Source: a virus. From it: a stretch of DNA of 64,000 nucleotides. Shown piece after piece: positions 1 to 64,000 of the stretch. Location of the stretch: the IMG/VR virus record IMGVR_UViG_3300023296_000874, positions 31,594 through 95,593 of that record, one strand, 5' to 3'. Both the position numbers and the translations under genes were made by a program. The notes below the pieces were generated by a model that saw nothing but the letters and a program-made list of their open reading frames with translations, made no database searches and was not told the DNA's origin. Numbering within the stretch: the first letter of the stretch is position 1; each line of letters starts with the position of its first letter.

Positions 1-215
1 CGGCCACGTCTTTCGCGTCCTTCATGCCCATCCCCAGGTCCCGCATGGTCCGGATGACTTCCATCCGGTCACCGCCTGTGATGGTGACCGTTCCACGGTC
101 GTCAGGGACCATCTTCTGAACCCAGCCACGCTGGAGCACCTCGTTGCAGAGGTCGGTCATCTCCTCGAAATCGAGGGTGGCAAGGTAGTCTGCTACTTCT
201 TCACGGGTCGGCATG
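1..215 (-). CDS. Partial (N-terminal part only; C-terminus beyond window start). L7/L12 C-terminal-domain-like protein, paralog of 218..655
   Basis: ATG at 213-215 on the minus strand. Translation MPTREEVADYLATLDFEEMTDLCNEVLQRGW...TVTITGGDRMEVIRTMRDLGMGMKDAKDVA carries the bL12 CTD signature K/R-[IM]-x-V-I-[KR]-x-x-R-x-x-[TG]-G-x-G-[LM]-K-[ED]-A-K-D. Confidence 0.6.
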
Positions 216-217
216 GT

Positions 218-655
218 TCAGCCCTCGTCGAATAGAAGAGTGGTTCGGTTCAGCGGTCCGGGCTCAACGTACTCAGCCTCGGCCTCGGGGATTTGTCCCT
301 GTTCACCACCCGGCGTCAGGTCGTAGCGCGCACCGATCCTGTCGAGGATCCCAACAATCTCCGGCTCACGGTCTACACCGTCTCGGTCCGTAGGGATCGG
401 GAAAGTCCAGGGGTTGCGGGCAAGGTCCTCGGAGCGTACCTTGGATTCCTTGAGGCCCTCTCCAGTCACGGATCGGATCAGCTTGATGAGCTGGATCTTG
501 TTGTCACCGAAGGTGTGTACCGTGAGGGTGGTCGGACCGAACTTCTTCACCTTGATCTGCTGCCACCCCGCGCGGATAGCCTCGTTGCAGATGTCCTCGA
601 TGTCGAGGATCTCACACTGAGCGAGGTAGCTGACCACTTCTTCACGGGTTGTCAT
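218..655 (-). CDS. L7/L12 C-terminal-domain-like protein (novel N-terminal region); tandem paralog of 1..215
   Basis: TLTVHTFGDNKIQLIKLIRSVTGEGLKESKV matches the bL12 CTD ([23 protein letters not shown]). N-terminus MTTREEVVSYLAQCE...CNEAIRAGW is shared with the neighbouring paralog. Confidence 0.65.
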   Translation of the reverse strand: MTTREEVVSYLAQCEILDIEDICNEAIRAGWQQIKVKKFGPTTLTVHTFGDNKIQLIKLIRSVTGEGLKESKVRSEDLARNPWTFPIPTDRDGVDREPEIVGILDRIGARYDLTPGGEQGQIPEAEAEYVEPGPLNRTTLLFDEG

Positions 656-904
656 CTACATAGTCCAGAGGAAGAAGGAGCCGGACGCCAGGATGGTGAA
701 CACCAGACGCCAGCCCCAACCCAACGTGACGAGGGCCTGCGTGCGCTGGTAGAAGGTCACGTTGCGGAAGGATGCGGGCTGGTTGGAGTGCAGCCATGCG
801 TAGGCGAAGAAGCTGAACAGGTAGGAGGCGAGGATCACCGCGAAGATTTGAGCATCCGAGGCTCCAGCAGTGATTTGGGTGGCGGTGTCTAAGTCCATGT
901 CCAT
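656..904 (-). CDS. Small membrane protein (2 predicted TM helices). Start revised to MDMDLD; the ORF-track N-terminal extension is unlikely
   Basis: Hydrophobic segments IFAVILASYLFSFFAYAWL and LVFTILASGSFFLW. The upstream gene stops at 907. Confidence 0.5.
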   Translation of the reverse strand: MDMDLDTATQITAGASDAQIFAVILASYLFSFFAYAWLHSNQPASFRNVTFYQRTQALVTLGWGWRLVFTILASGSFFLWTM

Positions 905-906
905 GT

Positions 907-1152
907 CTACCTCATCAGAGCTGATGCGCTCATTCGGGTGCGGATGCGGCCCCAACGGGCCTTCTGGAATTTGTAGGAGGCAGCGATGTAGTCGGTACAG
1001 AGCTCGCGCACCACGTCGTATCCGAGGTCGAACGCCGCTGCCCCCTGCCATGCCTCGTCGGCCTTGCGCATTGCTGCGTGGAGATCGAGGAGGGTCTGGT
1101 CGCCACCGAAGTAGGCGAGGTCTCGAGGTGCGATGGCGGTGTACTTATACAA
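907..1152 (-). CDS. Hypothetical protein
   Basis: 81-aa ORF. A promoter-motif copy lies 23 nt upstream. Tightly coupled to the downstream gene. Confidence 0.5.
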   Translation of the reverse strand: MYKYTAIAPRDLAYFGGDQTLLDLHAAMRKADEAWQGAAAFDLGYDVVRELCTDYIAASYKFQKARWGRIRTRMSASALMR

Positions 1153-1174
1153 TTCGTGCTCCGTGCTACTCCTT

Positions 1175-1205
1175 CAACGCCTTTCGTAGCGTGAAAGTCA
1201 GAGCC
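1175..1205 (-). promoter_or_regulatory. Phage promoter-like motif (plus strand CAACG-N17-GTCAGAGCC; minus strand CTCTGAC-N17-CGTTG), 23 nt upstream of the gene starting at 1152
   Basis: Member of a motif family with at least 19 copies. Confidence 0.45.
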
Positions 1206-1704
1206 TTTCGGAATAGATTGCGACACTGGCTCGAACAGCGTCTTCTTCGTCCGCCCGTCGGAGGGTGAGCAGTAGGCGGACGTGACCATCTACATGCCCT
1301 TTGAATCCACTTGCCTGATCGGCTTCTTTCCGGGCACTGATGAGCGCGTTAGCCATCCCACGGGAGGTCTCGCCACGCAAGGAGCGTATAGAGATCATGA
1401 GGACTGAGTGGGCTCCACGCACCCGTTCGAACTTACCGATACTGAATCCCTTCAGGTTACTTGAGTCCCACCCGTCGATGAGTAGCTCCCTTCGGTCCAC
1501 GGATATCAGGGAGATAGCCCATGAGGTGTGAGTGTACGCTTCGAGCTTCGCCCACACCTCAACCTGACGCAGCAACCCGCTGAGCTTCAGGGCAGTCAAG
1601 GGCGGCGTGAACACAAGGTCTGGGAACTCTGGAGGCGGGACGGGCTCGCCGTCTTCCCCCATCAGCTCTTCGAGCCTCGCATGTTGCTCTGATTCTTCAG
1701 GCAT
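1198..1704 (-). CDS. Hypothetical protein, paralog A of 1712..2191. Start revised to MPEESEQHARLEELMGEDG
   Basis: N-terminal and core similarity to the adjacent ORF (ARLEELMGED...P.PP.FPDL vs SRLDELMGDT.DPHPFPDL, ...GWD). Confidence 0.55.
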   Translation of the reverse strand: MPEESEQHARLEELMGEDGEPVPPPEFPDLVFTPPLTALKLSGLLRQVEVWAKLEAYTHTSWAISLISVDRRELLIDGWDSSNLKGFSIGKFERVRGAHSVLMISIRSLRGETSRGMANALISARKEADQASGFKGHVDGHVRLLLTLRRADEEDAVRASVAIYSERL

Positions 1705-1711
1705 GTGGTCC

Positions 1712-2191
1712 TCAATAGAGTGGCTTGGATCCGAAGCCCACGAAAGCGGGGCGCACTTCTTCCTCGTCCCTTGCCACGTAGAGCAGGAGTCGGGGGTGTG
1801 GATACTTCTCAAGGTCTGGGGGCTTGTCTCTCTTGGACTTAGCCGTCAGGGCTCGCACGGCGGCTTTCGCCTTGGGGTCCTTGTAGAGGCTGGTGCGAAC
1901 GGCAAGATAGAACCGGTTGGCTGCCGATGACCATGCCAGCTCACCAAGGCCGGGGAGGGTCAGTAGGCGTTCCTCATCCCATCCCGCCACTACCAACTCA
2001 CGGCGAATCGCGTTGGGCATTCCCACCTTGAAGTTCAAGCTACGTCCAGTCCAGAGCTCCACCTCGTAAAGGATCGCAAGGAGCTGCTCGATGGTCATGG
2101 GAGACGTGTAGCGAAGATCGGGGAACGGATGGGGATCCGGGGTGTCGCCCATCAACTCGTCGAGTCGACTATGCTGTTCGGTCTCTTCCAT
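1712..2191 (-). CDS. Hypothetical protein, paralog B. Possibly leaderless (CGTTG -10-like element ends 7 nt before the ATG)
   Basis: 159-aa ORF. MEETEQHSRLDELMGD N-terminal motif. A promoter-like motif sits immediately upstream. Confidence 0.6.
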   Translation of the reverse strand: MEETEQHSRLDELMGDTPDPHPFPDLRYTSPMTIEQLLAILYEVELWTGRSLNFKVGMPNAIRRELVVAGWDEERLLTLPGLGELAWSSAANRFYLAVRTSLYKDPKAKAAVRALTAKSKRDKPPDLEKYPHPRLLLYVARDEEEVRPAFVGFGSKPLY

Positions 2192-2198
2192 GTGAGCT

Positions 2199-2229
2199 CA
2201 ACGTGCCTACTTGCACGGAACTCAGGCAG
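2199..2229 (-). promoter_or_regulatory. Promoter-like motif, weaker upstream half (CAACG-N17-CTCAGGCAG); -10-like element ends 7 nt before ATG 2191 (leaderless configuration?)
   Basis: Motif family. Confidence 0.3.
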
Positions 2230-2647
2230 CCATTTCATCTCTTGCTTCGGCGTAGTGGAGCGGGCACTCAACCACGCCATACACGGGGTCGCACCGGACG
2301 TAGCCCATGTCGGAGGTCGGGTTGATGGTCAGCGACACGCCGAACAGGGTGCTTGCCGCCGCGTCCGTGAACTCTACGAACCGGTTCTCGTCAGAGTTGA
2401 CGAGATCGCGATACATGCGGGAGCTGAGCTCCACGGAGTCCACACGGAGGTCCCACCGCTCAATCTGAGCGAATGCGGTAGCCATCACCTCAACGGTCAG
2501 AACATCAAAGACCATCGGGTCAGGACGGCGCTCCAACTCCCGAATCAGGGCGCGGCGGGTGTCGCTCATTGGAGGCTGGTTCAGGTATACGGCAGGGGAA
2601 GGGACCGTCTGCCGTACTTGAACATCTATGCTGACTACAGAGTACAT
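2222..2647 (-). CDS. Hypothetical protein (true start may be the internal MSDTRRAL near 2569)
   Basis: ORF track; no recognisable domain. Confidence 0.45.
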   Translation of the reverse strand: MYSVVSIDVQVRQTVPSPAVYLNQPPMSDTRRALIRELERRPDPMVFDVLTVEVMATAFAQIERWDLRVDSVELSSRMYRDLVNSDENRFVEFTDAAASTLFGVSLTINPTSDMGYVRCDPVYGVVECPLHYAEARDEMAA

Positions 2648-2686
2648 GAGCCCTCGAACAGCCCATGCACCCCGCAGCCCGCAAAT

Positions 2687-3874
2687 CTACACGGAGAGTT
2701 CTGGGCGCTCACCCTCGGGGATCGCCCTCCAGTGCCTCTTGATGGTAGCTACCAGCGCCGAGTCGTCGAAGTTGGTGTACTTCTCAGGGTAGTCGGCGGC
2801 GAGCTTGTGGAGCCTACCGAGGTACTCAACGGTCTGGTCGTAGAGCTTCCGCGCGGGCGGGCGCTCCCACAGCACGGAGATCTTGCGACGCTCTGCCTCA
2901 GAGGTGTCACCCTCGTCCACCATATCCTCGAGCCGGTCGTACTCCTCGTCGGTGATGATGCGGTTGCCGTCCGCGTCCTCAAGGTCGTGGTCGTAGGCCG
3001 TCTCGACATCCACCTCATCGCTCAGGCGGATGAGGCGTGTGGCACCCACAAGGAAGGATGCGTCGTCCTCCTGCCACCCGTGACACTCCTCGTGCTCACC
3101 GCTGTTGCCGATGGGCATGGGTGGCATGGTCATGTCGGTCCAGTCGTAGAACTGCACGAAGTAGGGTCCGCCCCAATGGCATCCTTCAGCCGCAATCATG
3201 GTGCCGTCCTTGTTGGGCGTAGCGTTCACCCAGCAGAAGCCGCCACCGAAGTAGGCTTCGGAAGGGCTGAAGCTGTACTTCTCGTGCGTTGCGAGGTTGA
3301 TGGACGTCTGTCCCATGTAGCTCTCGCCGCTGAGCAGCCAGTTCCCATCCTCGCGGTACACCCACTCATGCCACAGGCTCGAGTAGTTCCGGCGCACCTC
3401 GTTGACGTAGAGCCACGTCCCGAGTGCCATCTTGAACACGGTGCCCTTGGTGTAGGCCCAGCATCCGGGCGTGGTCTTGTGGCTGGTGATGACAATCTTG
3501 TAGGCACCGTCCGGGCTCAGTACCTCCTTGGGGTCATCCGAGGCGTTGGCATCGCTGAAGTAGAAGTCGTTCCACGCGGCGTCGTACTTCTCCTTCTCGT
3601 CCTTGCTGACGATCAGGGTCCAGAGCTCCTTCAGGCTGTCACGCCAAGGGCTTCCGCTACGTGCGGCAGATGCAGCCTCGTACTCCACCCGGCGAGGGTC
3701 GTCCTCGGGGAGGCTGCTGCTGTTGGTGATGCCATTGTCGAAGATGGCAGAGCGAGCGGTGTTGAAGCGCTCGTACTTGGCTTGCGCGTCTGCTCGGCTC
3801 TCGAGCTTGTGCTTGTGGTACTGAGCCAGTGGAAGGCTCATCTTGAAGTCAAAGTGCGGGGTCAGGTTGTCCAT
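2687..3874 (-). CDS. Hypothetical protein, 395 aa
   Basis: Long ORF with an acidic C-terminal region; no family recognised. Confidence 0.6.
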   Translation of the reverse strand: MDNLTPHFDFKMSLPLAQYHKHKLESRADAQAKYERFNTARSAIFDNGITNSSSLPEDDPRRVEYEAASAARSGSPWRDSLKELWTLIVSKDEKEKYDAAWNDFYFSDANASDDPKEVLSPDGAYKIVITSHKTTPGCWAYTKGTVFKMALGTWLYVNEVRRNYSSLWHEWVYREDGNWLLSGESYMGQTSINLATHEKYSFSPSEAYFGGGFCWVNATPNKDGTMIAAEGCHWGGPYFVQFYDWTDMTMPPMPIGNSGEHEECHGWQEDDASFLVGATRLIRLSDEVDVETAYDHDLEDADGNRIITDEEYDRLEDMVDEGDTSEAERRKISVLWERPPARKLYDQTVEYLGRLHKLAADYPEKYTNFDDSALVATIKRHWRAIPEGERPELSV

Positions 3875-3957
3875 TAGGATCTCCGTAGTTGGTTGAGTGT
3901 TCTCAGCGTTTTTCGGGTGGAGATCCTCGGGAGGGTCTCGAGCTTAGGTGTGGGGCA

Positions 3958-4254
3958 TCAGTCATCCTCAAACAGCACGAAGGGCTGCCAGTCAGCGGCG
4001 TGGAACTTGGAGTGAAGGGTCTGTTCGTAGCAGGGAGGGCTACAGCGCCCACACCTGCCGCTCGTCACCCACACCTTGTAGACACCAGGCTTGGTGAACT
4101 CAAAGTCGGTGAAGTCTGCGTAGTGGTCAATGCTGCGGAAATCAGCCTTGGAGCTGAAGCGGTAGAGCCGGTGCTCGCCTGTCTGCAAGCTGTCGTTCTC
4201 CCAATCTTCCTCGTCTTCGTTGGTTTCCCACGAGCTGTCGTACAAGGGCTTCAC
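3958..4254 (-). CDS. Hypothetical protein, acidic termini (C-terminus ...FVLFEDD)
   Basis: ORF track. Confidence 0.45.
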   Translation of the reverse strand: MKPLYDSSWETNEDEEDWENDSLQTGEHRLYRFSSKADFRSIDHYADFTDFEFTKPGVYKVWVTSGRCGRCSPPCYEQTLHSKFHAADWQPFVLFEDD

Positions 4255-4612
4255 GATGTGCTCCCGTACTTGCGCTGAAGGGTGGCGAGCTGGCTACGCT
4301 CACGGCGCTCCTCGGCTTTCTTCTGGTCAGCCGCACGCTGCTCCCTCTCCTCTTGTGCCTTGCGCTCACGGGCCTCTCTCGCGACGTGAGCACGCTGCAT
4401 GTCGTGGTCGAGCAGGTCAGCGATGCTGATGTACTCGGTACGGGTCTCGGGTCCACAACAGGAGCACTGGTACTCCTGAGTGGTCAGCGTGGCTCCACCC
4501 TCGTCAATCTCGTCGATGTCCCAATAGGCAGGGAACTCACTGTCGACGTCGTGGCGTGTGCGGGTGTAGCTCTGGATGAGAGTGTCGAGATCGGAGGCGG
4601 CTTGGAACATCG
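4251..4612 (-). CDS. Hypothetical protein with a CSCCG motif and a Lys/Glu/Arg-rich C-terminal tail. Start revised to MFQAASD
   Basis: The ORF-track N-terminus overlaps the upstream gene (ends 4640). An internal ATG at 4610-4612 is preceded by that gene's stop. Confidence 0.5.
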
Positions 4613-4639
4613 CCTCGAGCTGGGCTTCGGTGTGGATGC

Positions 4640-5278
4640 TCACTTCGCACCTCCACTCAGAGCCTGCCGAATGGCCTGGCTGTCGAGATCCTCTTCGAGG
4701 AGCATCTCGAGGCGCTGCATGTTGCCGGGGTTGCCGAGGATCGCGTTGGCGGCTGCTGCCGCTCCAGTACCACAAGCCTCGTTCAACCGGCCACGGAGGG
4801 CGTACTCATCGTCGCACCCGTCGAGCAACTCCTCGAGCTTGGCGCTCTTCATGGAGGCACGGGCAAGCTGAGCTGCGGTACGTCCGAAGGCTTGGCGCAC
4901 TTGCTCACGGATGAGCTCGCGCATCTCGGTCTTGATCCACTGTTCGTTCGCGATCGTGCTCAAGGAACCCCACCGGCTACCGATCTCTCGGGTCAGCTTG
5001 TCCTTGGCAGCCTTTTCGGCATCCTTCGTGGCTTGGGAGATCGCGTCGGTGGTGGCGGTGTTGATCCGCTTGGTGGCTTCGGCAACGGCCTCCGTGCGGA
5101 GGGTGCGAAGCTCGGAGCGCGCCTCGGAGCTCTCAGCGAGGGTTTCGTTGCGGTAGTCCGCACCGATGTCCTTCTTGAGTTCGTCCCAGAACTGGCGGCT
5201 CTTACAGAGGTTGGCAGAGATGTCGGCGGCAGCGAGAGTTTCGATCTTGTCGCTGTCGAGGGTGAAGTTGGCGTCCAT
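4640..5278 (-). CDS. Hypothetical coiled-coil protein
   Basis: 212-aa ORF. Promoter-motif copy 5409-5438 lies ~130 nt upstream. Confidence 0.6.
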   Translation of the reverse strand: MDANFTLDSDKIETLAAADISANLCKSRQFWDELKKDIGADYRNETLAESSEARSELRTLRTEAVAEATKRINTATTDAISQATKDAEKAAKDKLTREIGSRWGSLSTIANEQWIKTEMRELIREQVRQAFGRTAAQLARASMKSAKLEELLDGCDDEYALRGRLNEACGTGAAAAANAILGNPGNMQRLEMLLEEDLDSQAIRQALSGGAK

Positions 5279-5408
5279 TTTGAAGTATCCGTAGTAGTGA
5301 GTGAAGGTGTAGCTTGTGAAAACTGCACGATCCTCTACGGAGGCTTCTTGTGGGGTCCTTACGTCTCTGCGATCCGGGTCATTGGTCTGCCTCTTGTTGT
5401 GTCCCCTC

Positions 5409-5438
5409 TAACGGGGAGCGGCACTCAGAAGTTAGAGG
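5409..5438 (-). promoter_or_regulatory. Promoter-like motif TAACG-N17-GTTAGAGG (palindromic variant CCTCTAACG...GTTAGAGG)
   Basis: Motif family. Confidence 0.45.
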
Positions 5439-5461
5439 CCGTTCACGAAGTTCGAACTCTT

Positions 5462-5716
5462 TCAGGGTAGCGCGGCGATCTCTTCATCGTTCAGGAAGAG
5501 GCTGCACCCGTCAGAGTCCCACCCGAGCTTCCGAAGCGCCTCTTCGGTCTCAAGGTGGATGGTCACACGGTCCTCAAGAGAGCCACCCGCTATGAAGGCG
5601 TGGATCCTGTCGGAGTGTTGGCCCGCGTCGGAAGGGTCGTCGGGGTCGCGCTGAACGCACTCCGCTCCAATGCCTTCCTTGCACCGTGGGCAAGCAATGT
5701 GGTCTGAAATCGGCAT
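5462..5716 (-). CDS. Small Cys-containing protein (CPRC...C), putative zinc ribbon
   Basis: MPISDHIACPRCKEG...AECV. Confidence 0.45.
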   Translation of the reverse strand: MPISDHIACPRCKEGIGAECVQRDPDDPSDAGQHSDRIHAFIAGGSLEDRVTIHLETEEALRKLGWDSDGCSLFLNDEEIAALP

Positions 5717-5938
5717 CTATCCCTCAGCCACCGCGCCACTGATGAGCACGATGGGACACAGGTTGCACTGCTTGATGTTCACTATGTCACCTTCAGGCCC
5801 GAAGTTGATCTCCCAGCGAGTGCCCGTGGGCTCCGCTACGACACGACGTTGGCTGATGGCGCTGAAGTGGTGTACGCCGGTCCGCTTGAGTTCTTCGGCG
5901 GTCCAGTGATGGCCGCATCCTTGGCATGTAGTGGTCAT
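5717..5938 (-). CDS. Small zinc-ribbon-like protein (CQGCGHHW ... CNLCP)
   Basis: Two CxxC pairs. Confidence 0.5.
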   Translation of the reverse strand: MTTTCQGCGHHWTAEELKRTGVHHFSAISQRRVVAEPTGTRWEINFGPEGDIVNIKQCNLCPIVLISGAVAEG

Positions 5939-5956
5939 GGTCTCTCAAACAAGCTG

Positions 5957-6229
5957 TCAGGCTGAAGGTTGCGTGCCGCCCGGCTTTTCTTGCTCCACCA
6001 GCTTGTAGTGCTTCATGTTCGTCATGAAGTTGTTGTAGAGAGCCCAGTTGTCCTGCTTGGACTTGATAAGGGTTCGCTCTTTCATCCGCTTGATCAAACC
6101 GGCAATCTCGGGCCTTGTGAGTGGCCGGTCGAAGTGCGTCTGCGCCGCCATGACGTTTCCGAAGATGATGGCGTTGATTGAGCGTGCTGATTTGAACGGC
6201 GACGGGCCGCTGATCCAGAAGGTTTTCAT
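5957..6229 (-). CDS. Hypothetical protein
   Basis: ORF track. Confidence 0.45.
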   Translation of the reverse strand: MKTFWISGPSPFKSARSINAIIFGNVMAAQTHFDRPLTRPEIAGLIKRMKERTLIKSKQDNWALYNNFMTNMKHYKLVEQEKPGGTQPSA

Positions 6230-6307
6230 CGTTTTCTACTCCCTGTTGGTCGTAGAACGTGTGAACCTCCATGAGATCGGCGAACCCGGTTCGCGGTCAT
6301 ACTGGTT

Positions 6308-8059
6308 TCAGGCTGCAGCCGCCGCCACACACTGCTCGGGGTACCACTTGCGGAGCGTGTTGAGGAACTGGTAGCTGAGTTGGTCAGCGGGGCGTCGGCT
6401 CTTCGCCATGCCGGAGGCAACCACCGCAGCGGCAATCCGCTCCACGTCGGCTTCCGTCCACGCGCCTTGGGTCACGAGGGTCACCCAGATGCTGTGGTTG
6501 ATGCCGCGCCTGTAGGGGTTCTCACCCTTCAGGAGGTAGGAGGCAGAGGCCGGGTCAACAGCCGCAACGGGCGGGGCAGCAACCGGCTTGTCGCCGTCCA
6601 CTTCCTTGTAGAGGCCCGCGTAGTCCTTGAGGTTGTTGTAGAACTGGTACCCGATCTGGTCAGCGGGTCGCCGGGTCTTGATCGTGCCCGCGTCAATCAA
6701 CTGCTGAGTCACCGCGTCCACGTCGTCCCGTGTCCACGTACCCAGCGCAACCAACGCAGCCCAGATGCTGAAGTTGATGCCCCGTCGGTACGGGCTCGCT
6801 CCACAGAAGGCGTAGCGCACGGGCGTCGGCACGTTCACCGCGAGGCCTGTGATCACGGTCGCACGGGTCACCGCTGCTGCAACCACGTCACCCGGCATCA
6901 CCGGGTTCTCTTCGGCACGCTCGATGGCCTTGTAGCCACGGGCGGTCTCGATGAACCCCCAGGCAATGCCGTCAGCCGGGCGTCGGGATTTGATCGCGCC
7001 GCTGTCGAGCAGTGCGTCCACCGTGGTCAGGAGGTCGTTGAAGTCGAAGGTGCCACGGGTCACGAGGGCGTCGTAGATGGGGTGGCTACCTGCCCAATGC
7101 TTGTACGGGTTCGGGATGCCTACGAAGCGGTAGCGTGTGCGCGCAGCGTGCTGAACTGCGCGGCCCCCTCGGGTATTACCGTTGGGGGCCGCTGTCTCTC
7201 CGATTGCTTCCTTCTCAAGTGCCACTGCCACGAAGGTTCCAGCTACCTCTTCGGGGCTGCGGCGGGAGGCGAACTTGCCTTGATCCATCAGTCGCCCGGT
7301 GATCACCACAATCTCCCGCATCGTCACTGGGTTCCCGATGGCGTTCAGGGTGTCCCACAACACGTAGCACGAGCCTCGCTGGAAGGGGTTGTCGCCCTTC
7401 ACGAGGTACACCGGGCCGACGGAGGTGCTTGTGCGCTTCCGCTTGCTCGGCTTGGCTCCGTCCCTGGTCACCGCGAGGTACTCGGTGATGAGGGCGTGGA
7501 GGCTCTTCACGCGGTAGTGGATGGTCTCCTTGCGCTTGCCGATGATCCGGCTGATGTCTGCCGGGCGGTAGCCCATGGTCCGCAGGATGAAGGTGGGGAG
7601 GAACGCGGGCTTGCGCTCCGCGATGTACCGAATGAGATCCGATTCCACCACCTCTGCCGGAATGCTGAGCTCCGAGAGGTTGCTGGTCTGCTGCAACCGG
7701 TCGAGGTCCACCGTGCCGCGAGCGGGCTCGGAGTCGTCCGAGGGCACCGAGAGGCTCATGGCGTTGGTGTTGGCGTCCCGGTTGTCCTTCTTCCAGCCGT
7801 TCACGAGGCAGTTCCGGATGGTCGTACCGAGGTACGAACGGAACTGACGCGGAGTCATCAGCCCCGCATCTACCTTCTCCTTCACACGGGGGAAGAAGTT
7901 GGACGCCATGCAGTGAATGATGATGTCCTGGAACTTGTCGTCGATGTCCTCTTCGGGAACCTTCTGTCCACGCAGTCCACCGATGATGTACTTGCGGAAT
8001 GCCATGAGCTGGTTGACGTCCGTCGGGACGAAGTCCGTCTCGGTGTGTGTGCGTGCCAT
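6308..8059 (-). CDS. ECF-type sigma factor domain (regions 2 and 4) fused to a ~370-aa C-terminal extension of four tandem ~65-aa repeats
   Basis: Region 2.x-like FRSYLGTTIRNCLVNGWKKDNRD (cf. FxxWLxxIARNxxIDxxRK). Region 4-like LPTFILRTMGYRPADISRIIGKRKETIHYRVKSLHAL. Four repeats NP[YF][RQ]RG[IS]...W..LV..G.WT..DV......L..SG..K[ST]RRPADQ..YQF. Own promoter-motif copy 36 nt upstream. Confidence 0.7.
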   Translation of the reverse strand: MARTHTETDFVPTDVNQLMAFRKYIIGGLRGQKVPEEDIDDKFQDIIIHCMASNFFPRVKEKVDAGLMTPRQFRSYLGTTIRNCLVNGWKKDNRDANTNAMSLSVPSDDSEPARGTVDLDRLQQTSNLSELSIPAEVVESDLIRYIAERKPAFLPTFILRTMGYRPADISRIIGKRKETIHYRVKSLHALITEYLAVTRDGAKPSKRKRTSTSVGPVYLVKGDNPFQRGSCYVLWDTLNAIGNPVTMREIVVITGRLMDQGKFASRRSPEEVAGTFVAVALEKEAIGETAAPNGNTRGGRAVQHAARTRYRFVGIPNPYKHWAGSHPIYDALVTRGTFDFNDLLTTVDALLDSGAIKSRRPADGIAWGFIETARGYKAIERAEENPVMPGDVVAAAVTRATVITGLAVNVPTPVRYAFCGASPYRRGINFSIWAALVALGTWTRDDVDAVTQQLIDAGTIKTRRPADQIGYQFYNNLKDYAGLYKEVDGDKPVAAPPVAAVDPASASYLLKGENPYRRGINHSIWVTLVTQGAWTEADVERIAAAVVASGMAKSRRPADQLSYQFLNTLRKWYPEQCVAAAAA

Positions 8060-8094
8060 TGAATCTGTACCCCTTTTTCGGTCTTGTCACAGCG

Positions 8095-8126
8095 TAACGA
8101 ACTGAGCCTACGAGAAACTCAGAGCC
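8095..8126 (-). promoter_or_regulatory. Promoter-like motif TAACG-N18-CTCAGAGCC, 36 nt upstream of the sigma-factor gene
   Basis: Motif family. Confidence 0.45.
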
Positions 8127-8222
8127 TTTATTGCCCAACCACAGGCATCGTCACACAGGTTTGTCGGGTGGCGCAGTATTGTAACGGCATGACCCGTTTC
8201 ACAAAAGCGCATTCTATGAAGT

Positions 8223-8462
8223 CTACTGAAGTTTCACCCCTTGTGCAACCCAAAAACCGGCACGCCAGTTCTCGATGGACAGGGCCTTGATCTCTCTGCC
8301 TGTCTCGAGTGGGAAGTCCAAGCCGTCCGCAAGCAATGTGGGCACGAATACCCGGTAGAGCTTGGTGAAGGATTGAAGGTTCAGGAACACACCATCGTCG
8401 GCGGAATCTACCTTGACGATGTTGCCCTTGATTTCGATCGGGTTCGAGTGCTTGGTTGGCAT
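8223..8462 (-). CDS. Hypothetical protein
   Basis: ORF track. Confidence 0.4.
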   Translation of the reverse strand: MPTKHSNPIEIKGNIVKVDSADDGVFLNLQSFTKLYRVFVPTLLADGLDFPLETGREIKALSIENWRAGFWVAQGVKLQ

Positions 8463-9344
8463 TCAGTCGTTCTCCACTACGTTGAGCCTGCCCAGCGCAG
8501 CCTTCTTCTTACCCTCTTCGAGGATCCGCGCCTTTTCGATGTTGGCGGGAGCTGCGTAGCAGTAGGTGCAGGCGTGTGGGCAGGCAAGTGATGTCTGGGT
8601 AGCTACCTCAATGGCGGCTGAGCAACGGCAGTCGTCAACCTTGGGGTGCATCAGCCCCAGGTTGTCTATACCATAGATCTGGTCGATCCAGTAGGCGTTG
8701 ACACACGTAGCCGGTCCAAAGTTGTCCGCAACTCCCCTGAAGGAGTCGTCGTCCCAGCACCCGAGGAGCATCATGTCGTGCTTGTCGAGGATGGCGCACA
8801 TCTGCCGCAAGATCTCCCGGCGCTCGTTTTCGTCACGGGTCTCGGGGATCGCGGTCTCGCTGTGGAGGAAGCTGAAGTAGCACTCCCGCACGCCCAGGTC
8901 GGCCATGAATTGAGCCACCCGCTCGAACTCGCTCCAGTCAGCAGGCACGGGGGAGTAGCGCCACTGCATCTTCTCGACGCCGTACTCTGCCACCATGTCA
9001 GCGAAGCACTGGAGCTGAATGTCCAGCGCAGGCACCTTGAGCTCGGTGGAGGGGTCGCCGCAGATGGTCATCGCAAAGAACTGTCGGTAGTTCGCGTCCA
9101 GCTCGGCGCGTCGTGGGTTCTTGAGGAAGCGTCGGTAGTCCTTGGAGTACCAGAACAGGGAGTGCATGTCCTCGGGAGCGAGGCTCCACCGTGCGGGCAT
9201 CCCAGTCTGAGGGTGTGGCGCGTCGATGTACCCACGGTCCAACCACCGGAAGAATCGCTTCATCCAGAAGGCGGGGATGTCGGTGTTGCGGCTCAAAGTG
9301 ATGGGGAATCCCCACTCGAGCGGCTTCAGGATTTCGGTTGACAT
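8463..9344 (-). CDS. Hypothetical protein with N-terminal TDIPAFW motif and C-terminal CxxxCxxC cluster (putative Fe-S protein; DUF1848-like?, tentative)
   Basis: LSRNTDIPAFWMKRFF near the N-terminus. ACPHACTYCYA near the C-terminus. Confidence 0.55.
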   Translation of the reverse strand: MSTEILKPLEWGFPITLSRNTDIPAFWMKRFFRWLDRGYIDAPHPQTGMPARWSLAPEDMHSLFWYSKDYRRFLKNPRRAELDANYRQFFAMTICGDPSTELKVPALDIQLQCFADMVAEYGVEKMQWRYSPVPADWSEFERVAQFMADLGVRECYFSFLHSETAIPETRDENERREILRQMCAILDKHDMMLLGCWDDDSFRGVADNFGPATCVNAYWIDQIYGIDNLGLMHPKVDDCRCSAAIEVATQTSLACPHACTYCYAAPANIEKARILEEGKKKAALGRLNVVEND

Positions 9345-9365
9345 GGCACCTCCGTTACCTCATGA

Positions 9366-9395
9366 TAACGTACCCAAGGGGGAGGTACTCAGAGG
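9366..9395 (-). promoter_or_regulatory. Promoter-like motif TAACG-N17-CTCAGAGG, 22 nt upstream of ATG 9344, followed by RBS GGAGGTG
   Basis: Motif family. Confidence 0.5.
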
Positions 9396-9604
9396 CTTTT
9401 CACGATTTCAAGTAGAAGAAGCACGGTGGCTCCTACACCTATTACCACGAACACGGCGGCGAACAGGAACCTGCCCCGTTTCTCCTTGGCGATCTCCTCA
9501 TGGAACATCGCGTCGGTGATGTAGCCGTTGGCGGTGTTACCGAGCTCATCGAGCTGTCGCTTAACGGCCCGGTCCCAGCACCCTTGGTAGCCTCGGGCTT
9601 CCAT
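9389..9604 (-). CDS. Small membrane protein (C-terminal TM helix)
   Basis: FLFAAVFVVIGVGATVLLLLEIV. Confidence 0.5.
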   Translation of the reverse strand: MEARGYQGCWDRAVKRQLDELGNTANGYITDAMFHEEIAKEKRGRFLFAAVFVVIGVGATVLLLLEIVKSL

Positions 9605-10182
9605 TATACCGTCATCATCGCGAGGATTGCCATGCCGTCACGCACGATGTCCCCGTGGTCGAAGCCGAAGATGATCTTGCCGGAGCGGATGTCCTCCTCA
9701 TGGATCCAGGCGGTCCAGAAGGCGTCGTCGTCTCCCCGAGCCTTGCGGGCCTCAGCGGGCGTCACACGGCAGCAGTAGGCGAGGCTGACAACGTGGCGGC
9801 GGGGGTCACGGTCGGTGGCTCCGTACACGTCGATGAGCGTCATGAAGTCCCGCTCGAGGCCGGTCTCTTCCTTGAGCTCGCGCGGGGCACAGTCCTTGGG
9901 GTCCTCGCCGTAGTCCACGAACCCGCCCGGAGTGCAGACGAAGCCGTCGGTGTGGCAGTAGGGAGGGTTCGCACGCCCGATGAGCAGGAAGTGTCGTCCC
10001 GCGCGGGTGGGAGCGGGGCCACGACGGTCCACCATCGTGTCGCCCAGCAGAGCGCGTCCCTCTTCCTGCCAGCCCTCCCAGTTGGGCAGGTCGTCCTCGG
10101 GGATGTCGGTAGCGACGAGGATGTCGGTGCAGAGGCTGGAGGTGCGGTAGGTCGGAGCTTCGAGCTGTTCAACGGTTGGCAT
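9604..10182 (-). CDS. NUDIX hydrolase (candidate ADP-ribose/NDP-sugar pyrophosphatase)
   Basis: Canonical Nudix box GGFVDYGEDPKDCAPRELKEETGL (GX5EX7REUXEEXGU). Confidence 0.8.
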   Translation of the reverse strand: MPTVEQLEAPTYRTSSLCTDILVATDIPEDDLPNWEGWQEEGRALLGDTMVDRRGPAPTRAGRHFLLIGRANPPYCHTDGFVCTPGGFVDYGEDPKDCAPRELKEETGLERDFMTLIDVYGATDRDPRRHVVSLAYCCRVTPAEARKARGDDDAFWTAWIHEEDIRSGKIIFGFDHGDIVRDGMAILAMMTV

Positions 10183-10723
10183 TGTAGTCCTTGATGTTCA
10201 GGTTCTTCTGGTCGAAGATGTGTGCGTAGGGGCTGTCAGGCGGTAGGGCTTGAGCCTTGATTGATGCTGCCTTGAAGGCTCTCTCCATGTGGGAGCTCTC
10301 GTCGAGCGCATCGGAGCAGAGTACAAGGATGAAGCGGTCCGTCAGGGGGATACCAGGGCGTGCGGGGATCGCGGCCCACATCTGGAGGAAGGTGCGAGCA
10401 CTGAGCGTCCGGAAGAGGGTCTCCTGATGGTAGTACCCCATGTCCATTTCCATGTAGTCGCTCTTGCGGAGGCTCGGGGCCGCATCAATACCCTTGGTCT
10501 TGAAGTCCTTCAGGGTGAAGTCGGCCGTCGGAATGTAGTGGGCTTGAGTCCGGTACTGATGCCAACTACGAGAGCTTGAAACCTCCATGCTCTCGGTGTC
10601 GAGGCTGTGCGAGGTGGTTGTCCACCGCATTTCACCCCACACCATCTCTTCACGGCTGATCCAGATGTTGAGCCACCGTCCGTCAAGGGACGCACTCCTA
10701 CCTCGATACACACTCGAACCCAT
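10169..10723 (-). CDS. Hypothetical protein
   Basis: 184-aa ORF. Confidence 0.5.
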   Translation of the reverse strand: MGSSVYRGRSASLDGRWLNIWISREEMVWGEMRWTTTSHSLDTESMEVSSSRSWHQYRTQAHYIPTADFTLKDFKTKGIDAAPSLRKSDYMEMDMGYYHQETLFRTLSARTFLQMWAAIPARPGIPLTDRFILVLCSDALDESSHMERAFKAASIKAQALPPDSPYAHIFDQKNLNIKDYNANR

Positions 10724-10735
10724 GTTCCTGGCCTC

Positions 10736-11635
10736 CTATGACCCACTAACGAGGCTGATGCCGAATTCCTCAACTGCAATCTCAGAGTTTGCCGGGGTGC
10801 CAGGTCCGCCACCGCCGATGCGGAACACTGCCTGCCCCATCACACGGGAGCCGAGCATCACCCTGACGCCCCAGTTGCCGGGCTCCGAGGATGGGAAGTG
10901 GTCTTCCACCATCACCTTGTAGCCAGCAAGGCGAGCAAGCGGTCCGGTCTCGGTGTAGTAGATCCCGCCCGAACCGGGTCGGTGAATCTCCATTGAGAAC
11001 TCGATGCCGTCCGTGTCGAAGTCATCAGGGATGTCAGGCCACAGCACCGCAATGCAGAAGTCCTCCACATCGGGGCCGTACATCGGCTCCTCATTCGGAG
11101 GTCCGGGCTGGATGGCGATGCACCCCAGCCGGTCCAGCACTCCATCAGCTTCTGCAAACCGGATGTCCACCCGTCCGAGGGATTCGGCCAACCACTCCAC
11201 GCTGAGCTCAAGCTCGAAGTCGGAGGTGTGGAGCAGGCTCATGTCCGTGGCGTCCAACAGCGTCGCCGTCCACGTCCCGTGCTTCTGAGTGATGTCGGTC
11301 ACCGGAATGACCACGTTCCGCTCGGCCACCTTCGCGCCATACACACCATCACTGTCGGAGTGGGTGAGGAACACGATGTAGGTGGTGTCCGTGTTGTTGA
11401 GGATCTCCACATGCACGCCATCGGGCGTGGGAGTGGTAGTCACGCGCAAGGACTCGTGCCGTGTCTGCGCTGGCTTGGGAGCCGGGGCCGGTGTCCGCCC
11501 GTCAGCAACAGGGGCGACAGGCGCGGGTTCTGGGGCCGCTGTGGGCACGTCCACGTCAAGGTCAATCTCTACCTTGACCTTGCGGGGGCGGACTGCGCCA
11601 GGGCGGACGGGAGTGCGGGAATTCCACTTGGGCAT
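10736..11635 (-). CDS. Hypothetical protein with a Pro/Ala-rich N-terminal region (start likely MPKWNS)
   Basis: ORF track; low-complexity linker PTAAPEPAPVAPVADGRTPAPAPKPA. Confidence 0.5.
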   Translation of the reverse strand: MPKWNSRTPVRPGAVRPRKVKVEIDLDVDVPTAAPEPAPVAPVADGRTPAPAPKPAQTRHESLRVTTTPTPDGVHVEILNNTDTTYIVFLTHSDSDGVYGAKVAERNVVIPVTDITQKHGTWTATLLDATDMSLLHTSDFELELSVEWLAESLGRVDIRFAEADGVLDRLGCIAIQPGPPNEEPMYGPDVEDFCIAVLWPDIPDDFDTDGIEFSMEIHRPGSGGIYYTETGPLARLAGYKVMVEDHFPSSEPGNWGVRVMLGSRVMGQAVFRIGGGGPGTPANSEIAVEEFGISLVSGS

Positions 11636-11702
11636 TGTTGGTCCTCTTTCAGTCAAAAGACAAAGCTGGACCAAGAAAGGGCGAGGAGTTCGAAACCCTC
11701 AC

Positions 11703-12098
11703 CTACGCTTCAAGAAGCAGCTCGATCCGGTCCACGTCAGTTTCGTTCCACGGGTTGATGTCCACGTCTTGAATCAGACGCCACCTACGCGGAGGCCAGT
11801 TGGTGGCGACACGTCCATAGTCGCAGCCACCTTCATCGTTGCGCTCAAACGTGTAGATGTTCCGGGCGGTTACGCACGCTCCAGTCCGATAGGACCCAGA
11901 GGGAGCCACGTGAGTCACAATGCCGTAGCCTTCACCGTATCCGGTCCCCATGAACCACATCTGTCCGGGGCGGGGTAGGTCGGTGAACTCAGGAGCGCGG
12001 GAGCAGAGCTCGAACCTCTCTTGAGGCATGGCGTCCCGGTGCTTGTTGCAGAACACACAGGTCCAATCTGTCGATCGGATGTGGTGGGGTCCTCTCAT
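11703..12098 (-). CDS. Hypothetical protein; C-terminus ...VDRIELLLEA (recurrent terminal motif)
   Basis: ORF track. Confidence 0.5.
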   Translation of the reverse strand: MRGPHHIRSTDWTCVFCNKHRDAMPQERFELCSRAPEFTDLPRPGQMWFMGTGYGEGYGIVTHVAPSGSYRTGACVTARNIYTFERNDEGGCDYGRVATNWPPRRWRLIQDVDINPWNETDVDRIELLLEA

Positions 12099-12418
12099 TC
12101 AGGGTCCTCCGAGCGTTTCGGCCACTTGAGCCAGTAGATGACTTGAACAAAGGCAACGACAAGCAGCGGTAGGCTGAACACCATCCGATTCTCTTCCATG
12201 ATGGTCGCTCGGTCGTTCCCGCGCAAGTCGTCCAGACGCAGCATCACCACCAAATAGAACACCGTCAGAAGGGCTATGGGCACTGCGAGTCCCGCTACTA
12301 CCTGCCAGGGCAAAAGCTCTACGACATACACGAAGCCGAAGAGAGACAGGACGAGCATCCCGATGCACCAAACGGTCCGGCACGCGATGATCAGCGTTTT
12401 GGCCAGGAACTCGGTCAT
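12095..12418 (-). CDS. Integral membrane protein (3 TM helices)
   Basis: Strongly hydrophobic; preferred over the overlapping frame 12099..12473. Confidence 0.55.
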   Translation of the reverse strand: MTEFLAKTLIIACRTVWCIGMLVLSLFGFVYVVELLPWQVVAGLAVPIALLTVFYLVVMLRLDDLRGNDRATIMEENRMVFSLPLLVVAFVQVIYWLKWPKRSEDPE

Positions 12419-12894
12419 GCCGAGGCTTCTCCGTAGGCAGTGCAGAAGTGCTGGATGAGGCTGGTGATCGCAACCTGCTGGATGTCGGGGCAGCTACCCC
12501 ACACGGGACACCACTGGTGACACGGGTGTCCGACCTTGCCGTAGTCGGGGGCGTAGAAGGAGGCGATCTTCACGAGTGCCTCTGCCACGTCAGCGACGGT
12601 GTTCACGTCCGATACCTGACGCCTGAACCTCCGGATGTTGAACTTGCGCCCGACACCCTTCTGCTGGCCGTCAACCACCCGGATGGAAGTCACCTCGACG
12701 CCTTGAAGGTCGGGCTCGTAGTCGGTCACCATTCCGAGCAGCGTGGCGCGTACCACGTCACGGGTCATGGGAGCCGCAACCTCAAACTCCTCGGGGAGGT
12801 CCAGGTTCTGTTCACGTCCCGCGAGTAGCCGGTCAATCTCCTTGGGGAGCTCACCGTGCCAAAATGCGGGTCCTGTCATGCCGTTGATGCGCAT
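12415..12894 (-). CDS. Hypothetical protein with C-terminal Cys cluster (CHQWCPVWGSC); possible nuclease-like fold (speculative)
   Basis: ORF track. Confidence 0.45.
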   Translation of the reverse strand: MRINGMTGPAFWHGELPKEIDRLLAGREQNLDLPEEFEVAAPMTRDVVRATLLGMVTDYEPDLQGVEVTSIRVVDGQQKGVGRKFNIRRFRRQVSDVNTVADVAEALVKIASFYAPDYGKVGHPCHQWCPVWGSCPDIQQVAITSLIQHFCTAYGEASA

Positions 12895-12897
12895 AGC

Positions 12898-13269
12898 TCA
12901 TCCTTCCATCAGTAGTGTCATCCTATCAGGATGAGACGCTTCTTGAGCGCGGTTCGCGGCTACGAGATAGTGAGCGTAGTCGCCGCCAGCCCTCTCGATG
13001 ATTCCAACCCAATCGCCGTGATAGATCACAGCCGCCCTTCGGTACGCCTCATCCTTCTTCATGAGCCGGGTGACTGTACCGGGAACGGTGCGCCACTCGC
13101 AGCTCTCGGGTCCGGTGTCCCACCTACACTCAATCCGAAGGTTGAGCAGGTCCTCGTGACCCATGTGAGCGTAGCGGTTGCGGATGATCACCCGGACGAT
13201 GTTGTTCGCCCCCCGGATGTGCCAACGCTTCTCGGTGATGTCAGGATTCTCAGGTAAGTCCAAGGGCAT
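12898..13269 (-). CDS. Hypothetical protein; C-terminus ...PDRMTLLMEG (recurrent terminal motif). Start uncertain (13269 or 13296)
   Basis: ORF track; upstream gene ends 13250. Confidence 0.45.
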   Translation of the reverse strand: MPLDLPENPDITEKRWHIRGANNIVRVIIRNRYAHMGHEDLLNLRIECRWDTGPESCEWRTVPGTVTRLMKKDEAYRRAAVIYHGDWVGIIERAGGDYAHYLVAANRAQEASHPDRMTLLMEG

Positions 13270-13498
13270 CAACTCTCTCCTGTTCGGCTTCGTCATCCCA
13301 GTGCATGTGCAGAAGGCGGCGGGAAGGGCTTGACTCATCGAGCCCTTTGGCGTCCATCTCCTCCACCATTGCCCAGGTGAAGCTGCATGTGCCGTGTCCT
13401 TCTGCATACACGGTCACACCCTCGGGAATCTCCTCGATGATCTCTGCCATCACGAAGTCGTTGATGGGGTTCCAGAACACCCGTACCATTCGTGCCAC
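13250..13498 (-). CDS. Hypothetical acidic protein
   Basis: ORF track. Confidence 0.45.
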   Translation of the reverse strand: MARMVRVFWNPINDFVMAEIIEEIPEGVTVYAEGHGTCSFTWAMVEEMDAKGLDESSPSRRLLHMHWDDEAEQERVDALGLT

Positions 13499-13729
13499 TC
13501 AAACCTCCATCAACAGTTCAAGACGGTCGACGGGGTCAGCCCACCCTATGAACTCCCAGCCGTGCTCATAGTTCCCCATGGGCAGGTCACCTACGCACCA
13601 GTAGTCACCGTTCGCATCCCTAATCCGAGCACCGAAGTTCTCGGGATAGGTCAACACGACTGTTCCGGTAAGGTCGTGCCATGGTCCCACGAAGTGAATG
13701 ATCATGCCCACCTCAGGTCCACGCTCCAT
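13499..13729 (-). CDS. Hypothetical protein; C-terminus ...VDRLELLMEV (recurrent terminal motif)
   Basis: ORF track. Confidence 0.5.
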   Translation of the reverse strand: MERGPEVGMIIHFVGPWHDLTGTVVLTYPENFGARIRDANGDYWCVGDLPMGNYEHGWEFIGWADPVDRLELLMEV

Positions 13730-14167
13730 TCAGTCCTCCTCGTCGTCAGCGAACAGCATCTTCAGCCTGAAGGCGTTGCCGTCCCGACATGCGGTACAGA
13801 GGCCTTCACCATCGTCCATGAAGGTCGTGCCGCACTTGCACTCGTTGATCTCGAGTCTTGTGGATCGGGCAGCACGTAGACGTGGCTCGAAGGGGTGCTT
13901 GTTGTACGGGCCTGGCTTCCACTCAGAGTCTCCGCACTCGTGCTTGTCAGAGTTGAAGATGGTCTCGTTGCAGAGCTCACACTCCCTGACGTTGATGCCT
14001 ACCGCCGTGCGGATCTGATAGAACTTCTGGCACTTGCCGCAGTACCCGTTCTCCACGTCGCCGGGTGACCATGAAGTCATCTTGCAGACGCCACAAAGGA
14101 TAGCCTGCCCATCCTCAACGATTGTCATCCAATCGTCGTAGGGCTGCCGTCCCAGAGATTGCACCAT
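13730..14167 (-). CDS. Cys-rich protein with multiple zinc-ribbon-like CxxC pairs. Start revised to MVQSLGRQ
   Basis: CGVC..CGKC..CELC..HEC..CKC..CTAC. The ORF-track N-terminus overlaps the upstream gene. Confidence 0.5.
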   Translation of the reverse strand: MVQSLGRQPYDDWMTIVEDGQAILCGVCKMTSWSPGDVENGYCGKCQKFYQIRTAVGINVRECELCNETIFNSDKHECGDSEWKPGPYNKHPFEPRLRAARSTRLEINECKCGTTFMDDGEGLCTACRDGNAFRLKMLFADDEED

Positions 14168-14207
14168 GAAGGGTCTTCGCCTTCGGTGTGGTGGGTCGTT
14201 GGGCATC

Positions 14208-14501
14208 TCAGAACTCGTTCCCGAATCGGCTCCGTCGGTTGCGTTGAGCCTCTTCGTGGTCACGGGCGCGCTCTGCCTTCTCTTCAGCGGCTTCGGCTGC
14301 AGCCGCTTCGACGGCCTCAAGGCCGGGCCAGTTGAGGATCTGCCCGGTAGCAGCGTTGATCTCCAGCTCGAGGTAGTCACCGCCACCGATGCCAATGCCA
14401 GAGGGCACGTAGCCGTCATGGTCACTGCCATCGGGCCAGGTGATGCCGCACATGTCGCTCACCTTGCCGTTCACATGAATGGTCTTGATCTCGTCGCTCA
14501 T
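14208..14501 (-). CDS. Hypothetical protein
   Basis: ORF track. Confidence 0.45.
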   Translation of the reverse strand: MSDEIKTIHVNGKVSDMCGITWPDGSDHDGYVPSGIGIGGGDYLELEINAATGQILNWPGLEAVEAAAAEAAEEKAERARDHEEAQRNRRSRFGNEF

Positions 14502-15229
14502 CCTCTCACCTCAGCGGGCAGTCCTGCGGGGATGCCCAGAAGGTCGCAGAGCTCACTCTCGGAGCTCACGACGTTGACGCCCCATGCTGGAAACACGTTG
14601 CGAAGGAAGTTGTTGTGGTGGATGCGCTTGAAGTCACCCACCAGGAAGCTGGGCACCACAACCTGATAGCCCATGGCGGTCGCCCGCTGCACGATGGAGC
14701 TCACCACGATGTGCGTCACGAAGCCGCCCACAACCACGCACACCTGGAGCGGGTGAAGGCCTTCATGCAAGCCCTCGAGCTGCTCCTTCAGGTCGGTCTC
14801 GAAGAAGCTGTCGAAGGTGGTCTTGGCGATTCGGTAGTCGATGTAGGGCGCAACGGCGTCCACCACTTCGGCCTCGAAGGAGTTCTCGTCAGCGTGCTCG
14901 CCGTACACGGCAAGCTCCTTCATCTGGAGCGGGTCGTTCCAGTTGTGGCTGTCGATGGTGGCGAGCTGGGGAATGTCCGCACGCTTCAACGTCTGCGCCC
15001 ACACCCCGAGGTGGTCACCCATCAGAGCGAGGTTGCGCTCACCGATGTGGAGCGCCGGGTAGCCGTCACCGCGCATCTTGCTCTTCTCAGAGTCAGGGAT
15101 CTCAGCAGCGGTGCAAGCGAACGCCTTGGTGGCATCTGCCCAAACCATGATGGTCATCTGCGGGCTCACCGGCCCACCCATGGAGGGGATGTTGAGGTCG
15201 GGGAAGTACTCAGCGTTGGGCGTGGGCAT
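14498..15229 (-). CDS. Isochorismatase-fold-like protein (tentative; catalytic Cys not evident at the expected position)
   Basis: LQVCVVVGGFVTHIVVSSIVQRATAMGYQVVV resembles the isochorismatase/cysteine-hydrolase core strand-helix. Confidence 0.35.
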   Translation of the reverse strand: MPTPNAEYFPDLNIPSMGGPVSPQMTIMVWADATKAFACTAAEIPDSEKSKMRGDGYPALHIGERNLALMGDHLGVWAQTLKRADIPQLATIDSHNWNDPLQMKELAVYGEHADENSFEAEVVDAVAPYIDYRIAKTTFDSFFETDLKEQLEGLHEGLHPLQVCVVVGGFVTHIVVSSIVQRATAMGYQVVVPSFLVGDFKRIHHNNFLRNVFPAWGVNVVSSESELCDLLGIPAGLPAEVRG

Positions 15230-15237
15230 TGTTGCTC

Positions 15238-15495
15238 CTACAGCAGTTCGGTGAGGAACCGTGGATCTTCGTTGTCGGTTTTGGGTGAAGGGAACTCCAC
15301 CTCTACATCCAGGGACACCTGGATGATGGAGATTCGGGAGGGGTCAACCTCTTCGAAAGCTTCAGAATCGAAGTGACGCCCGTTCTGCTCCTCGAGGTAG
15401 TGCTCCAAAGGAGTGCGAGTGCCATGCACCACACGCCCCTTCACACGGATGAGGTCTCGGGTCTTCAGGTCGATGAGTGCGTAGCCGTCAGTCAT
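15238..15495 (-). CDS. Hypothetical protein
   Basis: ORF track. Confidence 0.45.
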   Translation of the reverse strand: MTDGYALIDLKTRDLIRVKGRVVHGTRTPLEHYLEEQNGRHFDSEAFEEVDPSRISIIQVSLDVEVEFPSPKTDNEDPRFLTELL

Positions 15496-15767
15496 TCGAA
15501 TTCCACCTCGTTGTCGGCATTCTCAGCCCACAACTCTGCAATCTCAGCACGGTCTTCAGCAGACAGGCCGAGGGTTTCCCACAAAGACTCCGGTACAGAG
15601 TCCAGCTCTTCGCCCTCACCGCTGTCGTAGATGTTGTCAAGCAACGACCACTCCGAAACTTGTAGGTGATTGGGGTCTTCATCAACACACCACCCCTGAC
15701 GGAGGTAAGCCCTTCCGGCATCTGATAGTGCATCCAGCCCGAATACGAGCTTCTTGCTACGTGACAT
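15492..15767 (-). CDS. Hypothetical acidic protein (start revised to MSRSKK)
   Basis: The ORF-track N-terminus overlaps the upstream vWA gene. Confidence 0.4.
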   Translation of the reverse strand: MSRSKKLVFGLDALSDAGRAYLRQGWCVDEDPNHLQVSEWSLLDNIYDSGEGEELDSVPESLWETLGLSAEDRAEIAELWAENADNEVEFE

Positions 15768-15774
15768 GCTTCCC

Positions 15775-16521
15775 TCAGTCGTGGCAGGTTGCTCCGAGAT
15801 CAACGAGGATCTCTTCCATCTCAGCATCCGCGCCGCCCTCGCGGAGCTCATCAGCGTACTCGTCCAGTCCGCCACCGGCAGCCTTGGCTACGGCGATCAT
15901 CGTGGTCGCGAGGTTGTTGATGTTGCGGATGTCGATCATCACGCCACCGGAGTCGGTAGCCATCGTGGTCCACGTCGCCCGAGCCGCTGGGTCAGGACCA
16001 CACAGCGCCATGTAGAAGGTCGCATCGTCCTTGACGGCGGCGAGCTCTGTCTGCCAGTTGAGGCCGTGGGGGTTGTTCCCGTAGGGTCCATTGCTCAGCG
16101 CGTGCGGAGGTGCGTCGCCTACCCACATGACGATCAGCTCGTCGCCCGCAGCCTTGGCGTGGGGCACATGGTAGGAGCGGAGGTAGCGGAGCACGTACTC
16201 CACGCACTCAGGGTGGTCACCGCCGCTGGTCGAGCGGTTGGCGGCGAGCCAGCGCTCGATGGAGCTCGAGTCGTAGAAGAAGCTCAGGTCTGCGGTCTCT
16301 GCCTCGCCCGGTACCTGTCCCGTGTAGGAGAAGGATGGGTTGGTGGAGTCCTGGATCATGTTGGTCCGGTCGCAGTAGTCACCGTAGGCCAGGAAGCCTA
16401 CCTCTGCATCTTCATCCTCGTCGAGGACACGGCCAGCGATCAGTGCGACGTTGTTGCGCACCTCTCGGATCCAGGAGTTCATGGAACCCGTGGTGTCGAA
16501 CACAAACAGAAAGCGTCTCAT
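15775..16521 (-). CDS. von Willebrand factor type A (vWA) domain protein
   Basis: MIDAS motif FVFDTTGSM (DxTGS) at the N-terminus; vWA-like length and secondary-structure pattern. Confidence 0.65.
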   Translation of the reverse strand: MRRFLFVFDTTGSMNSWIREVRNNVALIAGRVLDEDEDAEVGFLAYGDYCDRTNMIQDSTNPSFSYTGQVPGEAETADLSFFYDSSSIERWLAANRSTSGGDHPECVEYVLRYLRSYHVPHAKAAGDELIVMWVGDAPPHALSNGPYGNNPHGLNWQTELAAVKDDATFYMALCGPDPAARATWTTMATDSGGVMIDIRNINNLATTMIAVAKAAGGGLDEYADELREGGADAEMEEILVDLGATCHD

Positions 16522-16844
16522 GAAACTACCTCGTCGCGGGTCGCCAGCACATGGGTAGCCGCCTTGATCTTGAACAGGGAGATGTCACGCAGCTCATCGG
16601 GGAGCTGCTCGGCCTTGGTGCAGAAGTAAGCCGACACGGTGTCAAGGTCCTTGCCCGTGATCGCGCGGCTGTTCTCCAGCAGTGTGAGCTCGTCGCGGAG
16701 TGCGTCCACCACAATCTCACCAAAGGTCTTCTGAGGGTCGCCAATGGAAGGCTTCCCTTCCAGGCTACCGGTCACTTGTCCGAAGATCAGGCTGTGATAG
16801 CAGTTGGCGGGCGTCATTTCCCGCACGGTCTTGTAGTCGAGCAC
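16518..16844 (-). CDS. Hypothetical protein
   Basis: ORF track. Confidence 0.45.
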   Translation of the reverse strand: MLDYKTVREMTPANCYHSLIFGQVTGSLEGKPSIGDPQKTFGEIVVDALRDELTLLENSRAITGKDLDTVSAYFCTKAEQLPDELRDISLFKIKAATHVLATRDEVVS

Positions 16845-16884
16845 ATGGCCTCCATTTGGTCACAGGACGTGCCTGACTTGCGTT

Positions 16885-17571
16885 TCAGGCCTCGAATTCT
16901 GCGTTGTGATCGTACTCGGGGCTACCCGGAGGGTGGCTGGCCTCGATGATCTGCTGCAAAGCGTTCGGCTCGATCTCATAGACGGGGTCGTGGATGATCA
17001 CGGTCACCACACGCCGTCCACCGAACCAGCGCGCCTTCTTCTGAGTGGGCTCACCGTCCTTGCGGCTCCAATGCGAGCCCCACAACCCTGAGATCGTCAC
17101 CGGGAGCACTGGGGCCACGTATCCGCCGTCGTGCATGGTGGGTCTCATGTAGTTGTAGCCCTGTCGCATCTGCTGGATGCCCGTAGCCTCCTCTCGGAGC
17201 CCGCCTTCGGGGAACACCACGATGCACTCACCGTCCATCAGGCGCTCTTGGGCAGTCTGGATGGTCTGGTTGCAGAGGAACCGGTCCACGCTTCGGGGCA
17301 CAGCGGGTAGACAGCCAGCCAAGGAGAACAGCCACTTGGCTCGGTCGTAGTGGACGTGCCACAAGAGCGAGGTGACGGGTACCTTGAAAGCTGCCATCAC
17401 GAACAAGAAGTCCGCGTAGGTGACGTGGTTCGGCGCAATGACGAACGGACGCCCCTTGGGAACCTTGTCCCGCCCCTTGACGTCCACCTTGTAGAAGGGG
17501 ATCATGAGCAGTCGAAGTACGGGCCACACCATCCAGAAGAAGGCGAGACGTGCAAAGCGGCGTCGGTCCAT
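16885..17571 (-). CDS. Lysophospholipid/1-acyl-glycerol-3-phosphate acyltransferase (PlsC/AGPAT family)
   Basis: Motif I NHVTYADF (NHxxxxD), FPEGG motif, hydrophobic N-terminus. Confidence 0.7.
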   Translation of the reverse strand: MDRRRFARLAFFWMVWPVLRLLMIPFYKVDVKGRDKVPKGRPFVIAPNHVTYADFLFVMAAFKVPVTSLLWHVHYDRAKWLFSLAGCLPAVPRSVDRFLCNQTIQTAQERLMDGECIVVFPEGGLREEATGIQQMRQGYNYMRPTMHDGGYVAPVLPVTISGLWGSHWSRKDGEPTQKKARWFGGRRVVTVIIHDPVYEIEPNALQQIIEASHPPGSPEYDHNAEFEA

Positions 17572-17758
17572 GATCTCTCAGTCTCCTTGAACAATCAACA
17601 GCAGAGCAGCAAGCGAAGAGAAGGGGATGTGGCCCTCCTCACAGTCCTTGACTGAGTTCCGTATGAGGAGGGCAACGCCACCCCCATGAACCACAGCCCG
17701 CTTCTCAAGGAGCGACAAGATGGCCTCGTTGGATACCACCACAAGTTCGGTGCCGGTC

Positions 17759-18730
17759 TCAATCACCGAAGAAGTCCTTCGCCCACTCGAACTGGAAGCC
17801 CGCCCGTGCCGCAAAGGTCTGGTCGCTCTTCATGTCGCCCACGTAGATGCAGGCGTCCGGGTTGAGCTTGTACTTCTCGATGAACACGACGCCCATGCCT
17901 GCCATCGGCTTGCGCCAGTAGGAGCTCGGGGGTCCACCACGGTCAGGGGCGAACAGGTACTCGATGTCATGTCCGAGCTGCCGGTTGGTCTCATCGAAGC
18001 AGTCGCGGCAGGTGACGTCGCTGACGTACTTGGGGCTGTCCGAGGCTTGGCTCACACCGCTCTGGTTGCTGATGCCCAGGATCCGGTAGCCCTTGTCGAT
18101 GTACTCCTGGATGATGGCGGTACGTCCCTCCAGAGCGCGCACGTCCCCGATCTCCTTGGGGTAGTGGTCACCACTGTTGGTCAGGCGCAACGTGCCGTCG
18201 TAGTCGAGCAGCAGAGCCTTCCCCGTGTACTCGGAGCCGAAGTCGGTCACCACGTCCACTTCTTCGATGCTGTCGAAGCCCTCGGCCATGGTCGGGTCTT
18301 CGAACTGCTTCCAGTACGCAAACTGAGCCATGGGCGGGAACATGTTCGGGTTCTTGCGGTGCTTCTTGTACTCGGCCTTGCCGAAGAGCACACCGAACTT
18401 CTGGATCTGACGCCGGGCCGCAAAGAGCTGAGCCTGCTCACGGGTGGTCTGTAGCCACAGCACGCGGACAGGTAGGTTGAGCTGCCTTGCGTTCACCATC
18501 AGGCCCCGGCGTGCGGCGACGTTCCGGTAGGTGTTGTCAAGCACGAAGCGGCGCTTCCCGCGCTTGTACTGCTCCTGCATCACCTTGTAGATCTTGCTGT
18601 CGGGACTGTTCAGCTTCCCGCCGATCTCGTCACGGTTGATGCGGGTGTAGCCCTGCTTCACGAGGGATTGGACGTGCGTGGTCTTCCCGCCGCCCGGAGG
18701 TCCCATGACAATGACGATTTCGTGTTCCAT
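17759..18730 (-). CDS. Polynucleotide 5'-kinase/3'-phosphatase (Pnkp-like)
   Basis: N-terminal P-loop GPPGGGKTT. C-terminal HAD motifs LLLDYDGTL (DxDGT) and YVGDMKSD. Confidence 0.85.
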   Translation of the reverse strand: MEHEIVIVMGPPGGGKTTHVQSLVKQGYTRINRDEIGGKLNSPDSKIYKVMQEQYKRGKRRFVLDNTYRNVAARRGLMVNARQLNLPVRVLWLQTTREQAQLFAARRQIQKFGVLFGKAEYKKHRKNPNMFPPMAQFAYWKQFEDPTMAEGFDSIEEVDVVTDFGSEYTGKALLLDYDGTLRLTNSGDHYPKEIGDVRALEGRTAIIQEYIDKGYRILGISNQSGVSQASDSPKYVSDVTCRDCFDETNRQLGHDIEYLFAPDRGGPPSSYWRKPMAGMGVVFIEKYKLNPDACIYVGDMKSDQTFAARAGFQFEWAKDFFGD

Positions 18731-18988
18731 TCAATCCTCGAGTAGTAGCGCGAGCCTGTCCACTTCTTGTACAGGTGGTTCAACAACCTCAGGAGCCAGT
18801 TCGCGCGGTTCGTAATAGCCCGTCGTCCCGTCGTCATGACGGACGGTGAACACCGCGCCGTGCCCGTTCTTCAATCGGGTGATAATTCCGTACACGCCCC
18901 ACTTCCTCGAGAGGAGTGCTTCGGGCATCCAGTCATTCGATATGGACTCAGGGCGCACGGTGAGCACGCGGTCGTTCACGGCAATCAT
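18731..18988 (-). CDS. Hypothetical protein; C-terminus ...VDRLALLLED (recurrent terminal motif)
   Basis: ORF track. Confidence 0.5.
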   Translation of the reverse strand: MIAVNDRVLTVRPESISNDWMPEALLSRKWGVYGIITRLKNGHGAVFTVRHDDGTTGYYEPRELAPEVVEPPVQEVDRLALLLED

Positions 18989-19407
18989 ACTCCAATCTCC
19001 AGGTATGGGTTCTGAGGATCATTCGTGTTGGTGATGGCGATGATGCCGTCCAAATCTCTGAAAATGGTAGCCATCACTTCGTCGTAGGTGTTCCGGTTGA
19101 TGATCTGGTCCCTGTGCTTGAGGCACTGACCCTCCGCGAGGAGGATGTCAGGGGTGTACCGCTCCATGGTGGAGGGCCTCCTGTCCAAGACGAGGAGCAG
19201 CCTCTTGTCCTCGTTGTTCGCCAGTTCGCGCCACCGAAGCAGGTACGCTGACCGGACCTGGTACATGGACAGCAACGAGGTCATTTCGACGTTGAGGTCT
19301 GCCCTTGCAGCCTCGGTAGCTGCAAGGGTTTGCATGGCTCCTTCTGACACCCCCTCTTCCGGAGGGGGGTCAATCTCAAGTAGGAGGTGAAGCCTATCGA
19401 GAGCCAC
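18985..19407 (-). CDS. Hypothetical protein. Probable GTG start giving N-terminus VALDRLHLLLEIDPPPEEG (motif shared with 1198/1712 paralogs); alternative ATG at 19335
   Basis: The ORF-track N-terminus overlaps prs. GTG at 19405-19407 immediately precedes the DRLHLLLE motif. Confidence 0.4.
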   Translation of the reverse strand: MALDRLHLLLEIDPPPEEGVSEGAMQTLAATEAARADLNVEMTSLLSMYQVRSAYLLRWRELANNEDKRLLLVLDRRPSTMERYTPDILLAEGQCLKHRDQIINRNTYDEVMATIFRDLDGIIAITNTNDPQNPYLEIGV

Positions 19408-20380
19408 CCCAGCCTCGCGGGAGGTGGTGAAGCACGGAGTCCACCAACACCGGAGCGCATCGCATGATGCGGAAGATGCCGGAGGTGCCTGGCTTGTCAA
19501 GGGTGTTCACCATCTTCACGGCGCGCGGGTGGCTGTCAAAGGAGTACACCGCGTCGAGTACGCCGTCGAACATGGCGTGCGTGTCGGCGGGGCTCTTGGT
19601 GTAGACGCCGTGGCTCAGGATCGCGCTGACGCCAATGGCACCCGCGTCCATGTAGCTCTTCGCTCCACCCACGAGGCTGCTACCGCTCCGGGTCATGTCG
19701 TCCACGAGGATCACGTACTTGCCCTTGACGTCGGCGCTGACGTTGGTCACCTCGGTGGTCCCGCCGTCGATGCGTCGCTTGCCGATGAAGGCCGGGAGCC
19801 AGCCACCCATCTCGGAGGCGATGTACTCCACACGCTTCGCACCACCGGCATCAGCGGAGCCAATCACGGCATCAGCGACGCCCTGCTCAGCCACGATCTC
19901 GCGGATCGCGTCGAGGATGATCGGCTGTCCACGAGAGTGGATCTGGTGGGCTCGGTCTCCGAAGTAGTGGGGGATGCCCTCTGCATGGAGATCGAGGAAC
20001 ACGATCCGGTTGCCGTTGTAGGCCTCGGGGATGGCGCTGAGCAGCCGGGCGCGCGTCTTGGCAGTCACCACCTCACGCGTCTTGGGCTTGGCGCGCTCCA
20101 TGGTGCTGTACCCGAAGTAGGGGATCACGATGGTCAGAGAGCGAGCTCCGTAGGCCACAATCGCGCAGCAAGCGTCGAACATCTCCATCGTGTCGTTGTC
20201 GTTGATGGTGCCGCCGAGGTACACCACGTCACGGTCACGCACTGAGGTTTCGATGCGCTGGTACCGCTCCCCGTCAGGGAAGGTCTTGATCAGCACCTCG
20301 CCCCGGTCGAAGCAGGGGTCTACGTCAACAAACGTAGGGGCGAGGTACTCGTAGCTTCGGGTAGCAAAGAGAAGAGGCAC
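19394..20380 (-). CDS. prs: Ribose-phosphate pyrophosphokinase (PRPP synthetase) family; could alternatively be an ADP-ribose pyrophosphokinase (Adps)-type homolog
   Basis: IPYFGYSTMERAKP (Prs N-domain), GSADAGGAKRV, PRPP-binding loop VILVDDMTRSGSSL. Confidence 0.8.
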   Translation of the reverse strand: MPLLFATRSYEYLAPTFVDVDPCFDRGEVLIKTFPDGERYQRIETSVRDRDVVYLGGTINDNDTMEMFDACCAIVAYGARSLTIVIPYFGYSTMERAKPKTREVVTAKTRARLLSAIPEAYNGNRIVFLDLHAEGIPHYFGDRAHQIHSRGQPIILDAIREIVAEQGVADAVIGSADAGGAKRVEYIASEMGGWLPAFIGKRRIDGGTTEVTNVSADVKGKYVILVDDMTRSGSSLVGGAKSYMDAGAIGVSAILSHGVYTKSPADTHAMFDGVLDAVYSFDSHPRAVKMVNTLDKPGTSGIFRIMRCAPVLVDSVLHHLPRGWGGSR

Positions 20381-20393
20381 GTTGGTTCTCCTT

Positions 20394-21581
20394 TTAGAGG
20401 ACGCTCTCTACGATACGAACGTAGAGGTCATCCAGCTTGTCCATGTCGGGGCTGTAAGGTAGCACGGGAGTGAGCTCGGGAAGGGGCTCGAGGCCCTTCT
20501 TCACCCGCGCAGTCACACGCTGCTTCTCGGTACCGTAGTACGATGTGTAGATGTCACCGAGAGCGGCGTTCTCGCGATCAGCCCAGTCCACCAACTCGTC
20601 GTAGGTCCAGGCACCCTTGCGGATAGCGAGGAGCTCTTCACGGTCGATCCCGCCGCGCCACACATGCACCTTGCCCGTCGTCAAGATCTCCCGTCCCATG
20701 CGGAGCAGGCGAACGAGGTGGGCACCGTGCTTGGTGTCGTAGCCGGAGGCAGCTTCCAGCGCAGCCCGCTTGGGGTTCCGCTGACGCTTCCAGGTCTCGA
20801 AGCTCTTCCAGTTCTTTTGGGCGTCCTTGTACCGCTTCTCACCCTTGAGGGCCTCGAGCAGTCCTTCGTCGATCCCGATGGAGCGTGCGGCAGCAATCCA
20901 CAGTTCATCGTCGGTGGTCACGCCGATGGTGGCGAGGGTCTCAGCGATGTTGTCCTTGGCGCGGATCTTCTCGCTGTCGGCCATTTCGCCGAAGTCCCAC
21001 TTCCACTCGTCAAGCTGCTTGTCGATGGCGGCGAGGAGCACGTTGCGCTGATGCTGCGTCACCACTTCCTCACCGAGGCCAAACTCCTCGCGGGTCGGCT
21101 TGTGGGTCGGAGGGTTGAGCAACCAGGCCCGGTGTCCCTTGATGCGCTTGAGCTGCTGGAAGGCGTAGCCGGTGAAGCGGTGCTTGGCGGCTCCACTCAG
21201 GAAGAGGTCCCGGTGTTCGCGGAGCAACTGCCCGGCCCAGTTGTGCATGAGCAGCTCTTCGTCGCGGCAGAAGAGCACGTCGAGCATTCCGGGGTTGCAG
21301 TCGGCGGTCAGCTTCATGAACTTGCCGAGGCCGTACACGACGCCCTCGAGCTTCTCGCGTTCGGCGGCGTCCATCTGCTCGGCGTCGAGGTACTTGCGGA
21401 AGGGTTCCATCTGCCCAGGCTTGTCGCACTGGTCGAAACGCTTGCGGAAGGTCAAGTGGTACGGACGTGGAGGTAGGCAGACGCCCTTGAGGTCTACGTC
21501 CGAAGTGTCGGTGTGGAGCCCGTAAGCTCGGGAACCAGCCACTCCAACGAGGATCGCAGAGTCATGTAGGTCGAAATCCAT
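20394..21581 (-). CDS. Pol-beta-superfamily nucleotidyltransferase with a large helical C-terminal domain
   Basis: GVAGSRAYGLHTDTSDVDLKGV ([GS]-x9-13-DxD). 13-nt spacing to prs implies co-transcription. Confidence 0.7.
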   Translation of the reverse strand: MDFDLHDSAILVGVAGSRAYGLHTDTSDVDLKGVCLPPRPYHLTFRKRFDQCDKPGQMEPFRKYLDAEQMDAAEREKLEGVVYGLGKFMKLTADCNPGMLDVLFCRDEELLMHNWAGQLLREHRDLFLSGAAKHRFTGYAFQQLKRIKGHRAWLLNPPTHKPTREEFGLGEEVVTQHQRNVLLAAIDKQLDEWKWDFGEMADSEKIRAKDNIAETLATIGVTTDDELWIAAARSIGIDEGLLEALKGEKRYKDAQKNWKSFETWKRQRNPKRAALEAASGYDTKHGAHLVRLLRMGREILTTGKVHVWRGGIDREELLAIRKGAWTYDELVDWADRENAALGDIYTSYYGTEKQRVTARVKKGLEPLPELTPVLPYSPDMDKLDDLYVRIVESVL

Positions 21582-21604
21582 TGTGGCCTCCTTGCACAGC
21601 TATA

Positions 21605-21635
21605 CAACGCCACGAAGGCCCTGAAAGTCAGATAC
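21605..21635 (-). promoter_or_regulatory. Promoter-like motif, weaker (CAACG-N17-GTCAGATAC), upstream of the NTase-prs operon
   Basis: Motif family. Confidence 0.35.
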
Positions 21636-21645
21636 GTTCTTCTAT

Positions 21646-22155
21646 TCAGATGTGTCGCATGGTGTCAGTGTTGCGGCGCTTGGCTTCCGCCTCGTTGAAA
21701 TCCCGGTTGCGCCAACTGAACTCGTAGATGCTGAGGCGGCGCTTCTTCTCGTTCTGTCCATCAGGCTGGATGGTCACCGTCTTGTTGGTGATGCCCGTGA
21801 TGGTGCCGATGTAGCTGAGGTTGTAGCTGTGGTACTCGGCTCGGTCACCCACATGGAAGGTGCGGCGGTACTCAGCGGCCCCGTCTACGCGGTTGGAGTT
21901 GATGCCGTGTAGGCGGATGAAGGTGTACTCGTCCACGTAGGCGTGATGGCCTTCAGCCACTTCACCCACGATCATCACCCCACCGCTGCGCCGATTCTTG
22001 GCCCGCACGTTGTAGATCTGGTACAGGCCGAGCTTGCGGCTGACGGTCAACATGCGGTGAGCGGGGTCGGCGCACTCTGCTGCTTCGGTGCGTCCGGCAA
22101 CCTCGTTGTCGCGGTCGTCGTCATCATCCATCAGCAGTGCAAGTCGGTCGATCAT
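21646..22155 (-). CDS. Hypothetical protein; N-terminus MIDRLALLMDDDDD (recurrent terminal motif)
   Basis: ORF track; promoter-motif copy 20 nt upstream. Confidence 0.55.
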   Translation of the reverse strand: MIDRLALLMDDDDDRDNEVAGRTEAAECADPAHRMLTVSRKLGLYQIYNVRAKNRRSGGVMIVGEVAEGHHAYVDEYTFIRLHGINSNRVDGAAEYRRTFHVGDRAEYHSYNLSYIGTITGITNKTVTIQPDGQNEKKRRLSIYEFSWRNRDFNEAEAKRRNTDTMRHI

Positions 22156-22174
22156 TGAGCGCTCCTATACTCGG

Positions 22175-22206
22175 ACAACGTAGCGACAGGGGGAGATCTC
22201 AGAGAG
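22175..22206 (-). promoter_or_regulatory. Promoter-like motif CAACG-N17-CTCAGAGAGG
   Basis: Motif family. Confidence 0.5.
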
Positions 22207-22329
22207 GAACTCGCCCATTTTCACGCCTTGTCGCGGGTCACCTTCTTGTAGATGAGGCGGGCCATGGCTCCTCCGACACCTACGTCCTTGATTGGAGGGG
22301 CCTTGAGCGGCTTGGTGTTGGCGGGGATC

Positions 22330-22773
22330 TTAGCTGGCATCTGGGCTCCAAACTGGAAGGAAGCGTGCTTCCTCAAAGGTGTAGTCCCCTTCGACGGGGA
22401 TGTTGTAGTTGTGGCTGAAGTGCATGACGTTGATACGTCCACGCTCATCAGCACGTCGGTCGATGTTGGCCTGAGCAGCCTCAGGGTCGTTGGCGAAGTA
22501 CACCCACTCCCACTGGAAGCTCGTCCCTCGCGGGAGCCACTTCATGATGGAGCCGAGTGCCCGGCCACGGTGGAGCGGTCCGATGAGATGTGGGTCGGTG
22601 ATCACCACTCCGACACCTTCAGCGTAGGCGGTCAGAACCTCGGCGCGGACAACTGAGATGGTGCGGGGGTCGTCAATGAGGGTGTAGCCCTGCGTGACGT
22701 ACTCGCGCCTTGCCAGTTCTGTCTTGCCGGAGCCCGGTAGGCCCACGATGAAGGTGACGTTCACTCGATCCAC
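22330..22773 (-). CDS. Small P-loop NTPase/kinase-like protein
   Basis: Walker A GLPGSGKT. 147 aa. Confidence 0.6.
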   Translation of the reverse strand: MDRVNVTFIVGLPGSGKTELARREYVTQGYTLIDDPRTISVVRAEVLTAYAEGVGVVITDPHLIGPLHRGRALGSIMKWLPRGTSFQWEWVYFANDPEAAQANIDRRADERGRINVMHFSHNYNIPVEGDYTFEEARFLPVWSPDAS

Positions 22774-23414
22774 CCCTTGTTCCGGAAGTAGGAGAACAGG
22801 TCCTCCACCTTGCAGAGCTTGTAGGCGTAGTTGGTGCAGTTGCCGTAGTACTCGTTCTCTTCACGCGTCCCCGTCTTCACTACGGAGTGGAGCAGGCTCT
22901 TGTACTGCAAGAAGCTGAGATCAGGCTTGATCTCCTCAAGCACCTTGTCCAGAGCTACCAACTCTTCGGGCTGGTTGCCGGTGGAGTAGCCGGTCGATTC
23001 TGCATCATCCCAGCACGAGCCCCCACTCATGCCTCCGGTCTCCCATTCACAGAACAGGTACGCATCCTTCGTGGTCTTGGTCGCCTTGCGTCCATAGCCG
23101 TAGGATGCCCGGAAGGTGGGGTCCTGCTCACGGAAGCCGTTGCCCCAGTTGCCGACACTGATGTCAGCCTCCTCGCAGATCCGCTTCACACGGGTCACGA
23201 ACACAGCGAGTGGGGACATGCTCCGGGTACTGACGTCCAGCCAGCCTTCGGAGACGCAGTAGTCCCTACCCTGTTCGGTCAGGACGCCGTCGTCGGTGAT
23301 GAGGCACTTGCGAACGAGCGCGTCCTTGGTCGCCTTGGGAGCGTCGAAAACGTCTCCCTCACACAACCGTCGCAGGATGCGGTCTTGTGCGTCTGTGGTC
23401 TTGATTCGCGGCAT
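22761..23414 (-). CDS. Hypothetical protein
   Basis: 217-aa ORF; promoter-motif copy upstream. Confidence 0.5.
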   Translation of the reverse strand: MPRIKTTDAQDRILRRLCEGDVFDAPKATKDALVRKCLITDDGVLTEQGRDYCVSEGWLDVSTRSMSPLAVFVTRVKRICEEADISVGNWGNGFREQDPTFRASYGYGRKATKTTKDAYLFCEWETGGMSGGSCWDDAESTGYSTGNQPEELVALDKVLEEIKPDLSFLQYKSLLHSVVKTGTREENEYYGNCTNYAYKLCKVEDLFSYFRNKGWIE

Positions 23415-23434
23415 AGTGTCCTCCAGAGTCCTTC

Positions 23435-23464
23435 CAACACTTTTCGTCCTTGGAAGTTAGAGGG
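23435..23464 (-). promoter_or_regulatory. Promoter-like motif, variant (CAACA-N16-GTTAGAGGG)
   Basis: Motif family. Confidence 0.3.
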
Positions 23465-23471
23465 CTTCCAA

Positions 23472-23849
23472 TCAGATGAGTCCGGCCTTCACGGTCGCTA
23501 CGGGAAACTTGTACTTGCCGCCGCGCGGCCCAGTAGCACTCACCGGGTACTTGTAGCGGGTGAGCTTGAAGCCGGTCACCGTGTAGGTGGTCGGCCCCGA
23601 TTTGAACGTCCGGCCCATGAGGTCCTCGGGGAGGCCAAAGCCACGGCACGCGCTCAGGAAGGCTGCGCTAACGGCGGGCTTCCCATCATCACCGTTCACG
23701 GCGATGGTTTCGATGCGGAACTTGGCAGTGAGGCTGTCGAGGCCCAAGCTGCCACCGTCCGAAGTGATCGTCACCCCATGCTTGCGAGCAACCTCGGCGC
23801 AGGCGGCTTCCATATCTGCGGTGATCATGCGGGCGATTGCTCTGTTCAT
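23472..23849 (-). CDS. Hypothetical protein
   Basis: ORF track; promoter-motif copy 35 nt upstream. Confidence 0.5.
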   Translation of the reverse strand: MNRAIARMITADMEAACAEVARKHGVTITSDGGSLGLDSLTAKFRIETIAVNGDDGKPAVSAAFLSACRGFGLPEDLMGRTFKSGPTTYTVTGFKLTRYKYPVSATGPRGGKYKFPVATVKAGLI

Positions 23850-23883
23850 GTGGTGCTCCGTGCGTGGTTGCTTGCTACATACC

Positions 23884-23915
23884 TAACGCCCGCTGCCCCC
23901 ACGAACTCAGAGAGG
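23884..23915 (-). promoter_or_regulatory. Promoter-like motif TAACG-N17-CTCAGAGAGG
   Basis: Motif family. Confidence 0.5.
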
Positions 23916-23918
23916 ACT

Positions 23919-24131
23919 CTAAGCCGAGCCGTACTTGTACGACTTGAACATCTGGTACTCGGTGTCCTCAATGAAGCCAAGCGCCCCGAGGGCCTTCTTG
24001 TCCTCGTCACTCACCGAGTCGTACTCCACGCCCACCTGCATCACGTCGTGTTCACAGTGAGTGGGCCACTTCGTGTCGGTGTACTTCCCAAAGATGGTGA
24101 AGGCAGCGATCAGTTCTTCGCATCCGGTCAT
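23919..24131 (-). CDS. Hypothetical small protein
   Basis: ORF track. Confidence 0.4.
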   Translation of the reverse strand: MTGCEELIAAFTIFGKYTDTKWPTHCEHDVMQVGVEYDSVSDEDKKALGALGFIEDTEYQMFKSYKYGSA

Positions 24132-24949
24132 GGCGAGATCTCCTCAGTCACTCGGTTCACCTCTGCTACGAGCAGGTCAGTGTCACAGGCGTAGAGGCCT
24201 GCGGAGCTGAAGCTGCCCACTTCGAGGATGTGGTAGTTGCCCGCCTTGGTCTGACACATGTCGAGCACCCAAACGTGGTCAGGCTCGTACTTCTGCTCCA
24301 AGCAGTAGTCCACGAACTCCTGGCCACGTCGTAGGGCGTCAGCCGTGGCAAGCTCGCGGGGGTGGTTGTACCCGCGTCGATACAGAGAGCCGGTGACAAC
24401 GCGCCCCTGGGCCACGAAGAAACGCCACTCCACCTCTACGTTGATGGGTCGAGCGACAACCACCATCGTTTCGGGCTTCACCACGTCGTCGTAGAAGCCC
24501 ATCAGCTCGATGTCCCTGTCCCACGTCTCCCTCTTCAACAACTGTCCGCTGAAGAGCTTCCGGTTGCTGTCAGGGCGCACGAACAGGCACCCGTCCTCGC
24601 CCAACGCGGCGAAGAGCATCTCCTTGTGTGCAGTCAGGAGGCCGAACGGCATGAAGATGTGGTCGCGGTTGAGCAGACGGTCCCTGATGCGCGGGTAGTA
24701 GAAGGAGCACATGAGCTGGTCGGCGTTCTCGTAGACCGTCCATCCTTGCTCCCGCGCCATTTCCACTGCCTGAAGAGAGCCGTGGAACACCATCGGGTAG
24801 ACGCCGTTCGTGGCGGCGAGCATCTCGAACCCTCCGTCCATCGGCATGAACTTGGGAGCGTAAACACTCCACCCCAATGCCTCAGCGGAGGCAGCGAGCT
24901 TGCTCTCGTACTCAGGCTCGATGCCCGTTTCGATCACCCAACCGGGCAT
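24128..24949 (-). CDS. ATP-grasp fold protein
   Basis: VVARPINVEVEWRFFV...GRVV and VWVLDMCQTKAGNYHILEVGSFSSAGLY resemble the ATP-grasp central/C-terminal motifs. Confidence 0.5.
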   Translation of the reverse strand: MPGWVIETGIEPEYESKLAASAEALGWSVYAPKFMPMDGGFEMLAATNGVYPMVFHGSLQAVEMAREQGWTVYENADQLMCSFYYPRIRDRLLNRDHIFMPFGLLTAHKEMLFAALGEDGCLFVRPDSNRKLFSGQLLKRETWDRDIELMGFYDDVVKPETMVVVARPINVEVEWRFFVAQGRVVTGSLYRRGYNHPRELATADALRRGQEFVDYCLEQKYEPDHVWVLDMCQTKAGNYHILEVGSFSSAGLYACDTDLLVAEVNRVTEEISP

Positions 24950-25006
24950 GTAAGACTCCGTAGTAGTTTCTCGCCCTCAAACGGCGGCAGAGGGCGAGAA
25001 GTGCAA

Positions 25007-27220
25007 TCAGCTCTTGAACATGTCGTAGCTCATGTTCTTATCTACATCGCTCAGGAAGTGAGTGATGGCCGTCTCCACGGAGTCCCACTCAAGCGCTGCA
25101 CCTTGACGCCCTTCGAGGTTCGCCTGAATGTACTCAGCCGCCTCCTTGAAGGAGCTCGCCTCGATGAGGGCCAGTGCCTCCCTGAAGGCGCTCACTGTGA
25201 TGAACTCCAGCCGTCCGGCTTGCATCAGGATGTCGCTGATGCCGATGTGGCGGTACTCCTGACCCCGCTTCTTGGAGTACTCGGGGAGCAGGTTCGGGTC
25301 GGCGAAGTACCACTCAAAAGAGCCTGGGTTCTCGTACAGCAGCACCTCGTCGGGTCGGGAGGGGTCGTCGAGCTGGTAGTTCAGCACCCAAGTCATCCAG
25401 CACCCGCCGTTCATCCACCGGTCGAAGGCCACGTCCATCACGGGGACGTCAGGGTTGCGCTCGCGGAGCCTCAGGTACGTCACGGCTGCCAGGAACATCC
25501 GCTTGCGCACGGGAGCTACCCAGCGTGCCGTGGGCTTGACACCCTCGTCGTTCTTGTCCCACTCGTAGCCCTCGCTCTCACGGGGGGTGACGCCGTAGCT
25601 CAGAATCGATTGGAGCACGTTGTAGCTGAGGCGGATCCAGTCCGGGTGGAGCTTGTCGCCCGCTGTGCCGAACCTCATCGAAGTCCTGAGTCCGGCAGCG
25701 ATTGTGGGCATACAGAAGCCCGCACTGTCGCAGGTGCTCCAATGGCTCTGCTGGAAGAGGAACTGAGGGATCTCGTACTCGGGGAGGTCGAACTCGGGTG
25801 CTTCGTACCGAGGCTGTCCGGTCTCGTGCCAATCGTCCTCGCGGGAGTTGAGGATGCGGTCCGCCGAGTAGGCAAGGCTCTGAGCCTTGGCGTCGTCGTC
25901 CATGGCATTCCACTTCGCCAGGATCTCCTCGCGGGGCTTGTCGCGGAAGCTGTACCCGTTGAAGAACGCGGCCACAAGCACCTTCTCGGGCGGTGCCTCG
26001 AGTCCTGCTTCGCGGGTCACATAGTCGGTCAACTCGTCCGGGGCACGCACCCACTCGAAGGTCGCGTACTCGGTGGTGTCGTCGTCACGGGCGTTGTTGT
26101 GAACGAACTTGTAGACGCCTGGCTTCACGTCCACGACGCTCACGGTCCACCCGTCGAGCTCTTCCTTCACACGCCTCGCTGAATCCTCGCCAAACACGAA
26201 CGCGCTGCGCCGGATGTACTCGTCGTAGTCCACGATGCTGTACCACCACAGGTCCGTACAGATGGAAGCCACATCCTCGCCCATGGCCTCTACGGCAGCT
26301 TCGTACTCGCCTTCAGCCCACTCCACGTTCTCGTACTTGTACTCGTCACCTTCTTTGCCGAGGTACGTGCTGCTCTTGTACTCCTCGGGCACGCCTCCGG
26401 AGATGGTGTAGTGCTCTGCGTCCCTGCGGTACACGCTGGGGCAGGAGTTGCCGACGCTTGCGTGGCTCATGCCTACACGGCTGTAGGCCAGGGCGGTCTC
26501 GTGCTGTCCGAGGATCATGTTCACGGAGCTGACGGACTCGCTCATGGGGAACACGTCCCGCAGGTCGTTGGCGACAACGAGCTTGCCGCTTGGGACGTTG
26601 AGTTCCCAGGTGGTCGTGGGCAGTCCCTCGGGGTACTTGCAGGGAGCGCCCACTACCTTCCAGGTGCCGTCGAAGGACACCTTGTAGCCTTTGCCGCAGT
26701 AGGTGCATTCGCTCGACATGCCGATGCGGATGATCTCAGGCTCGAGGGTCCACTCTCCGGTGTCGATGAAGTGCTGGTAGGCTACTGCCTGCTCCTTGGT
26801 GATCACCCGGAACCGGAAGTCCTCCTTGAGGCCACGGTCCAGCCAGAACTCCTTGCTGTAGGAGGAGATTGGCAGAGCCGTTCCGGAACCCCAGTGACCA
26901 TTCCAGTCCTTGCACTCCAGCAGGGATGGCATCTTCTCCATCAGTGCTGCGCTCAGCGTCAAAGCCTCCGCGAAGTCGAGGAGCGGGCTGTCACCGCGCG
27001 CCTCCTTCTCCGCTTCACGCTTGGCTGCTCGAGCGATGCCGTCAGGGCTTTCCTTCTCTTTCTCAAGCCACGAACGTCGGTCGGTGGCAAGGGCGGGACG
27101 CACGAAACGGTCGTGGGGGAAACTCTCCCCATTGACTACAATCATGCCATCGACCACCGCCTCAACGAGCACGTCGCACTTGAGGAGTAGGTCGTAGGCG
27201 GTTTCACCGGATCTAAGCAA
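25007..27220 (-). CDS. Large hypothetical protein, 737 aa
   Basis: Long uninterrupted ORF; no family recognised. Confidence 0.65.
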   Translation of the reverse strand: MLRSGETAYDLLLKCDVLVEAVVDGMIVVNGESFPHDRFVRPALATDRRSWLEKEKESPDGIARAAKREAEKEARGDSPLLDFAEALTLSAALMEKMPSLLECKDWNGHWGSGTALPISSYSKEFWLDRGLKEDFRFRVITKEQAVAYQHFIDTGEWTLEPEIIRIGMSSECTYCGKGYKVSFDGTWKVVGAPCKYPEGLPTTTWELNVPSGKLVVANDLRDVFPMSESVSSVNMILGQHETALAYSRVGMSHASVGNSCPSVYRRDAEHYTISGGVPEEYKSSTYLGKEGDEYKYENVEWAEGEYEAAVEAMGEDVASICTDLWWYSIVDYDEYIRRSAFVFGEDSARRVKEELDGWTVSVVDVKPGVYKFVHNNARDDDTTEYATFEWVRAPDELTDYVTREAGLEAPPEKVLVAAFFNGYSFRDKPREEILAKWNAMDDDAKAQSLAYSADRILNSREDDWHETGQPRYEAPEFDLPEYEIPQFLFQQSHWSTCDSAGFCMPTIAAGLRTSMRFGTAGDKLHPDWIRLSYNVLQSILSYGVTPRESEGYEWDKNDEGVKPTARWVAPVRKRMFLAAVTYLRLRERNPDVPVMDVAFDRWMNGGCWMTWVLNYQLDDPSRPDEVLLYENPGSFEWYFADPNLLPEYSKKRGQEYRHIGISDILMQAGRLEFITVSAFREALALIEASSFKEAAEYIQANLEGRQGAALEWDSVETAITHFLSDVDKNMSYDMFKS

Positions 27221-27223
27221 TGG

Positions 27224-28717
27224 TCACCTCATTGTCGGGAACAGAATCACGTCCCGAATTGATTGTGTGTCTGTCAACAGCATCACGAGCCGGTCGATGC
27301 CAATCCCCTCACCGGAGGTGGGAGGCATACCGAAGCTCAACGCGTCGATGTAGTCCTGGTCGAAGTACATGGCTTCATCGTCCCCGCGTGCCTTGGCAGC
27401 AGCCTGGGCCTGGAAACGAGCAGCCTGCTCAACGGGGTCGTTCAGCTCTTGGAAGCCGTTGGCGATTTCCATACCGGCGATGTAGAGCTCGAAGCGGTCT
27501 GCTACCTCTGGGTCATCAGCAGATGCTCGAGAGAGTGGGCTGATGTCCAAGGGGAATCCGGTCACGAAGGTCGGCTGGATCAGCTTGTCCTCAACGTACT
27601 CGTCGAAGTAGAGCTGGAACCACCGCCCGATGGTCCGGGGGAGCTTGGTAGCGTCCGGGTGGTCCTGTACCCACCTCGAGCGCATCTCGGGCATGGAGAA
27701 GGGGTCGTTGATGCCCGCGTGCTCCATGATCAGGTCGGCCATGCTCACGCGCCTGAAGGTGGTCAGGTCAAGCTCGTGCCCGTCGTAGGTGCAGACGTCC
27801 ATCGGAAGGAACTCGCCAACCCGGCAGGCTTCCTCGTAGATGACGCGGTTGTTGGCACCACGGATGATGGCTTCGGTGGTGTCCATCAGGTCAGCCGGTG
27901 TGGCGTGGGCCTGATAGAACTCCAGCATGGTGAACTCGGGGTTGTGCGTCCCGTCCACTCCCTCGTTCCGGAAGTTGCGGTTCAGCTCGAACACTCGCTC
28001 GTAGCCACCCACGATGAGCCTCTTGAGGTAGAGCTCAGGGGCGATGCGTAGGTAGAGGTCCTTGTCGAGAGCGTTGTGGTGCGTCACGAATGGTCGTGCG
28101 TTCGCACCGCCTGGGAGCGTCTGCATCATCGGCGTCTCCACCTCCATGAACCGATGGTCTTCAAAGTACCTCCGGATGTAGGATACGATGGTGCTGCGCG
28201 CACGGAACCGGTCGCGAGTGTCTTGGCTCACGATGAGGTCGAGGTACCGCTGACGGCGCTGCTGCTCCACGTCGGTGAACCCCGCGTGCTTGTCCGGCAG
28301 GCTCTTGATGCACTTGGAGTAGAGCGCAAGGCTGTCCACCTTGAGGCTCAGGTCACCGCGTCGGGTACGGATGAGCTGCGCTTCTGCGTACACCCAGTCG
28401 CCGATGTCCAACTTCTTCCACACGTCGGCGTACATGACGGGGCCGATGCCCGCACGGCGCACGAACAACTGCATCCGGCTTTCGCCATCCTCGATGAAGG
28501 CGAAGCCAATCTTGCCCATCTCGTTCTTCTGGACGATGCGTCCGGCCACACGGTAGACGGTGGTCTGCGCCTCCAACTCCTCCGCGCTCAGATCAGCACC
28601 GATGCGCAAGATCTCGAGCAGCCGGTGGCTGAGGTCCTTGGAGACGGGATAGGGATCTACGCCTTCAGCGCGTAGTGCGTCCAACTTTTCCAGCCGTGCT
28701 GGTTCAAATTCGCTCAC
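27224..28717 (-). CDS. lysS: Lysyl-tRNA synthetase (class II, LysS-type)
   Basis: N-terminal OB/anticodon-binding region. Motif 2 FRNEGVDGTHNPEFTMLEFY. Motif 3 GEGIGIDRLVMLLT. Confidence 0.85.
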   Translation of the reverse strand: MSEFEPARLEKLDALRAEGVDPYPVSKDLSHRLLEILRIGADLSAEELEAQTTVYRVAGRIVQKNEMGKIGFAFIEDGESRMQLFVRRAGIGPVMYADVWKKLDIGDWVYAEAQLIRTRRGDLSLKVDSLALYSKCIKSLPDKHAGFTDVEQQRRQRYLDLIVSQDTRDRFRARSTIVSYIRRYFEDHRFMEVETPMMQTLPGGANARPFVTHHNALDKDLYLRIAPELYLKRLIVGGYERVFELNRNFRNEGVDGTHNPEFTMLEFYQAHATPADLMDTTEAIIRGANNRVIYEEACRVGEFLPMDVCTYDGHELDLTTFRRVSMADLIMEHAGINDPFSMPEMRSRWVQDHPDATKLPRTIGRWFQLYFDEYVEDKLIQPTFVTGFPLDISPLSRASADDPEVADRFELYIAGMEIANGFQELNDPVEQAARFQAQAAAKARGDDEAMYFDQDYIDALSFGMPPTSGEGIGIDRLVMLLTDTQSIRDVILFPTMR

Positions 28718-28843
28718 GGAGCCCTCCGTAGGTCTGCATTACCCCTGGGACGGGGACAGAGTGTTATTCGTGCGAACCCTATCTCAGTCGAGCAGTAGAC
28801 TGATCACAGTAGTCTCTTCGCCATTCGAGTGTGATGTGTGGCA

Positions 28844-30415
28844 TTAGGCTGCCGCAGCCACCGCTTCCGCGCGGGCTCGGGTACACGTCTCGATCAAGCT
28901 CAGGGTGATGCCGTCCACGGCGGGTCGGTGTTCGAAGCCGTCACGTCGCGCCGAGTCACCGGGTCCGTACACACGCCAGCCCTTCGGGAGGTTGCCGTAC
29001 TGACACACCATCGTAGCGGGTCCGTGTGAGGGGTGAGCAGCGTTCTCGCGCACGGCGAGTACCGGGATGCCGGGGAGGCTCTGCTTCCCGCTCCAACCCT
29101 CTTCCAGCTCATCGCCGAACTTCATGGTCGGTCCGTACTTGGACGTCCAGGCGAGCTTGTAAACCATGCTCACCAAGCCACGTCGGTAGCCGGTGGGCTC
29201 CGGGCGGTCGATGAAGTAGCCGCCCGCGCCAAACAGCGTCACCTCTTCGGGGTAGTCAACCTCGATGCGGAGCGCCTCGTACCGTGCAACGTCCTTGTCG
29301 TCGATGCCGTCTTCAAATACCCACGGGCGGGGTCGGATGCCGCGTGCCTTGATCTCGCTCACGATGTAGCGGAACTGCTCCTCAAGGGAGCCGCTGTCGG
29401 GTCGCATCCCGTCGTTCCGGTCCGGAAACTCTTCCATGAGCTTCAGGGCGGTCGGGATGCCCACCTTCATCGTGTCGTTGGTGTCGAGCAGCATGATCAC
29501 GAGGGGCATTGCGGCGATGTGTGCGCGGAAGGCGCGTTCGTCGTTGCCACCGTGGCGCATGATGCCCTCATGGCCCAGCGTGCCAACTGCCTTGATGTCC
29601 AGCACGTAGGCACCGTAGGCGTTGGAGGTCAGCGTGAAGCCGAGGTCCTTCAGAGCCTTGAGCGCGATGAGGTGCTGCTCCATGCAGGTTGCGGCGCGGA
29701 GGCCAACCTCGAAGATGCGGTTCGGGCTCACGCCGGAGGCCAGCATCTTGATGCCCTGCAACTGCACCGCGTTGTAGTAGCTGAGCTCGTCCACGGTGAT
29801 GCCGTTTTCGATGTCCCGCAGCTCCTGTCGGAAGTCGGCATCGCCGAAGTCCCTGCCCTTGTGGGCACCGAGGATCGCCTCCATGGTGAGCTCCTTCTGG
29901 CGCTCACAGGTCACGGTGCGGATGGTCTCGAGGAAGGCGGGCATCGTGTCGCCCTCGCGGGCCTTGATGTAGGCGGTCGCTACCTGCATCTGGTAGCTGA
30001 AGCGTCCCGAAACCAACGGCTCGAGCCAGCTTGCGATGGCCTGAGGAGCTCGCACGGTAGCCACGGGCTCACGGGGAGCAGCGTACTCGCCAAAGGGTGT
30101 CGCGTAGAGCACCTCAAGGCTGGAGCCGTCCACGGAGTCCCACAGCATCTTCTCGGTCACGTTGAAGCCGAAGTGCTGCAGTAGCGCGCACTCTTCCTTC
30201 ACGGTCGCTGAGGTGGGGTTGGGGATCATCTCGCGGATCGCCGTCTCGGGATCCACAGGCATGAACATGAGCCCGCCGCGTCGGAAGCTCAGATAGAACA
30301 CTTCCTTCTCTTCGGGGCGTCCGCCAGCCATCATGGGCCACTTGTAGCCGTCCGATCCGAGGGTGCTTTCGCGCCAGGATCGCTTGCCTGCAAGTAGTTG
30401 TCGTAGAATGCTCAT
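28844..30415 (-). CDS. NAMPT-family (type II) phosphoribosyltransferase: nicotinamide phosphoribosyltransferase or related (Namat-like not excluded)
   Basis: SDGYKWPM (cf. TDSYKVTH), MRPDSGS (RPDSG), FGAGGYF (FGSGGG). Own promoter-motif copy 28 nt upstream. Confidence 0.7.
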   Translation of the reverse strand: MSILRQLLAGKRSWRESTLGSDGYKWPMMAGGRPEEKEVFYLSFRRGGLMFMPVDPETAIREMIPNPTSATVKEECALLQHFGFNVTEKMLWDSVDGSSLEVLYATPFGEYAAPREPVATVRAPQAIASWLEPLVSGRFSYQMQVATAYIKAREGDTMPAFLETIRTVTCERQKELTMEAILGAHKGRDFGDADFRQELRDIENGITVDELSYYNAVQLQGIKMLASGVSPNRIFEVGLRAATCMEQHLIALKALKDLGFTLTSNAYGAYVLDIKAVGTLGHEGIMRHGGNDERAFRAHIAAMPLVIMLLDTNDTMKVGIPTALKLMEEFPDRNDGMRPDSGSLEEQFRYIVSEIKARGIRPRPWVFEDGIDDKDVARYEALRIEVDYPEEVTLFGAGGYFIDRPEPTGYRRGLVSMVYKLAWTSKYGPTMKFGDELEEGWSGKQSLPGIPVLAVRENAAHPSHGPATMVCQYGNLPKGWRVYGPGDSARRDGFEHRPAVDGITLSLIETCTRARAEAVAAAA

Positions 30416-30442
30416 AATTCCTCGGGTGTCCAGTTACTCCAT

Positions 30443-30473
30443 CAACGACGGATACCCCGAGGAAGTTAGAGAG
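30443..30473 (-). promoter_or_regulatory. Promoter-like motif CAACG-N17-GTTAGAGAG, 28 nt upstream of the NAMPT-family gene
   Basis: Motif family. Confidence 0.5.
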
Positions 30474-30491
30474 AACTTGTAGGTTTCGAAC

Positions 30492-31412
30492 TCAGCGGCG
30501 GGTACCAGTACGCACCATCAGGTTGAGGGTCTTCCCGCTCACTTTGAAGGTGGCTGTCTGTCCCCATGCGAACTCCAGCCGGTCAGATTCGATGCCGTCC
30601 CCGAAGATGACTCCACCTTCCTGCATACGCGACGTCACCTTGAGAGGAGCATCCGGCTCCACATACCCTTGCTGGATTGAAACGCCTGAGAAGGGGCTGT
30701 CCCAAGCCTCTCTCACCTGAAAGATCAGCACTCCCTCTTCGGGATCTGGGAAGGGCAGAGGGTTCCGGCGCTGTGATGCGACGGAGCTTGCCCAACCCGT
30801 ACAACCCGTACCGGAGCTGATGATCATACCAGAGGAGCTCTGGTACTCGGTGTGCTGCTCGTAGGCGATGTCGTACTTGGCGCTCTGATGGGAGTGGTGT
30901 CCGCAGAACAGCTCGTTGAGGGCGATGATCTTCCGTCCCTCCTCTTGCGTTTCGTCGTCCTTGATCTCCACCTCCACCATTGAGCGGCGCTGAAGCTTGG
31001 CGGTGTTGTTCTTGAGGTAGCCGTAGAGCAAGGGGATCTCCCGCTCACGCCACACCATCATCTTCGCCTTGTAGGAGGTGTCGGGGTTGATCCCGGCGAC
31101 AGTCTGCCCGTCCAGGTACTTGGCTACGTTCGGGACCAAGCCGTCCTGCCCCACAGCAACGATGATGTCACCGGGCTGAAAGACAAACCTGTCCAGATCG
31201 CTCCGGAGGCAGCTCGTCTTTCGCCAGGTGTGTGGTACATCGCGGAGGGCACGGGCAGCAACTTTCAAGGTGACGGCGTGCATCCGTTCCACCTTGTCCA
31301 TCGACTGCCCCATCAGCTCAAGCCTGAACCTCGCCATCTGAACGGTCCCGTGCTCTACGAGCAGAGATTCGTACTCGGTGGTTCTGCGAACCACTACTAC
31401 TCGAGGTTCCAC
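30492..31412 (-). CDS. NAD kinase-like (ATP-NAD kinase/DAGK catalytic fold) protein
   Basis: DIIVAVGQDGLV (GGDGT-like), TVAGINPD, SSSGMIISSGTGCTGWASS (cf. DGLIVSTPTGSTAYSLS). Confidence 0.6.
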   Translation of the reverse strand: MEPRVVVVRRTTEYESLLVEHGTVQMARFRLELMGQSMDKVERMHAVTLKVAARALRDVPHTWRKTSCLRSDLDRFVFQPGDIIVAVGQDGLVPNVAKYLDGQTVAGINPDTSYKAKMMVWREREIPLLYGYLKNNTAKLQRRSMVEVEIKDDETQEEGRKIIALNELFCGHHSHQSAKYDIAYEQHTEYQSSSGMIISSGTGCTGWASSVASQRRNPLPFPDPEEGVLIFQVREAWDSPFSGVSIQQGYVEPDAPLKVTSRMQEGGVIFGDGIESDRLEFAWGQTATFKVSGKTLNLMVRTGTRR

Positions 31413-31421
31413 GGCTGCCTC

Positions 31422-32540
31422 CTACTTGCTGAGCTGCTGCACAGCTTCCAGCAGTCCGCCACCAATGGTCACGGAGCTGAGGTTGCTGAGGCCTGCGGGG
31501 ATGCCCTGGATGGCCAGTGCGAGTGCGGCTTCACCCTTCTCCTCGAAGGCTGCGAGCTGAGCCTCAACCTCGGCCACGCGGGCTTCACCGAGCGCCTCTT
31601 CCTGAGCGACGGTCTGAGCGTCCACGGAGATCCGAATGGCGAGTGCCTGCTCGTCGGAAGCAGCCTTGTTCTCGAGGCGCTGGGCCTCGGCGTTGGCGGC
31701 GTCCTCGAGCTGACGTGCGGAGGTGAGCTCCTGAGCCCTGAGGTTGGCCTCAGTCTTCTTGCGCCCCTGCTCCAACTCGGCGTCCGTGCGGATGCTCACA
31801 ACAGCAGCGGAGCTGGCTTCCGAGGCCTCACTGTTCACGCGGTCCTGAGCGATCAGGGCCTCGCGCTGCTTGGCGAGCAGAAGCTTGTTGTTCAGTGCCG
31901 CTTCCTCGATGGCACGCTCCTTCTCAGTAGCGTTGGCACGCCGGTCGAAGGTGGCCTCGTCAGCTTCCTGCTTGAGGCGCTCGTTGGTCTTGGTCTGGAG
32001 GGCCTGAGCAACGTCCCGGTTGGGCTTGATGCTGGTCACGCTTGCGGCGAACACCTCGATGCCGATGTCCAGCGCCTGGAGGGCGGCAAGCACAACGTCG
32101 GAGATGGCCTTGGGGTCATCCACAAGCAGCGGCTCGAGCTCCTGCTGGGAGATGTAGCTCCACGCCGCCTGCTGCGCCGTGTTGGTCAGCACCGTGGCGA
32201 TGTCCGTGGAAGGGTCGCCCAGCGGAGTGCCGGTGTCGGTGTCCACAGCGAAGTTGAAGCGGGAGGCGATGTTGAGCGCCGCTTCAACTCCTACGCGCCA
32301 CTGGCCCGTCGCGCTGACGGTGACGTCCTGGAAGTCCTTGGTGCGGCAGTTGAAGGTCAGCGGGACGGTCTGGTCCACGACTGGTACCTCAGAGAGGCTC
32401 GTGCCCTTGGTCCAGAACCACAGCCAGAAGCTGAGGCCGGTGCCGCTCTTGGTGACCTTGCCACCTGCAGATGCGATCAGAAAAGTGTGAGCCTCGCCAC
32501 GCACGTTGCGTAGAGGCCCGAAGGTTGAGATGGTTGCCAT
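31422..32540 (-). CDS. SPFH/Band-7 (flotillin/HflK-like) domain protein with a long C-terminal coiled coil
   Basis: N-terminal SPFH-like region followed by Ala/Glu/Gln-rich coiled coil (EAEQLAAF..., heptad-like). Confidence 0.6.
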   Translation of the reverse strand: MATISTFGPLRNVRGEAHTFLIASAGGKVTKSGTGLSFWLWFWTKGTSLSEVPVVDQTVPLTFNCRTKDFQDVTVSATGQWRVGVEAALNIASRFNFAVDTDTGTPLGDPSTDIATVLTNTAQQAAWSYISQQELEPLLVDDPKAISDVVLAALQALDIGIEVFAASVTSIKPNRDVAQALQTKTNERLKQEADEATFDRRANATEKERAIEEAALNNKLLLAKQREALIAQDRVNSEASEASSAAVVSIRTDAELEQGRKKTEANLRAQELTSARQLEDAANAEAQRLENKAASDEQALAIRISVDAQTVAQEEALGEARVAEVEAQLAAFEEKGEAALALAIQGIPAGLSNLSSVTIGGGLLEAVQQLSK

Positions 32541-32637
32541 CTTGTGTCTCCGTGATTGGGCTTGTCGCCCTTGGGTTCATACCCTCCTACTGTTCACGGT
32601 TGAAGGCGGGATAGGTTCCCGCCGACGCACATACTTT

Positions 32638-32856
32638 TCAAACGCCCTTGATGTCCCGTAGTCGCTTGAGCTCAAACGGGCTCGCGTGTTCGGTCCAATG
32701 GGTCCACGGGTCCACACCCAGTTCCTTGCCGACGTACTCGATGTTCTCGAGCTCCTTGCCCAGATCCGTTTCCCCGACGCCATGTGGGTCGTCGGAGAAG
32801 AGGTCGAGGTAGAGCTCGAACAGCTCGGCAACGAATTCCTGGGTGCGTGGTGTCAC
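32638..32856 (-). CDS. Hypothetical small protein
   Basis: ORF track. Confidence 0.4.
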   Translation of the reverse strand: MTPRTQEFVAELFELYLDLFSDDPHGVGETDLGKELENIEYVGKELGVDPWTHWTEHASPFELKRLRDIKGV

Positions 32857-33497
32857 TCGGCAGTCTCCCGCGCGGCGAGCATTCCCTTGCCGTTCCAGAA
32901 GGTCACGGCAGCACGCAGGGCAGCTTCAAACTGCACGGCGTCCATGTTGGTGCTCGAGCCGCCGTCGAGGCCGAAGTGGTTCGCCATGAGCGTACCCGGC
33001 GTCATCGGCTGGTCGCCTTCGGTCAGCTTGCCGAGAAGTGTCACCACCTCCCACTCGCTGCCGTTCAGCTCGTCCAGACGCTCCGTGTCCTCTTCGAGAA
33101 CCGAGCGGTTGTAGAGCACCACATCCACCCACATCGCCGCAGAAGGGATGCGCGGGCTTCCCAGCTTGTTGATGCGAGCCACCTTGGAGCTCTTGCGGGG
33201 CTTCTCACCCTCGCGCCGAGCCTTGTACTCCACCACGAAGCGGTCGTCCGGGGTGATGTCCACCACGGGGCAGGTGAAGAAGGTCTCGTCGAACAGCGCG
33301 AACACGTTCAGCGGTACGATGATCACACCGTCCCGGTAGCCCTCACGCTGAGCCGCCCATTCGAGCTGCACTGCCTCCACAAGGATGTCCCACCGCTGGG
33401 TGCCCGCGTCGTCCAAGCACAGGAACTCCGTGAAAGAGGTTCCGGTGCGGTGGTGGTTCTTGCAGAAGCCACTGACGGTGATATCTTGTTTCGGCAT
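32853..33497 (-). CDS. Hypothetical protein (start revised to MPKQDIT); possible PD-(D/E)xK-like motif VDITPDDRFVVEYK
   Basis: Promoter-motif copy 33527-33556 lies inside the ORF-track N-terminal extension. Confidence 0.45.
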   Translation of the reverse strand: MPKQDITVSGFCKNHHRTGTSFTEFLCLDDAGTQRWDILVEAVQLEWAAQREGYRDGVIIVPLNVFALFDETFFTCPVVDITPDDRFVVEYKARREGEKPRKSSKVARINKLGSPRIPSAAMWVDVVLYNRSVLEEDTERLDELNGSEWEVVTLLGKLTEGDQPMTPGTLMANHFGLDGGSSTNMDAVQFEAALRAAVTFWNGKGMLAARETAE

Positions 33498-33526
33498 TTG
33501 GGTCCGTTCCTTGGGTCGTTGTCCGT

Positions 33527-33556
33527 AGTGCTCCCCCAACGCATCACGCGGGGGAG
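33527..33556 (-). promoter_or_regulatory. Promoter-like motif CAACG-N17-CTCAGAGG
   Basis: Motif family. Confidence 0.45.
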
Positions 33557-33572
33557 CACTCAGAGGTTTTCT

Positions 33573-34283
33573 CTACTCGTCGGCCTCGGCTGCAGCGGCA
33601 GCAGCTTCCCGCGCGGTCTTGTTGGCGCGGTCGCAGCCTTCGATCTTGTCGATGAGCCCGTACTCCAGAGCCTCCTCGGCGGTCATCCAGTTGTCGAGCT
33701 GCATGTCGGCTTCGAGCTTCTCGAAGCTCTGGCCGCAGTTCTCGGCCAGCAGCCGGGTCAGCTTCTGGTGGAGGCGGTCTGTGTGCGCCATCGCCGCCTT
33801 CATGTCCTTGTACTTGCCCTGGTTGCCCGAGCTCAGCTCGTGGATCATGATCTCGCTGTTGGGGAGCGCCGAGCGGTTGCCCGCCGAGCCCGCACTGAGC
33901 AGGAAGCTACCCATGGAAGCCGCCATACCCACGACGGTCGTGTGGACGGGGCTGTCGATGAGCTGCATGGTGTCGTAGAGCGCGAGGCCGTCGATCACCG
34001 AGCCACCGGGGCTGTTGATGTACATCATGATGGGCTTGCCGGGAGCGTCCGCCTCGAGGAAGAGGAGCTGCCCAATGGCGATGCGCATCGAAACGCTGTC
34101 CACCTGGGTGCCGACGTAGATGATGCGGTCCCGCATGAGCCGGGAGAACAGGTCGAAACTCCGCTCCATTCGGCCATCGGATTCCACCACGACGGGGATG
34201 TTGTAGTTGGCAGGCAGTCCGCCGAGGGAGGCGAGTACTTCGAGCTGTTCACGAGTGGGCATTTGGTGCTCCGTTGAGGTCAT
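33573..34283 (-). CDS. clpP: ClpP-family serine protease
   Basis: YINSPGGSV (catalytic Ser region), GMAASMGS, MIHELSSG (His region). Start revised (the ORF-track start lies upstream of the promoter motif); alternative start 34262. Confidence 0.8.
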   Translation of the reverse strand: MTSTEHQMPTREQLEVLASLGGLPANYNIPVVVESDGRMERSFDLFSRLMRDRIIYVGTQVDSVSMRIAIGQLLFLEADAPGKPIMMYINSPGGSVIDGLALYDTMQLIDSPVHTTVVGMAASMGSFLLSAGSAGNRSALPNSEIMIHELSSGNQGKYKDMKAAMAHTDRLHQKLTRLLAENCGQSFEKLEADMQLDNWMTAEEALEYGLIDKIEGCDRANKTAREAAAAAAEADE

Positions 34284-34316
34284 TTTCACAGGACGGTGAT
34301 CGGGTTTCAATAGTGC

Positions 34317-34348
34317 AACGAGTTCAACCGGCGTCGAACTCAGAGCGT
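34317..34348 (-). promoter_or_regulatory. Promoter-like motif CAACG-N18-CTCAGAGCG upstream of clpP
   Basis: Motif family. Confidence 0.45.
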
Positions 34349-34355
34349 TTCTGGA

Positions 34356-35081
34356 TCAGCCCGTCGCCCGAGCCTTGTCGCCCAACACGCTGTCGGCCGT
34401 CACGAAGGTTGCGCCCGCATCACCGAGGGTGCGGAGGCTGAAGTTCATGCCACCCTCGTCACCGCTCACGGGAGGCACATCGAGCGCCACACAGGCGTCG
34501 GTCACCACTTCCACGGTGTAGCCACGCTCGAGCAGTCCGGTCACGAAGCCGTCAACGCAGAAGCCGCCGAGGCAGTAGCCAAACACGCGGAAGATCACGT
34601 TGTCCTTGCCGCCCATCTCTTCCACGAGGTGTGCGATGTACGCCTCAGCGATGGGGTTGCTGAAGGCGCTGTACACCTCCTTCTCGAAGTAGAGGCCGAC
34701 GCCCGCAAGAGCCTCGGTCGTGAACTCCGTGGAGCCGTACACGCGGGGGCCGTTCCCAGCCTTGTCCTCGCCGATGCAGCCGTCGCCACCCCAGCTCATG
34801 GGGAGGAAGCGGAAGCGGGGAGGCAGCGTGCCGTCGAGCTTCAGCCAGTCCCAGGTGCCCTTGACGGCGTGGGTGGGGAAGATGCCACCGTTGTCGATGA
34901 ACTCCCAAGCGTCGTAGCTGTGGCTGTCCACGCAGCCAATGAGGGGCTCGTTGGTGGCAAGGGCGCGAGCCACAAGGCCACGAATGCGGTCGTTGACGGT
35001 GTCGTCAGCGACGGAGAGGTTGCCGTCCTTGTGTGCGAAGGCGTTGGCGGTGTCGACGTCGACGTTGATGTAGCGGGCCAT
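34356..35081 (-). CDS. Nicotinamidase/isochorismatase-family cysteine hydrolase (PncA-like)
   Basis: Alignable by eye to M. tuberculosis PncA: VDVDTANAF (cf. VDVQNDF), YFEKEVYSAFS (Lys region), GYCLGGFCV (Cys region). Confidence 0.6.
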   Translation of the reverse strand: MARYINVDVDTANAFAHKDGNLSVADDTVNDRIRGLVARALATNEPLIGCVDSHSYDAWEFIDNGGIFPTHAVKGTWDWLKLDGTLPPRFRFLPMSWGGDGCIGEDKAGNGPRVYGSTEFTTEALAGVGLYFEKEVYSAFSNPIAEAYIAHLVEEMGGKDNVIFRVFGYCLGGFCVDGFVTGLLERGYTVEVVTDACVALDVPPVSGDEGGMNFSLRTLGDAGATFVTADSVLGDKARATG

Positions 35082-35083
35082 GA

Positions 35084-35743
35084 TCAGGTCTCCTTGGAGA
35101 AGCGGTAGGTTGTTCGTCGGCCTTTGCTCTGCTCAGTCACCGGTTCGATGACGCCCAGCGCAGTAGCCTTCTTTCTCAAGTTCGAGCTGTCTTCCGCCTT
35201 GCCCGTGATGTGTCCCATCAGGTCGCGGTAGTCGCTCATGTTGAAGTTCATGTAGAGGAAGCCCGCAACCACGTCCGGGTCGTAGCGGTGCTTCTTGAGG
35301 AATTCCTGAGCGAACTCAAGGATGCCCCGATGGTCGAATGCAAGGTCCATGTTCAGCGCAGCGGCGAGTGGCGTCCACCCGTCGTGTCCCCTGAATACGT
35401 GGGAGATCGGGCAGATGTGCGCCACGCTGAGCACCTTGTCGCGGGTGTCCCGGTCGAAGCCGTCAAAGACGTGCATCTGTACCGGTTGAACCTGCGCGTG
35501 TGCCTCGGGCACGTAGCGTCGTAGGGAGCGGCGTACCGCATCAAAGAGGAGTTCGTTGGGCTTCACAAACGCGCCGGGGAGCGCCAACTGGCCCATCGCC
35601 GGAGGGTTGCGCCGCCTGATGAGCTTCACGCGGAGCTCAGGGTCTACCACTACAACGTCCACCGCCAGAGGCGGGTTCTTGTACTGCGAACGGTCGTAGT
35701 CCGCAAAGTACTCTTCGTCGGTGATGTGGGTTTCGTCGGGCAC
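35084..35743 (-). CDS. NrtR-like regulator: degenerate Nudix domain plus C-terminal winged HTH
   Basis: Degenerate Nudix box LPGAFVKPNELLFDAVRRSLRRYVPEA. C-terminal wHTH-like DYRDLMGHITG...NLRKKATALGVIEPV...GRRTTYRF. 3 nt upstream of the pncA-like gene. Confidence 0.5.
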   Translation of the reverse strand: MPDETHITDEEYFADYDRSQYKNPPLAVDVVVVDPELRVKLIRRRNPPAMGQLALPGAFVKPNELLFDAVRRSLRRYVPEAHAQVQPVQMHVFDGFDRDTRDKVLSVAHICPISHVFRGHDGWTPLAAALNMDLAFDHRGILEFAQEFLKKHRYDPDVVAGFLYMNFNMSDYRDLMGHITGKAEDSSNLRKKATALGVIEPVTEQSKGRRTTYRFSKET

Positions 35744-35792
35744 GCTGGTTATTCCTACTTGTTACTTGGTACGTTTTACCTTGTTGTCAGTA

Positions 35793-35821
35793 TAACGCCA
35801 GCGATGTGCAGAAAGTTAGAC
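35793..35821 (-). promoter_or_regulatory. Promoter-like motif TAACG-N17-GTTAGAC upstream of the nrtR-like/pncA-like pair
   Basis: Motif family. Confidence 0.45.
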
Positions 35822-35833
35822 TTTCATTTCGAA

Positions 35834-36169
35834 CTATTCGCCATCCAATTCGCTCTTGAGGTAGGAGATGGTGCGGTCGATGTCCGGGTCGGCCAGGTAG
35901 AACCGAGCCGTGTGGTAGGGAGTGGCGTCATGGTGGCGATACATCACCACGAACCAGCCTTGTGCCTCGAAATACGTCCGGAAGCCCTCATGGTCAGGGG
36001 GCCGCAGCGACACGTCTCGGTCGCTGTACCCTCGCTCTCGGAGTCGGGCCACCCAACTGGGGTAGCGAGAGAATCCCTGGATAGTGCTCTGCGCGGCTTG
36101 GTGAGCCTCTACGGTCAGTCCCACGATCTCCGGAATGAACGGGATCGGTACCTCACAGGTGTCAAGCAT
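35834..36169 (-). CDS. Hypothetical protein (start uncertain)
   Basis: ORF track; the Gly-rich N-terminal extension is unlikely. Confidence 0.4.
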   Translation of the reverse strand: MLDTCEVPIPFIPEIVGLTVEAHQAAQSTIQGFSRYPSWVARLRERGYSDRDVSLRPPDHEGFRTYFEAQGWFVVMYRHHDATPYHTARFYLADPDIDRTISYLKSELDGE

Positions 36170-36212
36170 GTACTCCCCTTCTAAGCACTCAACGTGGTCA
36201 GGTACGGAATAC

Positions 36213-36527
36213 TCAGAGGTATTTCGGGTCCTGCCACCAGTCCTGGCTTTCCAAATCAAGCATCTCGTAGAGGCGGTCTGGAAGTTCCGACAGCCCTTCC
36301 TCCCTGAACCACTCCCCACGCCACCGAATGCGGTAGCTGCGAAGTCGCCCATGGATGTAGAACTCGGTGGGTCCCTCTTTGGGGACGAGCAGGATGACCT
36401 TCAGCGTGTAGGGGTTCCCGGTCTGAAGCTCGTTGAGGCGGCGCTCAATGTCCTTGGTGCGTCCGATCTTCACCACCCCGGTCACCGCCGCTTGGATGAT
36501 GTACAGGTCCTCCCCAAACGATTTCAC
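36213..36527 (-). CDS. T5orf172/GIY-YIG-like domain protein
   Basis: LYIIQAAVTGVVKIGRTKDIERRLNELQTGNPY matches the T5orf172 (MUG113) signature. Confidence 0.6.
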   Translation of the reverse strand: MKSFGEDLYIIQAAVTGVVKIGRTKDIERRLNELQTGNPYTLKVILLVPKEGPTEFYIHGRLRSYRIRWRGEWFREEGLSELPDRLYEMLDLESQDWWQDPKYL

Positions 36528-37480
36528 AGGAAGAACGGGCTCTCCTCTACTACCGGCTGAGCAGGCAGGAGGAAAGAGACGTAGCGGGGTGAGGGGTCGA
36601 ACGGATTGAACTTGCGCTTGTAGGTCGCGTTGAAGCCATGCTTGCCACCTTCACCGATGGCTACTCCATCAGCTACGTGGGTCACACCCTGTCGCGCCAT
36701 GTCGGCAAAGCAGTCGTGTTGAGCCCATGCACTCAGGTTCGGTATGCCTCTGTCACATGCCATGCCTGTCGTGTGGCCCCAGCACGTTTCTGTCATGGGT
36801 TGGTTGAGGTGGATCACGAGCGGCTCTCCGTCAATGCGGTAGAGCCGGTTGATGCCGTCCTCGTAGTGCCGGTCGAGAATGTACTCGTATTTCCGGTAGT
36901 TGATGTTCATGCCGCCGCGCTCCTTGGACTCCTTGACCCAACGCTTCATCACCGCGCGGGCCTCCTCCAGGTTTCCGGAGTCGATGGGCTCAGCCGTGTA
37001 GCCGGTGGTGGTCCGCTTGAAGGCGTTGATGTCAGCTCGGAGGCGACGCCACTTCTTTCCAGAGAGTGTGTCGATCCCTGCAATGTCGTAGGTGTACTCG
37101 CCGTACTCACTGAATTTCCCAGGAGTGAGCTTGACGCCCTCTGCCATGAAGGCCGCAGCGATATCAGCGGCCCAGGAGGCTGGGACGTTCTCAATCTTGA
37201 GGTTCTTGTCCGTGCTTCCCTTGTACGCCTGCCACCACGCAACCAACTCGGGAATGACTGCGTCCTTGTCACCGTAGGCTCGGTAGACACGGTAGTATTT
37301 CCCGTACTTCACACTGAAGAGGAGAAGCGTGTCCTCGCTGACGACCTTGTTGCCCTTGAACACTCCGTGGTTGATGAACCCGTAAGTGTAGGGGAGGCAG
37401 TCGGTCATTGTAGCTACACCGTCCATACGTGAACGGATGAAGGGGATGTCTGCCGTGGTCAGCGGGGTAGTTTCACTCAT
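36524..37480 (-). CDS. FemABX/MprF C-terminal (DUF2156)-like tandem-GNAT protein, paralog B (tentative aminoacyl-tRNA-dependent transferase)
   Basis: GKKWRRLRADINAFKR (cf. GKKYKxLRxxxNRFxR of DUF2156/Fem), YYRVYR, TCWGHT, RQGVTHVADG. Paralog of 38198..39166. Confidence 0.45.
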   Translation of the reverse strand: MSETTPLTTADIPFIRSRMDGVATMTDCLPYTYGFINHGVFKGNKVVSEDTLLLFSVKYGKYYRVYRAYGDKDAVIPELVAWWQAYKGSTDKNLKIENVPASWAADIAAAFMAEGVKLTPGKFSEYGEYTYDIAGIDTLSGKKWRRLRADINAFKRTTTGYTAEPIDSGNLEEARAVMKRWVKESKERGGMNINYRKYEYILDRHYEDGINRLYRIDGEPLVIHLNQPMTETCWGHTTGMACDRGIPNLSAWAQHDCFADMARQGVTHVADGVAIGEGGKHGFNATYKRKFNPFDPSPRYVSFLLPAQPVVEESPFFL

Positions 37481-38216
37481 CGAAGAGGCTCATGTATTCG
37501 TGGTCATCACCACCCAAGATGTCCGGGTGGATCAGGCGCTCGGGAACGTCGGGAGCTTCTGCGCCGCCTGAGGTCTCCCGGTGAAGGTAGAAGGGCCGGT
37601 TGTACTTGAGAACCGTCGTAGGGAGGAAGTCCCTCGGGCCTGTGTAGTAGAAACCGTCCACGCCGGTAGATGCAGCGATGGCTGCTTCCATGCGCGGGTC
37701 AAGAGTGGCAACCGGAATGCCCTGGCTCTTGAACTTGAGCGTGATGACTGCGTAGCCCTTCTCGGCCTTGGCGTTCAAGAGGTCGAACAGCATCCCAACG
37801 TCTTCGGGTCCGGTGGTGGTGAACAGCACGCCGCAAGAGAGGACGAAGTCCCACGTCGGGGCCTTGTTCAGCTCTTCCCAGTAGTTCCCGATGCGGAAGT
37901 CGTACTCCGGCACTCGGGTTCGGGCGTCCAGCACGTTGGCAGGGACGATGTCGAACCCTTGGTACTTCAGCTCGGGCCTCTGGTCGCGTAGCATCTCAGC
38001 CAGCGTGCCCGTGCCGCACCCACACTCGAGAATGGAGGTGGCGTTGGCTGGGATCAGGTCGATGAGGCCCTGCCAATGAGCAACCATGTCCTCGGGAGAG
38101 TACTTGTACCACTTGAAGCGGGTGGTGTCGTCAGGGTCCTCGTACTTCCCGGCTGACCGAGTGTAGGAGTCCCGCCAACGGAGGATCGTTTCATCTGCTA
38201 CTGGAATGGAAGACAT
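37473..38216 (-). CDS. Class I SAM-dependent methyltransferase
   Basis: Motif I ILECGCGTGTLAEML. Sits between the two paralogs. Confidence 0.75.
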   Translation of the reverse strand: MSSIPVADETILRWRDSYTRSAGKYEDPDDTTRFKWYKYSPEDMVAHWQGLIDLIPANATSILECGCGTGTLAEMLRDQRPELKYQGFDIVPANVLDARTRVPEYDFRIGNYWEELNKAPTWDFVLSCGVLFTTTGPEDVGMLFDLLNAKAEKGYAVITLKFKSQGIPVATLDPRMEAAIAASTGVDGFYYTGPRDFLPTTVLKYNRPFYLHRETSGGAEAPDVPERLIHPDILGGDDHEYMSLFDE

Positions 38217-39166
38217 TCATCATCCTCATACTTGCCGTCAATGGCCAGCCTGACACCGGACACGGCACCCTCGATAGGGCGGAATTTGTCCTTGTTCTTG
38301 AAGTTGGCGACACGCTGTCCATCTGCGATGTGCGTGACGCCGCGTTGCTGAAGAAGGCAGAACGCCTCCCAGCTTGACCACTCCCACAGGCCTCGGGGCC
38401 TGAACAGCGTGCCGTCTTCCTGCTCGGTGCCCAAAGCAATCCCAAGAGTGTGAGCCCAGCACGTGTCGGTGATCTTGTGCATGATCTGAAGGGCTACGGG
38501 CTCTCCCGCCACCTTGTAGAGCAGATGCATACAATCGTCGGTCCTGAAGTTGTCGAAGGCGTAGGTGTACTGCTTGAAGTTGAGGTTGAAGACGTTCCTC
38601 ACCTTCCTTGCCTGACGTGCCCACTCCTTGATGACGTACCATGCCTCCGTGTGCGTGACGTCCTCTACAACCTGGATCACTTCCCGTTCGGGGTTGTCCC
38701 TCTTGAACTTATTGAGGTCCCGGCGAAGCCTGACGTACTTCTTGCCCGGCATCTCGGTGATGCAGTCGATGGGAATCACGTCCTCGGGCCACACGTTGCG
38801 CTCCACGGAGCCAGCGATGGTGTCGAGGTACGGGAAGAGTGCCTGTCCGGTCTCCTCCGCGAGGTACATGAAGATCAGCTTGTCAGCCTCGTCGCGATAG
38901 CGGGCAATCCACGCCTTGAGCAGCTCAAGCTGGTCAGGCAGTGGTCCCCAAGAGCGGTAGACGCGGTAGTAGGTCTTCCCCTTGCCACGTTTGATGTGAA
39001 ACAGCAATGCCGCCGTGTCACTCTCGTAGAGATGCGCCTTGAAGGAGCTGTTCGCTCCCAGTGCGTAGGGAGGGCAGTCGTAGTAGCTCAGACTGTCCTC
39101 AGGTACGAGCGAGGCTACACGCGCCGCTGACGCTGGGGTCATGTCTGTCGTCTGAATGTCAGTCAT
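38198..39166 (-). CDS. FemABX/MprF C-terminal (DUF2156)-like tandem-GNAT protein, paralog A
   Basis: GKKYVRLRRDLNKFKR, YYRVYRSWG, TCWAHT, QQRGVTHIADG. Confidence 0.45.
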   Translation of the reverse strand: MTDIQTTDMTPASAARVASLVPEDSLSYYDCPPYALGANSSFKAHLYESDTAALLFHIKRGKGKTYYRVYRSWGPLPDQLELLKAWIARYRDEADKLIFMYLAEETGQALFPYLDTIAGSVERNVWPEDVIPIDCITEMPGKKYVRLRRDLNKFKRDNPEREVIQVVEDVTHTEAWYVIKEWARQARKVRNVFNLNFKQYTYAFDNFRTDDCMHLLYKVAGEPVALQIMHKITDTCWAHTLGIALGTEQEDGTLFRPRGLWEWSSWEAFCLLQQRGVTHIADGQRVANFKNKDKFRPIEGAVSGVRLAIDGKYEDDECLPFQ

Positions 39167-40010
39167 TCATCTTGTCCGGCTGCATGAAGGTTTGCCTCAC
39201 TCCGATTACCCAGAACAAGTCACCTGGCTCGATAAAGGGAATCGATTTCGCTTCATAGATCGGGTCAAGAGCGATACCACGCCAATACGGGTCCTTGTAG
39301 GGCTGATGGTAGTCGAGAGGAGAGCGAACGAGCGTGACCATGTCCTTCCAATGGGTGTCACGGATGTTGACCATGACGTCGCTGTCAGCTTCTTCCCACA
39401 TGGAGGAGTAGTCGTTGGTGATGGGAGCGTACTTTCCAAGCCTGTCGTTGGGGTCTGCGCCCACTACAACGCCGAGCACGGGTACGTCCCACCCAATGTC
39501 GAGCAGTCCGTGGAGAAGGCCGGACAGGCTCATAGCTGAACCCACAGGAATGACGATGCGCTTCGCTTCTCGTGGAAGGTTCGCTGCCTGCCCACGGGTC
39601 TGCTGCACGGCTTCCCAGCAATCCATTCCGAAGGGGATGTCTGCCCACCCGAGCCTCTTGGCGTCTTCCCGAGCTCGAGAGATGATGACGCTGTTGTAGC
39701 CCGCGCGGTGTTGAACCACCTCAGCTCCAGCGGCCTTGGCAGCGAGTACCTCGGGCGACAATTCACCTTCGGGAGTGTGAACCCTACACGGAATGCCGAG
39801 CTTCTGGGCGATGTGGGCGACGATGTTCACCTGCGGGCTGGATCGGCTACCCGCCGTCACCAAACCCTTCGCTCCTTGAGCGAGGTGCCAACAGGTGCGA
39901 ACTTTCCCACCCGGTACTCCTCCTACAATGAACTTGTCGTCGCGCTTGACCCACACATCCCCGTGTTTCTCAACAGGGGTGAGGGCCTTGGGGTCCGTTA
40001 CATGATCCAC
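39159..40010 (-). CDS. PLP-dependent enzyme, fold type II (ACC deaminase/D-cysteine desulfhydrase family-like)
   Basis: VKRDDKFIVGGVPGGKVR (cf. KRDDL..GGNKxRK). Confidence 0.6.
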   Translation of the reverse strand: MDHVTDPKALTPVEKHGDVWVKRDDKFIVGGVPGGKVRTCWHLAQGAKGLVTAGSRSSPQVNIVAHIAQKLGIPCRVHTPEGELSPEVLAAKAAGAEVVQHRAGYNSVIISRAREDAKRLGWADIPFGMDCWEAVQQTRGQAANLPREAKRIVIPVGSAMSLSGLLHGLLDIGWDVPVLGVVVGADPNDRLGKYAPITNDYSSMWEEADSDVMVNIRDTHWKDMVTLVRSPLDYHQPYKDPYWRGIALDPIYEAKSIPFIEPGDLFWVIGVRQTFMQPDKMND

Positions 40011-40071
40011 GTACTGTCCTCCGAGTGGTGCTCAGAGTCCAGTAACGGTCGAAAACGGTCCAAGTAGGCAA

Positions 40072-40401
40072 TCAGACCCGCTTCGTCACCTTGACTACTG
40101 CTTGGTAGAGGTCCGGCAGGCTCTCTTTGCCGCCCTTGGACTCTACGTTGTCCCAGTGAATGAGTGCCACAACCTGCGCGGTGTGGTCTCCATCAGCCAT
40201 CCGCCTGGCAAGCTGTCCACCATCTCGAGCAGCGCCCTTCCGATCCGCGTCGGGAGAGGTGTACTCGTACTTGCCGGAGTCGGTCAAGCCTCGTGGTCGT
40301 CGGTCAGCGGCCCGGAGGATGTCCTTCCAGTTCGGATGGGGGAGGTCAGCCAGCAGTTCAGCGTGCTTCAAGGTGTCAATTCGGATGACGTGGTCTTGCA
40401 T
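40072..40401 (-). CDS. Hypothetical protein
   Basis: ORF track. Confidence 0.45.
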   Translation of the reverse strand: MQDHVIRIDTLKHAELLADLPHPNWKDILRAADRRPRGLTDSGKYEYTSPDADRKGAARDGGQLARRMADGDHTAQVVALIHWDNVESKGGKESLPDLYQAVVKVTKRV

Positions 40402-41126
40402 CAGATCTCCCTCAGGGTGTCACGGATGTACGCGCCAGCTCTGAACAGTGATTCAAACGTTCCAGCGTCCGTCCACCACCCGTCACATACCCTGAAGCTG
40501 AGCTCGCCGCTTCGGAGGTAGTAGAGATGGAGGTCGGTCACTTCGAGCTCGCCCCGTTCGGAGGGCTCAAGTCGGTCAATCACGTCCCACACACGCCGGT
40601 CAAAGCAGTAGAGGCCCGTGATTGCGAGTGGGGAGATGTACTCTTTCGGCTTCTCGATGATGTGGGTCACCTTGGGGCCGCGCACCACAGCTACGCCGAA
40701 GCGGTGAGGGTCGTCCACCTCTTTGAGGAGGATGCGCCCACCACTGTCGAAGGAGCGGATGAAGTCCTCGGTCACACCAGGCTCGAACACGTTGTCGCCC
40801 AAGATGACACACACGTCATCCCCGTCAACGAAGTCCTTGGCGTAATGCAGAGCAGCGGGGATACCGCCAGCTCCATCCTGGTAGGTGTAGTGGATGTTCA
40901 CCTCGGGGCCGAAGGTCTTCTTCCCGTTGCCCAAGAGCTGAAGGAAGTCACCTGCCCAGTTGCCCCCGGTCACGATCATGATCTCTGTCACCCCTGCGCC
41001 CACGAGTGTCGCGATTGGGTAGTGAATCATGGGCTTGTCGTAGATCGGAAGCAGGTGCTTGTTGGTGACGGCGGTCAGCGGTAGTAGTCGCGAGCCGTAC
41101 CCGCCTGCCAAGATGACTCCTTTCAT
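40401..41126 (-). CDS. Sugar-phosphate nucleotidyltransferase (RmlA/GlmU-like NDP-sugar pyrophosphorylase)
   Basis: MKGVILAGGYGSRLLPLT (GGxGxRLxPLT). Confidence 0.8.
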   Translation of the reverse strand: MKGVILAGGYGSRLLPLTAVTNKHLLPIYDKPMIHYPIATLVGAGVTEIMIVTGGNWAGDFLQLLGNGKKTFGPEVNIHYTYQDGAGGIPAALHYAKDFVDGDDVCVILGDNVFEPGVTEDFIRSFDSGGRILLKEVDDPHRFGVAVVRGPKVTHIIEKPKEYISPLAITGLYCFDRRVWDVIDRLEPSERGELEVTDLHLYYLRSGELSFRVCDGWWTDAGTFESLFRAGAYIRDTLREI

Positions 41127-41152
41127 GTGTATCTCCTTCTGGAGAGCCAGAC

Positions 41153-41180
41153 CTACAAATGGATCATGATCCTTTTGTAG
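41153..41180. promoter_or_regulatory. Near-perfect 28-bp palindrome CTACAAATGGATCATGATCCTTTTGTAG (26/28) in the divergent intergenic region; candidate operator; contains two GATC sites
   Basis: Reverse-complement identity at 26/28 positions; central GGATCATGATCC is itself a perfect palindrome. Confidence 0.5.
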
Positions 41181-41216
41181 ACGCCGGATGCAAGACCAGT
41201 CGTCTCCGGAGGCATC

Positions 41217-41783
41217 ATGGACCGCATTGCATTTGCTCAGAAGATCAGCCTACTCGCCGACAAGGTGGCGCTGGGCAGCAAGGAGCCTCTCGAGCTCGTA
41301 CCGGAGGGAGGCAAGACCCCTTCGAAGAAGGAGATCTCGAAGGCGTGGCCGAACCTCACCTACAAGGGCGACACCATCCACCCTATGAAGAGTGGAAACC
41401 TCTACGAGAAGTGGCAGGACAAGGCTGAGGACAAGCTCCGAGACGATGAGGGCATCGACAGCTTCCAAGAGGTGTATCTCGGGTACGACCCCAAGAAGGA
41501 CCTCTTCGTCATGGGTTGGGACCTGTGGCCCGGTGAGGAAGAGTACGACGAGGATGACGAGTACGGAGAAGACGAGGATGGCTACGGACGCTACTCCTCA
41601 GAGGGACCTCGGAAGGCTGCCGTCAAGAAGCAGGCGAACGACATGGGCTACGCACTCGCCACCATCAAGGATGGCAGGGTGAAGAGCGTTGAGGACTACT
41701 GGCCCGGAGGTGGCTTCTACCGCCACGGGCTCAAGATTGTTCACTCCCACTACAACGGAATCCTCGACCTCAGGCTCGACTGA
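41217..41783 (+). CDS. Hypothetical acidic protein (plus-strand island)
   Basis: ORF track; first gene after the divergent region. Confidence 0.55.
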   Translation: MDRIAFAQKISLLADKVALGSKEPLELVPEGGKTPSKKEISKAWPNLTYKGDTIHPMKSGNLYEKWQDKAEDKLRDDEGIDSFQEVYLGYDPKKDLFVMGWDLWPGEEEYDEDDEYGEDEDGYGRYSSEGPRKAAVKKQANDMGYALATIKDGRVKSVEDYWPGGGFYRHGLKIVHSHYNGILDLRLD

Positions 41784-42682
41784 TGCACCCAACCCTGAAC
41801 AGACTTGCACTCCTTGAGGTCCGGCTCCGCACGGCTGAGATCAGGGAGGCGGTCCGCCATGTGGTAGCCAAGAGCTTCTACCGTAGGCGGGAGGCATCTG
41901 TTCGACACCTCACTCCGGAGGTGCTGACTGCCTTTGCAGAGGGATTCTGTGAGCAGCCACACAACGTCCGTGAGGCAGGCATTGGCGACATCGTCAAGAA
42001 GCTCTCCAAGCTGGTGAAGCTGTTCCGTCGCGCGCCCAAGCTGCTCGAGCGGATGAAAGAGTTCCTGGGAGATCTTGACCCTCGCACGATCCTGAAGTGG
42101 GCGAAGGACGGTGTACGTGCTGCCGGGCGGAAGATTCAGAAGGCCGTCAAGTCATGGCCGCTGGCCATGTTCTTCTTCCCCAAGAGCAAGCTTCCGTCAC
42201 TGAGCGACATGATCGCCAACATCGTCAACGGCACCCGGATTGGAGACCTGCTCAAGAAGGTACAGAGCAAGGCGGTGTCGGTAGATGTATGGCTTGAAAA
42301 GCACCCTATCATCAAGGGGATGTCGAAGCCGGTGCTTGCGGCAGCATTCATCTTCATCTGGATCAACGTCTCTGAGATCTCGTGGGACATGGAGAGCATC
42401 TTCCGTGGCTTCACGGGGCAGATGCCCTTCAGCGAGGTACTGACCTCACTGCCTGAGAGTGCAATCGGCCTGGTGTTTGCCAGCATGGGGATTGGATACG
42501 GCTTCATGGGACCGGTTCTCATGGCGCGCATCATTTGGCTTGTGGCCTCGAACTACGTCGAGTACGTCCCCGGACGTGGCTTCAAGGTGTTCTGGGACGT
42601 CATGGGCAAGTACACACCGGAGAGCGGTACGTTCCTCGACCGGACGCCTGACGTACAGTTCTTCAAGTGGAGCCCCTCATGA
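41783..42682 (+). CDS. Membrane-associated hypothetical protein
   Basis: C-terminal hydrophobic helices AAAFIFIWINV, IGLVFASMGIGYGFMGPVLMARIIWLV. Confidence 0.55.
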   Translation: MHPTLNRLALLEVRLRTAEIREAVRHVVAKSFYRRREASVRHLTPEVLTAFAEGFCEQPHNVREAGIGDIVKKLSKLVKLFRRAPKLLERMKEFLGDLDPRTILKWAKDGVRAAGRKIQKAVKSWPLAMFFFPKSKLPSLSDMIANIVNGTRIGDLLKKVQSKAVSVDVWLEKHPIIKGMSKPVLAAAFIFIWINVSEISWDMESIFRGFTGQMPFSEVLTSLPESAIGLVFASMGIGYGFMGPVLMARIIWLVASNYVEYVPGRGFKVFWDVMGKYTPESGTFLDRTPDVQFFKWSPS

Positions 42683-43092
42683 GCGACAAGACCGCCGCCC
42701 GCACCCTACGTGAGTTCCTCCTGGCCGGGCAGACTGGACAGGACGATACTCGTGAGCTGCTCCCCTACTCAGGTGTGAACGGACCCAAGGTTCGGACCCT
42801 CCCAGAGGCCATCGCACACTCCAAGACCACGTCAGAGGACAGTGAGGAGTGGTTCAAGGCGAACACCCCGTACCACGGGCGTGATGTGATCGAGCACTTC
42901 GACGAGCTTGTGGGGCAGTTCACCGGGGCAGAGGTACGACCTCGTCCCGGTAGGGACGTTGACCTCATCTCAGGGAAGAGCGGACTCCAAACAAAGGGCT
43001 ACAGCGAGGACCACTACACCGCTGTGCCTCAGACCTTCGAGGAGCTTTGCCTCGCGGCAATGGACCAAGAAGGCAAGACACCAAGGGAGTAG
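42679..43092 (+). CDS. Hypothetical protein (start MSDKTAART)
   Basis: ORF track; 4-nt overlap coupling. Confidence 0.5.
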   Translation: MSDKTAARTLREFLLAGQTGQDDTRELLPYSGVNGPKVRTLPEAIAHSKTTSEDSEEWFKANTPYHGRDVIEHFDELVGQFTGAEVRPRPGRDVDLISGKSGLQTKGYSEDHYTAVPQTFEELCLAAMDQEGKTPRE

Positions 43093-43093
43093 C

Positions 43094-43906
43094 GTGAAGC
43101 TTTCAACTGAAATCGCAGGACTCACCCGTCGCGCGAACGTCGAGAGTGTGACCAAGCACATCCAGACGTGGGGTGACAACGAACTTCGTCACCCGACCCG
43201 GTGGCAGAACGTCATCTACCTCTGCTATGAGCTCGCCAAGAGCACTCAGACCATCGCGGTTGGCGGACCTACATGGGACGGGCCGATGCGAGAGTGGGTC
43301 TACGTCATGCCTGATGGCATTGGTGTAGAGATGAAGGGCCTTGTGTTCAATCTTGAGCCTGAGGCCTGGTACTACGAGGTTGGGATGGCACCCTGGCCCG
43401 ACGCCCGGTCGCTTGAGTTCATCGGCCACAGAGACCACTGGACCCGTGTGTGGTACTGGGTGCTTGCGACGTTGGCTGTCCACGCCGCGAACGGAAAGCC
43501 CTATGCCGGTGTGGAGCGAGTAGTCAAAGGCCGACTCGCGGGCGTGACGTACTTGCAGGGCATGGTTGACCGCATCCTCCCCAAAGCTATTGAGGCGTAC
43601 CGCAAGGTTCGCGGCTTTGACCCCAGCCTTGGTGAGTTGAGCGTGTCCTTTTCGGAGATCGTTCCGCCCGATGGGAAGATCGCCGTCTACCAACGGTTCG
43701 ACTGCAAAGCCAAGCAGTGCGAGGGTGCCATCAGCATTCACCCGAAGGCTCTACGTGACGAGGGTGGTGAACAGTATCTCGAAACGGTACTCACCCATGA
43801 ACTTGTCCACTATCTACTCAACTCGACCAACGCGGCTGACGCCCACGGAGGAGAATTCCAAGCAGTTTCAACACTGCTCGGAATCCCCCGTGAATTCCAG
43901 GACTAA
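43094..43906 (+). CDS. SprT-like zinc metalloprotease domain protein (probable GTG start)
   Basis: C-terminal THELVHYLLN...HGGEF (HExxH plus downstream H). The ORF-track N-terminus overlaps the previous gene. Confidence 0.55.
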   Translation: MKLSTEIAGLTRRANVESVTKHIQTWGDNELRHPTRWQNVIYLCYELAKSTQTIAVGGPTWDGPMREWVYVMPDGIGVEMKGLVFNLEPEAWYYEVGMAPWPDARSLEFIGHRDHWTRVWYWVLATLAVHAANGKPYAGVERVVKGRLAGVTYLQGMVDRILPKAIEAYRKVRGFDPSLGELSVSFSEIVPPDGKIAVYQRFDCKAKQCEGAISIHPKALRDEGGEQYLETVLTHELVHYLLNSTNAADAHGGEFQAVSTLLGIPREFQD

Positions 43907-43909
43907 CCA

Positions 43910-44431
43910 ATGACAACATCAGCGAACATCAAGAACCTCTCCGGCACCGTTAGTGCTCGCAAGCCACGCGCCCCGAAGCCTGGCGAGGTGTACCAGGACC
44001 CTGAGTCGAAAGAGTGGCTTCTGCTCCCCAAGAAGTACAACTCCAAGCCTGTGCGGATTGACGCACTGCTCCAGGTAGGCGGACTACCTCGACGTCAGGG
44101 CGACAAGGTGACACTCTGGTTCTTCAGGGACCCACCCGAGGGACACAGGTACTGGACCGACATGCACGATCCCGGCGTGGAGATTGACTACAGCAACTAC
44201 CACATCGCTCTGGACTACGGACGGTACTTCTTCAGGAAGCAGGACGCTCTCAAGAACGCGAGCACCTGGGACACAGGCAAGGTGGTTGGCCTCATGTCGC
44301 TGGACCTTGACCGCCTGATGCAGAATGGACAGTTCAAGCGCAACGTCGCCCTCAAGACGAAGGGGCGCGGTGCCTCCGGAGGTACGGACGTCACCTCCGG
44401 ACCGTACCTCTACGTGAAGGGCAAGTTCTAA
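43910..44431 (+). CDS. Hypothetical basic protein
   Basis: ORF track. Confidence 0.5.
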   Translation: MTTSANIKNLSGTVSARKPRAPKPGEVYQDPESKEWLLLPKKYNSKPVRIDALLQVGGLPRRQGDKVTLWFFRDPPEGHRYWTDMHDPGVEIDYSNYHIALDYGRYFFRKQDALKNASTWDTGKVVGLMSLDLDRLMQNGQFKRNVALKTKGRGASGGTDVTSGPYLYVKGKF

Positions 44432-44709
44432 GCCTGAAGGTTCGTGACGCCGATGAGCTCCCCGAGCAGCGTGCGGCTGAGAGGTTTGCCAGGCTTGTCC
44501 TCGTACACCTCCCGAACCACGATGCGCTGTGGCGTGCTCTTGGGCACGGACCCCCAGCCCTTGGTGTTGGGAGTGACGTCTGCTGCTGCTTCGTCCCGCA
44601 TCTTGCAGTAGACGGCTTGCAGGGTGAGGTCACTGGCATGTCGCATGGTGCCGAAGACGGGCGTCTTGGACGTCAGCCGGTACAGCACATAGATGTATCC
44701 GTTCATCGC
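44428..44709 (-). CDS. Hypothetical protein (start MNGYIYVLY; weak GIY-YIG-like N-terminus)
   Basis: Convergent with the plus-strand island. The ORF-track N-terminal extension is unlikely. Confidence 0.4.
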   Translation of the reverse strand, partial: AMNGYIYVLYRLTSKTPVFGTMRHASDLTLQAVYCKMRDEAAADVTPNTKGWGSVPKSTPQRIVVREVYEDKPGKPLSRTLLGELIGVTNLQA

Positions 44710-44894
44710 ACAACCTCGAGCGTGTAAGCGGTGAGGCCGAAGCCGCAACCGACGTGATCCTCGGCCCAGGCAATCGCCTGCTCGATGCGGGTGAAGGTCT
44801 TGCGGCGCTTGGGGTCGTCGGTGCGCTGCACACATTGGTGCTCTTCACTGAAGCCCGCGATGTCTTTGCCGCTTTGGTCTTTGAGGTAGTGCAT
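44703..44894 (-). CDS. Hypothetical small protein (start revised to MHYLKD; the ORF-track start overlaps the promoter motif)
   Basis: Promoter-motif copy 44913-44943 immediately upstream. Confidence 0.4.
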   Translation of the reverse strand: MHYLKDQSGKDIAGFSEEHQCVQRTDDPKRRKTFTRIEQAIAWAEDHVGCGFGLTAYTLEVVR

Positions 44895-44912
44895 GGTGTC
44901 TCCGTACCCACT

Positions 44913-44943
44913 CAACGAGAGCAGGTACGGAGGACTCAGAGAC
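44913..44943 (-). promoter_or_regulatory. Promoter-like motif CAACG-N17-CTCAGAGAC
   Basis: Motif family. Confidence 0.45.
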
Positions 44944-45110
44944 TATGACACGTCCTTCACGTAGCTACCCGGACAGGCGAGGTTCCCGTCCTTGTCTTGA
45001 ATGGACGTGTTGGTACACCTCTTCCGGAGGGGGAGTCTGGTCCACCTCACTCTGAACCCGCAGGTGTCGCAGATGTACATCGACTTCAGCAGTGGCATTC
45101 GGAACCGCAT
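44943..45110 (-). CDS. Unlisted 56-aa zinc-ribbon ORF (MRFRMPLLKSMYICDTCGF...ACPGSY)
   Basis: Hand translation of the minus strand. ATG 45108-45110, stop 44943-44945. CxxC...C...C. Below the ORF-track length cut-off. Confidence 0.35.
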   Translation of the reverse strand: MRFRMPLLKSMYICDTCGFRVRWTRLPLRKRCTNTSIQDKDGNLACPGSYVKDVS

Positions 45111-45114
45111 CGGA

Positions 45115-45336
45115 TCACCTCTTCTTGAGAGCGATGCCGTAGCAGATCATCCGGGTGCCACAGGGCTCAACGACCTGCCTCCCGTTTCTTCCTGCGTACT
45201 CGACGGGGTTGGGGCATGAGGGGCGCAGGATGAGCCCGCGCTTGATGAAGGTGTGCCCACATGAGGGGCAGCGGTATTCCTTGGGGACGATCATCGGAGT
45301 CTTTCCAGCCGCGAACGGGCTGTCCAGCCTACACAT
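45115..45336 (-). CDS. Small zinc-ribbon protein (CPSCGH...CPNP...CGTRMIC)
   Basis: ORF track. Confidence 0.5.
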   Translation of the reverse strand: MCRLDSPFAAGKTPMIVPKEYRCPSCGHTFIKRGLILRPSCPNPVEYAGRNGRQVVEPCGTRMICYGIALKKR

Positions 45337-45647
45337 TCCGTGCGGCTGTAATCAAGGGTCTCTGACCGACGAAGGCACCCCGCTCACGTCCAACCCCATT
45401 CTTTGCACGGAGGAGGGAAGGTGTGAGCGGGGTGCCCAGTCGAAAGATCGCCAGTCCACTCGCTCCCTTGCCTTGGGAGTCCGCTTCGCATACAGGGGGC
45501 TGGCATGGCTCCCATCTAACCGCCCATGGTGCTCAGGCCCCTCTCGAGGCGCTGATCCATAGAGTGCATAACACTTGCCGGGTTCGAACCGGCCACTCAC
45601 AGGCGCTGGCAAAAGTCTTCGGGGCTTCTCAGCCCCTTACATCTCTA
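45337..45647 (-). ncRNA. Candidate structured leader or small RNA: T-arm-like hairpin (minus strand GCCGG-TTCGAAC-CCGGC), GGGGCT-GAGA-AGCCCC hairpin, and a perfect 12-bp inverted repeat with 35-nt loop
   Basis: 340-nt non-coding gap in a dense genome. Promoter-motif copy at 45648-45678 points into it. No complete tRNA cloverleaf could be folded. Confidence 0.3.
45376..45434. repeat. Perfect 12-bp inverted repeat CACCCCGCTCAC ... GTGAGCGGGGTG with a 35-nt spacer
   Basis: Arms 45376-45387 and 45423-45434 are exact reverse complements. Confidence 0.7.
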
Positions 45648-45678
45648 CAACGAGGCGAGAGCGGCAGCACTCAGAGAC
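45648..45678 (-). promoter_or_regulatory. Promoter-like motif CAACG-N17-CTCAGAGAC reading into the 340-nt non-coding region
   Basis: Motif family; shares extended CACTCAGAGACTAT with the 44913 copy. Confidence 0.45.
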
Positions 45679-46049
45679 TATTCCGCCCTTTCTTTGGCAT
45701 CCGCCTCGTGATCGTCGATTGCCCTCTTGAGCTCAACCAGTTCGTCGTTGGCGCGGTCAAGAGCAGCTTCCAGAGAGCGTCCCGCACGTTGAAGGTCCTC
45801 TGCCACCTCTTCAGCGGCGAGTACCTTCTCCGAGGCAGCGTCGAGCAGCTCCCTCAAACTCTCAATCGAGCCGAGGTGTGGGCGGTAAAACTTGAGCTGT
45901 CCCTGCACGTACTCAATCGAGTTGCTGGGGTCAGTGTGGTTGATCCTGTTCGCAAGATCCCAAACCATTCGGACGGCCGCAGCCAGGTCGGACTTTGAGT
46001 ACCTGCTCGCCTGTCGGGAGAGATGGCTGATGCGGTCTGAAACGTTCAT
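45678..46049 (-). CDS. Hypothetical coiled-coil protein
   Basis: ORF track. Confidence 0.5.
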   Translation of the reverse strand: MNVSDRISHLSRQASRYSKSDLAAAVRMVWDLANRINHTDPSNSIEYVQGQLKFYRPHLGSIESLRELLDAASEKVLAAEEVAEDLQRAGRSLEAALDRANDELVELKRAIDDHEADAKERAE

Positions 46050-46084
46050 GAGGCCTCCGTTGATGAGGCGGGTCTACAAACGGA

Positions 46085-48370
46085 TTATGTCGCAGGCGTC
46101 TCGGGAAGAGGGTTGTAGTCCCCTATGGCGTTGCACACGAAGTCGCAGTGCTCGCTCCACTTCTTGCAAGCGTAGAAGGCCTTCTTCTTTTTCTTGCTGT
46201 ACCGCTCCACCACGAAGTCTTCACACTTCGGGCAGATGCCACATGGAACCGGGTGCGTACCACGGCAGCCTTCGCCAGTACACTTCAGGTACTCGCCGTA
46301 GCGTCCCGTCGTCTTGACCATCGGATCTTCACACTTGTCACACACGATGCCTGGATAGATCTCGTCAGGCACAACCTCGACGTTCGGGTCAACCCATGAG
46401 GCCTTCCCCTTGCACTTCGTCTCCTTGTACTTGGTGCATCCCCACCAGTTGCCCCACTTACCCGCCTTGAGCTCCATTGGAGCCTCGCACTTCGGGCACT
46501 CAGGGATCTCAACTCCCTCGCCAACCTCAGGAGGTGGCTCAGGGACGTGGATCTGAGGGAGGCCGTTGGCGTCACGGAGCAGAACTCCGGCGTCATCAGT
46601 CAGGCAGGTAGTCTTGCAGTCCGGGTACTGGTCGCATGTGTACCAGAAGCTTTCACCACCGGTCTCAGGCTTCTTGAGGATGTACCCGACGCCGCACGCT
46701 GGGCACTTGTCCTCAGTGCGGAAGAGGAACTTGGCGTCACCCTCGCGGGCTCCCTTGAGGTCCGCCTTGAAGGGTGTGTACCACTCCTCGAGCACGCTGA
46801 CGTAGGTGGCGCTTCCGGCAGCCACTTCATCGAGCTTGTCTTCCATCTCAGCGGTGAAGGTGGGGTCAACCAGCTTCGGGAAGAAGGTCACCATGTAGTC
46901 GAACACCATCTTGCCGAGGTCTGTCGCCTGGAAAGAGCGTCCGGCCTTGACGGCGAACTTGCGGGTCAGGAGCGTCTTGAGGGTGGACGCGTAGGTAGCG
47001 GGTCGCCCAACTCCGTCGCTCTCCATCTTCTTCACCAGCGAGGCGTCGCTGTATCGGCCCGGAGGCTGGGTGAACTTCTGCTCCAGCTCGATGTCGGTGA
47101 AGGGAATCTCGTCGCCTTCGTTGATGTCAGGGAGGATCACGTCCGCCGTACCGGAGCCGTACACCTTCAGGAAGCCGTCGAACAGCATCTTGGAGCCGTT
47201 GAGCTTGAAGTTGACGGGCAGCTTGGTGTCGATGCTCACAAGCTCAACCCGGAGCTGCTCGAAGACGGCGTCTGCCATCTGAGATGCCCAGTAGCGGTTG
47301 CGGATGAGCTCGAACAGTCTGAACTGGTCACCGGTCAATGCGCCGGGGTCTTCACCCGTGGGGCGAATGGCCTCGTGAGCCTCCTGGCTGGCCTTCTTGT
47401 TCTTGTACTTGTTCTCCGAGTCGGAGATGTGGTCCTTGCCTTGAGCCTTCTCAAGCTCGTCCCTCATGGCAGCCATCTTCTCCTTGTCGATGGAGGTGCT
47501 GTCTGTACGGTGGTAGGTGATGACGCCCGCTTCGAAGATCTTCTGCGCGGTGATCATCGTCTTGTCGACGCTCCAGCCGAGCATGTTGTTCCCGGCCTGC
47601 TGAAGGGTCGCGGTGGTGAAGGGAGCGGCGGGCTTGCGCCTACGCTCTGAACGCTTCACGCTCGACACACGGAGCTTCTTGCAGCTCTCGTTCATGAGCT
47701 GCCGGATGCCTTGAGAGGTCTTCGCCGTGCGAATGGTCTTCGCCTTGTTGTTGACGCCGTACAGCCGAGGCTTGTAGCCGTCGCACACTGCGTCAATCAG
47801 CCAGTACTCCTCAGGGATGAAGGCTTCGATCTCCCTCTCCCTATCGACAACGTACTTGAGCGCCACGCTCTGCACACGTCCGGCTGAGGCACCGGCAATG
47901 CCCTTACGCCACATGATAGGGCTGACACGGTAGCCGACAAGGCGGTCAATCACGCGCCTGCCCTGCTGAGCCTCGAACAGGTTGTTGTCGATCTCACCCG
48001 GATCAGCGATGGCTGCGAGTACGGCAGGCTTCGTGATGGAGTGGAACAGGACGCGGTGGACGGTCTTCCCGCGCTTGGGAAGCTTGGAGGCGATGTGTAC
48101 GGCAATAGCCTCGCCTTCACGGTCGGGGTCAAGAGCGAGATAGATGATCTCGTGCTTCTTGGCCTCATCGACAATCGCCTTGATCGTACCACCTTTGCCA
48201 CTGATGACTTCGTAGGTGGGATCGTAGGTCTTGCTACGGGTGTTGACTCCGACCTTCTTGGGCGGAAGATCAATCACATGGCCCTTGGTTGCCATGATCT
48301 TGAAACTCCCGCCCAAGATGGAACTGAGCTTGCGGATTTTGTTCGGGCTTTCGATGATTACGAGCGGCAC
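46085..48370 (-). CDS. topA: DNA topoisomerase I (type IA) with C-terminal zinc-ribbon repeats
   Basis: TOPRIM N-terminus VIIESPNK, VIDRLVGYRVSPIMWRK...SAGRVQSV, TYHRTDST (active-site Tyr region), multiple CxxC...CxxC ribbons. Confidence 0.9.
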   Translation of the reverse strand: MPLVIIESPNKIRKLSSILGGSFKIMATKGHVIDLPPKKVGVNTRSKTYDPTYEVISGKGGTIKAIVDEAKKHEIIYLALDPDREGEAIAVHIASKLPKRGKTVHRVLFHSITKPAVLAAIADPGEIDNNLFEAQQGRRVIDRLVGYRVSPIMWRKGIAGASAGRVQSVALKYVVDREREIEAFIPEEYWLIDAVCDGYKPRLYGVNNKAKTIRTAKTSQGIRQLMNESCKKLRVSSVKRSERRRKPAAPFTTATLQQAGNNMLGWSVDKTMITAQKIFEAGVITYHRTDSTSIDKEKMAAMRDELEKAQGKDHISDSENKYKNKKASQEAHEAIRPTGEDPGALTGDQFRLFELIRNRYWASQMADAVFEQLRVELVSIDTKLPVNFKLNGSKMLFDGFLKVYGSGTADVILPDINEGDEIPFTDIELEQKFTQPPGRYSDASLVKKMESDGVGRPATYASTLKTLLTRKFAVKAGRSFQATDLGKMVFDYMVTFFPKLVDPTFTAEMEDKLDEVAAGSATYVSVLEEWYTPFKADLKGAREGDAKFLFRTEDKCPACGVGYILKKPETGGESFWYTCDQYPDCKTTCLTDDAGVLLRDANGLPQIHVPEPPPEVGEGVEIPECPKCEAPMELKAGKWGNWWGCTKYKETKCKGKASWVDPNVEVVPDEIYPGIVCDKCEDPMVKTTGRYGEYLKCTGEGCRGTHPVPCGICPKCEDFVVERYSKKKKKAFYACKKWSEHCDFVCNAIGDYNPLPETPAT

Positions 48371-48432
48371 AGGTATTCCTCCATCGCTCCATCAAATGCC
48401 AAAATCAAGCCCGCAGTAGCGAACTCAACTTC

Positions 48433-48723
48433 TCAGCGACGGCCGTTCACCTTGTCGGCCATGAGGTTCGAGCTCTTGTAGGTGACCTTCAGGTAGGGCT
48501 CGACGTAGCTCTTCTCACCCGTGCGCGGGTTGCGGGCCTGGCGGTCGCCCTTCTTGACGGAGCGGAAGGTACCGAGGCCGGTGACGGTCACAGCGCCTCC
48601 CTCTTCGTTGAGCTCACCCTGCAGGGAGCCGACGAAGCCCTTCAGGGCTTCACGCACCTGGGCGTCGTTGAGGTTGGTGGAGCCGACGATGTCAGCGACG
48701 AGGGTATTCATGGTAAGTGCCAT
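48433..48723 (-). CDS. hup: HU/IHF-family DNA-binding protein
   Basis: GLGTFRSVKKGDRQARNPRTGE (cf. GFGxFxxxxRxxRxGRNPxTGE). Confidence 0.8.
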   Translation of the reverse strand: MALTMNTLVADIVGSTNLNDAQVREALKGFVGSLQGELNEEGGAVTVTGLGTFRSVKKGDRQARNPRTGEKSYVEPYLKVTYKSSNLMADKVNGRR

Positions 48724-48833
48724 GTTGGAATCTCCAGATTCGTTGTCTGTTAAGTACTCAGGCCCGTACCTTGGACCACATCACTCAGACACCGGAATCA
48801 TGCAGAAACCTAAAATCTACACCTCGAACTCGC

Positions 48834-49658
48834 TTAGAAAGCCACGGCGGTCACCCCATCAAGGATGAAAGCGTAGCGGAAGGTCAACCCTACCACTGCT
48901 GGGTCCCCAGGCCGCTCAGGGTCCTGGCTTTGTACGCTCGGTCCGTCCATGCAAAGCCACCCCAATCCATCCACTATAGTCACAGGACACCCTACCAGCG
49001 AGACAGTGCGAATGCCTCGATACATATCGAGACCCGTACCAAGGTTCGATAGGTCTTGCACCTCACGAACCATCAGGGCGTTGAGCAGTCCGGGGTCGCC
49101 TACGACGCGTGCTCGGTCGTGGTCGCGAATGTTCATCCAGGCCTCGTTGAAGGTGCCGGGGACGGAGATTGCGGTGAGCTGCTCGTAGTATGCCTCCTCA
49201 AGCTCCCTGTCCATCATAGAGCGCGCCAGGCTGAGTGCTCTGTCGATCGCCTCCATGCTTCGGTCACGTCGCACTTCATCGGTGATCTCTACTGGGATGG
49301 TGCGGGTGATGACCGGGGTCACTACGCGCTCACTGCTTTCGTCAGTGAGGACGCGGTGGGTGATGAACTCCTGCTCCAGAGGGGAGATGTTCCGGACCAT
49401 GATGTTGGTCAGGACGGGAGACCGTGACTGTTCGGTGTTGCCCGACCACACGCTCTGGTCTTCGTGGAGGTAGTCTGCTACCTCAGCCGTGAAGCTACCG
49501 CTGGTCCCGCCGCTGAAGTCAGCCGCGTCGTCGTAGTAGGCTACGAGGTTGGACTGCCCTCGAAGCCGTGAGCTTGGCTCCGGTGGTGTTGGAGCTTTGG
49601 GTGGTTGTGGCGGTGGTTGCCACACTCCCAGCAGTAGTTCAAGCTTCGGATGTGCCAT
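48834..49658 (-). CDS. Hypothetical protein (Pro-rich N-terminus; start uncertain)
   Basis: ORF track. Confidence 0.45.
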   Translation of the reverse strand: MAHPKLELLLGVWQPPPQPPKAPTPPEPSSRLRGQSNLVAYYDDAADFSGGTSGSFTAEVADYLHEDQSVWSGNTEQSRSPVLTNIMVRNISPLEQEFITHRVLTDESSERVVTPVITRTIPVEITDEVRRDRSMEAIDRALSLARSMMDRELEEAYYEQLTAISVPGTFNEAWMNIRDHDRARVVGDPGLLNALMVREVQDLSNLGTGLDMYRGIRTVSLVGCPVTIVDGLGWLCMDGPSVQSQDPERPGDPAVVGLTFRYAFILDGVTAVAF

Positions 49659-49737
49659 GCTCCGTCAGACAAGCGACAGCCCCCAAAGTCGTGAAACTCA
49701 AGGGGCTGCCGGGGAGGCCTCAAAGGCTTATGGAGGG

Positions 49738-51324
49738 CTATTCCACCTCGAAGCTGTCTCCCGAATCAACCGCGTGGGCAAACCGGGCGCGGACGCCGTC
49801 TCCGGTCTCCTCGTCCTTACCCACCCACTCGATGATTCCTTCGAGCTGCTCGCGCATGGTCACCAGGAGGCTGGGCTTGGCACGCACAGCGTTCACAAGG
49901 TCCTCCGTGCTGAGTCCGCGCTTCCCGTCGGAGTACGCCGTGAAGAGCGCGGAGCCAACCGCACCTTCGATCTCGGAGCCGGAGCGTGTGGGCGAGGCCT
50001 GCACGAGGGCGTCGAGGTCGAAGTCAGCCGGGTCGCGGCCCTTCGCACGGATCTGAATCTCCCAAATCTGCTTCCGCTGGGCTTCCTCGGGGAGGCCCAC
50101 AAAGAAGATCTCGTCGAAGCGCCGGAGCAGTTCGGGCGGGAGCTCCGTGATGTTGTTGGCCGTTGCCATCAGGATCACGTCGTCCTCGCACTCCTGCATC
50201 CAGTTGAGGAAGGTACCGATCACGCGGGCGGTGGTGCCGGAGTCGCTGAAGGAGCTGCTCTGCATACCCGCGAGGCCCTTCTCAATCTCGTCGATCCACA
50301 CGATGCACGGAGCCATGCTCTCCATCGTGTTGAGCGCGCGCCGCATGTTGCTCTCGCTCTGTCCAACCTGCCCGCCGAAGAGGCGTGCGGGGTCGAACTT
50401 GATGAGCGGCAGTCCGTAGCGGGAGGCGATGGCCTTGCAGATGAGGCTCTTGCCGTTGCCGGGGAGGCCAACCTGCATGACGCCCTTGAAGCGCGGCAGT
50501 CCGTAGTCCTTGGCTTCCTGGAGCCAGGAGCCGTTGCGCTCGTCGAGGTACTTCTTGAGGGCACCCATGCCGCCCACGTCCTCGAAGGTGAGGTTGGGGT
50601 TCACCAGTTCGAGCAGCGGGTTCTTCTTGATCACCTCGCGCTTGGCGAGGCGAACGTGGGCTGCGGTCAGCATCTTGAACTGAGCCAGCGAAGCGAGGGC
50701 GCACTGCTCGGCCTCGTAGTGGGTCATGCCCGCCATGGCCTCAGCCACATCCTGCGTGTTCACAGGCCCCTTCAGCCGTCGGCTGAGGTGGTCGGAGCTG
50801 AGGATGCCGTCGAGCATCGCCTTGTGGTCGGCCACCGTCGGGAGGTCGAAGTACACAACACGGAACATGCGCTCCATGCCAGCGGGGATCTGGAGGGTGT
50901 GCCCCACGAAGATCAGGCTCTTGAAGGCCTGCCGGTTCATCTGGCACTGTTCGGCGAGGTCCTCGAGGCGGCGGCTCAGCATCGGGTCACGCCCGCTGAG
51001 GATCGTCTTCTCGGCCCCGAGCATCACCGTGTAGAGGCGTCCGTCGGGGGTCGGCTCGGTCAGGAGCCCGGCGAGGAAGGTGTTGGGGTCGCTGGTCGCG
51101 GTGTCCAGTCGGGCACCCGCCACGTTGTCCCAGAAGCCGATGTACTCGGCCAGCGTCTTGCGGCCCAGGCTCTGCTTCCAAACGCGGAAGTCGTGGCGCT
51201 TCTTGCTGGAGTACTCGGTGTGGAGCCACTTCAGGAAGCGTCCGGGCTCGTCAGTCACCACGTAGATGAAAGGAGCCAGGGTGGAAACTACCTGGCGAAC
51301 TTCGGGATTGTCTGTCTTCGGCAT
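49738..51324 (-). CDS. Classic-clade AAA ATPase (FtsH/Cdc48-like AAA module) with a unique ~250-aa N-terminal domain; no protease domain
   Basis: Walker A GLPGNGKS, Walker B CIVWIDEIE, second region of homology TANNITELPPELLRRFD. Confidence 0.8.
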   Translation of the reverse strand: MPKTDNPEVRQVVSTLAPFIYVVTDEPGRFLKWLHTEYSSKKRHDFRVWKQSLGRKTLAEYIGFWDNVAGARLDTATSDPNTFLAGLLTEPTPDGRLYTVMLGAEKTILSGRDPMLSRRLEDLAEQCQMNRQAFKSLIFVGHTLQIPAGMERMFRVVYFDLPTVADHKAMLDGILSSDHLSRRLKGPVNTQDVAEAMAGMTHYEAEQCALASLAQFKMLTAAHVRLAKREVIKKNPLLELVNPNLTFEDVGGMGALKKYLDERNGSWLQEAKDYGLPRFKGVMQVGLPGNGKSLICKAIASRYGLPLIKFDPARLFGGQVGQSESNMRRALNTMESMAPCIVWIDEIEKGLAGMQSSSFSDSGTTARVIGTFLNWMQECEDDVILMATANNITELPPELLRRFDEIFFVGLPEEAQRKQIWEIQIRAKGRDPADFDLDALVQASPTRSGSEIEGAVGSALFTAYSDGKRGLSTEDLVNAVRAKPSLLVTMREQLEGIIEWVGKDEETGDGVRARFAHAVDSGDSFEVE

Positions 51325-51492
51325 TTTGGAGGCCCTCCTGTCGGGGGAGAAACCCGACGTGCCGTGTTGATTGTATGTGTTGTCTGCACTGGCCCAACCC
51401 CGTCCCGCTTGGCTTGCGCCTTGCGGGTACGGGGGAGGGGGTCCTGGTACCGGTCTCCGTCCGCCGCCCGAAGGCGGCTTCAGGAGGCAGCA

Positions 51493-51834
51493 TCAGCCAA
51501 CGGCAACCTGCAGCACGATCTCGCCGCGCTCGGTCACCTCGGAGAGAACCGTGTGGCCCTGCATCGCGAGGTTGTAGCGGACGTGGCGGGCCATGGAGTT
51601 GCGGTACCACTCGCCCACAACGTAGGCGATGTCCGAGTCCATGGAGGACGCCGAGGGGTTGTCGAGGTTCAGCTTGAGGGCGTTGCCGTAGCGGTTGAAC
51701 TTCCGGTCGGAGAAGGTCAGGACGGTGTCGCCACCCTCCTTGCTCTCGCTGAACGCGATGCCGCGATCGTTGAGCTCGTCCTTGAGGGAGTCTGCGCTGC
51801 CGAAGTGGCCCTGAACGGTGATCTTGTGGCTCAT
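51493..51834 (-). CDS. Hypothetical protein
   Basis: ORF track; promoter-motif copy 60 nt upstream. Confidence 0.5.
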   Translation of the reverse strand: MSHKITVQGHFGSADSLKDELNDRGIAFSESKEGGDTVLTFSDRKFNRYGNALKLNLDNPSASSMDSDIAYVVGEWYRNSMARHVRYNLAMQGHTVLSEVTERGEIVLQVAVG

Positions 51835-51893
51835 GGTGTTGTCCTTGCTCGAGTTAGGGGCTCTTGAAGTCCCCTTGGGTTACGCACTTGTTG

Positions 51894-51922
51894 TCCACTC
51901 CTCTAACGCTCGTAAACGCGGA
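51894..51922 (-). promoter_or_regulatory. Promoter-like motif TAACG-N17-GTTAGAA (palindromic variant)
   Basis: Motif family. Confidence 0.45.
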
Positions 51923-51943
51923 GAAGTTAGAATCGAAGTCGGA

Positions 51944-52150
51944 TCAGTTGACGCCGGGGATGCTGAGGCCGACGTTCACGGGCTGCGGGGTTCCCTGCAG
52001 CTCATCGTGGCCGGTCACCTGGCCCAACGAACGGGTGAGGGTGAGGATCTTGGCGCAGGCCTGGGTCTGCTGGGTGCCCTCGGTCTTGAGGTCGGTCGTA
52101 ACCGTGCCCTTGTCGCCAATGCGGATCTCGTAGATGCTTCGCTCGCTCAT
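51944..52150 (-). CDS. Hypothetical small protein
   Basis: ORF track; promoter-motif copy 62 nt upstream. Confidence 0.45.
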   Translation of the reverse strand: MSERSIYEIRIGDKGTVTTDLKTEGTQQTQACAKILTLTRSLGQVTGHDELQGTPQPVNVGLSIPGVN

Positions 52151-52211
52151 GTCGTTGTCCTTCTGAAGTCGGTCCGGCTTGCTTGCCGGGCCAGGTTGCT
52201 TGCTTCCCCTC

Positions 52212-52242
52212 TAACGCGCTCACCTCGTGGAGAGTTAGAGAG
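52212..52242 (-). promoter_or_regulatory. Promoter-like motif TAACG-N17-GTTAGAGAG (palindromic variant)
   Basis: Motif family. Confidence 0.45.
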
Positions 52243-52630
52243 TTTCTTTTCGCTTTCTAATTCGAACCAGAGTCTGCTCTGCTACCGGACAAGATGGTGT
52301 TGTGCTTCTCGGCGTACCGTCTGCGGATTCCTCAGGAGCTTCGTAGTCGATCGTCAACCCTTCCCCATCAGTCTGGCTTGCTTCTGCTTCAAGAGCCACT
52401 CCCTCGGCGTGGATTTGTTCCACGAGGGCAGTAGGATCGCTGACAGACACGGCGCAGACGCGGAACGAGCACTTGCCGCCCGGCTCAATGTCGAGGCCCC
52501 GGATCACGGATGACTCAGGGAACACACCCGCGCGGCGCAGTTCATCAGCTCCAAAGCGGTCCAGTAGGAAACGGAGCAGCTCCGTCTCATCGATGGGCAC
52601 GGTCAGCTCTACTTTCTGAACATCAGACAT
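52235..52630 (-). CDS. Hypothetical protein
   Basis: ORF track. Confidence 0.5.
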   Translation of the reverse strand: MSDVQKVELTVPIDETELLRFLLDRFGADELRRAGVFPESSVIRGLDIEPGGKCSFRVCAVSVSDPTALVEQIHAEGVALEAEASQTDGEGLTIDYEAPEESADGTPRSTTPSCPVAEQTLVRIRKRKETL

Positions 52631-52934
52631 CTGCGAACACCACTCTGAGTCGGGATTTGATGATGGCTTCCACTTCCCACTTGCCCAGCGTGTACATCAG
52701 GCGGGGATCGGAACCCAGCCGGTCTTGAACGTACTGAAGCACTTCCACACGGAGGAGCTCGTACTGGTCTGTCGTCAAGACAACGTCGTGGGTCTGATAC
52801 CGGATTCGAACTCCAGCACCCTTCCGGTTGCCCGGTGTGGGATGCCCTACCTCGCAGAGGTCTCTGATCAGGGGAATGACGAGGGGTGTCAGCAACGTCT
52901 CAATCTGTAGTAGGTCGAGTGTGGCTGTCATCAC
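52623..52934 (-). CDS. Hypothetical protein
   Basis: ORF track. Confidence 0.45.
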   Translation of the reverse strand: MMTATLDLLQIETLLTPLVIPLIRDLCEVGHPTPGNRKGAGVRIRYQTHDVVLTTDQYELLRVEVLQYVQDRLGSDPRLMYTLGKWEVEAIIKSRLRVVFADV

Positions 52935-53425
52935 TTCCTCTTCTTGCCGGGGATGCGGATGGTGGCATTCTTGCCCACCTTCGCGTCAATAGCACCCGAA
53001 AAGTCCACACTCCATGGGTCCTGCTCAGGCGTCTCCCATTCCTTGTGCATGGTCGCAGCGGTAGGCGCTGACCAAGGGTCCTTCGGGCGCTGTGCGGCTT
53101 TCTGGGCCTTGTCGAGGTCATCAACCGCCGCGTCTACCTTTACGGAGGGCTCTACCACTGTGTCGGGGTCTGCGCGGTGTACGATCTCGTCCGGGTAGTT
53201 CGACAGCGGACTGAGTGGTTGTTCAGCCTCGGGATCTACGAACTCAAGGAGGTGCTCGTGTCGCTTGATCTTCGCCTGTGTGGCGTTGTCGGTGTAGCCC
53301 GAGCGGAAACATCGGTTGTTGACGCACCCTTGGGTACAGACGACAGCCACAAACTCGTCGATGTTGACCTTGCTTCCGGGGTTGCATTCCCCCATCAAGT
53401 CAACCTGGCCTCTTAGAGTCCCCAT
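52931..53425 (-). CDS. Hypothetical protein (Cys motifs GECNPGS...CTQGC)
   Basis: ORF track. Confidence 0.5.
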   Translation of the reverse strand: MGTLRGQVDLMGECNPGSKVNIDEFVAVVCTQGCVNNRCFRSGYTDNATQAKIKRHEHLLEFVDPEAEQPLSPLSNYPDEIVHRADPDTVVEPSVKVDAAVDDLDKAQKAAQRPKDPWSAPTAATMHKEWETPEQDPWSVDFSGAIDAKVGKNATIRIPGKKRK

Positions 53426-56001
53426 TCAACCGCCTTGTACTGGAAGTACTGTGAGTCCACCCTGATTTCACGGGTGGCGTTCAGCACGGCTCCCGTCTCA
53501 CTCTTGAGTACGAGCTTCGTGGTGCCTGAACCGGTCAGGATGAACAGAGCCTCGAGCTTCCGGAGCTTGTTCTTCGTGTACGGTCCGCACACTACGTATT
53601 CAAGCACCTCATCACCGGATGCAACAGTGGGAACCTCCTGAACCGGCTCCGGCTCCGCTTCCGGTGCGCTTCCGGAAGCTTCCGGTGCGGGCGCTGACGT
53701 CTCCACGTTCTCTGGAGTAGGTGGAGGAGTGGAAGCTTCCGGTGCGCTTCCGGATACTTCCGGAGCAGCAGGCGTCGGTGGTGCCTCACCTGCGGGCGTC
53801 GGGTCCTGGTCAGGTCCGTTGTAGGTGCGTCCGTCAAAGTAGAGGTCTCCGGGGTGCAGGGGCTTCACACCTTCTCGCAGACACTTCAGTACGGGAGCGG
53901 GCGGCTTCCATGCGTTGTTCGCTTCGCCCCAGTTCGATCCCCACTCGATGTCCACGGTCAGCGGGATCTTCCACCCCTTCGGTCCGCAGCGGCTCATTAC
54001 CAGGCCCAGCTCAGGCATGATGATGAACTTCATGCTGTCCCGCACCTCGAACACGATTTCATCGTGTACGGTGAGGAGGATGCGGCAGTCCTCGCGCCAG
54101 CCATTCCTCTCGATCAGCTTGTCGCACATCACCATCGCGATCTTCGTGATGTCTGCCGACGTACCCTGAACCACCGTGTTCACGGAGGTGCGCTCACCGA
54201 ACGAGCGGAGGCGCTTGTCGTCCTCCAACATCTCGGGGATCAGCCGGATGCGCCCGAACGAGGTCTTCACCATCTGGGTCTTGGCGGCTTGCGAGTGCTG
54301 CTTCTTGATCCACCGCTTGATGCCCGGCAGGTTGTCGAGGAAGCTCTTCTGGATGCGGTAGCCCTCATCCTCGGGGACGCCAATGTTGCGCGCCAGCGTC
54401 TTGCCACCGGCTCCGTAGAGGATGCCGAAGTTGACGCCCTTGCTCTTGCCACGGTACGGCTCTTCAGAGGTGCCGAACACCGCCACACTGGTCTGGGAGT
54501 GAATGTCCCCTACCTTCTCGTGACAGTAGGGGCAGTGATGCCATAGCGGGCTGTTGCCGATGATCTCGTAGTCGTCGCCGTACTTCTTCTTGCACTCGTT
54601 GTGGTTGAACTCGGTCACCCATTTCGACTCACCGCTCTGGTTGCCCGCAATGCGGAGCTCAACACCAGCGAAGTCGATCGCGGCAATGACGAAGCCGTCT
54701 CGAGCAATGAACCCCTTGCGGATATTCGGCTTGCCCTTCTTGACTTTCGGTACCGCCTGTGCGTTGACGCCCGTGTACCCCTGGTCGGAGCGTCCACCGG
54801 GAGCAGCAAACCGCCCAGTAGGAGCGCCACAAGCCATGATGCCGAAGCGGCCGTCGTTGAACTGGTCGACGTTGTTGATGAGGTTGTTGAGGTAGGTGCC
54901 GCGCAGCTTGAGGAGCTGTCGGTACTTCACCACCATCGTCAGAGCGGGATACTTGCCCTTGTACTTGGAGTCCAACTCCTCGAGCGTGCCCGCGTCTGTC
55001 TTCCACTGCGCGCCGCTGGGTGTCTTGCCCGCGTTGGGGACGCTGAGCTTGTCGAACAGGGCCTCACCGAGTGCCTTGGCACTCCCGATGTTGAGCTCGC
55101 TGTCGCCTACGAGCTTCCGGATGTCGGTCTCCATCTGCTCCGCTTCGAGCTTCAGTCCGTCATCCAAGCCCTGAAGGTAGTCAACGTCAATGCGGAACCT
55201 GTTGCGGCTCATGCGGCGCAAGACTCCAATCAACATCTTCTCGATCTTGTAGATCGTGCCCTGAGCCTTCAGGTTGAGGTTGTCCTTGTAGAGGTTCCAG
55301 AGGTGCCAGGTGCAGATGCCGTCACCGGAGGCATACACGTAGGCTTCCTCGGGGTGCAGCTCCTCGAACTGAGGGATCTTGGTCCCCTTGGGGAACAGGC
55401 TCTTGAACTCGATCATCTGCCAACCGAGAATGTCCTTGCTCTGCGACTTGAGGCCGATCCGCTTCCTGTTGCTGTCTACCAGCCAACCCATGACCTGCGT
55501 GTCGTCGAACTTGTCGGGCTGCTCCGGTACGTTGAAGCCCTCGCCCCACATCATCTCCGTGTCGAAGGTGGCGTTGTGGTAGATGCAGATGCAGTTGTCG
55601 AGTAGACGCTGGATCTGCTCAGCCACCGGCTTCCACGGGAGGTTTCCGTTGTCCGGGTTGGAGATGCTGTCGTGAGCGGAAACGTGCCTGACGGGCGCGT
55701 AGAAGCCGACCTCACCGTCGTAGCAGAGAGCGAACCCTACGATGTGGTGGACGGGTCTACCGCCTTCCAAGGGGTGTCCTCCGTAGACACGGGTATCCAG
55801 CCCCTGGGTCTCGAGGTCGATGACCACCGCGCCGGATGCAATAGCAGCATCCACCACTTCGGTCAGCACCGCGAGATCGTCGATCAGTACGAAGGCCTTC
55901 TCCTGCATCCATGGCTGGATGGCCTCTTCACTGAGCCCGCCTACGGCATTACCAAAGGGGTCGAATTGGACTTCAATGCCCTTCTTCCATTCACGAGCCA
56001 T
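53413..56001 (-). CDS. polA: Family-A DNA polymerase (Pol I-like) with 3'-5' exonuclease domain and an unusual ~155-aa C-terminal extension (Pro/Ala/Glu-rich linker plus small domain)
   Basis: Exo I VVIDLETQGLD. Motif B RGKSKGVNFGILYG. Motif C LTVHDEIVFE. C-terminal PTPAGEAPPTPAAPEVSGSAPEAS... followed by a ~65-aa globular tail. Confidence 0.9.
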   Translation of the reverse strand: MAREWKKGIEVQFDPFGNAVGGLSEEAIQPWMQEKAFVLIDDLAVLTEVVDAAIASGAVVIDLETQGLDTRVYGGHPLEGGRPVHHIVGFALCYDGEVGFYAPVRHVSAHDSISNPDNGNLPWKPVAEQIQRLLDNCICIYHNATFDTEMMWGEGFNVPEQPDKFDDTQVMGWLVDSNRKRIGLKSQSKDILGWQMIEFKSLFPKGTKIPQFEELHPEEAYVYASGDGICTWHLWNLYKDNLNLKAQGTIYKIEKMLIGVLRRMSRNRFRIDVDYLQGLDDGLKLEAEQMETDIRKLVGDSELNIGSAKALGEALFDKLSVPNAGKTPSGAQWKTDAGTLEELDSKYKGKYPALTMVVKYRQLLKLRGTYLNNLINNVDQFNDGRFGIMACGAPTGRFAAPGGRSDQGYTGVNAQAVPKVKKGKPNIRKGFIARDGFVIAAIDFAGVELRIAGNQSGESKWVTEFNHNECKKKYGDDYEIIGNSPLWHHCPYCHEKVGDIHSQTSVAVFGTSEEPYRGKSKGVNFGILYGAGGKTLARNIGVPEDEGYRIQKSFLDNLPGIKRWIKKQHSQAAKTQMVKTSFGRIRLIPEMLEDDKRLRSFGERTSVNTVVQGTSADITKIAMVMCDKLIERNGWREDCRILLTVHDEIVFEVRDSMKFIIMPELGLVMSRCGPKGWKIPLTVDIEWGSNWGEANNAWKPPAPVLKCLREGVKPLHPGDLYFDGRTYNGPDQDPTPAGEAPPTPAAPEVSGSAPEASTPPPTPENVETSAPAPEASGSAPEAEPEPVQEVPTVASGDEVLEYVVCGPYTKNKLRKLEALFILTGSGTTKLVLKSETGAVLNATREIRVDSQYFQYKAVEWGL
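53658..53754. repeat. 19-nt perfect direct repeat CTTCCGGTGCGCTTCCGGA (53658-53676 and 53736-53754) within the low-complexity linker-coding part of polA
   Basis: Exact match by eye; encodes the repeated SGSAPEAS peptide on the minus strand. Confidence 0.7.
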
Positions 56002-56049
56002 GGGGCGTCCTTGCTTGTAGGTTCATCATGTGCCCTCAAACGGCGAGGT

Positions 56050-56469
56050 TCACTCGCTTCCACCGTTCTTGTTTGCCACGCGGACCGCAATATATCCATC
56101 CCGCCACAGGTTGATGAGTTCCGTCAGCTCCGGGGAGTGCTCGTCGTTGGCGTCCACTATGCGGAGGAGGTCGCAGGCGTTGTTCCGCAGGTCCTGACAC
56201 TTCTTCTCGTGCCAGCCAAAGCAGCCCGGCCCCCAGAGATGACATCGCCTGTTCGGGACTCGGTCCAGACACTGCTTCGGGTAGTAGCGCACCTGAAGCA
56301 GCAGTGGAACCGCGTACCTGTCAAGGGCGAGGCGTATGTCATTGACGAGGACCAAACTGACGAGACTATCGACCCACTCAGGAGCGTCGGTGTACGCTAC
56401 CTGTGCTATCTTGTGTACCTTCTCGAACTCGTCGTAGACCGAGAAGCGTTGCGTGATGCTGAACTTCAT
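56050..56469 (-). CDS. Hypothetical protein
   Basis: ORF track. Confidence 0.5.
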   Translation of the reverse strand: MKFSITQRFSVYDEFEKVHKIAQVAYTDAPEWVDSLVSLVLVNDIRLALDRYAVPLLLQVRYYPKQCLDRVPNRRCHLWGPGCFGWHEKKCQDLRNNACDLLRIVDANDEHSPELTELINLWRDGYIAVRVANKNGGSE

Positions 56470-56548
56470 GCTCCATTTTACACTGGGATTAGGGCTCGAG
56501 CCGTGAAACAGAGGTCACATCAGTTCCATGACCCACGGAGGTCAATGA

Positions 56549-57442
56549 ATGTCTGAAGCCAATTCCACTGCGTTCCACCACAGCCCTGACGGCCACTGGG
56601 AATTCCACGACGGACGTGCGGTCTTTGAGAAGCTGCCCGCCAACCTGTACTCCCTGTCTACGGGGCGGTTCGGAGCTATTCATCTCGTACCCGCCACCAT
56701 GGAGGTAGACGAGGTGGTGCCCTTGCCGAACCCTCAGGCGCTCCGCGCCAAGACTCTCGCATCTCGCTTCCTTTCAGGGGAGTTCGATGAGAGCCTCAAG
56801 AGCATGGGCCTTCTGAAGAAGATGGCGATGTTGCTGTGGGGTGTGCCGGGGACAAGCAAGTCGGTGACGATCTTCGAGATCACCGGAGACGCCATCAGGA
56901 AGGGATGGATCGTCATCCGTGCCACCACGAACGTCGACCTACTGGTGGACGCCTTGCGCGCCATCCGTGCGGTTGAGCCGGATCGTGGCATCATGGTGAT
57001 CTGGGAAGAGTTCGAGGACGTAGTGACGCACCGGGAGGCTTCCTTGTTGGAGCTGCTCGACGGTGGGAACCAGATCCCCGGCGTCTTCTACATCATGACC
57101 ACCAACTACATCAAGATGATCCCGCCCCGGATCTTCCTCCGCATGAGGCGCATCCCCTTCCAGGTGGAGTTCATGTACCCCGGCGACGATGAGCGTCGTG
57201 CCTTCTTCAATGCGAAGATCCCCACCGCTCGCGCGGCAGAGATCGACGTAGAGGATTGGGTGATCAAGACGAAGGGCTTCAGCCTGGATCAATGCGCCCA
57301 GGTGATCCTCGCGGTGTTTGCTTTCCAGAGCACCATCGAGGCCGTCATTGAGGATCTCGCCTTGCGCTTGGCTGCCGTCGGTGCGGAAGATCCCGAAGCT
57401 GACGATGCCGAGGATGATGAGTACTACGAAGAGGATGAATGA
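56549..57442 (+). CDS. AAA+ ATPase with atypical Walker A (GVPGTSKS), acidic C-terminal tail
   Basis: Walker A LWGVPGTSKS, Walker B IMVIWEEFED, sensor-1-like MTTNY. Lone plus-strand gene, divergent from 56050..56469. Confidence 0.65.
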   Translation: MSEANSTAFHHSPDGHWEFHDGRAVFEKLPANLYSLSTGRFGAIHLVPATMEVDEVVPLPNPQALRAKTLASRFLSGEFDESLKSMGLLKKMAMLLWGVPGTSKSVTIFEITGDAIRKGWIVIRATTNVDLLVDALRAIRAVEPDRGIMVIWEEFEDVVTHREASLLELLDGGNQIPGVFYIMTTNYIKMIPPRIFLRMRRIPFQVEFMYPGDDERRAFFNAKIPTARAAEIDVEDWVIKTKGFSLDQCAQVILAVFAFQSTIEAVIEDLALRLAAVGAEDPEADDAEDDEYYEEDE

Positions 57443-57449
57443 GGGCCGG

Positions 57450-58187
57450 TTAGGAGTCCTTACGCTCCACCGGGAGTGTACTCCTGATGCCCCATGTGTT
57501 CTTCGCCCAGAAGGTCTCGAGTGCGAAGTAGCCGCCGAGCATGGTGATCTGGTACGTGAGAACGGGCACCCAAGGCACCGAGCCGAGTAGGGCGGTAAAC
57601 ACTCCCAGCATCACCACCGCGCTTGTTGTCCGGTACGTCAGGGCCTTGGCGGCGCTGCGCTTGGTCTCTACCTGATCGTCCTCGGTGATGCCGAAGTTGC
57701 TGTCGTGCCACAGGCGCTCATGCACCAGGCTGAAGAAGGTCATCATCACCGAGTAGCCGGTGAGCAGCCACAGGCTCAGTCCGAGCTTCCAAAGCACAAG
57801 GGAAAATACTCCGAGTGCGAGGGTGCGGTAGAGCAGCATCTTGGCTGCCGTCCGGTAGCCGGTGCTCATGGCGCTGCGGTCCGGTTCCCAAGGCACACGT
57901 CCACGGCACCGGTCGTAGGTGCGGAAGCCGAAGATGGCGATGGGGTACACGATGGGCTCACCGTGTAGGAGCAGCACGATGGGGATGAGCTCGGGGAGGC
58001 CGACGTTCCAGAGGATGATGGGGATCACCACGTCCTCGAACAGTTCCCACACCACGGCGAAGACGAAGAAGCGGGGGCCTTGGCTCTTGAGCAGCTTCTT
58101 GAGCTCGCGCCAAGTTTCGAAGATGTTGACCTTCTCCCAGATCTCTCCGGCAGCCCAGCACCATGCACGTCGTAGATGTTTCAGCAC
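57450..58187 (-). CDS. Polytopic membrane protein with two DUF2061-like repeats (KxLxYRT...LG). Start revised to a GTG with RBS GGAGG; the ORF-track TTG start lies upstream of the promoter motif
   Basis: AAKMLLYRTLALGVFSLVLWKLG and AAKALTYRTTSAVVMLGVFTALLG. Multiple TM helices. Confidence 0.55.
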   Translation of the reverse strand: MLKHLRRAWCWAAGEIWEKVNIFETWRELKKLLKSQGPRFFVFAVVWELFEDVVIPIILWNVGLPELIPIVLLLHGEPIVYPIAIFGFRTYDRCRGRVPWEPDRSAMSTGYRTAAKMLLYRTLALGVFSLVLWKLGLSLWLLTGYSVMMTFFSLVHERLWHDSNFGITEDDQVETKRSAAKALTYRTTSAVVMLGVFTALLGSVPWVPVLTYQITMLGGYFALETFWAKNTWGIRSTLPVERKDS

Positions 58188-58210
58188 TTCTGAACCTCCG
58201 TGTTGTACTG

Positions 58211-58240
58211 GAAACGCATCCAGTGTCCGGAAACTCAGAG
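58211..58240 (-). promoter_or_regulatory. Promoter-like motif AAACG-N17-CTCAGAGG upstream of the DUF2061-like membrane protein gene
   Basis: Motif family. Confidence 0.45.
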
Positions 58241-58246
58241 GTGTGG

Positions 58247-58513
58247 TCAATCGTCCTTGAAGAGCAGGTCGATGCGGTTGGAGGGCTGTACTTCCTCGAC
58301 ACCCTTGGCGGTGTCCTCAAAGGCCACTGAGAGGGTCACGTCGTAGGTGTTGACGTTGATGAGGTCTACGTCGTCCATCCGTGCAATCTTGGCTTCCATC
58401 CGTGCTACCGCAAGGGTGAGAGCCTGCTTGAGTGTGGTGCAACCCTCTTCAATCAGATTGCCGACGACCTCGTGGTCGATGTCGATGTGTAGCGTGATTT
58501 TACCGTGCGGCAT
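58247..58513 (-). CDS. Hypothetical protein; C-terminus ...NRIDLLFKDD (recurrent terminal motif)
   Basis: ORF track. Confidence 0.5.
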   Translation of the reverse strand: MPHGKITLHIDIDHEVVGNLIEEGCTTLKQALTLAVARMEAKIARMDDVDLINVNTYDVTLSVAFEDTAKGVEEVQPSNRIDLLFKDD

Positions 58514-59129
58514 CGAAGTCCTCTTCGGGGGGTAGCATGTCCCGAACCTTGCCTATCCACTGTAGGAGGCGCTTGTTGGTGGGGCCTGGCTTCTCGTCGT
58601 CGTACATGAAATAGATCTTGTCAAGTACATAGGACACACGAACGAACCTCTTCAGGCCAATCGATGTCCGATTGGTGCGGAGCATTGCCTCGCAGACGGC
58701 GAACTGTCTCTTGGGGTCCACCGCAACAACGCGGTTTGATATGCCCTTGAGCTCGTCAGCTACATCAGCCGCGAGTTCGATATCATCGTACCTGATTCGG
58801 TACTGTTGCTCGAGGTACCGGAGGGACTCAACGAAGCTGGCTTCACGCGCACGCTGGATGAAGCCGATCACGTCCAAGGGGCGTTCAGTACAGACCCAGC
58901 AGTAGTAGGTCTCGTAGTCGTCCCTCTCGCCTGCCGGGTAGTACCGAGCAGACGGCTTGAGGTCTTTGCCTGACTTGGCGTGGCTGGTGCTGAAGCAGCA
59001 GCGCATCTGAGCAGAGCGGTCCTCGAACCTGGGCTCAGCACCGTACTCAATCATCGCTGAGTGGAGCGATGCGGTCTCCTTCACCCGGTCAATGCGGTGC
59101 CGGAAGAAGTCCTCGCGGGACAGAAGCAT
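58500..59129 (-). CDS. Primase-type CHC2 zinc-finger domain protein (no TOPRIM domain in this ORF)
   Basis: RCCFSTSHAKSGKDLKPSARYY...YYCWVC resembles the DnaG zinc-binding motif CPFHxEKTPSF...YHCFGC. Confidence 0.55.
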   Translation of the reverse strand: MLLSREDFFRHRIDRVKETASLHSAMIEYGAEPRFEDRSAQMRCCFSTSHAKSGKDLKPSARYYPAGERDDYETYYCWVCTERPLDVIGFIQRAREASFVESLRYLEQQYRIRYDDIELAADVADELKGISNRVVAVDPKRQFAVCEAMLRTNRTSIGLKRFVRVSYVLDKIYFMYDDEKPGPTNKRLLQWIGKVRDMLPPEEDFDAAR

Positions 59130-59444
59130 TCAAGCAACCGCGCGAAGGAGGATCGGTACTACCTGCTCTTGTACCTCGACGGAGGGGATGGAGAACACGC
59201 GACTCATGCAGTGCTTGCACTTCATGATGTGGTTCAAGTGGCCGAGCGATGCGCTATCCCAATGGTAGCTCGCGTCTTGCACCGAGCTGTCGTCGGTATA
59301 GAGGCTGAGCCAGCCGAGAAGAGCTTCGTGACCCATGTAGGTGCAGGGGTCGGAGTAATCCGTCCCCACTACGAGCCTTTTGCCGTGGATGATGAGTCTG
59401 TCGTAGACTCTCAACATTCTCAGATGTGCTGTTACGGGTGCCAT
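59130..59444 (-). CDS. Hypothetical protein
   Basis: ORF track. Confidence 0.4.
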   Translation of the reverse strand: MAPVTAHLRMLRVYDRLIIHGKRLVVGTDYSDPCTYMGHEALLGWLSLYTDDSSVQDASYHWDSASLGHLNHIMKCKHCMSRVFSIPSVEVQEQVVPILLRAVA

Positions 59445-59451
59445 GTGGGTC

Positions 59452-60927
59452 CTACTCGTTTACCAGTGAGTCCCCGATGCCGAGCTCGTCGAGGATGTTG
59501 CCATCATCATCTTCTGAGTCCACGGGGTTCCGGATTCGGCGCGATTGGAAGTGAACTGAAGCGGTGAATGGCTTGAAGTGGTTGCCGTCTCTGTTCTTTA
59601 GACAACCAATCTTCACTTCGTTGTTATCTCGAAGTTCAGTCGTGTCCCCGAGGAAGGTGTAGGTGATCAGGCTGGCGCTACGTTCTGCCTCGTTTGCCCA
59701 CGAGAGAGCGTCGAGCTTGTAGTGCCCCTGGTTCTTGCAGGCTTCCTTCCAACCGTTACGGTTGGCCTGGAAGGGAGTACACACCGGGATACCCTCGCCG
59801 TCGTTGAAGTTCAGCGCCAGCAGGCTGAGGTCCTTCATCACGTAGTTCATAGCCATGGCGAAGTTGTTCACCGAGCGGCCCGTCGAGTTCTCAATGAGTC
59901 CGGCGTGATCTGCGATGATCAATCCGAGTTCAGCCTTGCGGTGCTCCACTTCAGCCTTCAGCTTCATTTCGGGCACGGTGATCTCGCCAGCGGGGCGCTC
60001 AACGATGATGCGTCCGTAGTCCTGCGACATCCGGTCCTCAAAGTCAGCCGCCACGTCGCGTAGCAGAGCCTCTTCCTCTCCAGTCAGCTCACCATCACGG
60101 AGCCGTCCGTAGTCGATGTAGCGGGCGTTGCCGGAGCGTGTCCGGAACTTGTCGTGGGTGGAGTGGATGCAGTAGAGGATGCGCCGTACCTGCTCGTACT
60201 TCATCTCGAGGCTGAAGTACATGCAGTTCCATCCGTAGTGGATGGCGGTGTTGTAGGCGTAGTTGAGGGCCAGCGTGGTCTTGAGCTCTCCAACGAACCC
60301 CAGCATCAACATCAGCTCGCCAGGACGTAGTCCCTTGGTGATGTGGTCGATGTTGCTGAGGCCCATGAGCCGTCCGATCTTCGGGTTGGTCTTCTGGAGC
60401 TCGTACTCCTGAAGTACCTCGTCGCCGTCCTCAACGATGTTGCCCTTGAGCTTGCCGTTGCTCTCTACGGTGAGTAGCTCGTCGGCCCCAGCAATGAAGT
60501 GCTCAACCGCGTCACGCACGCCCTTCTTCAAGGGGCCGCGTTTCTCGAACCTCATGCCGCTGCTCTTGATGACGGCGGTCTCACGGAGCAGGCTGTCGAG
60601 CTTGCGCTGCTTCTGCTCTGCGTAGAGCGTCTTGCACAACCGTCTGAAGTTGGAGCGGATGTAGCCTGAGCCCTCCCGAATCTCCGCAAGACGCTCCGAC
60701 ACATCGGGTCTCCCCTCAGCCTCGAAGTAGTCAATCACGGATTGGTTGGAGGGCAGCTCGCTCTCACGGCTCTCGCCGAAAAAGTCTTGCACGTACCGGT
60801 AGATGTCTTCGTCCTGCTCCCGTAGGAACTCGATCCCGCTCTCAACGAACTGAAAGTAGTTCGAACGCAGGTTCTCTTGGGACGTACCATCGGCATAGTC
60901 AATGAGGGAGTGGAGGATGCGCTTCAT
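59452..60927 (-). CDS. DnaB-family replicative helicase-like protein with atypical Walker A (GFVGELKTT)
   Basis: Linker/N-terminal helix GLSNIDHITKGLRPGELMLMLG (cf. DnaB GxxxLDxxTGGLxxGxLxxxAxRP). Walker B-like LIIADHAGLI. RecA-like core length. Confidence 0.7.
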   Translation of the reverse strand: MKRILHSLIDYADGTSQENLRSNYFQFVESGIEFLREQDEDIYRYVQDFFGESRESELPSNQSVIDYFEAEGRPDVSERLAEIREGSGYIRSNFRRLCKTLYAEQKQRKLDSLLRETAVIKSSGMRFEKRGPLKKGVRDAVEHFIAGADELLTVESNGKLKGNIVEDGDEVLQEYELQKTNPKIGRLMGLSNIDHITKGLRPGELMLMLGFVGELKTTLALNYAYNTAIHYGWNCMYFSLEMKYEQVRRILYCIHSTHDKFRTRSGNARYIDYGRLRDGELTGEEEALLRDVAADFEDRMSQDYGRIIVERPAGEITVPEMKLKAEVEHRKAELGLIIADHAGLIENSTGRSVNNFAMAMNYVMKDLSLLALNFNDGEGIPVCTPFQANRNGWKEACKNQGHYKLDALSWANEAERSASLITYTFLGDTTELRDNNEVKIGCLKNRDGNHFKPFTASVHFQSRRIRNPVDSEDDDGNILDELGIGDSLVNE

Positions 60928-60933
60928 GTGGGC

Positions 60934-61746
60934 CTACAGCTTGAAATCTTTGATGATGTTGTTGGTGCGCGAGTTGTGGCTACGGTCACCGCCGCCACCC
61001 TTCCCGTCTTCACCGTTCCGGGTACGCTTGGAGGTGAACTCCGCAAGGTCCTTCTCAGGCTCGTAGTCCGGGTCGTCGTCGGGGTCATACGTGTCTTCCC
61101 AATCAGGCTCGGCCTGCACCTTCTCCCTGATCACTTCCGCGCGGATAGCAGCAACCCGTGCCTCGGGCCTGTGGGCCTCATCCTTCTTGCGCTTCCACCC
61201 GTTGCTCTCGAAATTCCGGCGCAACAGGTTGTCCAGTTCATCGCTCCACTCAAGGCACTGCTCAGTGAGTGGGCGTGGGCTAACGATCCAGGTGGTGCGG
61301 AAGCTGATTAGCCGGAGCATGAGCAGCTCGCAGATCACTCCGGAGAGGGCGATGTTCTTGTAGCCCTGCACTCCGAGGCGTAGCACCAAGAAGGGGTACT
61401 CAGCGATCTCGGCAACGTTCTGGGCGCTGATGGAGTTGGGGTTGCCCAGGAAGGCTTGCAACACGTCGGTGTCAGTGACGTAGGCCCAGCGGGCGTTCAG
61501 GCCGAGCTTGATGAACGCTGACTTGAGGTGGGGGTTGATATCGTCATCGTCCACCACGAGGAACGTGTTGGTCTTGAGCTTCTTGAGCAGGGAGCTGTTC
61601 TTCGCGGGAGGCACACGGTACAGATGCATTCCGAGCTTGCGGGCATAGAGGCTCCGCTGCAGGCAGATGCATCTCTTCGCGTTCAGGCTGTCCACGAAGA
61701 TGTGCCCCGTGCCGCCACAGCGTTTGCAGTTGGCATCTGCGGGCAT
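60934..61746 (-). CDS. Hypothetical protein with N-terminal zinc ribbon (CKRCGGTGH...CIC) and acidic C-terminus
   Basis: ORF track; start revised to MPADANC. Confidence 0.45.
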   Translation of the reverse strand: MPADANCKRCGGTGHIFVDSLNAKRCICLQRSLYARKLGMHLYRVPPAKNSSLLKKLKTNTFLVVDDDDINPHLKSAFIKLGLNARWAYVTDTDVLQAFLGNPNSISAQNVAEIAEYPFLVLRLGVQGYKNIALSGVICELLMLRLISFRTTWIVSPRPLTEQCLEWSDELDNLLRRNFESNGWKRKKDEAHRPEARVAAIRAEVIREKVQAEPDWEDTYDPDDDPDYEPEKDLAEFTSKRTRNGEDGKGGGGDRSHNSRTNNIIKDFKL

Positions 61747-61828
61747 TATTCCTCCGGTTGGGTGGGGTTGGTCACAGGCCATTCAACCGTTCGACCACCC
61801 GTGACACGGCGAACTTGGATAGTGTTCA

Positions 61829-63562
61829 TCAAGTCGTACTCGCCTTGAACTTCTTCTTGCCGCCCGCACGGAGCCTTTCAGCGTCCGCTCGAATGCTGTT
61901 CATGAGGTCCTTGAGGTTTGACGAGGTGTCAAACTGGAGCGCGCCCTTGGTCTGCTCTCCAAGCACTTGCTTGATCACCTTGCTCTTCTTCTTCACGGCG
62001 GCGAGCACGTAGTCGTCAATGGTGCCCTTGCACATGAGGTGGAAGGCTACGACGGTCTCATGCACCGAGCCAATGCGGATCATCCGTCCGAGTAGCTGGT
62101 CGTAGTCACCGGGGCTCCACGGGATGTCGTAGAACACAAAGGCGGACGCAGCTTGAAGGTTGAGAGCCTCGGTTCCAGCCGGTGTCAGCAGAATGACGTT
62201 CGGCCACTGCTTGTCACGTATGCCTCGAAGCTGAGAGCGGCACGTCCGCATTACTTCGCGCTTGGTACGCTCATCGGCCCCTGGTCCAACCGTCTTGGTG
62301 AGGAAACGCTTGAGAGCGGCGTGGTCTTCCGTGAACATGAGCTTGTTCAGTGTGCGCTGATGCTCGTTCTCGTCTCCGGTGATCCGGGCGGTGTTGTAGT
62401 CTTGGTGCTGCAACTCGCGCTGTAGGATGTTGATCATCTTCTTGTAGCGGCTGAAGATGATCACCTTCTCGCCCTTGAGCTCGTCGTTGAGCAGTCGGTA
62501 GAGCTCCTTCTCCTTCTCGGAGGTGCCCGGCATACCGATACATTCAGGGTGGTTGACGATCTGCTGGAAGTACCCGATGCGGGTCAGCGGCGTCATCTCC
62601 TTCTCAACCTCTTCCCCGGTGTCCGCAGCTACGACGGTCAGTACGTCGCCCAGAGCCTGGGTGTAGAGGTCCCACTGGCCTGGGCTCATGCCGCACGGGA
62701 TTTCCTTGGTCACCAGGTCAGGCAACTCGGTCGACACGTCGTACTTGTTGCGCCCAAGGAAGAAGGGGTCGATCATGTCGCGGAAATGGTCGACGTTCTT
62801 GTAGCCCACGACCATCGGGATCTTGCGTCCGCCGATGTCCCGCTTCTTCTCAATGCAATAGTGGAGCTTGAACTTCGTGATGCCCTGGAAGAGGGGCGGG
62901 TAGACCACCTTGAAGATGCCGTAGCCCTCGAGCAGGCTGTTCTTGAGCAGGGTGGCGGTCAGCCCGTACACGCGCCGGGCCTTGTCCGATACCATCCGAG
63001 CTACCTTGTGGGTCTTGCTCGTGTAGGTCTTGCACGCCGTCACCTCGTCCATGACGAGCATGAAGTTGCCGTTGGCGTTGATGTGGTGCTCGTAGAGCCG
63101 GTAGTCTTCCCTGTAGAAGTGGTAGTGCATCACAAGGACGTTGGCGGTGGGGTCGTTCCAGAAGTCCTCGTACTGCTTGACCCGGCTGGCCTTGCCGAAG
63201 TTCTCAAGGCGGCGGCAGTCGATGCCATCCGTGAACTTCTCAAACTCATCCACCCACTGCGCCGTAGCGGACTTGGGTGCGATCACGATCATCTTGAGCG
63301 TCGGGTCCTTCTCCAGAAGGTACGAGTACGCGCCGATCACCTCAATGGTCTTGCCGAGACCGGTTCCATCCCCCAGTACCATGCGGCTCATCTTGAGCAT
63401 GTGCATGATGCCGATGACTTGGTAGTACCTGAAGTCTACCCAGTCCTTGATGAATCGATTCCCCTTCAGCTTGACGCCCGTTTGGCCCCGAAGCTTCAGA
63501 AGCGACGGGTATGCCTTCGGGCGCGGCGGTTGGGGTAGAACTACTTTCGGTGGTGGAGCCAT
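61829..63562 (-). CDS. SNF2-family (Swi2/Snf2) helicase/ATPase
   Basis: Motif I LGDGTGLGKT, motif II LVMDEVT, motif VI QLLGRMIRIGS. Confidence 0.85.
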   Translation of the reverse strand: MAPPPKVVLPQPPRPKAYPSLLKLRGQTGVKLKGNRFIKDWVDFRYYQVIGIMHMLKMSRMVLGDGTGLGKTIEVIGAYSYLLEKDPTLKMIVIAPKSATAQWVDEFEKFTDGIDCRRLENFGKASRVKQYEDFWNDPTANVLVMHYHFYREDYRLYEHHINANGNFMLVMDEVTACKTYTSKTHKVARMVSDKARRVYGLTATLLKNSLLEGYGIFKVVYPPLFQGITKFKLHYCIEKKRDIGGRKIPMVVGYKNVDHFRDMIDPFFLGRNKYDVSTELPDLVTKEIPCGMSPGQWDLYTQALGDVLTVVAADTGEEVEKEMTPLTRIGYFQQIVNHPECIGMPGTSEKEKELYRLLNDELKGEKVIIFSRYKKMINILQRELQHQDYNTARITGDENEHQRTLNKLMFTEDHAALKRFLTKTVGPGADERTKREVMRTCRSQLRGIRDKQWPNVILLTPAGTEALNLQAASAFVFYDIPWSPGDYDQLLGRMIRIGSVHETVVAFHLMCKGTIDDYVLAAVKKKSKVIKQVLGEQTKGALQFDTSSNLKDLMNSIRADAERLRAGGKKKFKASTT

Positions 63563-63615
63563 GCTCCCCTGAACGGGAGCATTTTGGCCTCAGTCGCGAT
63601 TCTGCAGGGGGAATC

Positions 63616-64000
63616 TCAATCCTCGTAACCGCCGCCATCCTCCCAGGGAAGTCGCCGCAAGCTCCGAAGGATTGTCATGTGCTCCGGTGAAACTCGATCC
63701 TGTACCTGCTGCACAAACGCGTCGTAGCCGGGCATGAGGATGTCGGAGTAGTTTCCCGCCAGGCGATCGTACACGGAGCGAAGCTCTGCGGCCTCTGGAG
63801 ATCCCATCCCCAGCACGGTCGATTCCAGGACAATGGCTTCAATCTCGCGCAGCAGAGCCAACCGAGGCCCTCGATTGAAGGGTACCCGGTCAGCACCCGC
63901 TGGAAGGAGGAGGTTCGGGTGTGCCCGTTCCTCCTCCGTCGCTACGAGCCAGTGACAGATCTCGTGCCGGACGCCAGGCGCGTCATCGCAGAAGATGCTG
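63616..64000 (-). CDS. Partial ORF (N-terminus beyond window end) with HExxH motif (HEICH); putative ImmA/IrrE- or other zinc-metallopeptidase-like protein
   Basis: The frame is open to the window edge; hand translation gives ...DAPGVRHEICHWLVATEEERAHPNLL... Confidence 0.4.
   Translation of the reverse strand, partial: SIFCDDAPGVRHEICHWLVATEEERAHPNLLLPAGADRVPFNRGPRLALLREIEAIVLESTVLGMGSPEAAELRSVYDRLAGNYSDILMPGYDAFVQQVQDRVSPEHMTILRSLRRLPWEDGGGYED

Follow-up and report, generated by a model that had tools for sequence, protein, structure and literature searches.

What reads the short two-part signal that recurs ahead of minus-strand genes in this uncultured jumbo phage, and what does the signal do? 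An earlier note on the same DNA had described at least 19 bipartite copies, all intergenic and in one orientation. We analysed the whole 64-kb stretch (the window) and find that the motif is real: it is both non-random and directional. At a probability of about 0.7, sequence and structural models favour a phage-specific promoter class, for which the reader would be the host's core RNA polymerase equipped with an ECF-like sigma factor that the phage itself encodes (gene 6308-8059). The phage most likely reads these signals with this very divergent factor, another case of a strategy already known from phages.

A directional two-box motif in the window

On the minus strand the signal reads C-TCT[G/A]A[G/C]-TT, a 17 bp spacer and CGTT[G/A] (n = 19 in the window). 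A strict regular expression (CTCT[GA]A[GC]-N16-18-CGTT) matched the minus strand of the window 14 times and the plus strand never; for a loose one (TCT[GA]A[GC]-N16-18-[CT]GTT) the counts were 18 and 0. The chance baseline, 300 dinucleotide-preserving shuffles, gave means of 0.20 (maximum 3) for the strict and 0.98 (maximum 5) for the loose form. Among the 18 regex-matched copies the spacer measured 17 bp in 15, 18 bp in two and 16 bp in one. When the minus strand was scanned with a position weight matrix (PWM), 18 sites scored 20.9-29.7 bits and one (2199-2227) scored 14.2 bits, while no other minus-strand site exceeded 12 bits and the plus-strand maximum was 10.8 bits. The score distribution is bimodal, with the 19 sites well apart from noise. 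The copies are as follows.

1175..1203, minus strand, TCTGAC-N17-CGTTG, 29.7 bits; 23 nt upstream of TTG 1152 (gene 907-1152, with a ribosome-binding site)
2199..2227, minus strand, CCTGAG-N17-CGTTG, 14.2 bits, the weakest accepted; leaderless candidate, ATG 2191
5409..5437, minus strand, TCTAAC-N17-CGTTAGAGG, dyad subtype, 22.4 bits; 131 nt upstream of gene 4640-5278
8095..8124, minus strand, TCTGAG-N18-CGTTA, 28.0 bits; 36 nt upstream of the sigma-like gene, an autoregulatory position
9366..9394, minus strand, TCTGAG-N17-CGTTA, 28.6 bits; 22 nt upstream of DUF1848 gene 8463-9344
21605..21633, minus strand, TCTGAC-N17-CGTTG, 27.4 bits; 24 nt upstream of RlaP-like gene 20394-21581
22176..22204, minus strand, TCTGAG-N17-CGTTG, 23.9 bits; 21 nt upstream of gene 21646-22155
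23435..23462, minus strand, TCTAAC-N16-TGTTG, 21.7 bits; 21 nt upstream of gene 22761-23414
23884..23912, minus strand, TCTGAG-N17-CGTTA, 24.6 bits; 35 nt upstream of gene 23472-23849
30443..30471, minus strand, TCTAAC-N17-CGTTG, 24.9 bits; 28 nt upstream of NAPRTase-like gene 28844-30415
33537..33565, minus strand, TCTGAG-N17-CGTTG, 28.5 bits; 40 nt upstream of ATG 33497 (DUF3228 gene 32853-33497)
34316..34345, minus strand, TCTGAG-N18-CGTTG, 25.4 bits; upstream of ClpP
35793..35821, minus strand, TCTAAC-N17-CGTTA, 20.9 bits; 50 nt upstream of NUDIX/NrtR-like gene 35084-35743
36190..36218, minus strand, TCTGAG-N17-CGTTG, 25.7 bits; 21 nt upstream of ATG 36169 (gene 35834-36169)
44913..44941, minus strand, TCTGAG-N17-CGTTG, 28.4 bits; 19 nt upstream of ATG 44894 (gene 44703-44894)
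45648..45676, minus strand, TCTGAG-N17-CGTTG, 28.7 bits; next comes a structured stretch of 306 nt that lacks a convincing ORF
51904..51932, minus strand, TCTAAC-N17-CGTTAGAGG, dyad subtype, 22.3 bits; 70 nt upstream of gene 51493-51834
52212..52240, minus strand, TCTAAC-N17-CGTTAGAGG, dyad subtype, 28.0 bits; 62 nt upstream of gene 51944-52150
58212..58240, minus strand, TCTGAG-N17-CGTTT, 23.0 bits; 25 nt upstream of GTG 58187 (membrane protein 57450-58187)

The observation in the earlier note is confirmed. Of its 18 start positions, 13 are exact, three (22175, 34317 and 58211) are off by 1, and two (33527 and 51894) are off by 10 and should read 33537 and 51904. The two sites it listed as weaker, near 40010 and 46078, do not reach 2 bits and are not supported; the strong copy at 36190-36218 was missed.

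Conservation among the window copies is limited to the two boxes: spacer sequence is not conserved, and no extended flanking homology was seen between copies, whose spacers and flanks are unrelated. The downstream box retains CGT(T) in 18 of 19 copies. The upstream box has AAC in six, and GAG or GAC in the other 13; the variants TCTAAC and TCTGAG/TCTGAC covary (Fisher p = 0.001). The content had been called ECF-like, which holds for the downstream box and only partly for the upstream one. Sigma-70-type promoter-like sites occur window-wide at or below chance (6 versus about 10.5 expected).

Placement of the motif relative to genes

All 19 copies are intergenic, although intergenic DNA makes up just 7.75% of the window by our gene map, and overlap with an upstream stop codon is at most 5 of 27 bases. 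In the copy at 2199..2227, the TGA within the hexamer is the stop codon of the upstream gene 2222-2647. A co-oriented start codon lies 8-70 nt downstream of 17 of the 19 copies, and most copies are then followed by ACGGAG/GGAGG ribosome-binding sites, as had been reported; the motif precedes none of the plus-strand genes of the window, also in line with the earlier description. The start-codon corrections proposed there are consistent with the motif positions. The copy at 34316..34345 implies that ClpP starts at ATG 34283 and not at TTG 34310, and for the membrane protein 57450-58187 the JGI gene call has the identical start, GTG 58187.

In the window gene 1712-2191, ATG 2191 lies exactly 8 nt past CGTT. 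Across the relatives and the genome flank outside the window, the motif lies within 150 nt upstream of 29 called genes, compared with 8.8 for random starts, and six of these 29 start exactly 8-9 nt after CGTT, compared with 0.19 expected; one of the six is in L004, a flank of this phage's own genome outside the window. Start codons at this distance imply leaderless mRNAs, and the arrangement is what a promoter giving a leaderless mRNA would be expected to look like. We infer a transcription start about 8-9 nt past CGTT. Two boxes, an unconserved spacer of 17 ± 1 bp and one-way intergenic placement close to start codons support promoter anatomy and bear out the earlier proposal of a sigma-dependent architecture.

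A divergent sigma-like protein encoded beside the motif

Two adjacent genes bear on which factor may read the motif.

6308..8059, minus strand, gene for a divergent ECF-like sigma factor of 583 aa (by predicted structure and remote homology), the putative motif reader
5957..6229, minus strand, gene for a 90-aa protein directly downstream of the sigma gene, kept there in L006, L008, L009/L010 and L012

AlphaFold models place a sigma2 domain, a disordered linker of about 35-40 aa and a sigma4 domain in the first ~200 residues of the 583-aa protein; in the full-length model these span residues ~15-92, 92-132 and 135-199 and are followed by four winged-helix-like repeats (217-289, 309-382, 415-487 and 508-579). 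The best Foldseek PDB matches are ECF sigmas, namely M. tuberculosis SigH and SigL, E. coli SigE, Bartonella EcfG-type RpoE, CnrH and AlgU (probabilities 0.9-1.0, E-values 2e-3 to 1e-1, ~185 aligned columns), with low TM-scores because the two sigma domains are oriented differently. A Pfam search of the window protein returned no sigma match at gathering score. TIGR02937 (sigma70-ECF) was the best sub-threshold NCBIfam match in five of six family members and was spanned over nearly its full length, at 11.6-18.9 bits against a cut-off of 42.9 bits. Aligned by hhalign with an E. coli RpoE sequence, regions 2 and 4 fell in register (E 0.037, probability 1.4%). A profile of the sigma family, searched against 1.84 billion proteins, gave 19 matches, consisting of its own family and ECF-sized proteins; four of the remote ones pass Pfam cut-offs for Sigma70_r2 or Sigma70_r4_2. 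Together these support the protein as a divergent ECF-like sigma with a predicted N-terminal sigma2-linker-sigma4 fold, in agreement with the earlier assignment of 6308..8059. One JGI homologue bears the name 'sigma24'.

The 90-aa protein aligns across loci at 37-52% identity, and its family matches sigma residues 216-290 (hhalign probability 92%, E 6.3e-7). This profile comparison makes it a homologue of the repeat unit at the C-terminus of the sigma, for which it may act as a partner or regulator.

The sigma gene and the motif in related phages

Sigma homologues (roughly 35-64% identity) are encoded on syntenic jumbo-phage contigs with a GC content of 34-63%, which come from Antarctic-lake-type, groundwater and marine samples; the closest are 43-52% identical over their full length, and the common locus layout is DUF1848-sigma-90-aa. 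Most relatives carry TCTnAn-N16-18-CGT[T/C] upstream of genes, and gene-sense TCTnAn-N17-CGTT or TCTGACTTT-N16/17-CGTC exceeds shuffle expectation in most of them. The autoregulatory placement is conserved: a copy immediately precedes the sigma gene in the window, L008, L009/L010 and L011, and in L006, L093 and L094 a copy precedes the DUF1848-sigma operon. Two relatives fit poorly, L006 with few copies and L095 with no clear ones. Overall, the comparison supports joint conservation of sigma and motif. In L012, promoter and a conserved leader (tgtacccactacggagaaac) recur jointly as a cassette.

Which factor reads the motif

In the mechanism that we favour, the sigma4-like domain would read C-TCT(G/A)A(G/C)-TT as the -35 box and the sigma2-like domain CGTT(G/A) as the -10 box, at a spacing of 17 ± 1 bp, and transcription would begin ~8-9 nt past CGTT. 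In the 64-kb window, such promoters would head at least 19 transcription units. The gene block comprises replication, nucleotide, NAD-salvage and RNA-repair genes, and the expression class would be middle-like. The copy before the sigma gene itself would give positive feedback. That the protein encoded at 6308-8059, and not another factor, reads the motif is our inference, and some points speak against it. A sigma gene dependent on its own promoter needs something else to begin its expression, and no start-up signal was found within the window; in addition, 13 of 19 -35 boxes have GAG or GAC and not the ECF hallmark AAC.

A genuine promoter with another reader is unlikely. Such a reader would be an alternative sigma of the host (ECF-type) or a further phage sigma whose gene lies beyond the ~84 kb analysed, and the 6308-8059 protein would then act on other targets. 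Our coverage is about a third of the genome (~84 kb, against a total of at least 257 kb), so the actual reader could be a second sigma or other factor from the remainder; the covarying -35 variants could mean two readers, and a host sigma acting first would remove the start-up problem. In its AAC...CGTT content the motif is also similar to promoters of cellular ECF sigmas, for example the EcfG type, in which AAC occupies -35 and CGTT -10 (PMC8103513). However, the motif is kept across relatives of 34-63% GC from very different habitats and presumably different hosts, the phage sigma gene is the one constant partner seen in every locus, and the motif upstream of that gene in several lineages is the classical ECF autoregulation pattern. 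Moreover, cellular ECF sigmas typically need AAC, which 13 of the 19 copies lack. Promoters of a sigma-free phage RNA polymerase, either single-subunit or of the jumbo-phage multisubunit kind, are very improbable. Many jumbo phages encode their own RNA polymerases (PMC7598289). Just outside the window is a protein longer than 1610 aa without a Pfam match, but Pfam detected no RNA polymerase domain in the window, nor did the JGI-precomputed Pfam matches of the two 10-kb flanks. Single-subunit polymerase promoters are contiguous blocks of ~20 bp, whereas the motif consists of two short boxes with a spacer varying by ± 1, a pattern characteristic of a cellular-type polymerase with two sigma domains.

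The dyad symmetry noted earlier in three copies (CTCTAAC...GTTAGAG) is present, and one flank copy shares it. It could suggest an operator for a dimeric DNA-binding regulator such as a winged-helix protein, and winged-helix-like domains are numerous among the phage's proteins, with the C-terminal repeats of the sigma and the 90-aa paralogue as examples. We consider an operator scarcely probable: 16 of the 19 window copies are asymmetric (TCTGAG versus CGTTG), every copy has a single orientation relative to its downstream gene, and an exact 8-9 nt to the start codon (about 7-8 genes) would be meaningless for an operator. The symmetry is confined to the AAC subtype, where part of it arises because GTT is the complement of AAC, and the bidirectional use once suggested for these copies finds no plus-strand PWM match at those sites. 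It is hardly credible that a duplicated intergenic cassette or repeat left these copies behind as remnants with no role in transcription; the L012 cassette speaks for this reading, but in the window only the two boxes are shared between copies, and the boxes persist in relatives with no more than about 35-52% sigma identity and with GC contents 29 points apart.

A one-way bipartite motif in front of minus-strand genes

Aligned on the minus strand, the listed copies of the motif read AAAnnC-TCT[G/A]A[G/C]-TT, a spacer and then CGTT[G/A]. The TCT[G/A]A[G/C] and CGTT boxes are conserved and the spacer columns are not; among the 18 copies matched by regular expression, 15 have a spacer of 17 bp, two have one of 18 bp and one has one of 16 bp. 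Two short boxes held apart by an unconserved spacer that is fixed to within 1 bp is the layout of a sigma-dependent bipartite promoter. A strict regular expression matched the minus strand of the window 14 times and a loose one 18 times, with no plus-strand match for either, against means of 0.20 and 0.98 in 300 dinucleotide-preserving shuffles. Scanning with the weight matrix (PWM) of the motif gave a bimodal result that cleanly separated the copies from background: 18 sites scored 20.9-29.7 bits, one scored 14.2 and the remainder scored 12 or less. The best plus-strand (antisense) site reached 10.8 bits, so the single orientation claimed in the earlier note holds. Its list of copies was essentially right, with three coordinates off by 1 and two off by 10 (33527 and 51894 should read 33537 and 51904). 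The weaker copies that it placed near 40010 and 46078 scored below 2 bits and were dropped, and a strong copy at 36190-36218 had been overlooked. A candidate of our own near 48760-48830 also scored below 2 bits and was rejected. The motif itself is a solid observation, and no previous description of it was found in the searchable literature.

By our own gene map, intergenic DNA makes up 7.75% of the window, and all 19 copies lie inside it, confirming the expected intergenic enrichment. Each copy is on the gene-sense strand and faces a minus-strand gene, which is the upstream, co-oriented, non-coding placement of a sigma-dependent promoter. The distance from CGTT to the start codon is 8-70 nt in 17 of the 19 copies, usually with an ACGGAG or GGAGG ribosome-binding site in between, and of the 38 intergenic gaps that reach 40 nt or more, half hold a copy.

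The composition of the two boxes points only in part to promoters of ECF type, as had been claimed. The downstream box is CGTT in 18 copies and TGTT in 1; if protein 6308-8059, the candidate sigma factor described below, reads the motif, its target promoters would have the CGT typical of an ECF -10 element. The upstream box has the expected AAC in only 6/19 copies (TCTAAC), the others being TCTGAG or CCTGAG (11/19) and TCTGAC (2/19). Positions 4 and 6 of this -35 hexamer covary (6 TCTAAC versus 13 TCTGAG/CCTGAG/TCTGAC; Fisher p = 0.001), and an extended -10 element, CGTTAGAG, is restricted to TCTAAC copies (3/6 versus 0/13, p = 0.02). This element is the source of the dyad symmetry of three copies (5409, 51904 and 52212), for which bidirectional use had been suggested; no plus-strand PWM match occurs at those sites, and that reading was therefore dropped.

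The boxes are unrelated to either hexamer of the housekeeping promoter TTGACA-N17-TATAAT, in agreement with the earlier note. Sigma-70-like sites numbered 6 in the window against about 10.5 expected. Sigma-70-type promoters and intrinsic terminators were considered as organizing signals and set aside, both being at or below shuffle expectation across the window. Four motif-free gaps (24950-25006, 32541-32637, 49659-49737 and 51325-51492) contain GC-rich hairpins that lack a T-tract, e.g. TTCTCGCCCTC...GAGGGCGAGAA; these may act in RNA processing or stability, or as terminators that depend on a factor.

Every -35 hexamer contains a stop codon (TGA in TCTGAG, TAA in TCTAAC). In four copies this is the actual stop codon of the upstream gene, so that the end of one gene and the promoter of the next overlap:

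2199-2227, minus strand, motif copy containing the upstream stop codon
9366-9394, minus strand, the same
36190-36218, minus strand, the same
52212-52240, minus strand, the same

One copy faces a stretch with no convincing open reading frame:

45648-45676, minus strand, motif copy
45337-45642, minus strand, 306 nt directly downstream of that copy

This stretch opens with the hairpin GGGGCUGAGAAGCCCC, followed by CUUUUG, and includes a tRNA T-arm-like element, GGCCGGUUCGAACCCGGC, as well as a stem ~14-15 bp long. The fold predicted for the whole stretch is more stable than that of shuffled sequences (-137.8 versus -120.1 +/- 5.4 kcal/mol; z = -3.25). It matched no Rfam family at the gathering threshold and gave no tRNA call, and Rfam and ARAGORN returned nothing over the whole window. 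We regard it as a candidate promoter-driven non-coding RNA.

Conservation of the motif beside homologues of the candidate sigma

Homologues of protein 6308-8059 with 43-52% identity over the full length were found, and a profile search added more distant ones. They lie on contigs whose GC content runs from 34% to 63% and whose sources include groundwater and marine (Tara) samples; two of the contigs measure 246 and 367 kb. Local gene order is kept: the DUF1848 gene is followed, in some cases after a small gene, by the sigma-like gene and a gene of about 90 aa. The earlier note had looked to related genomes as a check on the motif. In most homologue loci, TCTnAn-N17-CGTT occurs on the gene-sense strand more often than shuffled sequence would predict. 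Several clear copies are present in locus L094, few in L006 and no clear ones in L095. In L011 and L012, CGTC replaces CGTT, and the L012 spacer is 16 bp. Further copies occur within the 10-kb flanks of the same genome.

Motif copies in loci of related contigs (observed versus shuffle expectation)
L008: 4 versus 0.6
L009: 5 versus 0.4
L010: 5 versus 0.24
L011: 2 versus 0.14

Across the relative loci and one flank of the same genome (L004), the motif lies within 150 nt upstream of 29 called genes, against 8.8 for random start positions. Six of these genes, one of them in L004, start exactly 8 or 9 nt past CGTT, against 0.19 expected. A gene in the window (1712-2191, minus strand) starts 8 nt past CGTT, giving about eight genes with the 8-9-nt spacing overall. 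Such exact spacing is hard to explain unless transcription begins at or beside the start codon. On these coordinates, it implies that the mRNAs would be leaderless and that transcription would start some 8-9 nt past CGTT, which is also where ECF-type promoters initiate. All six genes with this spacing in the relative loci and L004 are of the TCTAAC type.

The motif also stands immediately upstream of the sigma gene itself in the window and in L008, L009/L010 and L011, while in L006, L093 and L094 it precedes the DUF1848-sigma operon:

8095-8124, minus strand, motif copy 36 nt upstream of the sigma gene

At the sequence level, this is the arrangement expected of a positively autoregulated ECF gene. 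In L011 (2028-2137), the motif copy is separated from the start codon of the sigma gene by a stretch that includes a near-consensus sigma-70-like TTGACA-N17-TATCAC. In that lineage, it may serve as the promoter from which sigma expression is first switched on; nothing comparable turned up in the window. In the marine locus L012, a promoter TCTGACTTT-N16-CGTCTA and a near-identical leader tgtacccactacggagaaac-ATG recur as a cassette, and one of its sites is a tandem promoter duplication.

Promoter-leader cassette in L012 (positions in that locus)
195-260
533-600
2040-2135
5936-6000
6360-6392

Sigma residues differ between CGTT and CGTC lineages (e.g., YLGTT versus YLS[RT]T), a comparison that includes only two CGTC lineages, is phylogenetically confounded and was given no weight in the argument.

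A very divergent sigma-like protein

The proposed reader of the motif is encoded in the window:

6308-8059, minus strand, 583-aa candidate ECF-like sigma factor

The protein has no Pfam match at threshold, Sigma70 included, and stays below the cut-offs of the curated models TIGR02937, PF04542 and PF08281. Below threshold, TIGR02937 (sigma70-ECF) is the best NCBIfam match in 5 of 6 family members, over residues ~27-190 and nearly the full profile. Its cut-off is 42.9 bits, whereas the window protein reaches 11.6 and no family member exceeds 18.9. One homologue is labeled a sigma24-family protein by JGI. Alignment by hhalign to E. coli RpoE placed regions 2 and 4 in register, with an E-value of 0.037 and a probability of only 1.4%.

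AlphaFold models (pLDDT 69 at full length, 73.5 for residues 4-200) predict two helical domains, at 15-92 and 135-199 in the full-length model, joined by a disordered linker of ~35-40 residues. As modeled, sigma2 and sigma4 would be the only promoter-binding modules, with a linker below 50 residues, as in the definition of ECF sigmas; the C-terminal repeats fall outside that definition. The top Foldseek matches in the PDB are ECF sigmas (M. tuberculosis SigH and SigL, E. coli SigE, Bartonella RpoE, CnrH and AlgU; probability 0.9-1.0, E 2e-3 to 1e-1, ~185 aligned columns). Foldseek also matched chain F of PDB 9m7y ("gp79-dependent RNAP promoter open complex"), which we take to be the phiEco32 sigma.

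A profile of the N-terminal 200 residues retrieved only 19 proteins from 1.84 billion representatives. Thirteen of them (E <= 1e-10) are members of the sigma's own family, and the six weakest are proteins of 174-282 aa, four of which reach the gathering threshold that Pfam sets for Sigma70_r2 or Sigma70_r4_2, thereby linking protein 6308-8059 transitively to Sigma70. Searched against PDB sequences, the family profile gave a single chance match, which was discarded. The sub-threshold TIGR02937 match, the predicted fold, Foldseek and the profile search thus agree with the earlier description of this protein as a phage sigma, and we conclude from profiles and models that its N-terminal third is probably a very divergent group-4-like sigma. 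A Pfam-invisible sigma of this kind would thereby be paired with its probable promoter.

Proposed mechanism and alternative readers

We infer that protein 6308-8059 reads the motif, because both are ECF-like in architecture, because they co-occur across phages that differ widely in base composition and presumably in hosts, and because the motif directly precedes the sigma gene or its operon in several lineages. The host core polymerase would carry the phage sigma, whose sigma4 domain would recognize TCT(G/A)A(G/C)TT and whose sigma2 domain would recognize CGTT, with initiation 8-9 nt past the latter. Replication, nucleotide, NAD-salvage and RNA-repair genes, in at least 19 transcription units, would be driven in this way, and the sigma would amplify its own expression through the copy upstream of its gene. 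The interpretation of the motif in the earlier note is, to this extent, well supported computationally.

The covariation that divides the -35 boxes into TCTAAC and TCTGAG/TCTGAC subtypes (p = 0.001) leaves room for another reader, either an ECF sigma of the host or a further sigma that the phage encodes in the unseen two thirds of its genome, a reading that we consider improbable. If the motif were instead the operator of a dimeric regulator, inverted repeats would be expected, but symmetry is confined to 3/19 copies, each belonging to the AAC subtype, and the consensus half-sites are unlike each other; an operator, moreover, explains neither the one-way orientation nor the spacing to start codons and is unlikely. 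A promoter for a sigma-independent phage polymerase is likewise unlikely: the T7/N4-like type would call for a contiguous block of ~20 bp or a hairpin together with a polymerase gene, whereas the motif consists of two short boxes around an unconserved spacer that varies by 1 bp, and neither the window nor its two 10-kb flanks showed an RNA polymerase domain. That the copies merely descend from a duplicated cassette is barely conceivable, since spacers and flanks are unrelated between copies in the window.

C-terminal repeats and the neighboring 90-aa gene

Beyond the sigma-like third, the other two thirds of protein 6308-8059 consist of four winged-helix-like repeats, and its homologues have two to four. 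The 90-aa gene directly downstream is a free-standing copy of the sigma C-terminal repeat (hhalign probability 92%, E 6e-7), and the gene is conserved in relatives at about this length, always coming next after that of the sigma:

5957-6229, minus strand, window, 90-aa gene
11810-12094, L006, ~90-aa gene
11227-11541, L008, ~90-aa gene
2749-3024, L009, ~90-aa gene
11459-11731, L012, ~90-aa gene

In the homologue P0005, an N-terminal extension resembles, by eye, another copy of the repeat. No anti-sigma domain was found by Pfam. It is conceivable, if rather unlikely, that a sigma2-sigma4 core with two to four winged-helix-like repeats and a free-standing repeat copy represents a new architecture. 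The repeats might be a built-in control module (e.g., a partner switch or decoy replacing an anti-sigma) or extra DNA-reading heads that would explain the TCTAAC and TCTGAG subtypes and the upstream A-rich tract. If so, a globally distributed clade of uncultured jumbo phages would run a self-contained, host-independent transcription program with many leaderless mRNAs. The repeat extension and its stand-alone paralogue also make it a tractable question how a phage sigma is controlled without an anti-sigma.

Comparison with known phage and cellular sigma factors

The closest functional precedent is gp47 of phage 7-11, together with gp36 of phiEco32. The former uses bipartite late promoters (GTAAtg-N16-aCTA) with starts 6-9 bp from the element, and the latter a single-element promoter, tAATGTAtA (PMC8948821). 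As in these phages, a highly divergent phage sigma would here redirect the host core polymerase to promoters unlike TTGACA/TATAAT, and the promoter is bipartite as in 7-11, where the spacer is 16 bp. The consensus differs, however, and tblastn of the 583-aa protein against 50,697 GenBank phage records finds nothing and hence no sequence relationship. Nor is the motif confined to late genes, since it precedes genes of replication and metabolism as well as that of the sigma itself, and the sigma has two to four additional C-terminal repeats. Whereas phages of the 7-11/phiEco32 type are podoviruses of ~77 kb, the phage described here is an uncultured jumbo phage with contigs of 246-367 kb.

In structure and sequence, the closest class is that of cellular ECF sigmas with AAC/CGT promoters, such as EcfG-type GGAAC-N16-17-CGTT and the GGAACTT of E. 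coli SigE; positive autoregulation is one hallmark of these sigmas (PMC8103513). Shared features are sigma2 and sigma4 with a linker below 50 aa (as modeled), CGT(T) at -10, a rigid 16-18-bp spacer and the motif upstream of the sigma's own gene; one third of the copies also have AAC and then TT in the -35 box. Unlike cellular ECF sigmas, the protein fails the curated ECF and Sigma70 thresholds, has no recognizable anti-sigma gene, and carries the long winged-helix-like repeat extension with an adjoining free-standing paralogue; it is phage-encoded and would serve a large, constitutive-looking gene set instead of a stress regulon. The main -35 box is also TCTGAG rather than AAC. The TCTGAG-N17-CGTT pair thus differs from the usual AAC/CGT sets, and orthogonal ECF sigma/promoter pairs are useful in synthetic biology.

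T4 gp55/gp33 and SPO1 gp28 with gp33/34 offer a more general likeness, in that the phage supplies the specificity subunit, the host the catalytic core, and promoter classes mark gene sets. T4-type late promoters consist of a -10-like element only, and gp55 has no sigma4 domain. The present phage also departs from Group 2 (T4-type) jumbo phages in having a family A DNA polymerase, and the window showed none of the markers of that group. Neither polymerases nor sigma factors are described for jumbo phages that fall outside Groups 1 and 2, and jumbo-phage sigmas have been catalogued within the T4-like group (PMC7824862). The takeover proposed here would therefore be a sigma-based one in a family-A-polymerase lineage outside that group.

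The phage and its genes

The window is ~60% GC and holds ~90 genes, nearly all on the minus strand. Named replication genes are those for topoisomerase I, family A DNA polymerase, SNF2 and DnaB helicases, a primase zinc finger and HU; others are ClpP, a class II aminoacyl-tRNA synthetase, an RlaP-like protein and a PNK-like protein (AAA_33 and PNK3P domains). Metabolic genes encode NAPRTase-like, PRPP synthetase, isochorismatase/nicotinamidase-like and NUDIX enzymes. Metagenome contigs of up to 257 kb from JGI, ENA and Logan encode proteins identical to those of the window, which identifies the source as an uncultured jumbo phage. Megablast of 12 kb of the window against GenBank phages gave no match, tblastn of PolA against 50,697 GenBank phage records gave at most 28% identity, and a PolA scan of IMG/VR gave no relative; the clade has no cultured relative. 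Searching ClpP against 185,579 species genomes returned only generic ~55% matches to Clostridia and is therefore uninformative on the host. The "Moraphage" lineage, which lacks tRNA synthetases and has predicted hosts in Bacteroidota (PMC12619734), was considered and is a different clade.

For this clade, with contigs of ~250-370 kb and a range spanning Antarctic-lake-type, groundwater and marine metagenomes, the motif provides a ready map of transcription units that corrects several start codons and predicts leaderless genes.

A large NAD+ salvage and PRPP set comprises NAPRTase-like, PRPP synthetase, two isochorismatase/nicotinamidase-like and NUDIX/NrtR-like genes, and relatives L012 and L093 encode NAD synthase. 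The set fits the NAD+ synthesis recently reported for jumbo phages (PMC11662467).

NAD+ salvage/PRPP genes in the window
14498-15229
19394-20380
28844-30415
34356-35081
35084-35743

The C-terminal domain of ribosomal protein L7/L12 is resembled by two small proteins encoded side by side:

2-214, minus strand, likeness by eye only
218-655, minus strand, PF00542 at E 6e-9 (concatenated query) and a weak JGI flag

Finally, several small open reading frames that are unrelated to one another end in a common peptide, [V/I/L]DR[L/I]xLL[L/M]E, which in others lies near the N-terminus and may be a shared docking tail or degron:

11703-12098, C-terminus
13499-13729, C-terminus
18731-18988, C-terminus
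58247-58513, near the end
21646-22155, N-terminus
41783-42682, N-terminus
18985-19500, internal

Follow-up and report, generated by a model that had tools for sequence, protein, structure and literature searches.

A recurrent terminal peptide on small, fast-evolving proteins of a huge phage and its possible role as a docking tag

Terminal peptides in the window

The stretch of viral DNA analysed here (the window) is 64,000 nt in length and corresponds to positions 31,594 to 95,593 of IMG/VR record IMGVR_UViG_3300023296_000874. About one in ten genes in this huge-phage fragment carry a common end peptide of 8–9 residues, of the pattern [D/N/S/T]-R-L-x-L-L-hydrophobic-acidic, at the very ends of their proteins. 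The carriers, a dozen or more, are mostly small, fast-evolving ORFans without detectable similarity to one another; C-terminal copies are in the majority, and N-terminal and some internal copies also occur. There is a long form, [D/N/S/T]-[R/K]-φ-x-L-L-φ-[E/D]-[E/D], and a short form, [K/Y/W/P]-[F/M]-x-L-[F/W/M]-[E/D]-[E/D]. The sites are as follows (C-terminal sequences run to the stop codon).

221..250, minus strand: C-terminal NRTTLLFDEG of protein 218..655 (145 aa)
3961..3984, minus strand: short-form PFVLFEDD at the C-terminus of protein 3958..4254 (98 aa)
4688..4717, minus strand: near-terminal QRLEMLLEED of protein 4640..5278 (212 aa)
11706..11732, minus strand: C-terminal DRIELLLEA of protein 11703..12098 (131 aa; ends VDRIELLLEA)
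12901..12927, minus strand: C-terminal DRMTLLMEG of protein 12898..13269 (123 aa; ends PDRMTLLMEG)
13502..13528, minus strand: C-terminal DRLELLMEV of protein 13499..13729 (76 aa; ends VDRLELLMEV)
13733..13771, minus strand: C-terminal FRLKMLFADDEED of the Zn-ribbon protein 13730..14167 (145 aa)
18734..18760, minus strand: C-terminal DRLALLLED of protein 18731..18988 (85 aa; ends VDRLALLLED)
19372..19398, minus strand: possible N-terminal (V)ALDRLHLLLEI of protein 18985..19407, GTG start required
22114..22149, minus strand: N-terminal (MI)DRLALLMDDDDD of protein 21646..22155 (169 aa), the start of which reads MIDRLALLMDDDDD
37476..37496, minus strand: weak short-form candidate YMSLFDE at the C-terminus of methyltransferase 37473..38216
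58250..58279, minus strand: C-terminal NRIDLLFKDD of protein 58247..58513 (88 aa)

The original prediction of a recurrent terminal motif had quoted the ends of 13499..13729, 18731..18988, 11703..12098, 12898..13269, 58247..58513 and 3958..4254, and the start of 21646..22155, and all of these are present. The recurrence is in fact stronger than claimed, with further instances in 218..655, 13730..14167, 4640..5278 and (short form) 37473..38216. The peptide of 4640..5278 is separated from the stop codon by 15 residues (16 for the 9-mer that was scored), and the protein carries QRLEMLLEEDLD 16–17 residues from its end. Protein 218..655 has an L7/L12-CTD-like segment and a paralogue, without the tag, at 2..214. 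The 18731..18988 gene abuts the start codon of PNK, and 58247..58513, part of the helicase/PolA cluster, has a primase-Zn-ribbon-like gene on one side and a multi-TM gene on the other. The predicted N-terminal motif of 18985..19407 is plausible, as its GTG start has GAGG 6 nt upstream and the strict regular expression is matched, but the database caller starts this gene at ATG 19335. Carriers had been described as unrelated, which applies to most of them; the 1198/1712 pair, however, are paralogues (E = 7e-20) bearing only a weak N-terminal variant, RL[DE]ELMG (score about 4). The proposed weaker case 36213..36527 (DRLYEMLDLE), a MUG113/T5orf172 protein, was rejected, with a PSSM score of 0.1 and a position 14 residues from the end.

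The regular expression R[LIMT].LL[LMF] has seven matches in the 19,573 aa of window proteins, every one within 2–3 residues of a chain end. Under a null model of 2000 per-protein shuffles, the mean expectation is 0.30 matches and 0.015 terminal matches, never with more than one terminal, so that the frequency at termini is far above that expected from composition; the probability of all seven being terminal is ~7e-10. When applied to non-gene ORFs as a control, the same expression gives five matches in 78,259 aa, all internal to the ORFs. A non-circular cross-genome test used a PSSM built solely from instances in L010, a syntenic relative, and found eight window sites scoring 8.9–10.6, followed by a drop to 5.9. 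These eight comprise seven extreme-terminal sites and one near-terminal site (4640..5278, score 10.1), in the same proteins as the carriers already known. The reverse scan works as well, and independent database gene calls agree on the ORFs.

The tag is located in disordered or flexible tails. In 21646..22155 it sits in a disordered N-terminal extension (pLDDT below ~50) that is absent from 13 homologues, and AlphaFold2 leaves this N-terminal tag unstructured on its own; the amphipathic helix of the original prediction is a matter of inference. Membrane anchors are predicted for two carriers, in which the tag would lie on the cytoplasmic tail.

Conservation of the peptide across related phages

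The sequence covered for the tag-bearing genomes was ~85 kb for this phage, ~21 kb for L010 and 2.8 kb for L108, a third lineage with the tag. L010 has a G+C content of 40%, against 60% for the window, and its enzymes are 50–75% identical to those of the window, while the tagged small ORFs between them are non-homologous. The slot of 18731..18988, for example, is occupied in L010 by a non-homologous protein ending NRLELLTED. Ten of the 19 L010 genes without a window orthologue carry the tag, compared with one of the 15 with an orthologue (p = 0.008), and the tag is associated with a lineage-specific gene set. Several of the L010 carriers make up a family of weak paralogues, a further qualification to the view that carriers are unrelated, and one L010 protein is tagged at both ends. 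No terminal instance was found in ~70 loci (~300,000 aa) of more distant huge phages.

The Zn-ribbon protein 13730..14167 represents the sole orthologous tagged family: its tag is kept in L010 (NRRMALLFENDYDE) and P0137 (DRRIMLLFEEDEP), so that three lineages retain the motif with diverging flanks, and conservation persists even where an extra Zn ribbon comes after it. The retention at an internal site in these two orthologues indicates that a free chain end is unnecessary, and the placement claimed to be strictly terminal is better described as a strong terminal enrichment. The homologues of 21646..22155 have only the folded C-terminal domain in common, the tag being confined to a lineage-specific N-terminal extension. 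This is a modular gain of the tag on an otherwise conserved domain.

Codons differ between copies, across genomes of 60%, 56% and 40% G+C, as the original prediction of conservation at the peptide level had held; because they vary from copy to copy, selection must act on the peptide. It is very improbable that the motif carries no protein signal and instead marks the junctions between genes as a DNA or RNA element (a promoter, a repeat or a Shine-Dalgarno sequence) or reflects the inheritance of one paralogous family. In several copies the final E/D/G codons do coincide in part with a GAGG- or GGAG-like ribosome-binding site that serves the following gene, and the weak paralogy among some L010 carriers points the same way, but Arg and Leu codons vary freely, most carriers have no detectable similarity outside the tag, and the homologues of one carrier lack it entirely. 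The acidic stretch after the hydrophobic core is also present in N-terminal and internal copies, with no start codon close downstream, and is therefore not a by-product of downstream Shine-Dalgarno sequences. An explanation at the level of DNA or inheritance is largely refuted by the codon and cross-G+C data.

A docking tag and its possible hub

Its retention by related phages that differ widely in base composition makes the peptide very likely to be an address tag, or docking tag, that serves one shared partner. The motif probably represents (at a rough probability of 0.7) a modular short linear docking peptide for one conserved hub, displayed on flexible N- or C-terminal tails within one huge-phage subclade. 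The core of the original proposal, a shared docking or targeting tag, is supported by peptide-level selection, the three lineages (40–60% G+C), the non-homologous accessory carriers, the attachment to otherwise conserved domains and the disordered tails. On contact with one conserved receptor the peptide would fold and occupy a hydrophobic groove, its N-cap preceding a hydrophobic face of LxxLL type that has Arg and acidic residues at its sides. Since one tag is shared by phages of 40% and 60% G+C that presumably differ in host, this receptor may be a phage product or else a host hub that is universally conserved, and the tag would route or tether a changing repertoire of accessory proteins to it. 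The two carriers with predicted membrane anchors fit poorly with any single precedent.

One tentative candidate for this partner is a DNA 'tool-belt' resembling a sliding clamp, or else a different replisome hub by which hydrophobic and acidic tails are read. The tag would dock in the hydrophobic cleft of a phage or host clamp, and the small proteins would ride clamp-loaded, replicating phage DNA, as gp33 and gp55 do in T4. The long form R-L-x-L-L-φ aligns with the hexapeptide Q-φ-x-L-x-L, and the short φ-x-L-F with the pentapeptide Q-φ-x-L-F; S-L-D-F-L-Y-E-A of T4 gp55 is in register with R-I-E-L-L-L-E-A of the window. Clamp-binding motifs are typically placed at the very N- or C-terminal ends of proteins that are otherwise unrelated, one carrier lies inside the helicase-primase cluster, and in the sister huge phages L013, L014 and L028 the genes for a divergent DnaN-like protein and for a clamp loader are found close to PNK (all PDB matches of the L013 protein are beta clamps, with weak E-values). 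Position 1 is Q, which is important for beta-clamp binding, in one L108 instance (EQLELLMMGLE), but is R, K or Y elsewhere. Moreover, PolA, the DnaB-like helicase, TopoI and SNF2 of the window lack the tag, nothing points to action on DNA for the majority of carriers, which are ORFans, and two carriers have predicted membrane anchors. A search of the window and of ~20 kb of flanking sequence gave no recognisable sliding clamp, and no terminus bears a canonical clamp-binding motif. Loading into a procapsid or other phage-built compartment, for co-delivery or sequestration of variable small effectors, is rather doubtful. It would suit a tag that marks lineage-specific, non-homologous ORFs lying between conserved genes, and encapsulin targeting peptides are likewise terminal, usually C-terminal and occasionally N-terminal (PMC8346489). 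The ORFan 48834..49658 has a weak HK97-capsid Pfam match (E = 0.0024), but this falls below the Pfam threshold, in a protein without homologues and with an unusable AlphaFold2 model. The structural-looking proteins of the right flank lack the tag, which is neutral here, whereas the two carriers with predicted membrane anchors argue against direction into the capsid, one of the roles first suggested, as the sole role.

Removal of tagged (early) proteins at a set time by an AAA+ unfoldase or protease, with the tag as a degron or adaptor-docking site, is unlikely. AAA+ protease tags are typically terminal, mixed carriers, including membrane-anchored ones, are compatible with a turnover signal, and the phage encodes ClpP (2e-63), a Cdc48/VAT-like AAA (4e-42 to PDB 6chs) and a YjoB-like AAA, in addition to which host Clp, Lon or FtsH could serve. 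The chain ends are acidic, however (ED, DD or EG), and acidic C-termini block ClpXP-type recognition; the N-terminal copies and the internal ones of the two orthologues suit a docking site better than pore engagement. The earlier suggestion of a degron, taken as a classical free-end signal, is thus disfavoured, and nothing here connects the tag with ClpP, the Cdc48-like AAA or the SPFH protein, all named as potential partners. The remaining probability lies with other partners or with self-association, the latter being improbable. Tags would here bind each other or a complementary tag, in the manner of docking domains, giving hetero-oligomers or a condensate with no dedicated receptor. Copies at N- and C-termini alike, the L010 protein tagged at each end and the leucine-rich, helix-forming sequence, which could bundle, are in accord with this. 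Yet a length of 8–9 residues is very small for stable helix bundling, the conserved N-cap/Arg, together with the acidic end, points to a specific pocket of complementary charge, and complementary 'plus' and 'minus' variants are not in evidence.

Comparison with known terminal peptides

The closest sequence precedents for the proposed docking tag are sliding-clamp-binding peptides, namely T4 SLDFL[FY] and bacterial QLxLxL/QLxLF. The T4 epitope (C-terminal SLDFLFG and SLDFLYEAND) is likewise a hydrophobic and acidic extreme C-terminus on unrelated phage proteins, some of them small, with the core register L-[D/E]-φ-L-φ-E. [quoted passage not shown] In T4 three carriers are known, each of them a replication or transcription factor, as against the dozen or more, mostly ORFans, found here; an N-cap and Arg before the core and the existence of N-terminal copies are also unlike T4, and no gp45-type clamp was found in the sequence covered. 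The bacterial beta-clamp motif (QL[S/D]LF pentapeptide, Q-φ-x-L-x-L hexapeptide) shares the two length classes, the hydrophobic spacing, an aliphatic position 2, Leu at position 4, and occurrence at extreme termini or in disordered regions of many unrelated proteins. It differs in that Gln1 is present here in a single instance, with Arg, Lys or Tyr in its place in the others, the acidic continuation is obligatory, and the carriers are not known clamp clients. Short acidic and hydrophobic terminal peptides that bind replisome hubs are also known from SSB tails (E. coli SSB DDDIPF, T4 gp32, T7 gp2.5), but there one hub carries a tail read by many clients, whereas here many proteins carry the tail, and the acidic/hydrophobic order is reversed relative to the SSB C-terminus.

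Functional analogues of compartment loading are encapsulin targeting peptides and the T4 capsid-targeting sequence. The former (consensus SDGSLGIGSLKRS) are also short, terminal (mostly C-terminal) and preceded by a flexible linker, and direct unrelated proteins to one HK97-fold shell. They have no sequence similarity to the tag, in which their GSL core is absent, and their cargo genes are normally few and beside the shell gene, while no confirmed encapsulin-like shell was found here. The T4 sequence occurs at N-termini alone, where the prohead protease cleaves it off, whereas the copies here are mostly C-terminal, some being internal or on predicted membrane-anchored proteins. It is nevertheless the closest precedent in pattern: in both cases a conserved terminal peptide of ~10 residues, transferable in principle, is the sole common part of hypervariable small accessory proteins encoded between conserved genes.

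A recurrent peptide at the ends of small proteins

All of the termini quoted in the original prediction are present in the sequence, and the same ORFs are delimited by database gene calls on independent contigs. In the 94 called genes of the window (19,573 residues), the pattern R[LIMT].LL[LMF] has 7 matches, six of which end 2–3 residues ahead of a stop codon while one begins at residue 4. When each protein was shuffled 2000 times, there were on average 0.30 matches, of which 0.015 were terminal (maximum, one), so that terminal matches are in clear excess of the expectation from composition; the probability of 7/7 terminal matches under uniform placement is ~7e-10. ORFs in non-coding frames gave 5 matches in 78,259 residues, every one internal to its ORF. 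The peptide (hereafter, the tag) was also found in a carrier that had not been listed, ORF 218..655, which ends NRTTLLFDEG, while two proposed instances, 36213..36527 and the pair 1198/1712, were dropped from the confident list. The motif is a real and highly non-random one, kept by selection on the peptide and conserved between lineages. Its carriers make up ~10% of the genes in the window and ~30% of those in the stretch of the syntenic relative L010, both being local shares.

The long form of the tag has the consensus [D/N/S/T]-[R/K]-[L/I/M]-x-L-L-[L/M/F/W]-[E/D]-[E/D/N/G], often with a Pro 1–4 residues upstream, and the short form is [K/Y/W/P]-[F/M]-x-L-[F/W/M]-[E/D]-[E/D]. The first residue of the long form is typical of a helix N-cap, and positions 2, 5 and 6 would form an LxxLL-type face of the presumed helix. 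Where the tag is C-terminal, the chain terminates with E, D or G.

It is the peptide that is under selection, not the DNA. Among the tag copies of the window, Arg is encoded by CGT, AGG, CGG, CGA and CGC, and Leu by CTT, CTC, CTA, CTG and TTG, while all copies in L010 use AT-rich codons. This codon diversity, together with conservation at 40, 56 and 60% GC, largely rules out an origin as a DNA-level repeat, promoter or Shine-Dalgarno sequence. In several C-terminal copies the acidic codons also serve as ribosome-binding site for the gene that follows; since N-terminal and internal copies also have an acidic continuation, the acidic stretch is part of the peptide. Leu codons that are rare genome-wide are enriched inside the tag copies of the window (CTA, 21% vs 3.6%; CTT, 26% vs 11%; CTC, 16% vs 47%; e.g. 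18734–18760, 12901–12927 and 221–250), a bias that could come from 3' ends that are relaxed or AT-biased close to the following start codon, or from a foreign origin of the ORFans.

Conservation of the tag and turnover of its carriers

L010 is a groundwater contig of 40.5% GC that was reached via homologues of the polynucleotide kinase-phosphatase (PNK). Its synteny with the window extends over NAPRTase-like, RlaP, PRPP synthetase, x, PNK, VWA-like, isochorismatase, Zn-ribbon, 159-aa, Nudix, DUF1848 and 583-aa proteins, and the proteins in common are 50–75% identical. Many of its small proteins have the tag at their ends.

Tagged termini of L010 proteins (C-terminal sequences run to the stop codon)
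…TRLRLLMDENA
…NRLELLTED, directly upstream of PNK; the same slot in the window has …DRLALLLED
…SRIELICED
…TKIQLMWEK
…TYFEMMFDGQT
MNRLTLLWENN… and …SRLELLLEAL, one protein tagged at both ends
…TKFELFED, …TYFELWED and …DWFDLMNDSK, short form

A position matrix built from the L010 instances alone, which removes the circularity of a pattern designed on the window, scored 8 window sites at 8.9–10.6, the next best being 5.9. Seven of the 8 are at extreme termini, and the eighth (4640..5278) ends 16 residues from the C-terminus. The reverse scan showed the same behaviour. The tagged ORFs of the two stretches share no homology, though they are placed between orthologous enzymes, and in L010 the tag is found in 10/19 genes without a window orthologue vs 1/15 with one (p = 0.008). 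Descent from one paralogous family is ruled out for most carriers, which have no similarity outside the tag, and searches of the carriers against Pfam and PHROG gave essentially no annotation. Embedded among the tagged ORFs is a 159-aa protein (window 12415–12894, minus strand; L010:16442–16915) that the two have in common at 71% identity; among the orthologous pairs compared, only one is more conserved. Searches of Pfam, PDB and GenBank phages gave no match for this protein, which is a candidate partner of the tag.

Individual carriers
13730..14167, Zn-ribbon protein, ends …FRLKMLFADDEED
21646..22155, N-terminal extension bearing MIDRLALLMDDDDD; tag at 22114–22149 (minus strand), followed by a five-Asp run (MIDRLALLMDDDDDRDNE)
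Flank of the window's genome, DUF4419 enzyme, begins MSVVITDPSVESDSRLTLLWEDEK
Same flank, coiled-coil protein with …PPDRMTLLLGVEEDEDG… near its end and a hydrophobic N-terminal segment, likely a membrane anchor

The Zn-ribbon protein is an exception to the non-homology of carriers. Its L010 orthologue (44% identity) has NRRMALLFENDYDE aligned at the same place, followed by an extra Zn ribbon, and in the orthologue P0137 from a third tag-bearing lineage (L108, 56% GC), DRRIMLLFEEDEP is likewise followed by an extra ribbon. Retention of the motif in both, at an internal position, indicates purifying selection on it and shows that no free chain end is needed. The two neighbours of P0137 end …EQLELLMMGLE and …DKRIRLLMEI, the latter at the contig end. 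In ORF 21646..22155 the tag appears as an addition to a domain found elsewhere: the C-terminal domain is common to thirteen homologues, all of which are without the tag-bearing extension, and the tag is absent from the homologues in other phages (L005–L008). AlphaFold2 predicts residues 41–169 with a pLDDT of ~90 and the first 40, tag included, with ~52 or less; for the fold of the tagged domain, PDB gave weak KOW/Tudor/SH3-like matches, none of them significant. Early acidic runs destabilise translating ribosomes, and the five-Asp start of this protein may have a translational effect as well. The other flank of the genome encodes structural-looking proteins without the tag.

Genes were called on ~70 of ~100 PNK-anchored loci of more distant huge phages (IMG/VR and JGI metagenomes; ~300,000 residues). 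None of these loci has a terminal instance and only 2–3 chance internal matches were seen, so the tag marks a subclade comprising the window, L010 and L108 types. Searches for tag-bearing closer relatives by megablast and tblastn found none in GenBank phages, IMG/VR or GTDB genomes, and only raw metagenome contigs carry the tag. Replication/recombination proteins adjacent to a DnaN-like gene in four sister huge-phage loci (L013:2048–3925, 4676–5905 and 20054–20518; L014; L028; L031) share a different recurrent tail, with endings ILGIFEDPR, ILDMFETE, ILATFEKE, VLQELFG, VLTEMFG, LVGGILDD, IVDDLLDS and …LDLLLADPK…. These sequences suggest that a 'hydrophobic plus acidic' terminal code, specific to each lineage, is a general property of the group.

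Gene content of the surrounding genome

The window has a GC content of 60%, with nearly all genes on the minus strand, and is part of a huge-phage genome; its proteins recur on contigs from metagenomes, the longest being 257,533 bp. The closest relatives in GenBank and IMG/VR, uncultured phages of 460–600 kb, have protein identities of only 30–54%. Genes of L105, a further sequence, were database calls.

Genes and regions of the window
Replication: PolA, DnaB-like helicase, primase-Zn-ribbon-like protein, SNF2, TopoI
Translation and RNA repair: LysRS, PNK, RlaP
NAD-related: NAPRTase-like, PRPP synthetase, two isochorismatase-family proteins, Nudix proteins
Further genes: ClpP, SPFH protein, Cdc48/VAT-like AAA, YjoB-like AAA, R2K ATP-grasp protein, VWA-like protein
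9604–10182, 14498–15229, 19394–20380, 28844–30415, 34356–35081 and 35084–35743 (also L010:522–1091 and 5551–6573), NAD-related genes
6308–8059 (minus strand), 583-aa protein (L010:20084–20968)
27224–28717, lysyl-tRNA synthetase (LysRS)
31422–34262 (minus strand), one cluster of ClpP (229 aa), a DUF3228 protein, a 72-aa ORF and an SPFH/Band-7 protein
36524–37480 and 38198–39166 (minus strand), two paralogues matching LPG_synthase_C, either side of a methyltransferase (37473–38216)
41217–44431 (plus strand), the sole sizeable plus-strand block, five genes, one with an SprT-like metallopeptidase motif

The NAD-related genes are dense and look like an NAD+ salvage or reconstitution module of the phage; the isochorismatase-family proteins are of the isochorismatase/nicotinamidase type, one Nudix protein is NrtR-like, and L010 adds an NMNAT-like protein and an NAD synthase. 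LPG_synthase_C is a transferase type dependent on aminoacyl-tRNA, and the same phage has its own LysRS. The cluster of ClpP and SPFH genes is reminiscent of cells, in which stomatin and a ClpP-class protease (NfeD) are paired. For the 583-aa protein (60% identity to L010), PHROG gave a weak match (E = 8e-5) to RNA polymerase sigma factor, and a Pfam search gave none. The plus-strand block may be an inserted cassette.

A probable docking peptide and its possible receptor

From its properties, the tag is most likely a short linear docking motif that would fold on binding. In the original prediction it was seen as a shared docking or targeting tag, and as a class this stands, with a probability of about 0.7: the tag is portable, lies in disordered tails at either end, and is conserved while its carriers turn over. 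It would be readable at either chain end. Since the hosts presumably differ between phages of 40% and 60% GC, the receptor would be either encoded by the phage or a hub conserved across all hosts. A tentative extension is an 'address-tag' system of the subclade, by which one peptide of 8–9 residues would route dozens of accessory proteins, themselves rapidly replaced, to a single conserved phage-encoded receptor. If true, this would be previously undescribed; new effectors would become functional just by gaining the tag, and the receptor might be a capsid cargo loader for co-injection or a phage-specific clamp ('tool-belt') marking phage DNA. Huge-phage genes are mostly small ORFans of unknown role, and a portable common tag would unite a sizeable part of them in one pathway. 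It also offers an experimental handle, with the peptide as bait for the hub and tag searches to list clients, and is a practical annotation marker of this phage lineage.

Three kinds of hub were ranked, other partners taking the rest of the probability. A protease adaptor, with the tag acting as a degron, is the least probable of them. The phage encodes ClpP and two AAA ATPases, and the original prediction had named ClpP, an AAA ATPase and an SPFH protein as possible partners, but nothing ties ClpP or the AAA ATPases to the tag. C-terminal degrons of the ssrA-like/ClpX type have a non-polar extreme C-terminus (e.g. LAA-COOH) and require a free end, whereas tagged chains end in E, D or G and the motif is also N-terminal, and internal in orthologues; acidic chain ends and tolerated internal placement favour docking over pore engagement. 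Loading into the capsid or another compartment is somewhat less improbable, and would represent a natural cargo-loading system usable for engineering. In evolutionary pattern, the tag comes closest to the capsid-targeting sequence of T4, as here too the tag alone is conserved among hypervariable accessory proteins (compared with PMC3012670). However, that sequence is strictly N-terminal and is cut after Glu by the prohead protease, whereas most copies here are C-terminal, 0–3 residues from the stop. Its carriers are found in virions, and tag carriers with a predicted membrane anchor fit poorly with capsid loading. Targeting of the encapsulin type is unsupported: the consensus differs, the Family 1 peptide having a (T/I)(V/G)GSL core while GSL occurs in no tag instance, and an HK97 match is unconfirmed. 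The latter concerns ORF 48834..49658 (minus strand), with a sub-threshold Pfam Phage_capsid_4 match (E = 0.0024), no homologues beyond itself in 5.8 billion proteins, and a pLDDT of 33 in a single-sequence AlphaFold2 model. This ORFan (263–274 aa, Pro-rich N-terminus) adjoins the Cdc48-like AAA at 49738–51324, where a protein of HK97 fold would lie outside the structural module.

A clamp-like or replisome hub is placed first, though still doubtful; if the hub is a clamp, the 'tool-belt' logic of T4 would apply to far more clients. In sequence, clamp-binding peptides are the best match among known systems. The bacterial beta-clamp-binding motifs Q-phi-x-L-F and Q-phi-x-L-x-L parallel the short and long forms of the tag, and their spacing (aliphatic 2, Leu 4, Phe 5 or Leu 6) is that of R-[LIM]-x-L-L-[LMF] and [FM]-x-L-[FWM]. 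Gln at position 1, however, is important for binding, and the tag has R, K, Y, W or P in its place (~25 instances, three lineages), with the exception of EQLELLMMGLE in L108; canonical QLxLF or QLxLxL was found at none of the window termini. In sister huge phages, genes for a DnaN-like protein and a clamp loader lie beside PNK, but no clamp is visible in ~85 kb of this genome of at least 257 kb (window plus 20 kb flanks), nor was a gp45-like protein found there. A 395-aa protein (2687..3874) is not clamp-like, several transmembrane segments are predicted in a 245-aa protein (57450..58187), and a 297-aa AAA considered as clamp loader is YjoB/Cdc48-like instead. In T4, gp43 ends SLDFLFG and gp55 SLDFLYEAND (read from NC_000866), and clamp-binding C-termini have flexible linkers, are interchangeable, and function when internal (PMC2988020). 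The tag resembles such epitopes as a hydrophobic plus acidic C-terminal peptide in a disordered tail, one that non-homologous proteins carry and homologues lack. The T4-type epitope sits on the replicative polymerase and late-transcription factors, whereas PolA of the window (53413..56001) ends …KAVEWGL without a tag, the replication enzymes of the window are untagged and most carriers are ORFans. A terminal docking peptide common to phage proteins is an already known type of feature; what is unusual here is the number and diversity of the carriers.

Follow-up and report, generated by a model that had tools for sequence, protein, structure and literature searches.

The 64-kb window (the whole stretch of DNA analysed) is part of a jumbo-phage genome, with identical genes on a 257.5-kb contig. 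The genes and promoter-like motifs considered here all lie on its minus strand:

9604-10182 (-): stand-alone Nudix hydrolase, putative ADP-ribose pyrophosphatase (ADPR to AMP + ribose-5-P); PF00293, intact box, fold
14498-15229 (-): isochorismatase-fold protein without the nucleophile Cys (GGFVTHIVV); PF00857, 4.4e-15
19394-20380 (-): 'STMER' NAD-salvage-linked Prs paralog, putative PRPP synthase feeding the phosphoribosyltransferase (PRTase); TIGR01251, clade, gene context
20394-21581 (-): RlaP-family Pol-beta nucleotidyltransferase, an RNA-repair-type family; PF10127, E 1.1e-16; phrog_388, 7e-51
21603-21632 (-): promoter-like bipartite motif upstream of RlaP-Prs, TCTGACTTTC-N13-GGCGTTGTA
28844-30415 (-): divergent type II PRTase, nicotinate-PRTase-like (putative NA + PRPP to NaMN); TIGR01513, 2f7f, Foldseek, BLAST
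30441-30470 (-): promoter-like bipartite motif of the same class upstream of PRTase
34356-35081 (-): PncA-like nicotinamidase (putative Nam to NA); PF00857 (4.9e-8), PDB profile, residues
35084-35743 (-): NrtR-like regulator, putative ADPR-responsive repressor; degenerate Nudix domain and C-terminal NrtR winged helix
35791-35820 (-): promoter-like bipartite motif of the same class upstream of NrtR-PncA

The protein at 9604-10182 (192 aa) is a canonical-box Nudix hydrolase, as initially annotated: it matches Pfam NUDIX PF00293, scoring 61 bits (E 1.5e-16; cut-off 21), and its box, GFVDYGE-DPKDCAP-RELKEETGL, is a full GX5EX7REUXEEXGU. RDPR and (L)AFDH are conserved family motifs, and the closest NCBIfam models, NrtR and the NadM-Nudix ADPRase domain, are both matched far under cut-off. 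The AlphaFold model (pLDDT 93.8) best matches the ADPR-bound Nudix domain of S. oneidensis NrtR (3gz8, 1.8e-11), with further matches to NrtR-like proteins, the TRPM2 NUDT9H domain and NadM ADPRase. As these structural neighbours bind or hydrolyse ADPR, the model places the protein closest to ADP-ribose binders. The earlier description as typical of ADPR pyrophosphatases therefore stands for the ADPR-binding clade and the ADPR-type fold neighbours; for ADPR hydrolysis it becomes a prediction.

The 328-aa protein at 19394-20380 belongs to the PRPP-synthetase family and carries both motifs originally quoted for it, IPYFGYSTMERAKP and VILVDDMTRSGSSL. It matches Pribosyltran_N (1.1e-16), Pribosyltran and Pribosyl_synth in Pfam, exceeds the NCBIfam cut-off for TIGR01251 ribP_PPkin (146.9 bits against 113) and has PRPS enzymes as its top PDB matches (1e-26). 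Identity is 45-50% to bacterial paralogs, 28-29% to canonical Prs and 17-27% to Adps. The initial annotation had left the choice between Prs and Adps to phylogeny, and the protein proved to be neither: in a neighbour-joining tree of 36 sequences, Adps, canonical Prs and a third, 'STMER', group each received 100% bootstrap, and the window protein clustered with its phage relatives (94% bootstrap) within the last.

Bacterial operons of the STMER clade read pncB-prs-nadE(-nrtR-pncA) or nrtR-nadV-prs. Within 6 kb of Prs at 80 bacterial loci of the clade we counted pncB in 29, nadE in 18 and nadV in 7; any NAD gene (pncB, nadE, nadV, pncA or nrtR) occurred at 42, leaving 38 with none. Because bacterial members of this third clade sit in NAD-salvage operons, we read the window protein as a dedicated NAD-salvage paralog and not a housekeeping-type Prs. 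The nadV products adjoining bacterial STMER-type Prs carry the NAMPT-type helix GMGGALLQKxDRD without the Namat adenine clamp, and the partner enzymes of this Prs type are predicted to use PRPP. Throughout the clade, two of the six substrate-coordinating residues common to PRPS and Adps (PMC13586617) are replaced (RQ of YARQDR by TM; D of DDMIDTGGT by R), so PRPP synthase activity is an assumption.

RlaP ends 13 nt before the GTG start of Prs, with an AAGGAG ribosome-binding site in the gap and a promoter-like motif upstream; the two genes are co-transcribed, in agreement with the operon first proposed. RlaP also precedes Prs in relatives L005 and L098, though not in L003. Genes of RNA-repair type are plentiful in this region (RlaP, PNKP, R2K ATP-grasp and SPFH). 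The PRTase gene lies 8.5 kb upstream of Prs and outside its operon, an arrangement correctly distinguished at the outset from the adjacent Adps-Namat layout.

The PRTase matches TIGR01513 NAPRTase at 1.2e-24, under cut-off (87 bits against 297, far under for the NAPRTase family). A PDB search retrieved NAPRT 2f7f (1.3e-9) and neither NAMPT nor Namat; Foldseek with a pLDDT 93 model gave 2f7f at 5e-18 and the top NAMPT at 3e-13; BLAST gave PncB at 2e-7, with Namat and NadV at E>2. The clamp GSxxxxxxTRD, present in all four Namat controls, is absent from the PRTase, and eleven Namat or NadV queries found no match in the window. A Desulfatibacillum homolog is clustered with isochorismatase and nrtR genes. 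By sequence and model the enzyme thus appears nicotinate-PRTase-like, not NAMPT- or Namat-like; since it falls far under the NAPRTase cut-offs and NAMPT folds also match significantly, nicotinate is only its putative base.

In a PDB search with its family profile, the PncA-like protein at 34356-35081 has its three best matches in nicotinamidases (2h0r, 5.3e-9; 1ilw, 1.4e-8; 29iv, 1.5e-7), and it keeps the Asp, Lys (EKEVYSAF) and Cys (GGFCV) residues and the metal site DSH...PTHAV. Adjoining it in the window and in L003, L099 and L100 is the NrtR-like gene, whose product matches Pfam NUDIX (2.9e-5) and NrtR_WHD (9e-4) as well as NF050029, 'ADPR responsive transcriptional repressor' (1.9e-17, under cut-off), and whose Nudix box is degenerate (GAFVKPN...RRSLRRY). 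A search for an NrtR operator identified none. NrtR-PncA, PRTase and RlaP-Prs are each headed by the bipartite motif, which has six coding-strand copies against 0.14 expected from shuffles and may define a common promoter class.

NadE adjoins PRTase in all five long phage relatives (L003, L005, L098, L099 and L100) and additionally in L105, L106 and L112; a NadD-like gene occurs in L112 and, alone among the five, L005. Prs directly follows NadE in phage relatives, and was not found in the examined region of L099 and L100. The Nudix gene is present in all five long relatives, and Nudix and PRTase occur together in six of six phage contigs.

The PncA-like and NrtR-like partners, with NadE in each long relative, indicate the deamidated (Preiss-Handler) route. 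Reading enzymatic activities, Nudix-to-Prs flux, NrtR control and any counter-defence role from the protein families and the clade identified, together with motifs, fold neighbours, gene context and conserved gene order, we consider it probable that the window encodes a dispersed set of this kind, rebuilding NAD+ through nicotinic acid. With similar confidence we favour this nicotinate route over the nicotinamide and ADP-ribose routes first put forward. The PncA-like enzyme would deamidate nicotinamide to nicotinate, which the NAPRT-like PRTase would join to PRPP from the dedicated Prs paralog, giving NaMN; NadD and NadE, here from the host or elsewhere in the genome, would then complete NAD+. 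The overall direction would be Nam to NA, NaMN, NaAD and NAD, not Nam to NMN. Neither NadE nor NadD was found within the 64-kb window, which leaves the route incomplete in this stretch. The Nudix enzyme most likely splits ADP-ribose into AMP and ribose-5-P, so that the ribose moiety would become available to Prs again, a plausible ADPR to ribose-5-P to PRPP feed, and the NrtR-like protein may tie expression to ADP-ribose.

The initial annotation had drawn a complete loop from ADPR and nicotinamide to NMN, similar to NARP2, in which ribose-5-P from Nudix becomes PRPP through Prs, a NAMPT-family enzyme forms NMN from nicotinamide, and host NMNAT makes NAD+. We regard this as unlikely. The type II PRTase fold does match NAMPT structures significantly, and the seven bacterial loci pairing STMER Prs with NAMPT-type nadV make the Prs type compatible with an amidated route. 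However, HMM, BLAST and Foldseek all place the PRTase nearer NAPRT, no NAMPT-, Namat- or NMNAT-type gene was found within the window, and the nicotinamidase-like gene and the NadE of all relatives are needed by the deamidated route only.

Still less probable, and scarcely credible to us, is the NARP1-like variant also suggested, in which the Prs homolog would act as a pyrophosphokinase on ADPR, and the PRTase would couple the resulting ADPR-PP to a pyridine base. Both enzyme superfamilies occur in the window, the Prs clade is changed in the RF-loop and PP-loop regions remodelled in Adps (PMC13586617), and NadD is missing from most clusters. Against this, the Prs homolog is separated from the Adps clade by identity and full bootstrap support, lacks the Adps PP loop DDICDG(A/G) and aromatic cap and, unlike the truncated Adps, retains a long C-terminus (PMC13586617); the PRTase lacks the Namat clamp (PMC12774641) and is distant from Prs, whereas 97% of Adps genes adjoin Namat. 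The clade's bacterial partners are canonical PncB or clamp-less NadV, and an active ADPRase would consume the ADPR substrate.

A more serious competitor, though one we doubt, is that Nudix and Prs are functionally unconnected members of one conserved block, Prs supplying PRPP for general nucleotide synthesis and Nudix acting in housecleaning, RNA decapping or degradation of immune signals. The two genes are 9 kb apart in separate transcription units, with ~15 unannotated genes between them; the constant neighbour of Nudix is DUF1848 and not an NAD gene; its farther homologs are annotated generically as small hydrolases; RNA-repair-type genes abound nearby; and nearly half of the bacterial Prs-clade loci have no NAD gene close by. 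The strong enrichment of the clade beside NAD salvage genes, the NadE-Prs order in phage relatives, the overwhelming share of ADPR binders or hydrolases among Nudix fold neighbours and the constant Nudix-PRTase pairing argue for a connection. Homology, fold and conserved synteny suggest that Nudix belongs to NAD salvage; the synteny with Prs lies inside one phage lineage and is not independent evidence.

Phages are already known to use this strategy, and the favoured nicotinate set varies it in a moderately new way. Work on bacteria (Rodionov et al. 2008, PMC2330246) had described NrtR-regulated operons that include a dedicated prs paralog (nrtR-prs-nadV and pncB-prs-nadE-nrtR-pncA) and had given the reasoning from ADPR through Rib-P to PRPP. 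The window shares these operons' Prs clade, NrtR-like regulator, PncA-like gene and PRTase, but is jumbo-phage-encoded and dispersed over ~26 kb, has a divergent PRTase family in place of canonical PncB, adds a stand-alone Nudix with intact box and lacks NadE. 'NAD-jumbo phages' with pncB-nadD-nadE clusters are also known (PMC11662467, which mentions pncA in passing and not PRPP, Nudix or NrtR); by gene content they share phage-encoded deamidated NAD+ synthesis with the window, whose relatives have PRTase-NadE and in one case a NadD-like gene, but the window lacks both nadD and nadE. NARP1 (Adps + Namat; bioRxiv 2024.02.11.579819, PMC13586617, PMC12774641) likewise combines a phage Prs-superfamily enzyme with a type II PRTase, and the likely inputs are again ADPR and nicotinamide; the window differs in its Prs clade, PP loop and full-length C-terminus, its clamp-less, non-adjoining PRTase and a context of nicotinamidase and NadE. 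With NARP2 and KVP40 NadV + NatV (Nampt + NMNAT-Nudix) it shares a NadM-clade ADPRase-type Nudix beside a putatively PRPP-dependent PRTase, although its Nudix is stand-alone, not NMNAT-fused, and Nampt and NMNAT are lacking.

A second isochorismatase-fold protein (14498-15229) was ruled out as a cysteine-hydrolase nicotinamidase because its nucleophile Cys is missing, replaced by Val or Ile in every phage copy. It is a member of the conserved block, with 60-75% identity in five of five relatives.

Depleting NAD+ is a common means of antiphage defence, and experiments have characterised three pathways, NARP1-3, by which phages reconstitute it. The genes of the window would specify none of these, that is, neither NARP1 (Adps and Namat), NARP2 (Nampt and Nmnat) nor NARP3 (PnuC and NadR; PMC13464706). 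Instead, the gene set resembles bacterial NrtR-controlled pncA-pncB-prs-nadE operons, as well as the jumbo-phage Preiss-Handler clusters already reported bioinformatically (PMC11662467). The genes concerned are the following:

8463-9344 (-), DUF1848 protein with a C-terminal CxxxCxxC cluster, the constant downstream neighbour of the Nudix gene
9604-10182 (-), Nudix protein, 192 aa
14498-15229 (-), iso1, an isochorismatase-fold protein with the nucleophile Cys changed to Val (GGFVTHIVV)
19394-20380 (-), Prs homolog, 328 aa
20394-21581 (-), RlaP-family Pol-beta nucleotidyltransferase, directly upstream of Prs
28844-30415 (-), divergent, NAPRT-like type II phosphoribosyltransferase (PRTase), the only one in the window
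34356-35081 (-), nicotinamidase candidate (PncA-like) of isochorismatase fold, directly downstream of the NrtR-like gene
35084-35743 (-), NrtR-like protein, a Nudix domain with a degenerate box followed by a C-terminal NrtR winged helix

The Prs homolog contains three PRPP-synthetase Pfam domains and exceeds the NCBIfam TIGR01251 cut-off (146.9 versus 113 bits); the motifs quoted in the initial annotation are present, and its placement in the PRPP-synthetase family stands. Identity is ~50% to a large family of ~307-aa bacterial proteins, 28-29% to Prs of E. coli, Enterococcus and Acinetobacter, and 17-27% to Adps of ICP1, Kuttervirus, Vequintavirinae and a Gordonia phage, the ICP1 protein being the structurally characterised enzyme. 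Neighbour-joining analysis (Kimura distances, implemented in numpy, 200 bootstrap replicates) recovered Adps (the same four phage sources), canonical Prs and a third family, designated STMER, each with 100% bootstrap support, and placed the window Prs and its phage relatives as a 94% group within the third family. The homolog is thus outside the Adps clade, contrary to the earlier suggestion that it could be an ADP-ribose pyrophosphokinase. The tail HHLPRGWG at the Prs C terminus (window 19394-19440; P0002-P0006) occurs in all phage members of the clade and in no bacterial ones.

Among class I Prs features, FxDGE, DLH, KRR in the catalytic loop and the ribose-binding DD pair are present in the homolog and invariant in the clade; RQDR in the flexible loop and DTGGT in the PP loop are missing. 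All 17 aligned clade members carry STMER in place of ARQDR and DDM(T/I)R(S/T)G in place of DDMIDTG, with T93, M94, E95, R96 and R231 invariant. Six substrate-coordinating residues are common to PRPS and Adps, and Adps is further marked by a PP loop DDICDxAAS with an aromatic cap and by loss of helices alpha11-alpha12 at the C terminus, leaving about 280 aa (PMC13586617). Two of the six listed residues are replaced in the STMER clade as a whole. The Adps controls in our alignment showed VDDICDG(A/G) and an early C-terminal end; both Adps signatures, the remodelled PP loop and the lost helices, are lacking in the Prs homolog, whose PP-loop stretch is DDMTRSGSSLVG and whose 328 aa include a C-terminal extension. 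The most economical reading of these residues is that the protein would be a PRPP synthase, perhaps without classical allosteric control.

Our survey of the family's bacterial gene contexts covered 80 loci (L018-L097, with Prs at about 6001-6900) from Cytophagales, other Bacteroidota and Myxococcota. With pncB, nadE, nadV, pncA or nrtR within 6 kb of Prs in 42 of the 80, and with a clade of its own at 100% bootstrap, the homolog does not look like a housekeeping-type Prs, the possibility that the initial annotation had set against its own proposal. Usual arrangements were pncB-prs-nadE(-nrtR-pncA) and nrtR-nadV-prs, and the NadV proteins encoded beside STMER-type prs had the NAMPT-type helix GMGGALLQKxDRD and no Namat clamp, which suggests that the partners of STMER Prs use PRPP. 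The clade has no dedicated NCBIfam model, and no characterisation was found in the literature searched. Its context appears to match the second prs paralog under NrtR control described in bacteria by Rodionov et al. 2008 (PMC2330246), who also proposed Nudix cleavage of ADPR as a source of Rib-P for PRPP. Clade and neighbourhood together argue that the window gene is a Prs paralog of the NrtR-regulon type, predicted to be dedicated to NAD salvage. They also draw attention to a large, as yet uncharacterised group of Prs proteins with this dedicated role in Bacteroidota and Myxococcota, whose active-site deviations are worth enzymology.

The predicted operon of Prs with a Pol-beta nucleotidyltransferase holds: the GTG start of Prs lies 13 nt past the stop of the upstream gene, an AAGGAG ribosome-binding site occupies the gap, and the partner belongs to the RlaP family. 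A bipartite promoter-like motif, TCT(A/G)A(C/G)TT(T/C)C-N13-(G/C)GTT(A/G)(T/A)N, occurs in six coding-strand copies, against 0.14 expected in shuffles:

35820-35791, 30470-30441, 21632-21603, 8123-8093, 1202-1173 and 44940-44911 (-), motif copies, intergenic and upstream of minus-strand genes

It is common to three transcription units, NrtR-PncA, PRTase and RlaP-Prs, and it also precedes unrelated genes; the motif therefore probably represents a phage promoter class, not a regulon.

No Namat gene adjoins that of the Prs homolog; the nearest PRTase lies 8.5 kb away and is NAPRT-like. Its best family matches were NAPRTase models (TIGR01513, E 1.2e-24, and nine more), all under cut-off (87 bits against 297 for TIGR01513; 20.3 against 20.8 for PF04095), so that by profile its best family is NAPRTase, yet as a predicted divergent member and not an equivalog. 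A phmmer search of the PDB matched NAPRTs only (E. faecalis 2f7f, 1.3e-9; human 4yub) and no NAMPT entry, though many are present. The AlphaFold model (pLDDT 93.3) gave 2f7f (5e-18) and 4mzy (4e-17) as top Foldseek matches, with NAMPTs, which have the same fold, trailing by five orders of magnitude (3e-13); we used the ranking alone, TM-scores being low (about 0.33) and rmsd about 21 Å despite the strong E-values. By BLAST, the protein matched Rhodocytophaga PncB at 2e-7 and, among four Namat and one bacterial NadV-like protein, nothing below E = 2; phrog_448 was matched at 9e-5 only. G250, T251, G253 and H254 (GTxGH) are invariant, and the C-terminal pattern VYKL...K...PG is present; we take the GTxGH histidine to be a significant conserved residue of the NAPRT family. 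Its homologs, from MAGs of Myxococcota, Desulfobacterota and Acidobacteriota, bear the annotation nicotinate PRTase and make up a divergent family; the one from Desulfatibacillum sits beside an isochorismatase-family gene and nrtR.

These comparisons bear on both routes first envisaged. A NAMPT-family enzyme making NMN is not supported: family models, phmmer against the PDB, BLAST and Foldseek ranking all place the PRTase with NAPRT, and with NAMPT (no PDB entry by phmmer, NadV above E = 2, phrog_448 weak) it shares the fold alone. Namat is distinguished by a selectivity-clamp helix, GSx(phi)x(phi)x(phi)TRD with aromatic residues (PMC12774641); a regular expression for this clamp found all four Namat controls and neither the window PRTase nor its relatives, and tblastn with eleven Namat/NadV queries yielded no further candidate in the window. 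The clamp helix being missing and BLAST to Namat being above E = 2, the PRTase does not look like a Namat, and the different Prs clade, the absent Adps PP loop, the full C terminus and the 8.5 kb between the genes argue further against the Adps/Namat variant.

The window is phage-like, with nearly all genes on the minus strand and PolA, a DnaB-like helicase, topoisomerase, ClpP and lysyl-tRNA synthetase (LysRS) encoded; no tRNA or Rfam match was found in it. Its source contig is 113.6 kb, and a 257.5-kb contig encodes PRTase and Nudix proteins identical to those of the window, which indicates that the window derives from a jumbo phage. Deposited phage genomes contained no close relative, megablast of 9000-21600 against phage records gave no match, and an IMG/VR scan with the Prs homolog protein as query returned no relative. 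Five longer phage contigs (L003, L005, L098, L099 and L100) have the block in common, in the order [NrtR-PncA]-PRTase-NadE-(RlaP)-(Prs)-vWA-like-Cys-less isochorismatase-...-Nudix-(DUF1848). In all five, and in three short contigs as well, the PRTase gene is followed by one for NadE (NAD synthetase). Nudix occurs in five of five and Prs in three of five, NadE-Prs adjacency is seen, and one of the five has an additional NadD-like cytidylyltransferase-fold gene. The place of the relatives' NadE is taken in the window by LysRS, a protein of 737 aa and further genes; tblastn and Pfam scans of nearly all window ORFs of at least 150 aa detected no NadE, NadD, NMNAT or NAMPT, and a NadE-profile metagenome scan found nine loci, none on the 257-kb contig.

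The PncA-like protein retains the nicotinamidase catalytic triad (Asp, Lys and Cys) and Asp/His metal site, and the three best PDB matches of its family profile are all nicotinamidases, which makes it a putative nicotinamidase. It is this context, the PncA-like gene together with NadE, that points to nicotinate and PRPP as the putative substrates of the PRTase. The second isochorismatase-fold protein, iso1, was rejected as a conventional nicotinamidase because Val replaces the nucleophile Cys; its identity to the copies in the five phage relatives is 60-75%, and it is therefore under selection. The NrtR-like protein has NrtR architecture, with all scores under cut-off and RRSLRRY in its Nudix box where REUXEEXGU is expected. 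Upstream regions from the window and relatives were searched for GT-N7-AC palindromes; no consistent site emerged, and each region had a different inverted repeat. That the protein senses ADPR freed by host NADase defences and turns on phage salvage genes is a tentative idea, which we consider rather unlikely. The pairing of NrtR-like and nicotinamidase-like genes is also kept in L003, L099 and L100.

As first annotated, the Nudix protein has a complete box (GFVDYGE-x7-RELKEETGL; Pfam NUDIX E 1.5e-16). Its close homologs occur in this phage lineage only, remoter ones are small, generically annotated hydrolases, and the motifs RDPR and (L)AFDH are family-wide. Among NCBIfam models, NrtR and the Nudix domain of NadM come closest. 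The structural model (pLDDT 93.8) is most similar to the S. oneidensis NrtR Nudix domain with ADPR (3gz8, 1.8e-11); next come further NrtR-like proteins, NUDT9H, which is the ADPR-hydrolysing domain of the TRPM2 chanzyme, and NadM ADPR pyrophosphatases. Because of its intact box and its membership of the ADPR-binding NrtR/NadM clade, our best guess is a putative ADPR pyrophosphatase (ADPR to AMP and ribose-5-P). We infer a connection with Prs, 9 kb away across about fifteen unannotated genes; a Pfam scan of the ten small ORFs in between gave no hits. Co-occurrence of Nudix and PRTase comes from a single syntenic phage lineage. DUF1848 lies downstream of Nudix in L003, L005 and L098, and in the window a 71-aa ORF intervenes.

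NadE has a use only on routes that pass through a deamidated intermediate, NaAD or NaMN. NadE in the relatives and the nicotinamidase-like gene thus point to a Preiss-Handler route, not to conversion of Nam to NMN. In such a route, the PncA-like protein would convert Nam to nicotinate, the NAPRT-like PRTase would join nicotinate and PRPP into NaMN, the Prs paralog would make PRPP from R5P and ATP, and Nudix would supply part of the R5P from ADPR. NadD and NadE would then take NaMN through NaAD to NAD+; for these two enzymes this phage would depend on its host or on another part of its own genome, and the relatives encode part of this step themselves. To recycle what NADases release with the help of a dedicated PRPP source, as originally proposed, remains a reasonable general idea, but its NAMPT/NMN and Adps/Namat versions are unsupported.

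The two replaced substrate-coordinating residues also suggest another reading, in which STMER Prs proteins are not plain PRPP synthases and, with the PRTase and NadE, form a NadD-free shortcut from ADPR through ADPR-PP and NaAD to NAD+. If true, this would explain NadE without NadD in most of these phage clusters; we regard it as very improbable.

The proposed Preiss-Handler module with a PRPP-synthesising Prs would add a further phage way to recycle both immune-NADase products, one owning its PRPP supply, nicotinamidase, ADPR-type Nudix and ADPR-sensing regulator, and would also suggest ADPR sensing by phages. Judged from sequence, the dedicated Prs paralog, NrtR-like sensor, nicotinamidase, stand-alone ADPRase-type Nudix and divergent PRTase family would be new in a phage; no description of a phage-encoded NrtR was found in the literature searched.

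Among the NAD genes lie others of RNA-repair type (17759-18730, 20394-21581, 24128-24949 and 31422-32540, all on the minus strand), comprising PNKP (P-loop kinase and HAD phosphatase), the RlaP nucleotidyltransferase, R2K ATP-grasp and SPFH/Band-7 proteins. Two further features of the window are these:

27224-28717 (-), full-length lysyl-tRNA synthetase, 614 bits to NF001756
36524-40010 (-), block of two MprF-C-terminal-like proteins (LPG_synthase_C), a SAM methyltransferase and a PLP-dependent (PALP) enzyme

Parts of the latter block recur in L003 and L100, and together with LysRS it may form an aminoacyl-tRNA-dependent modification module.
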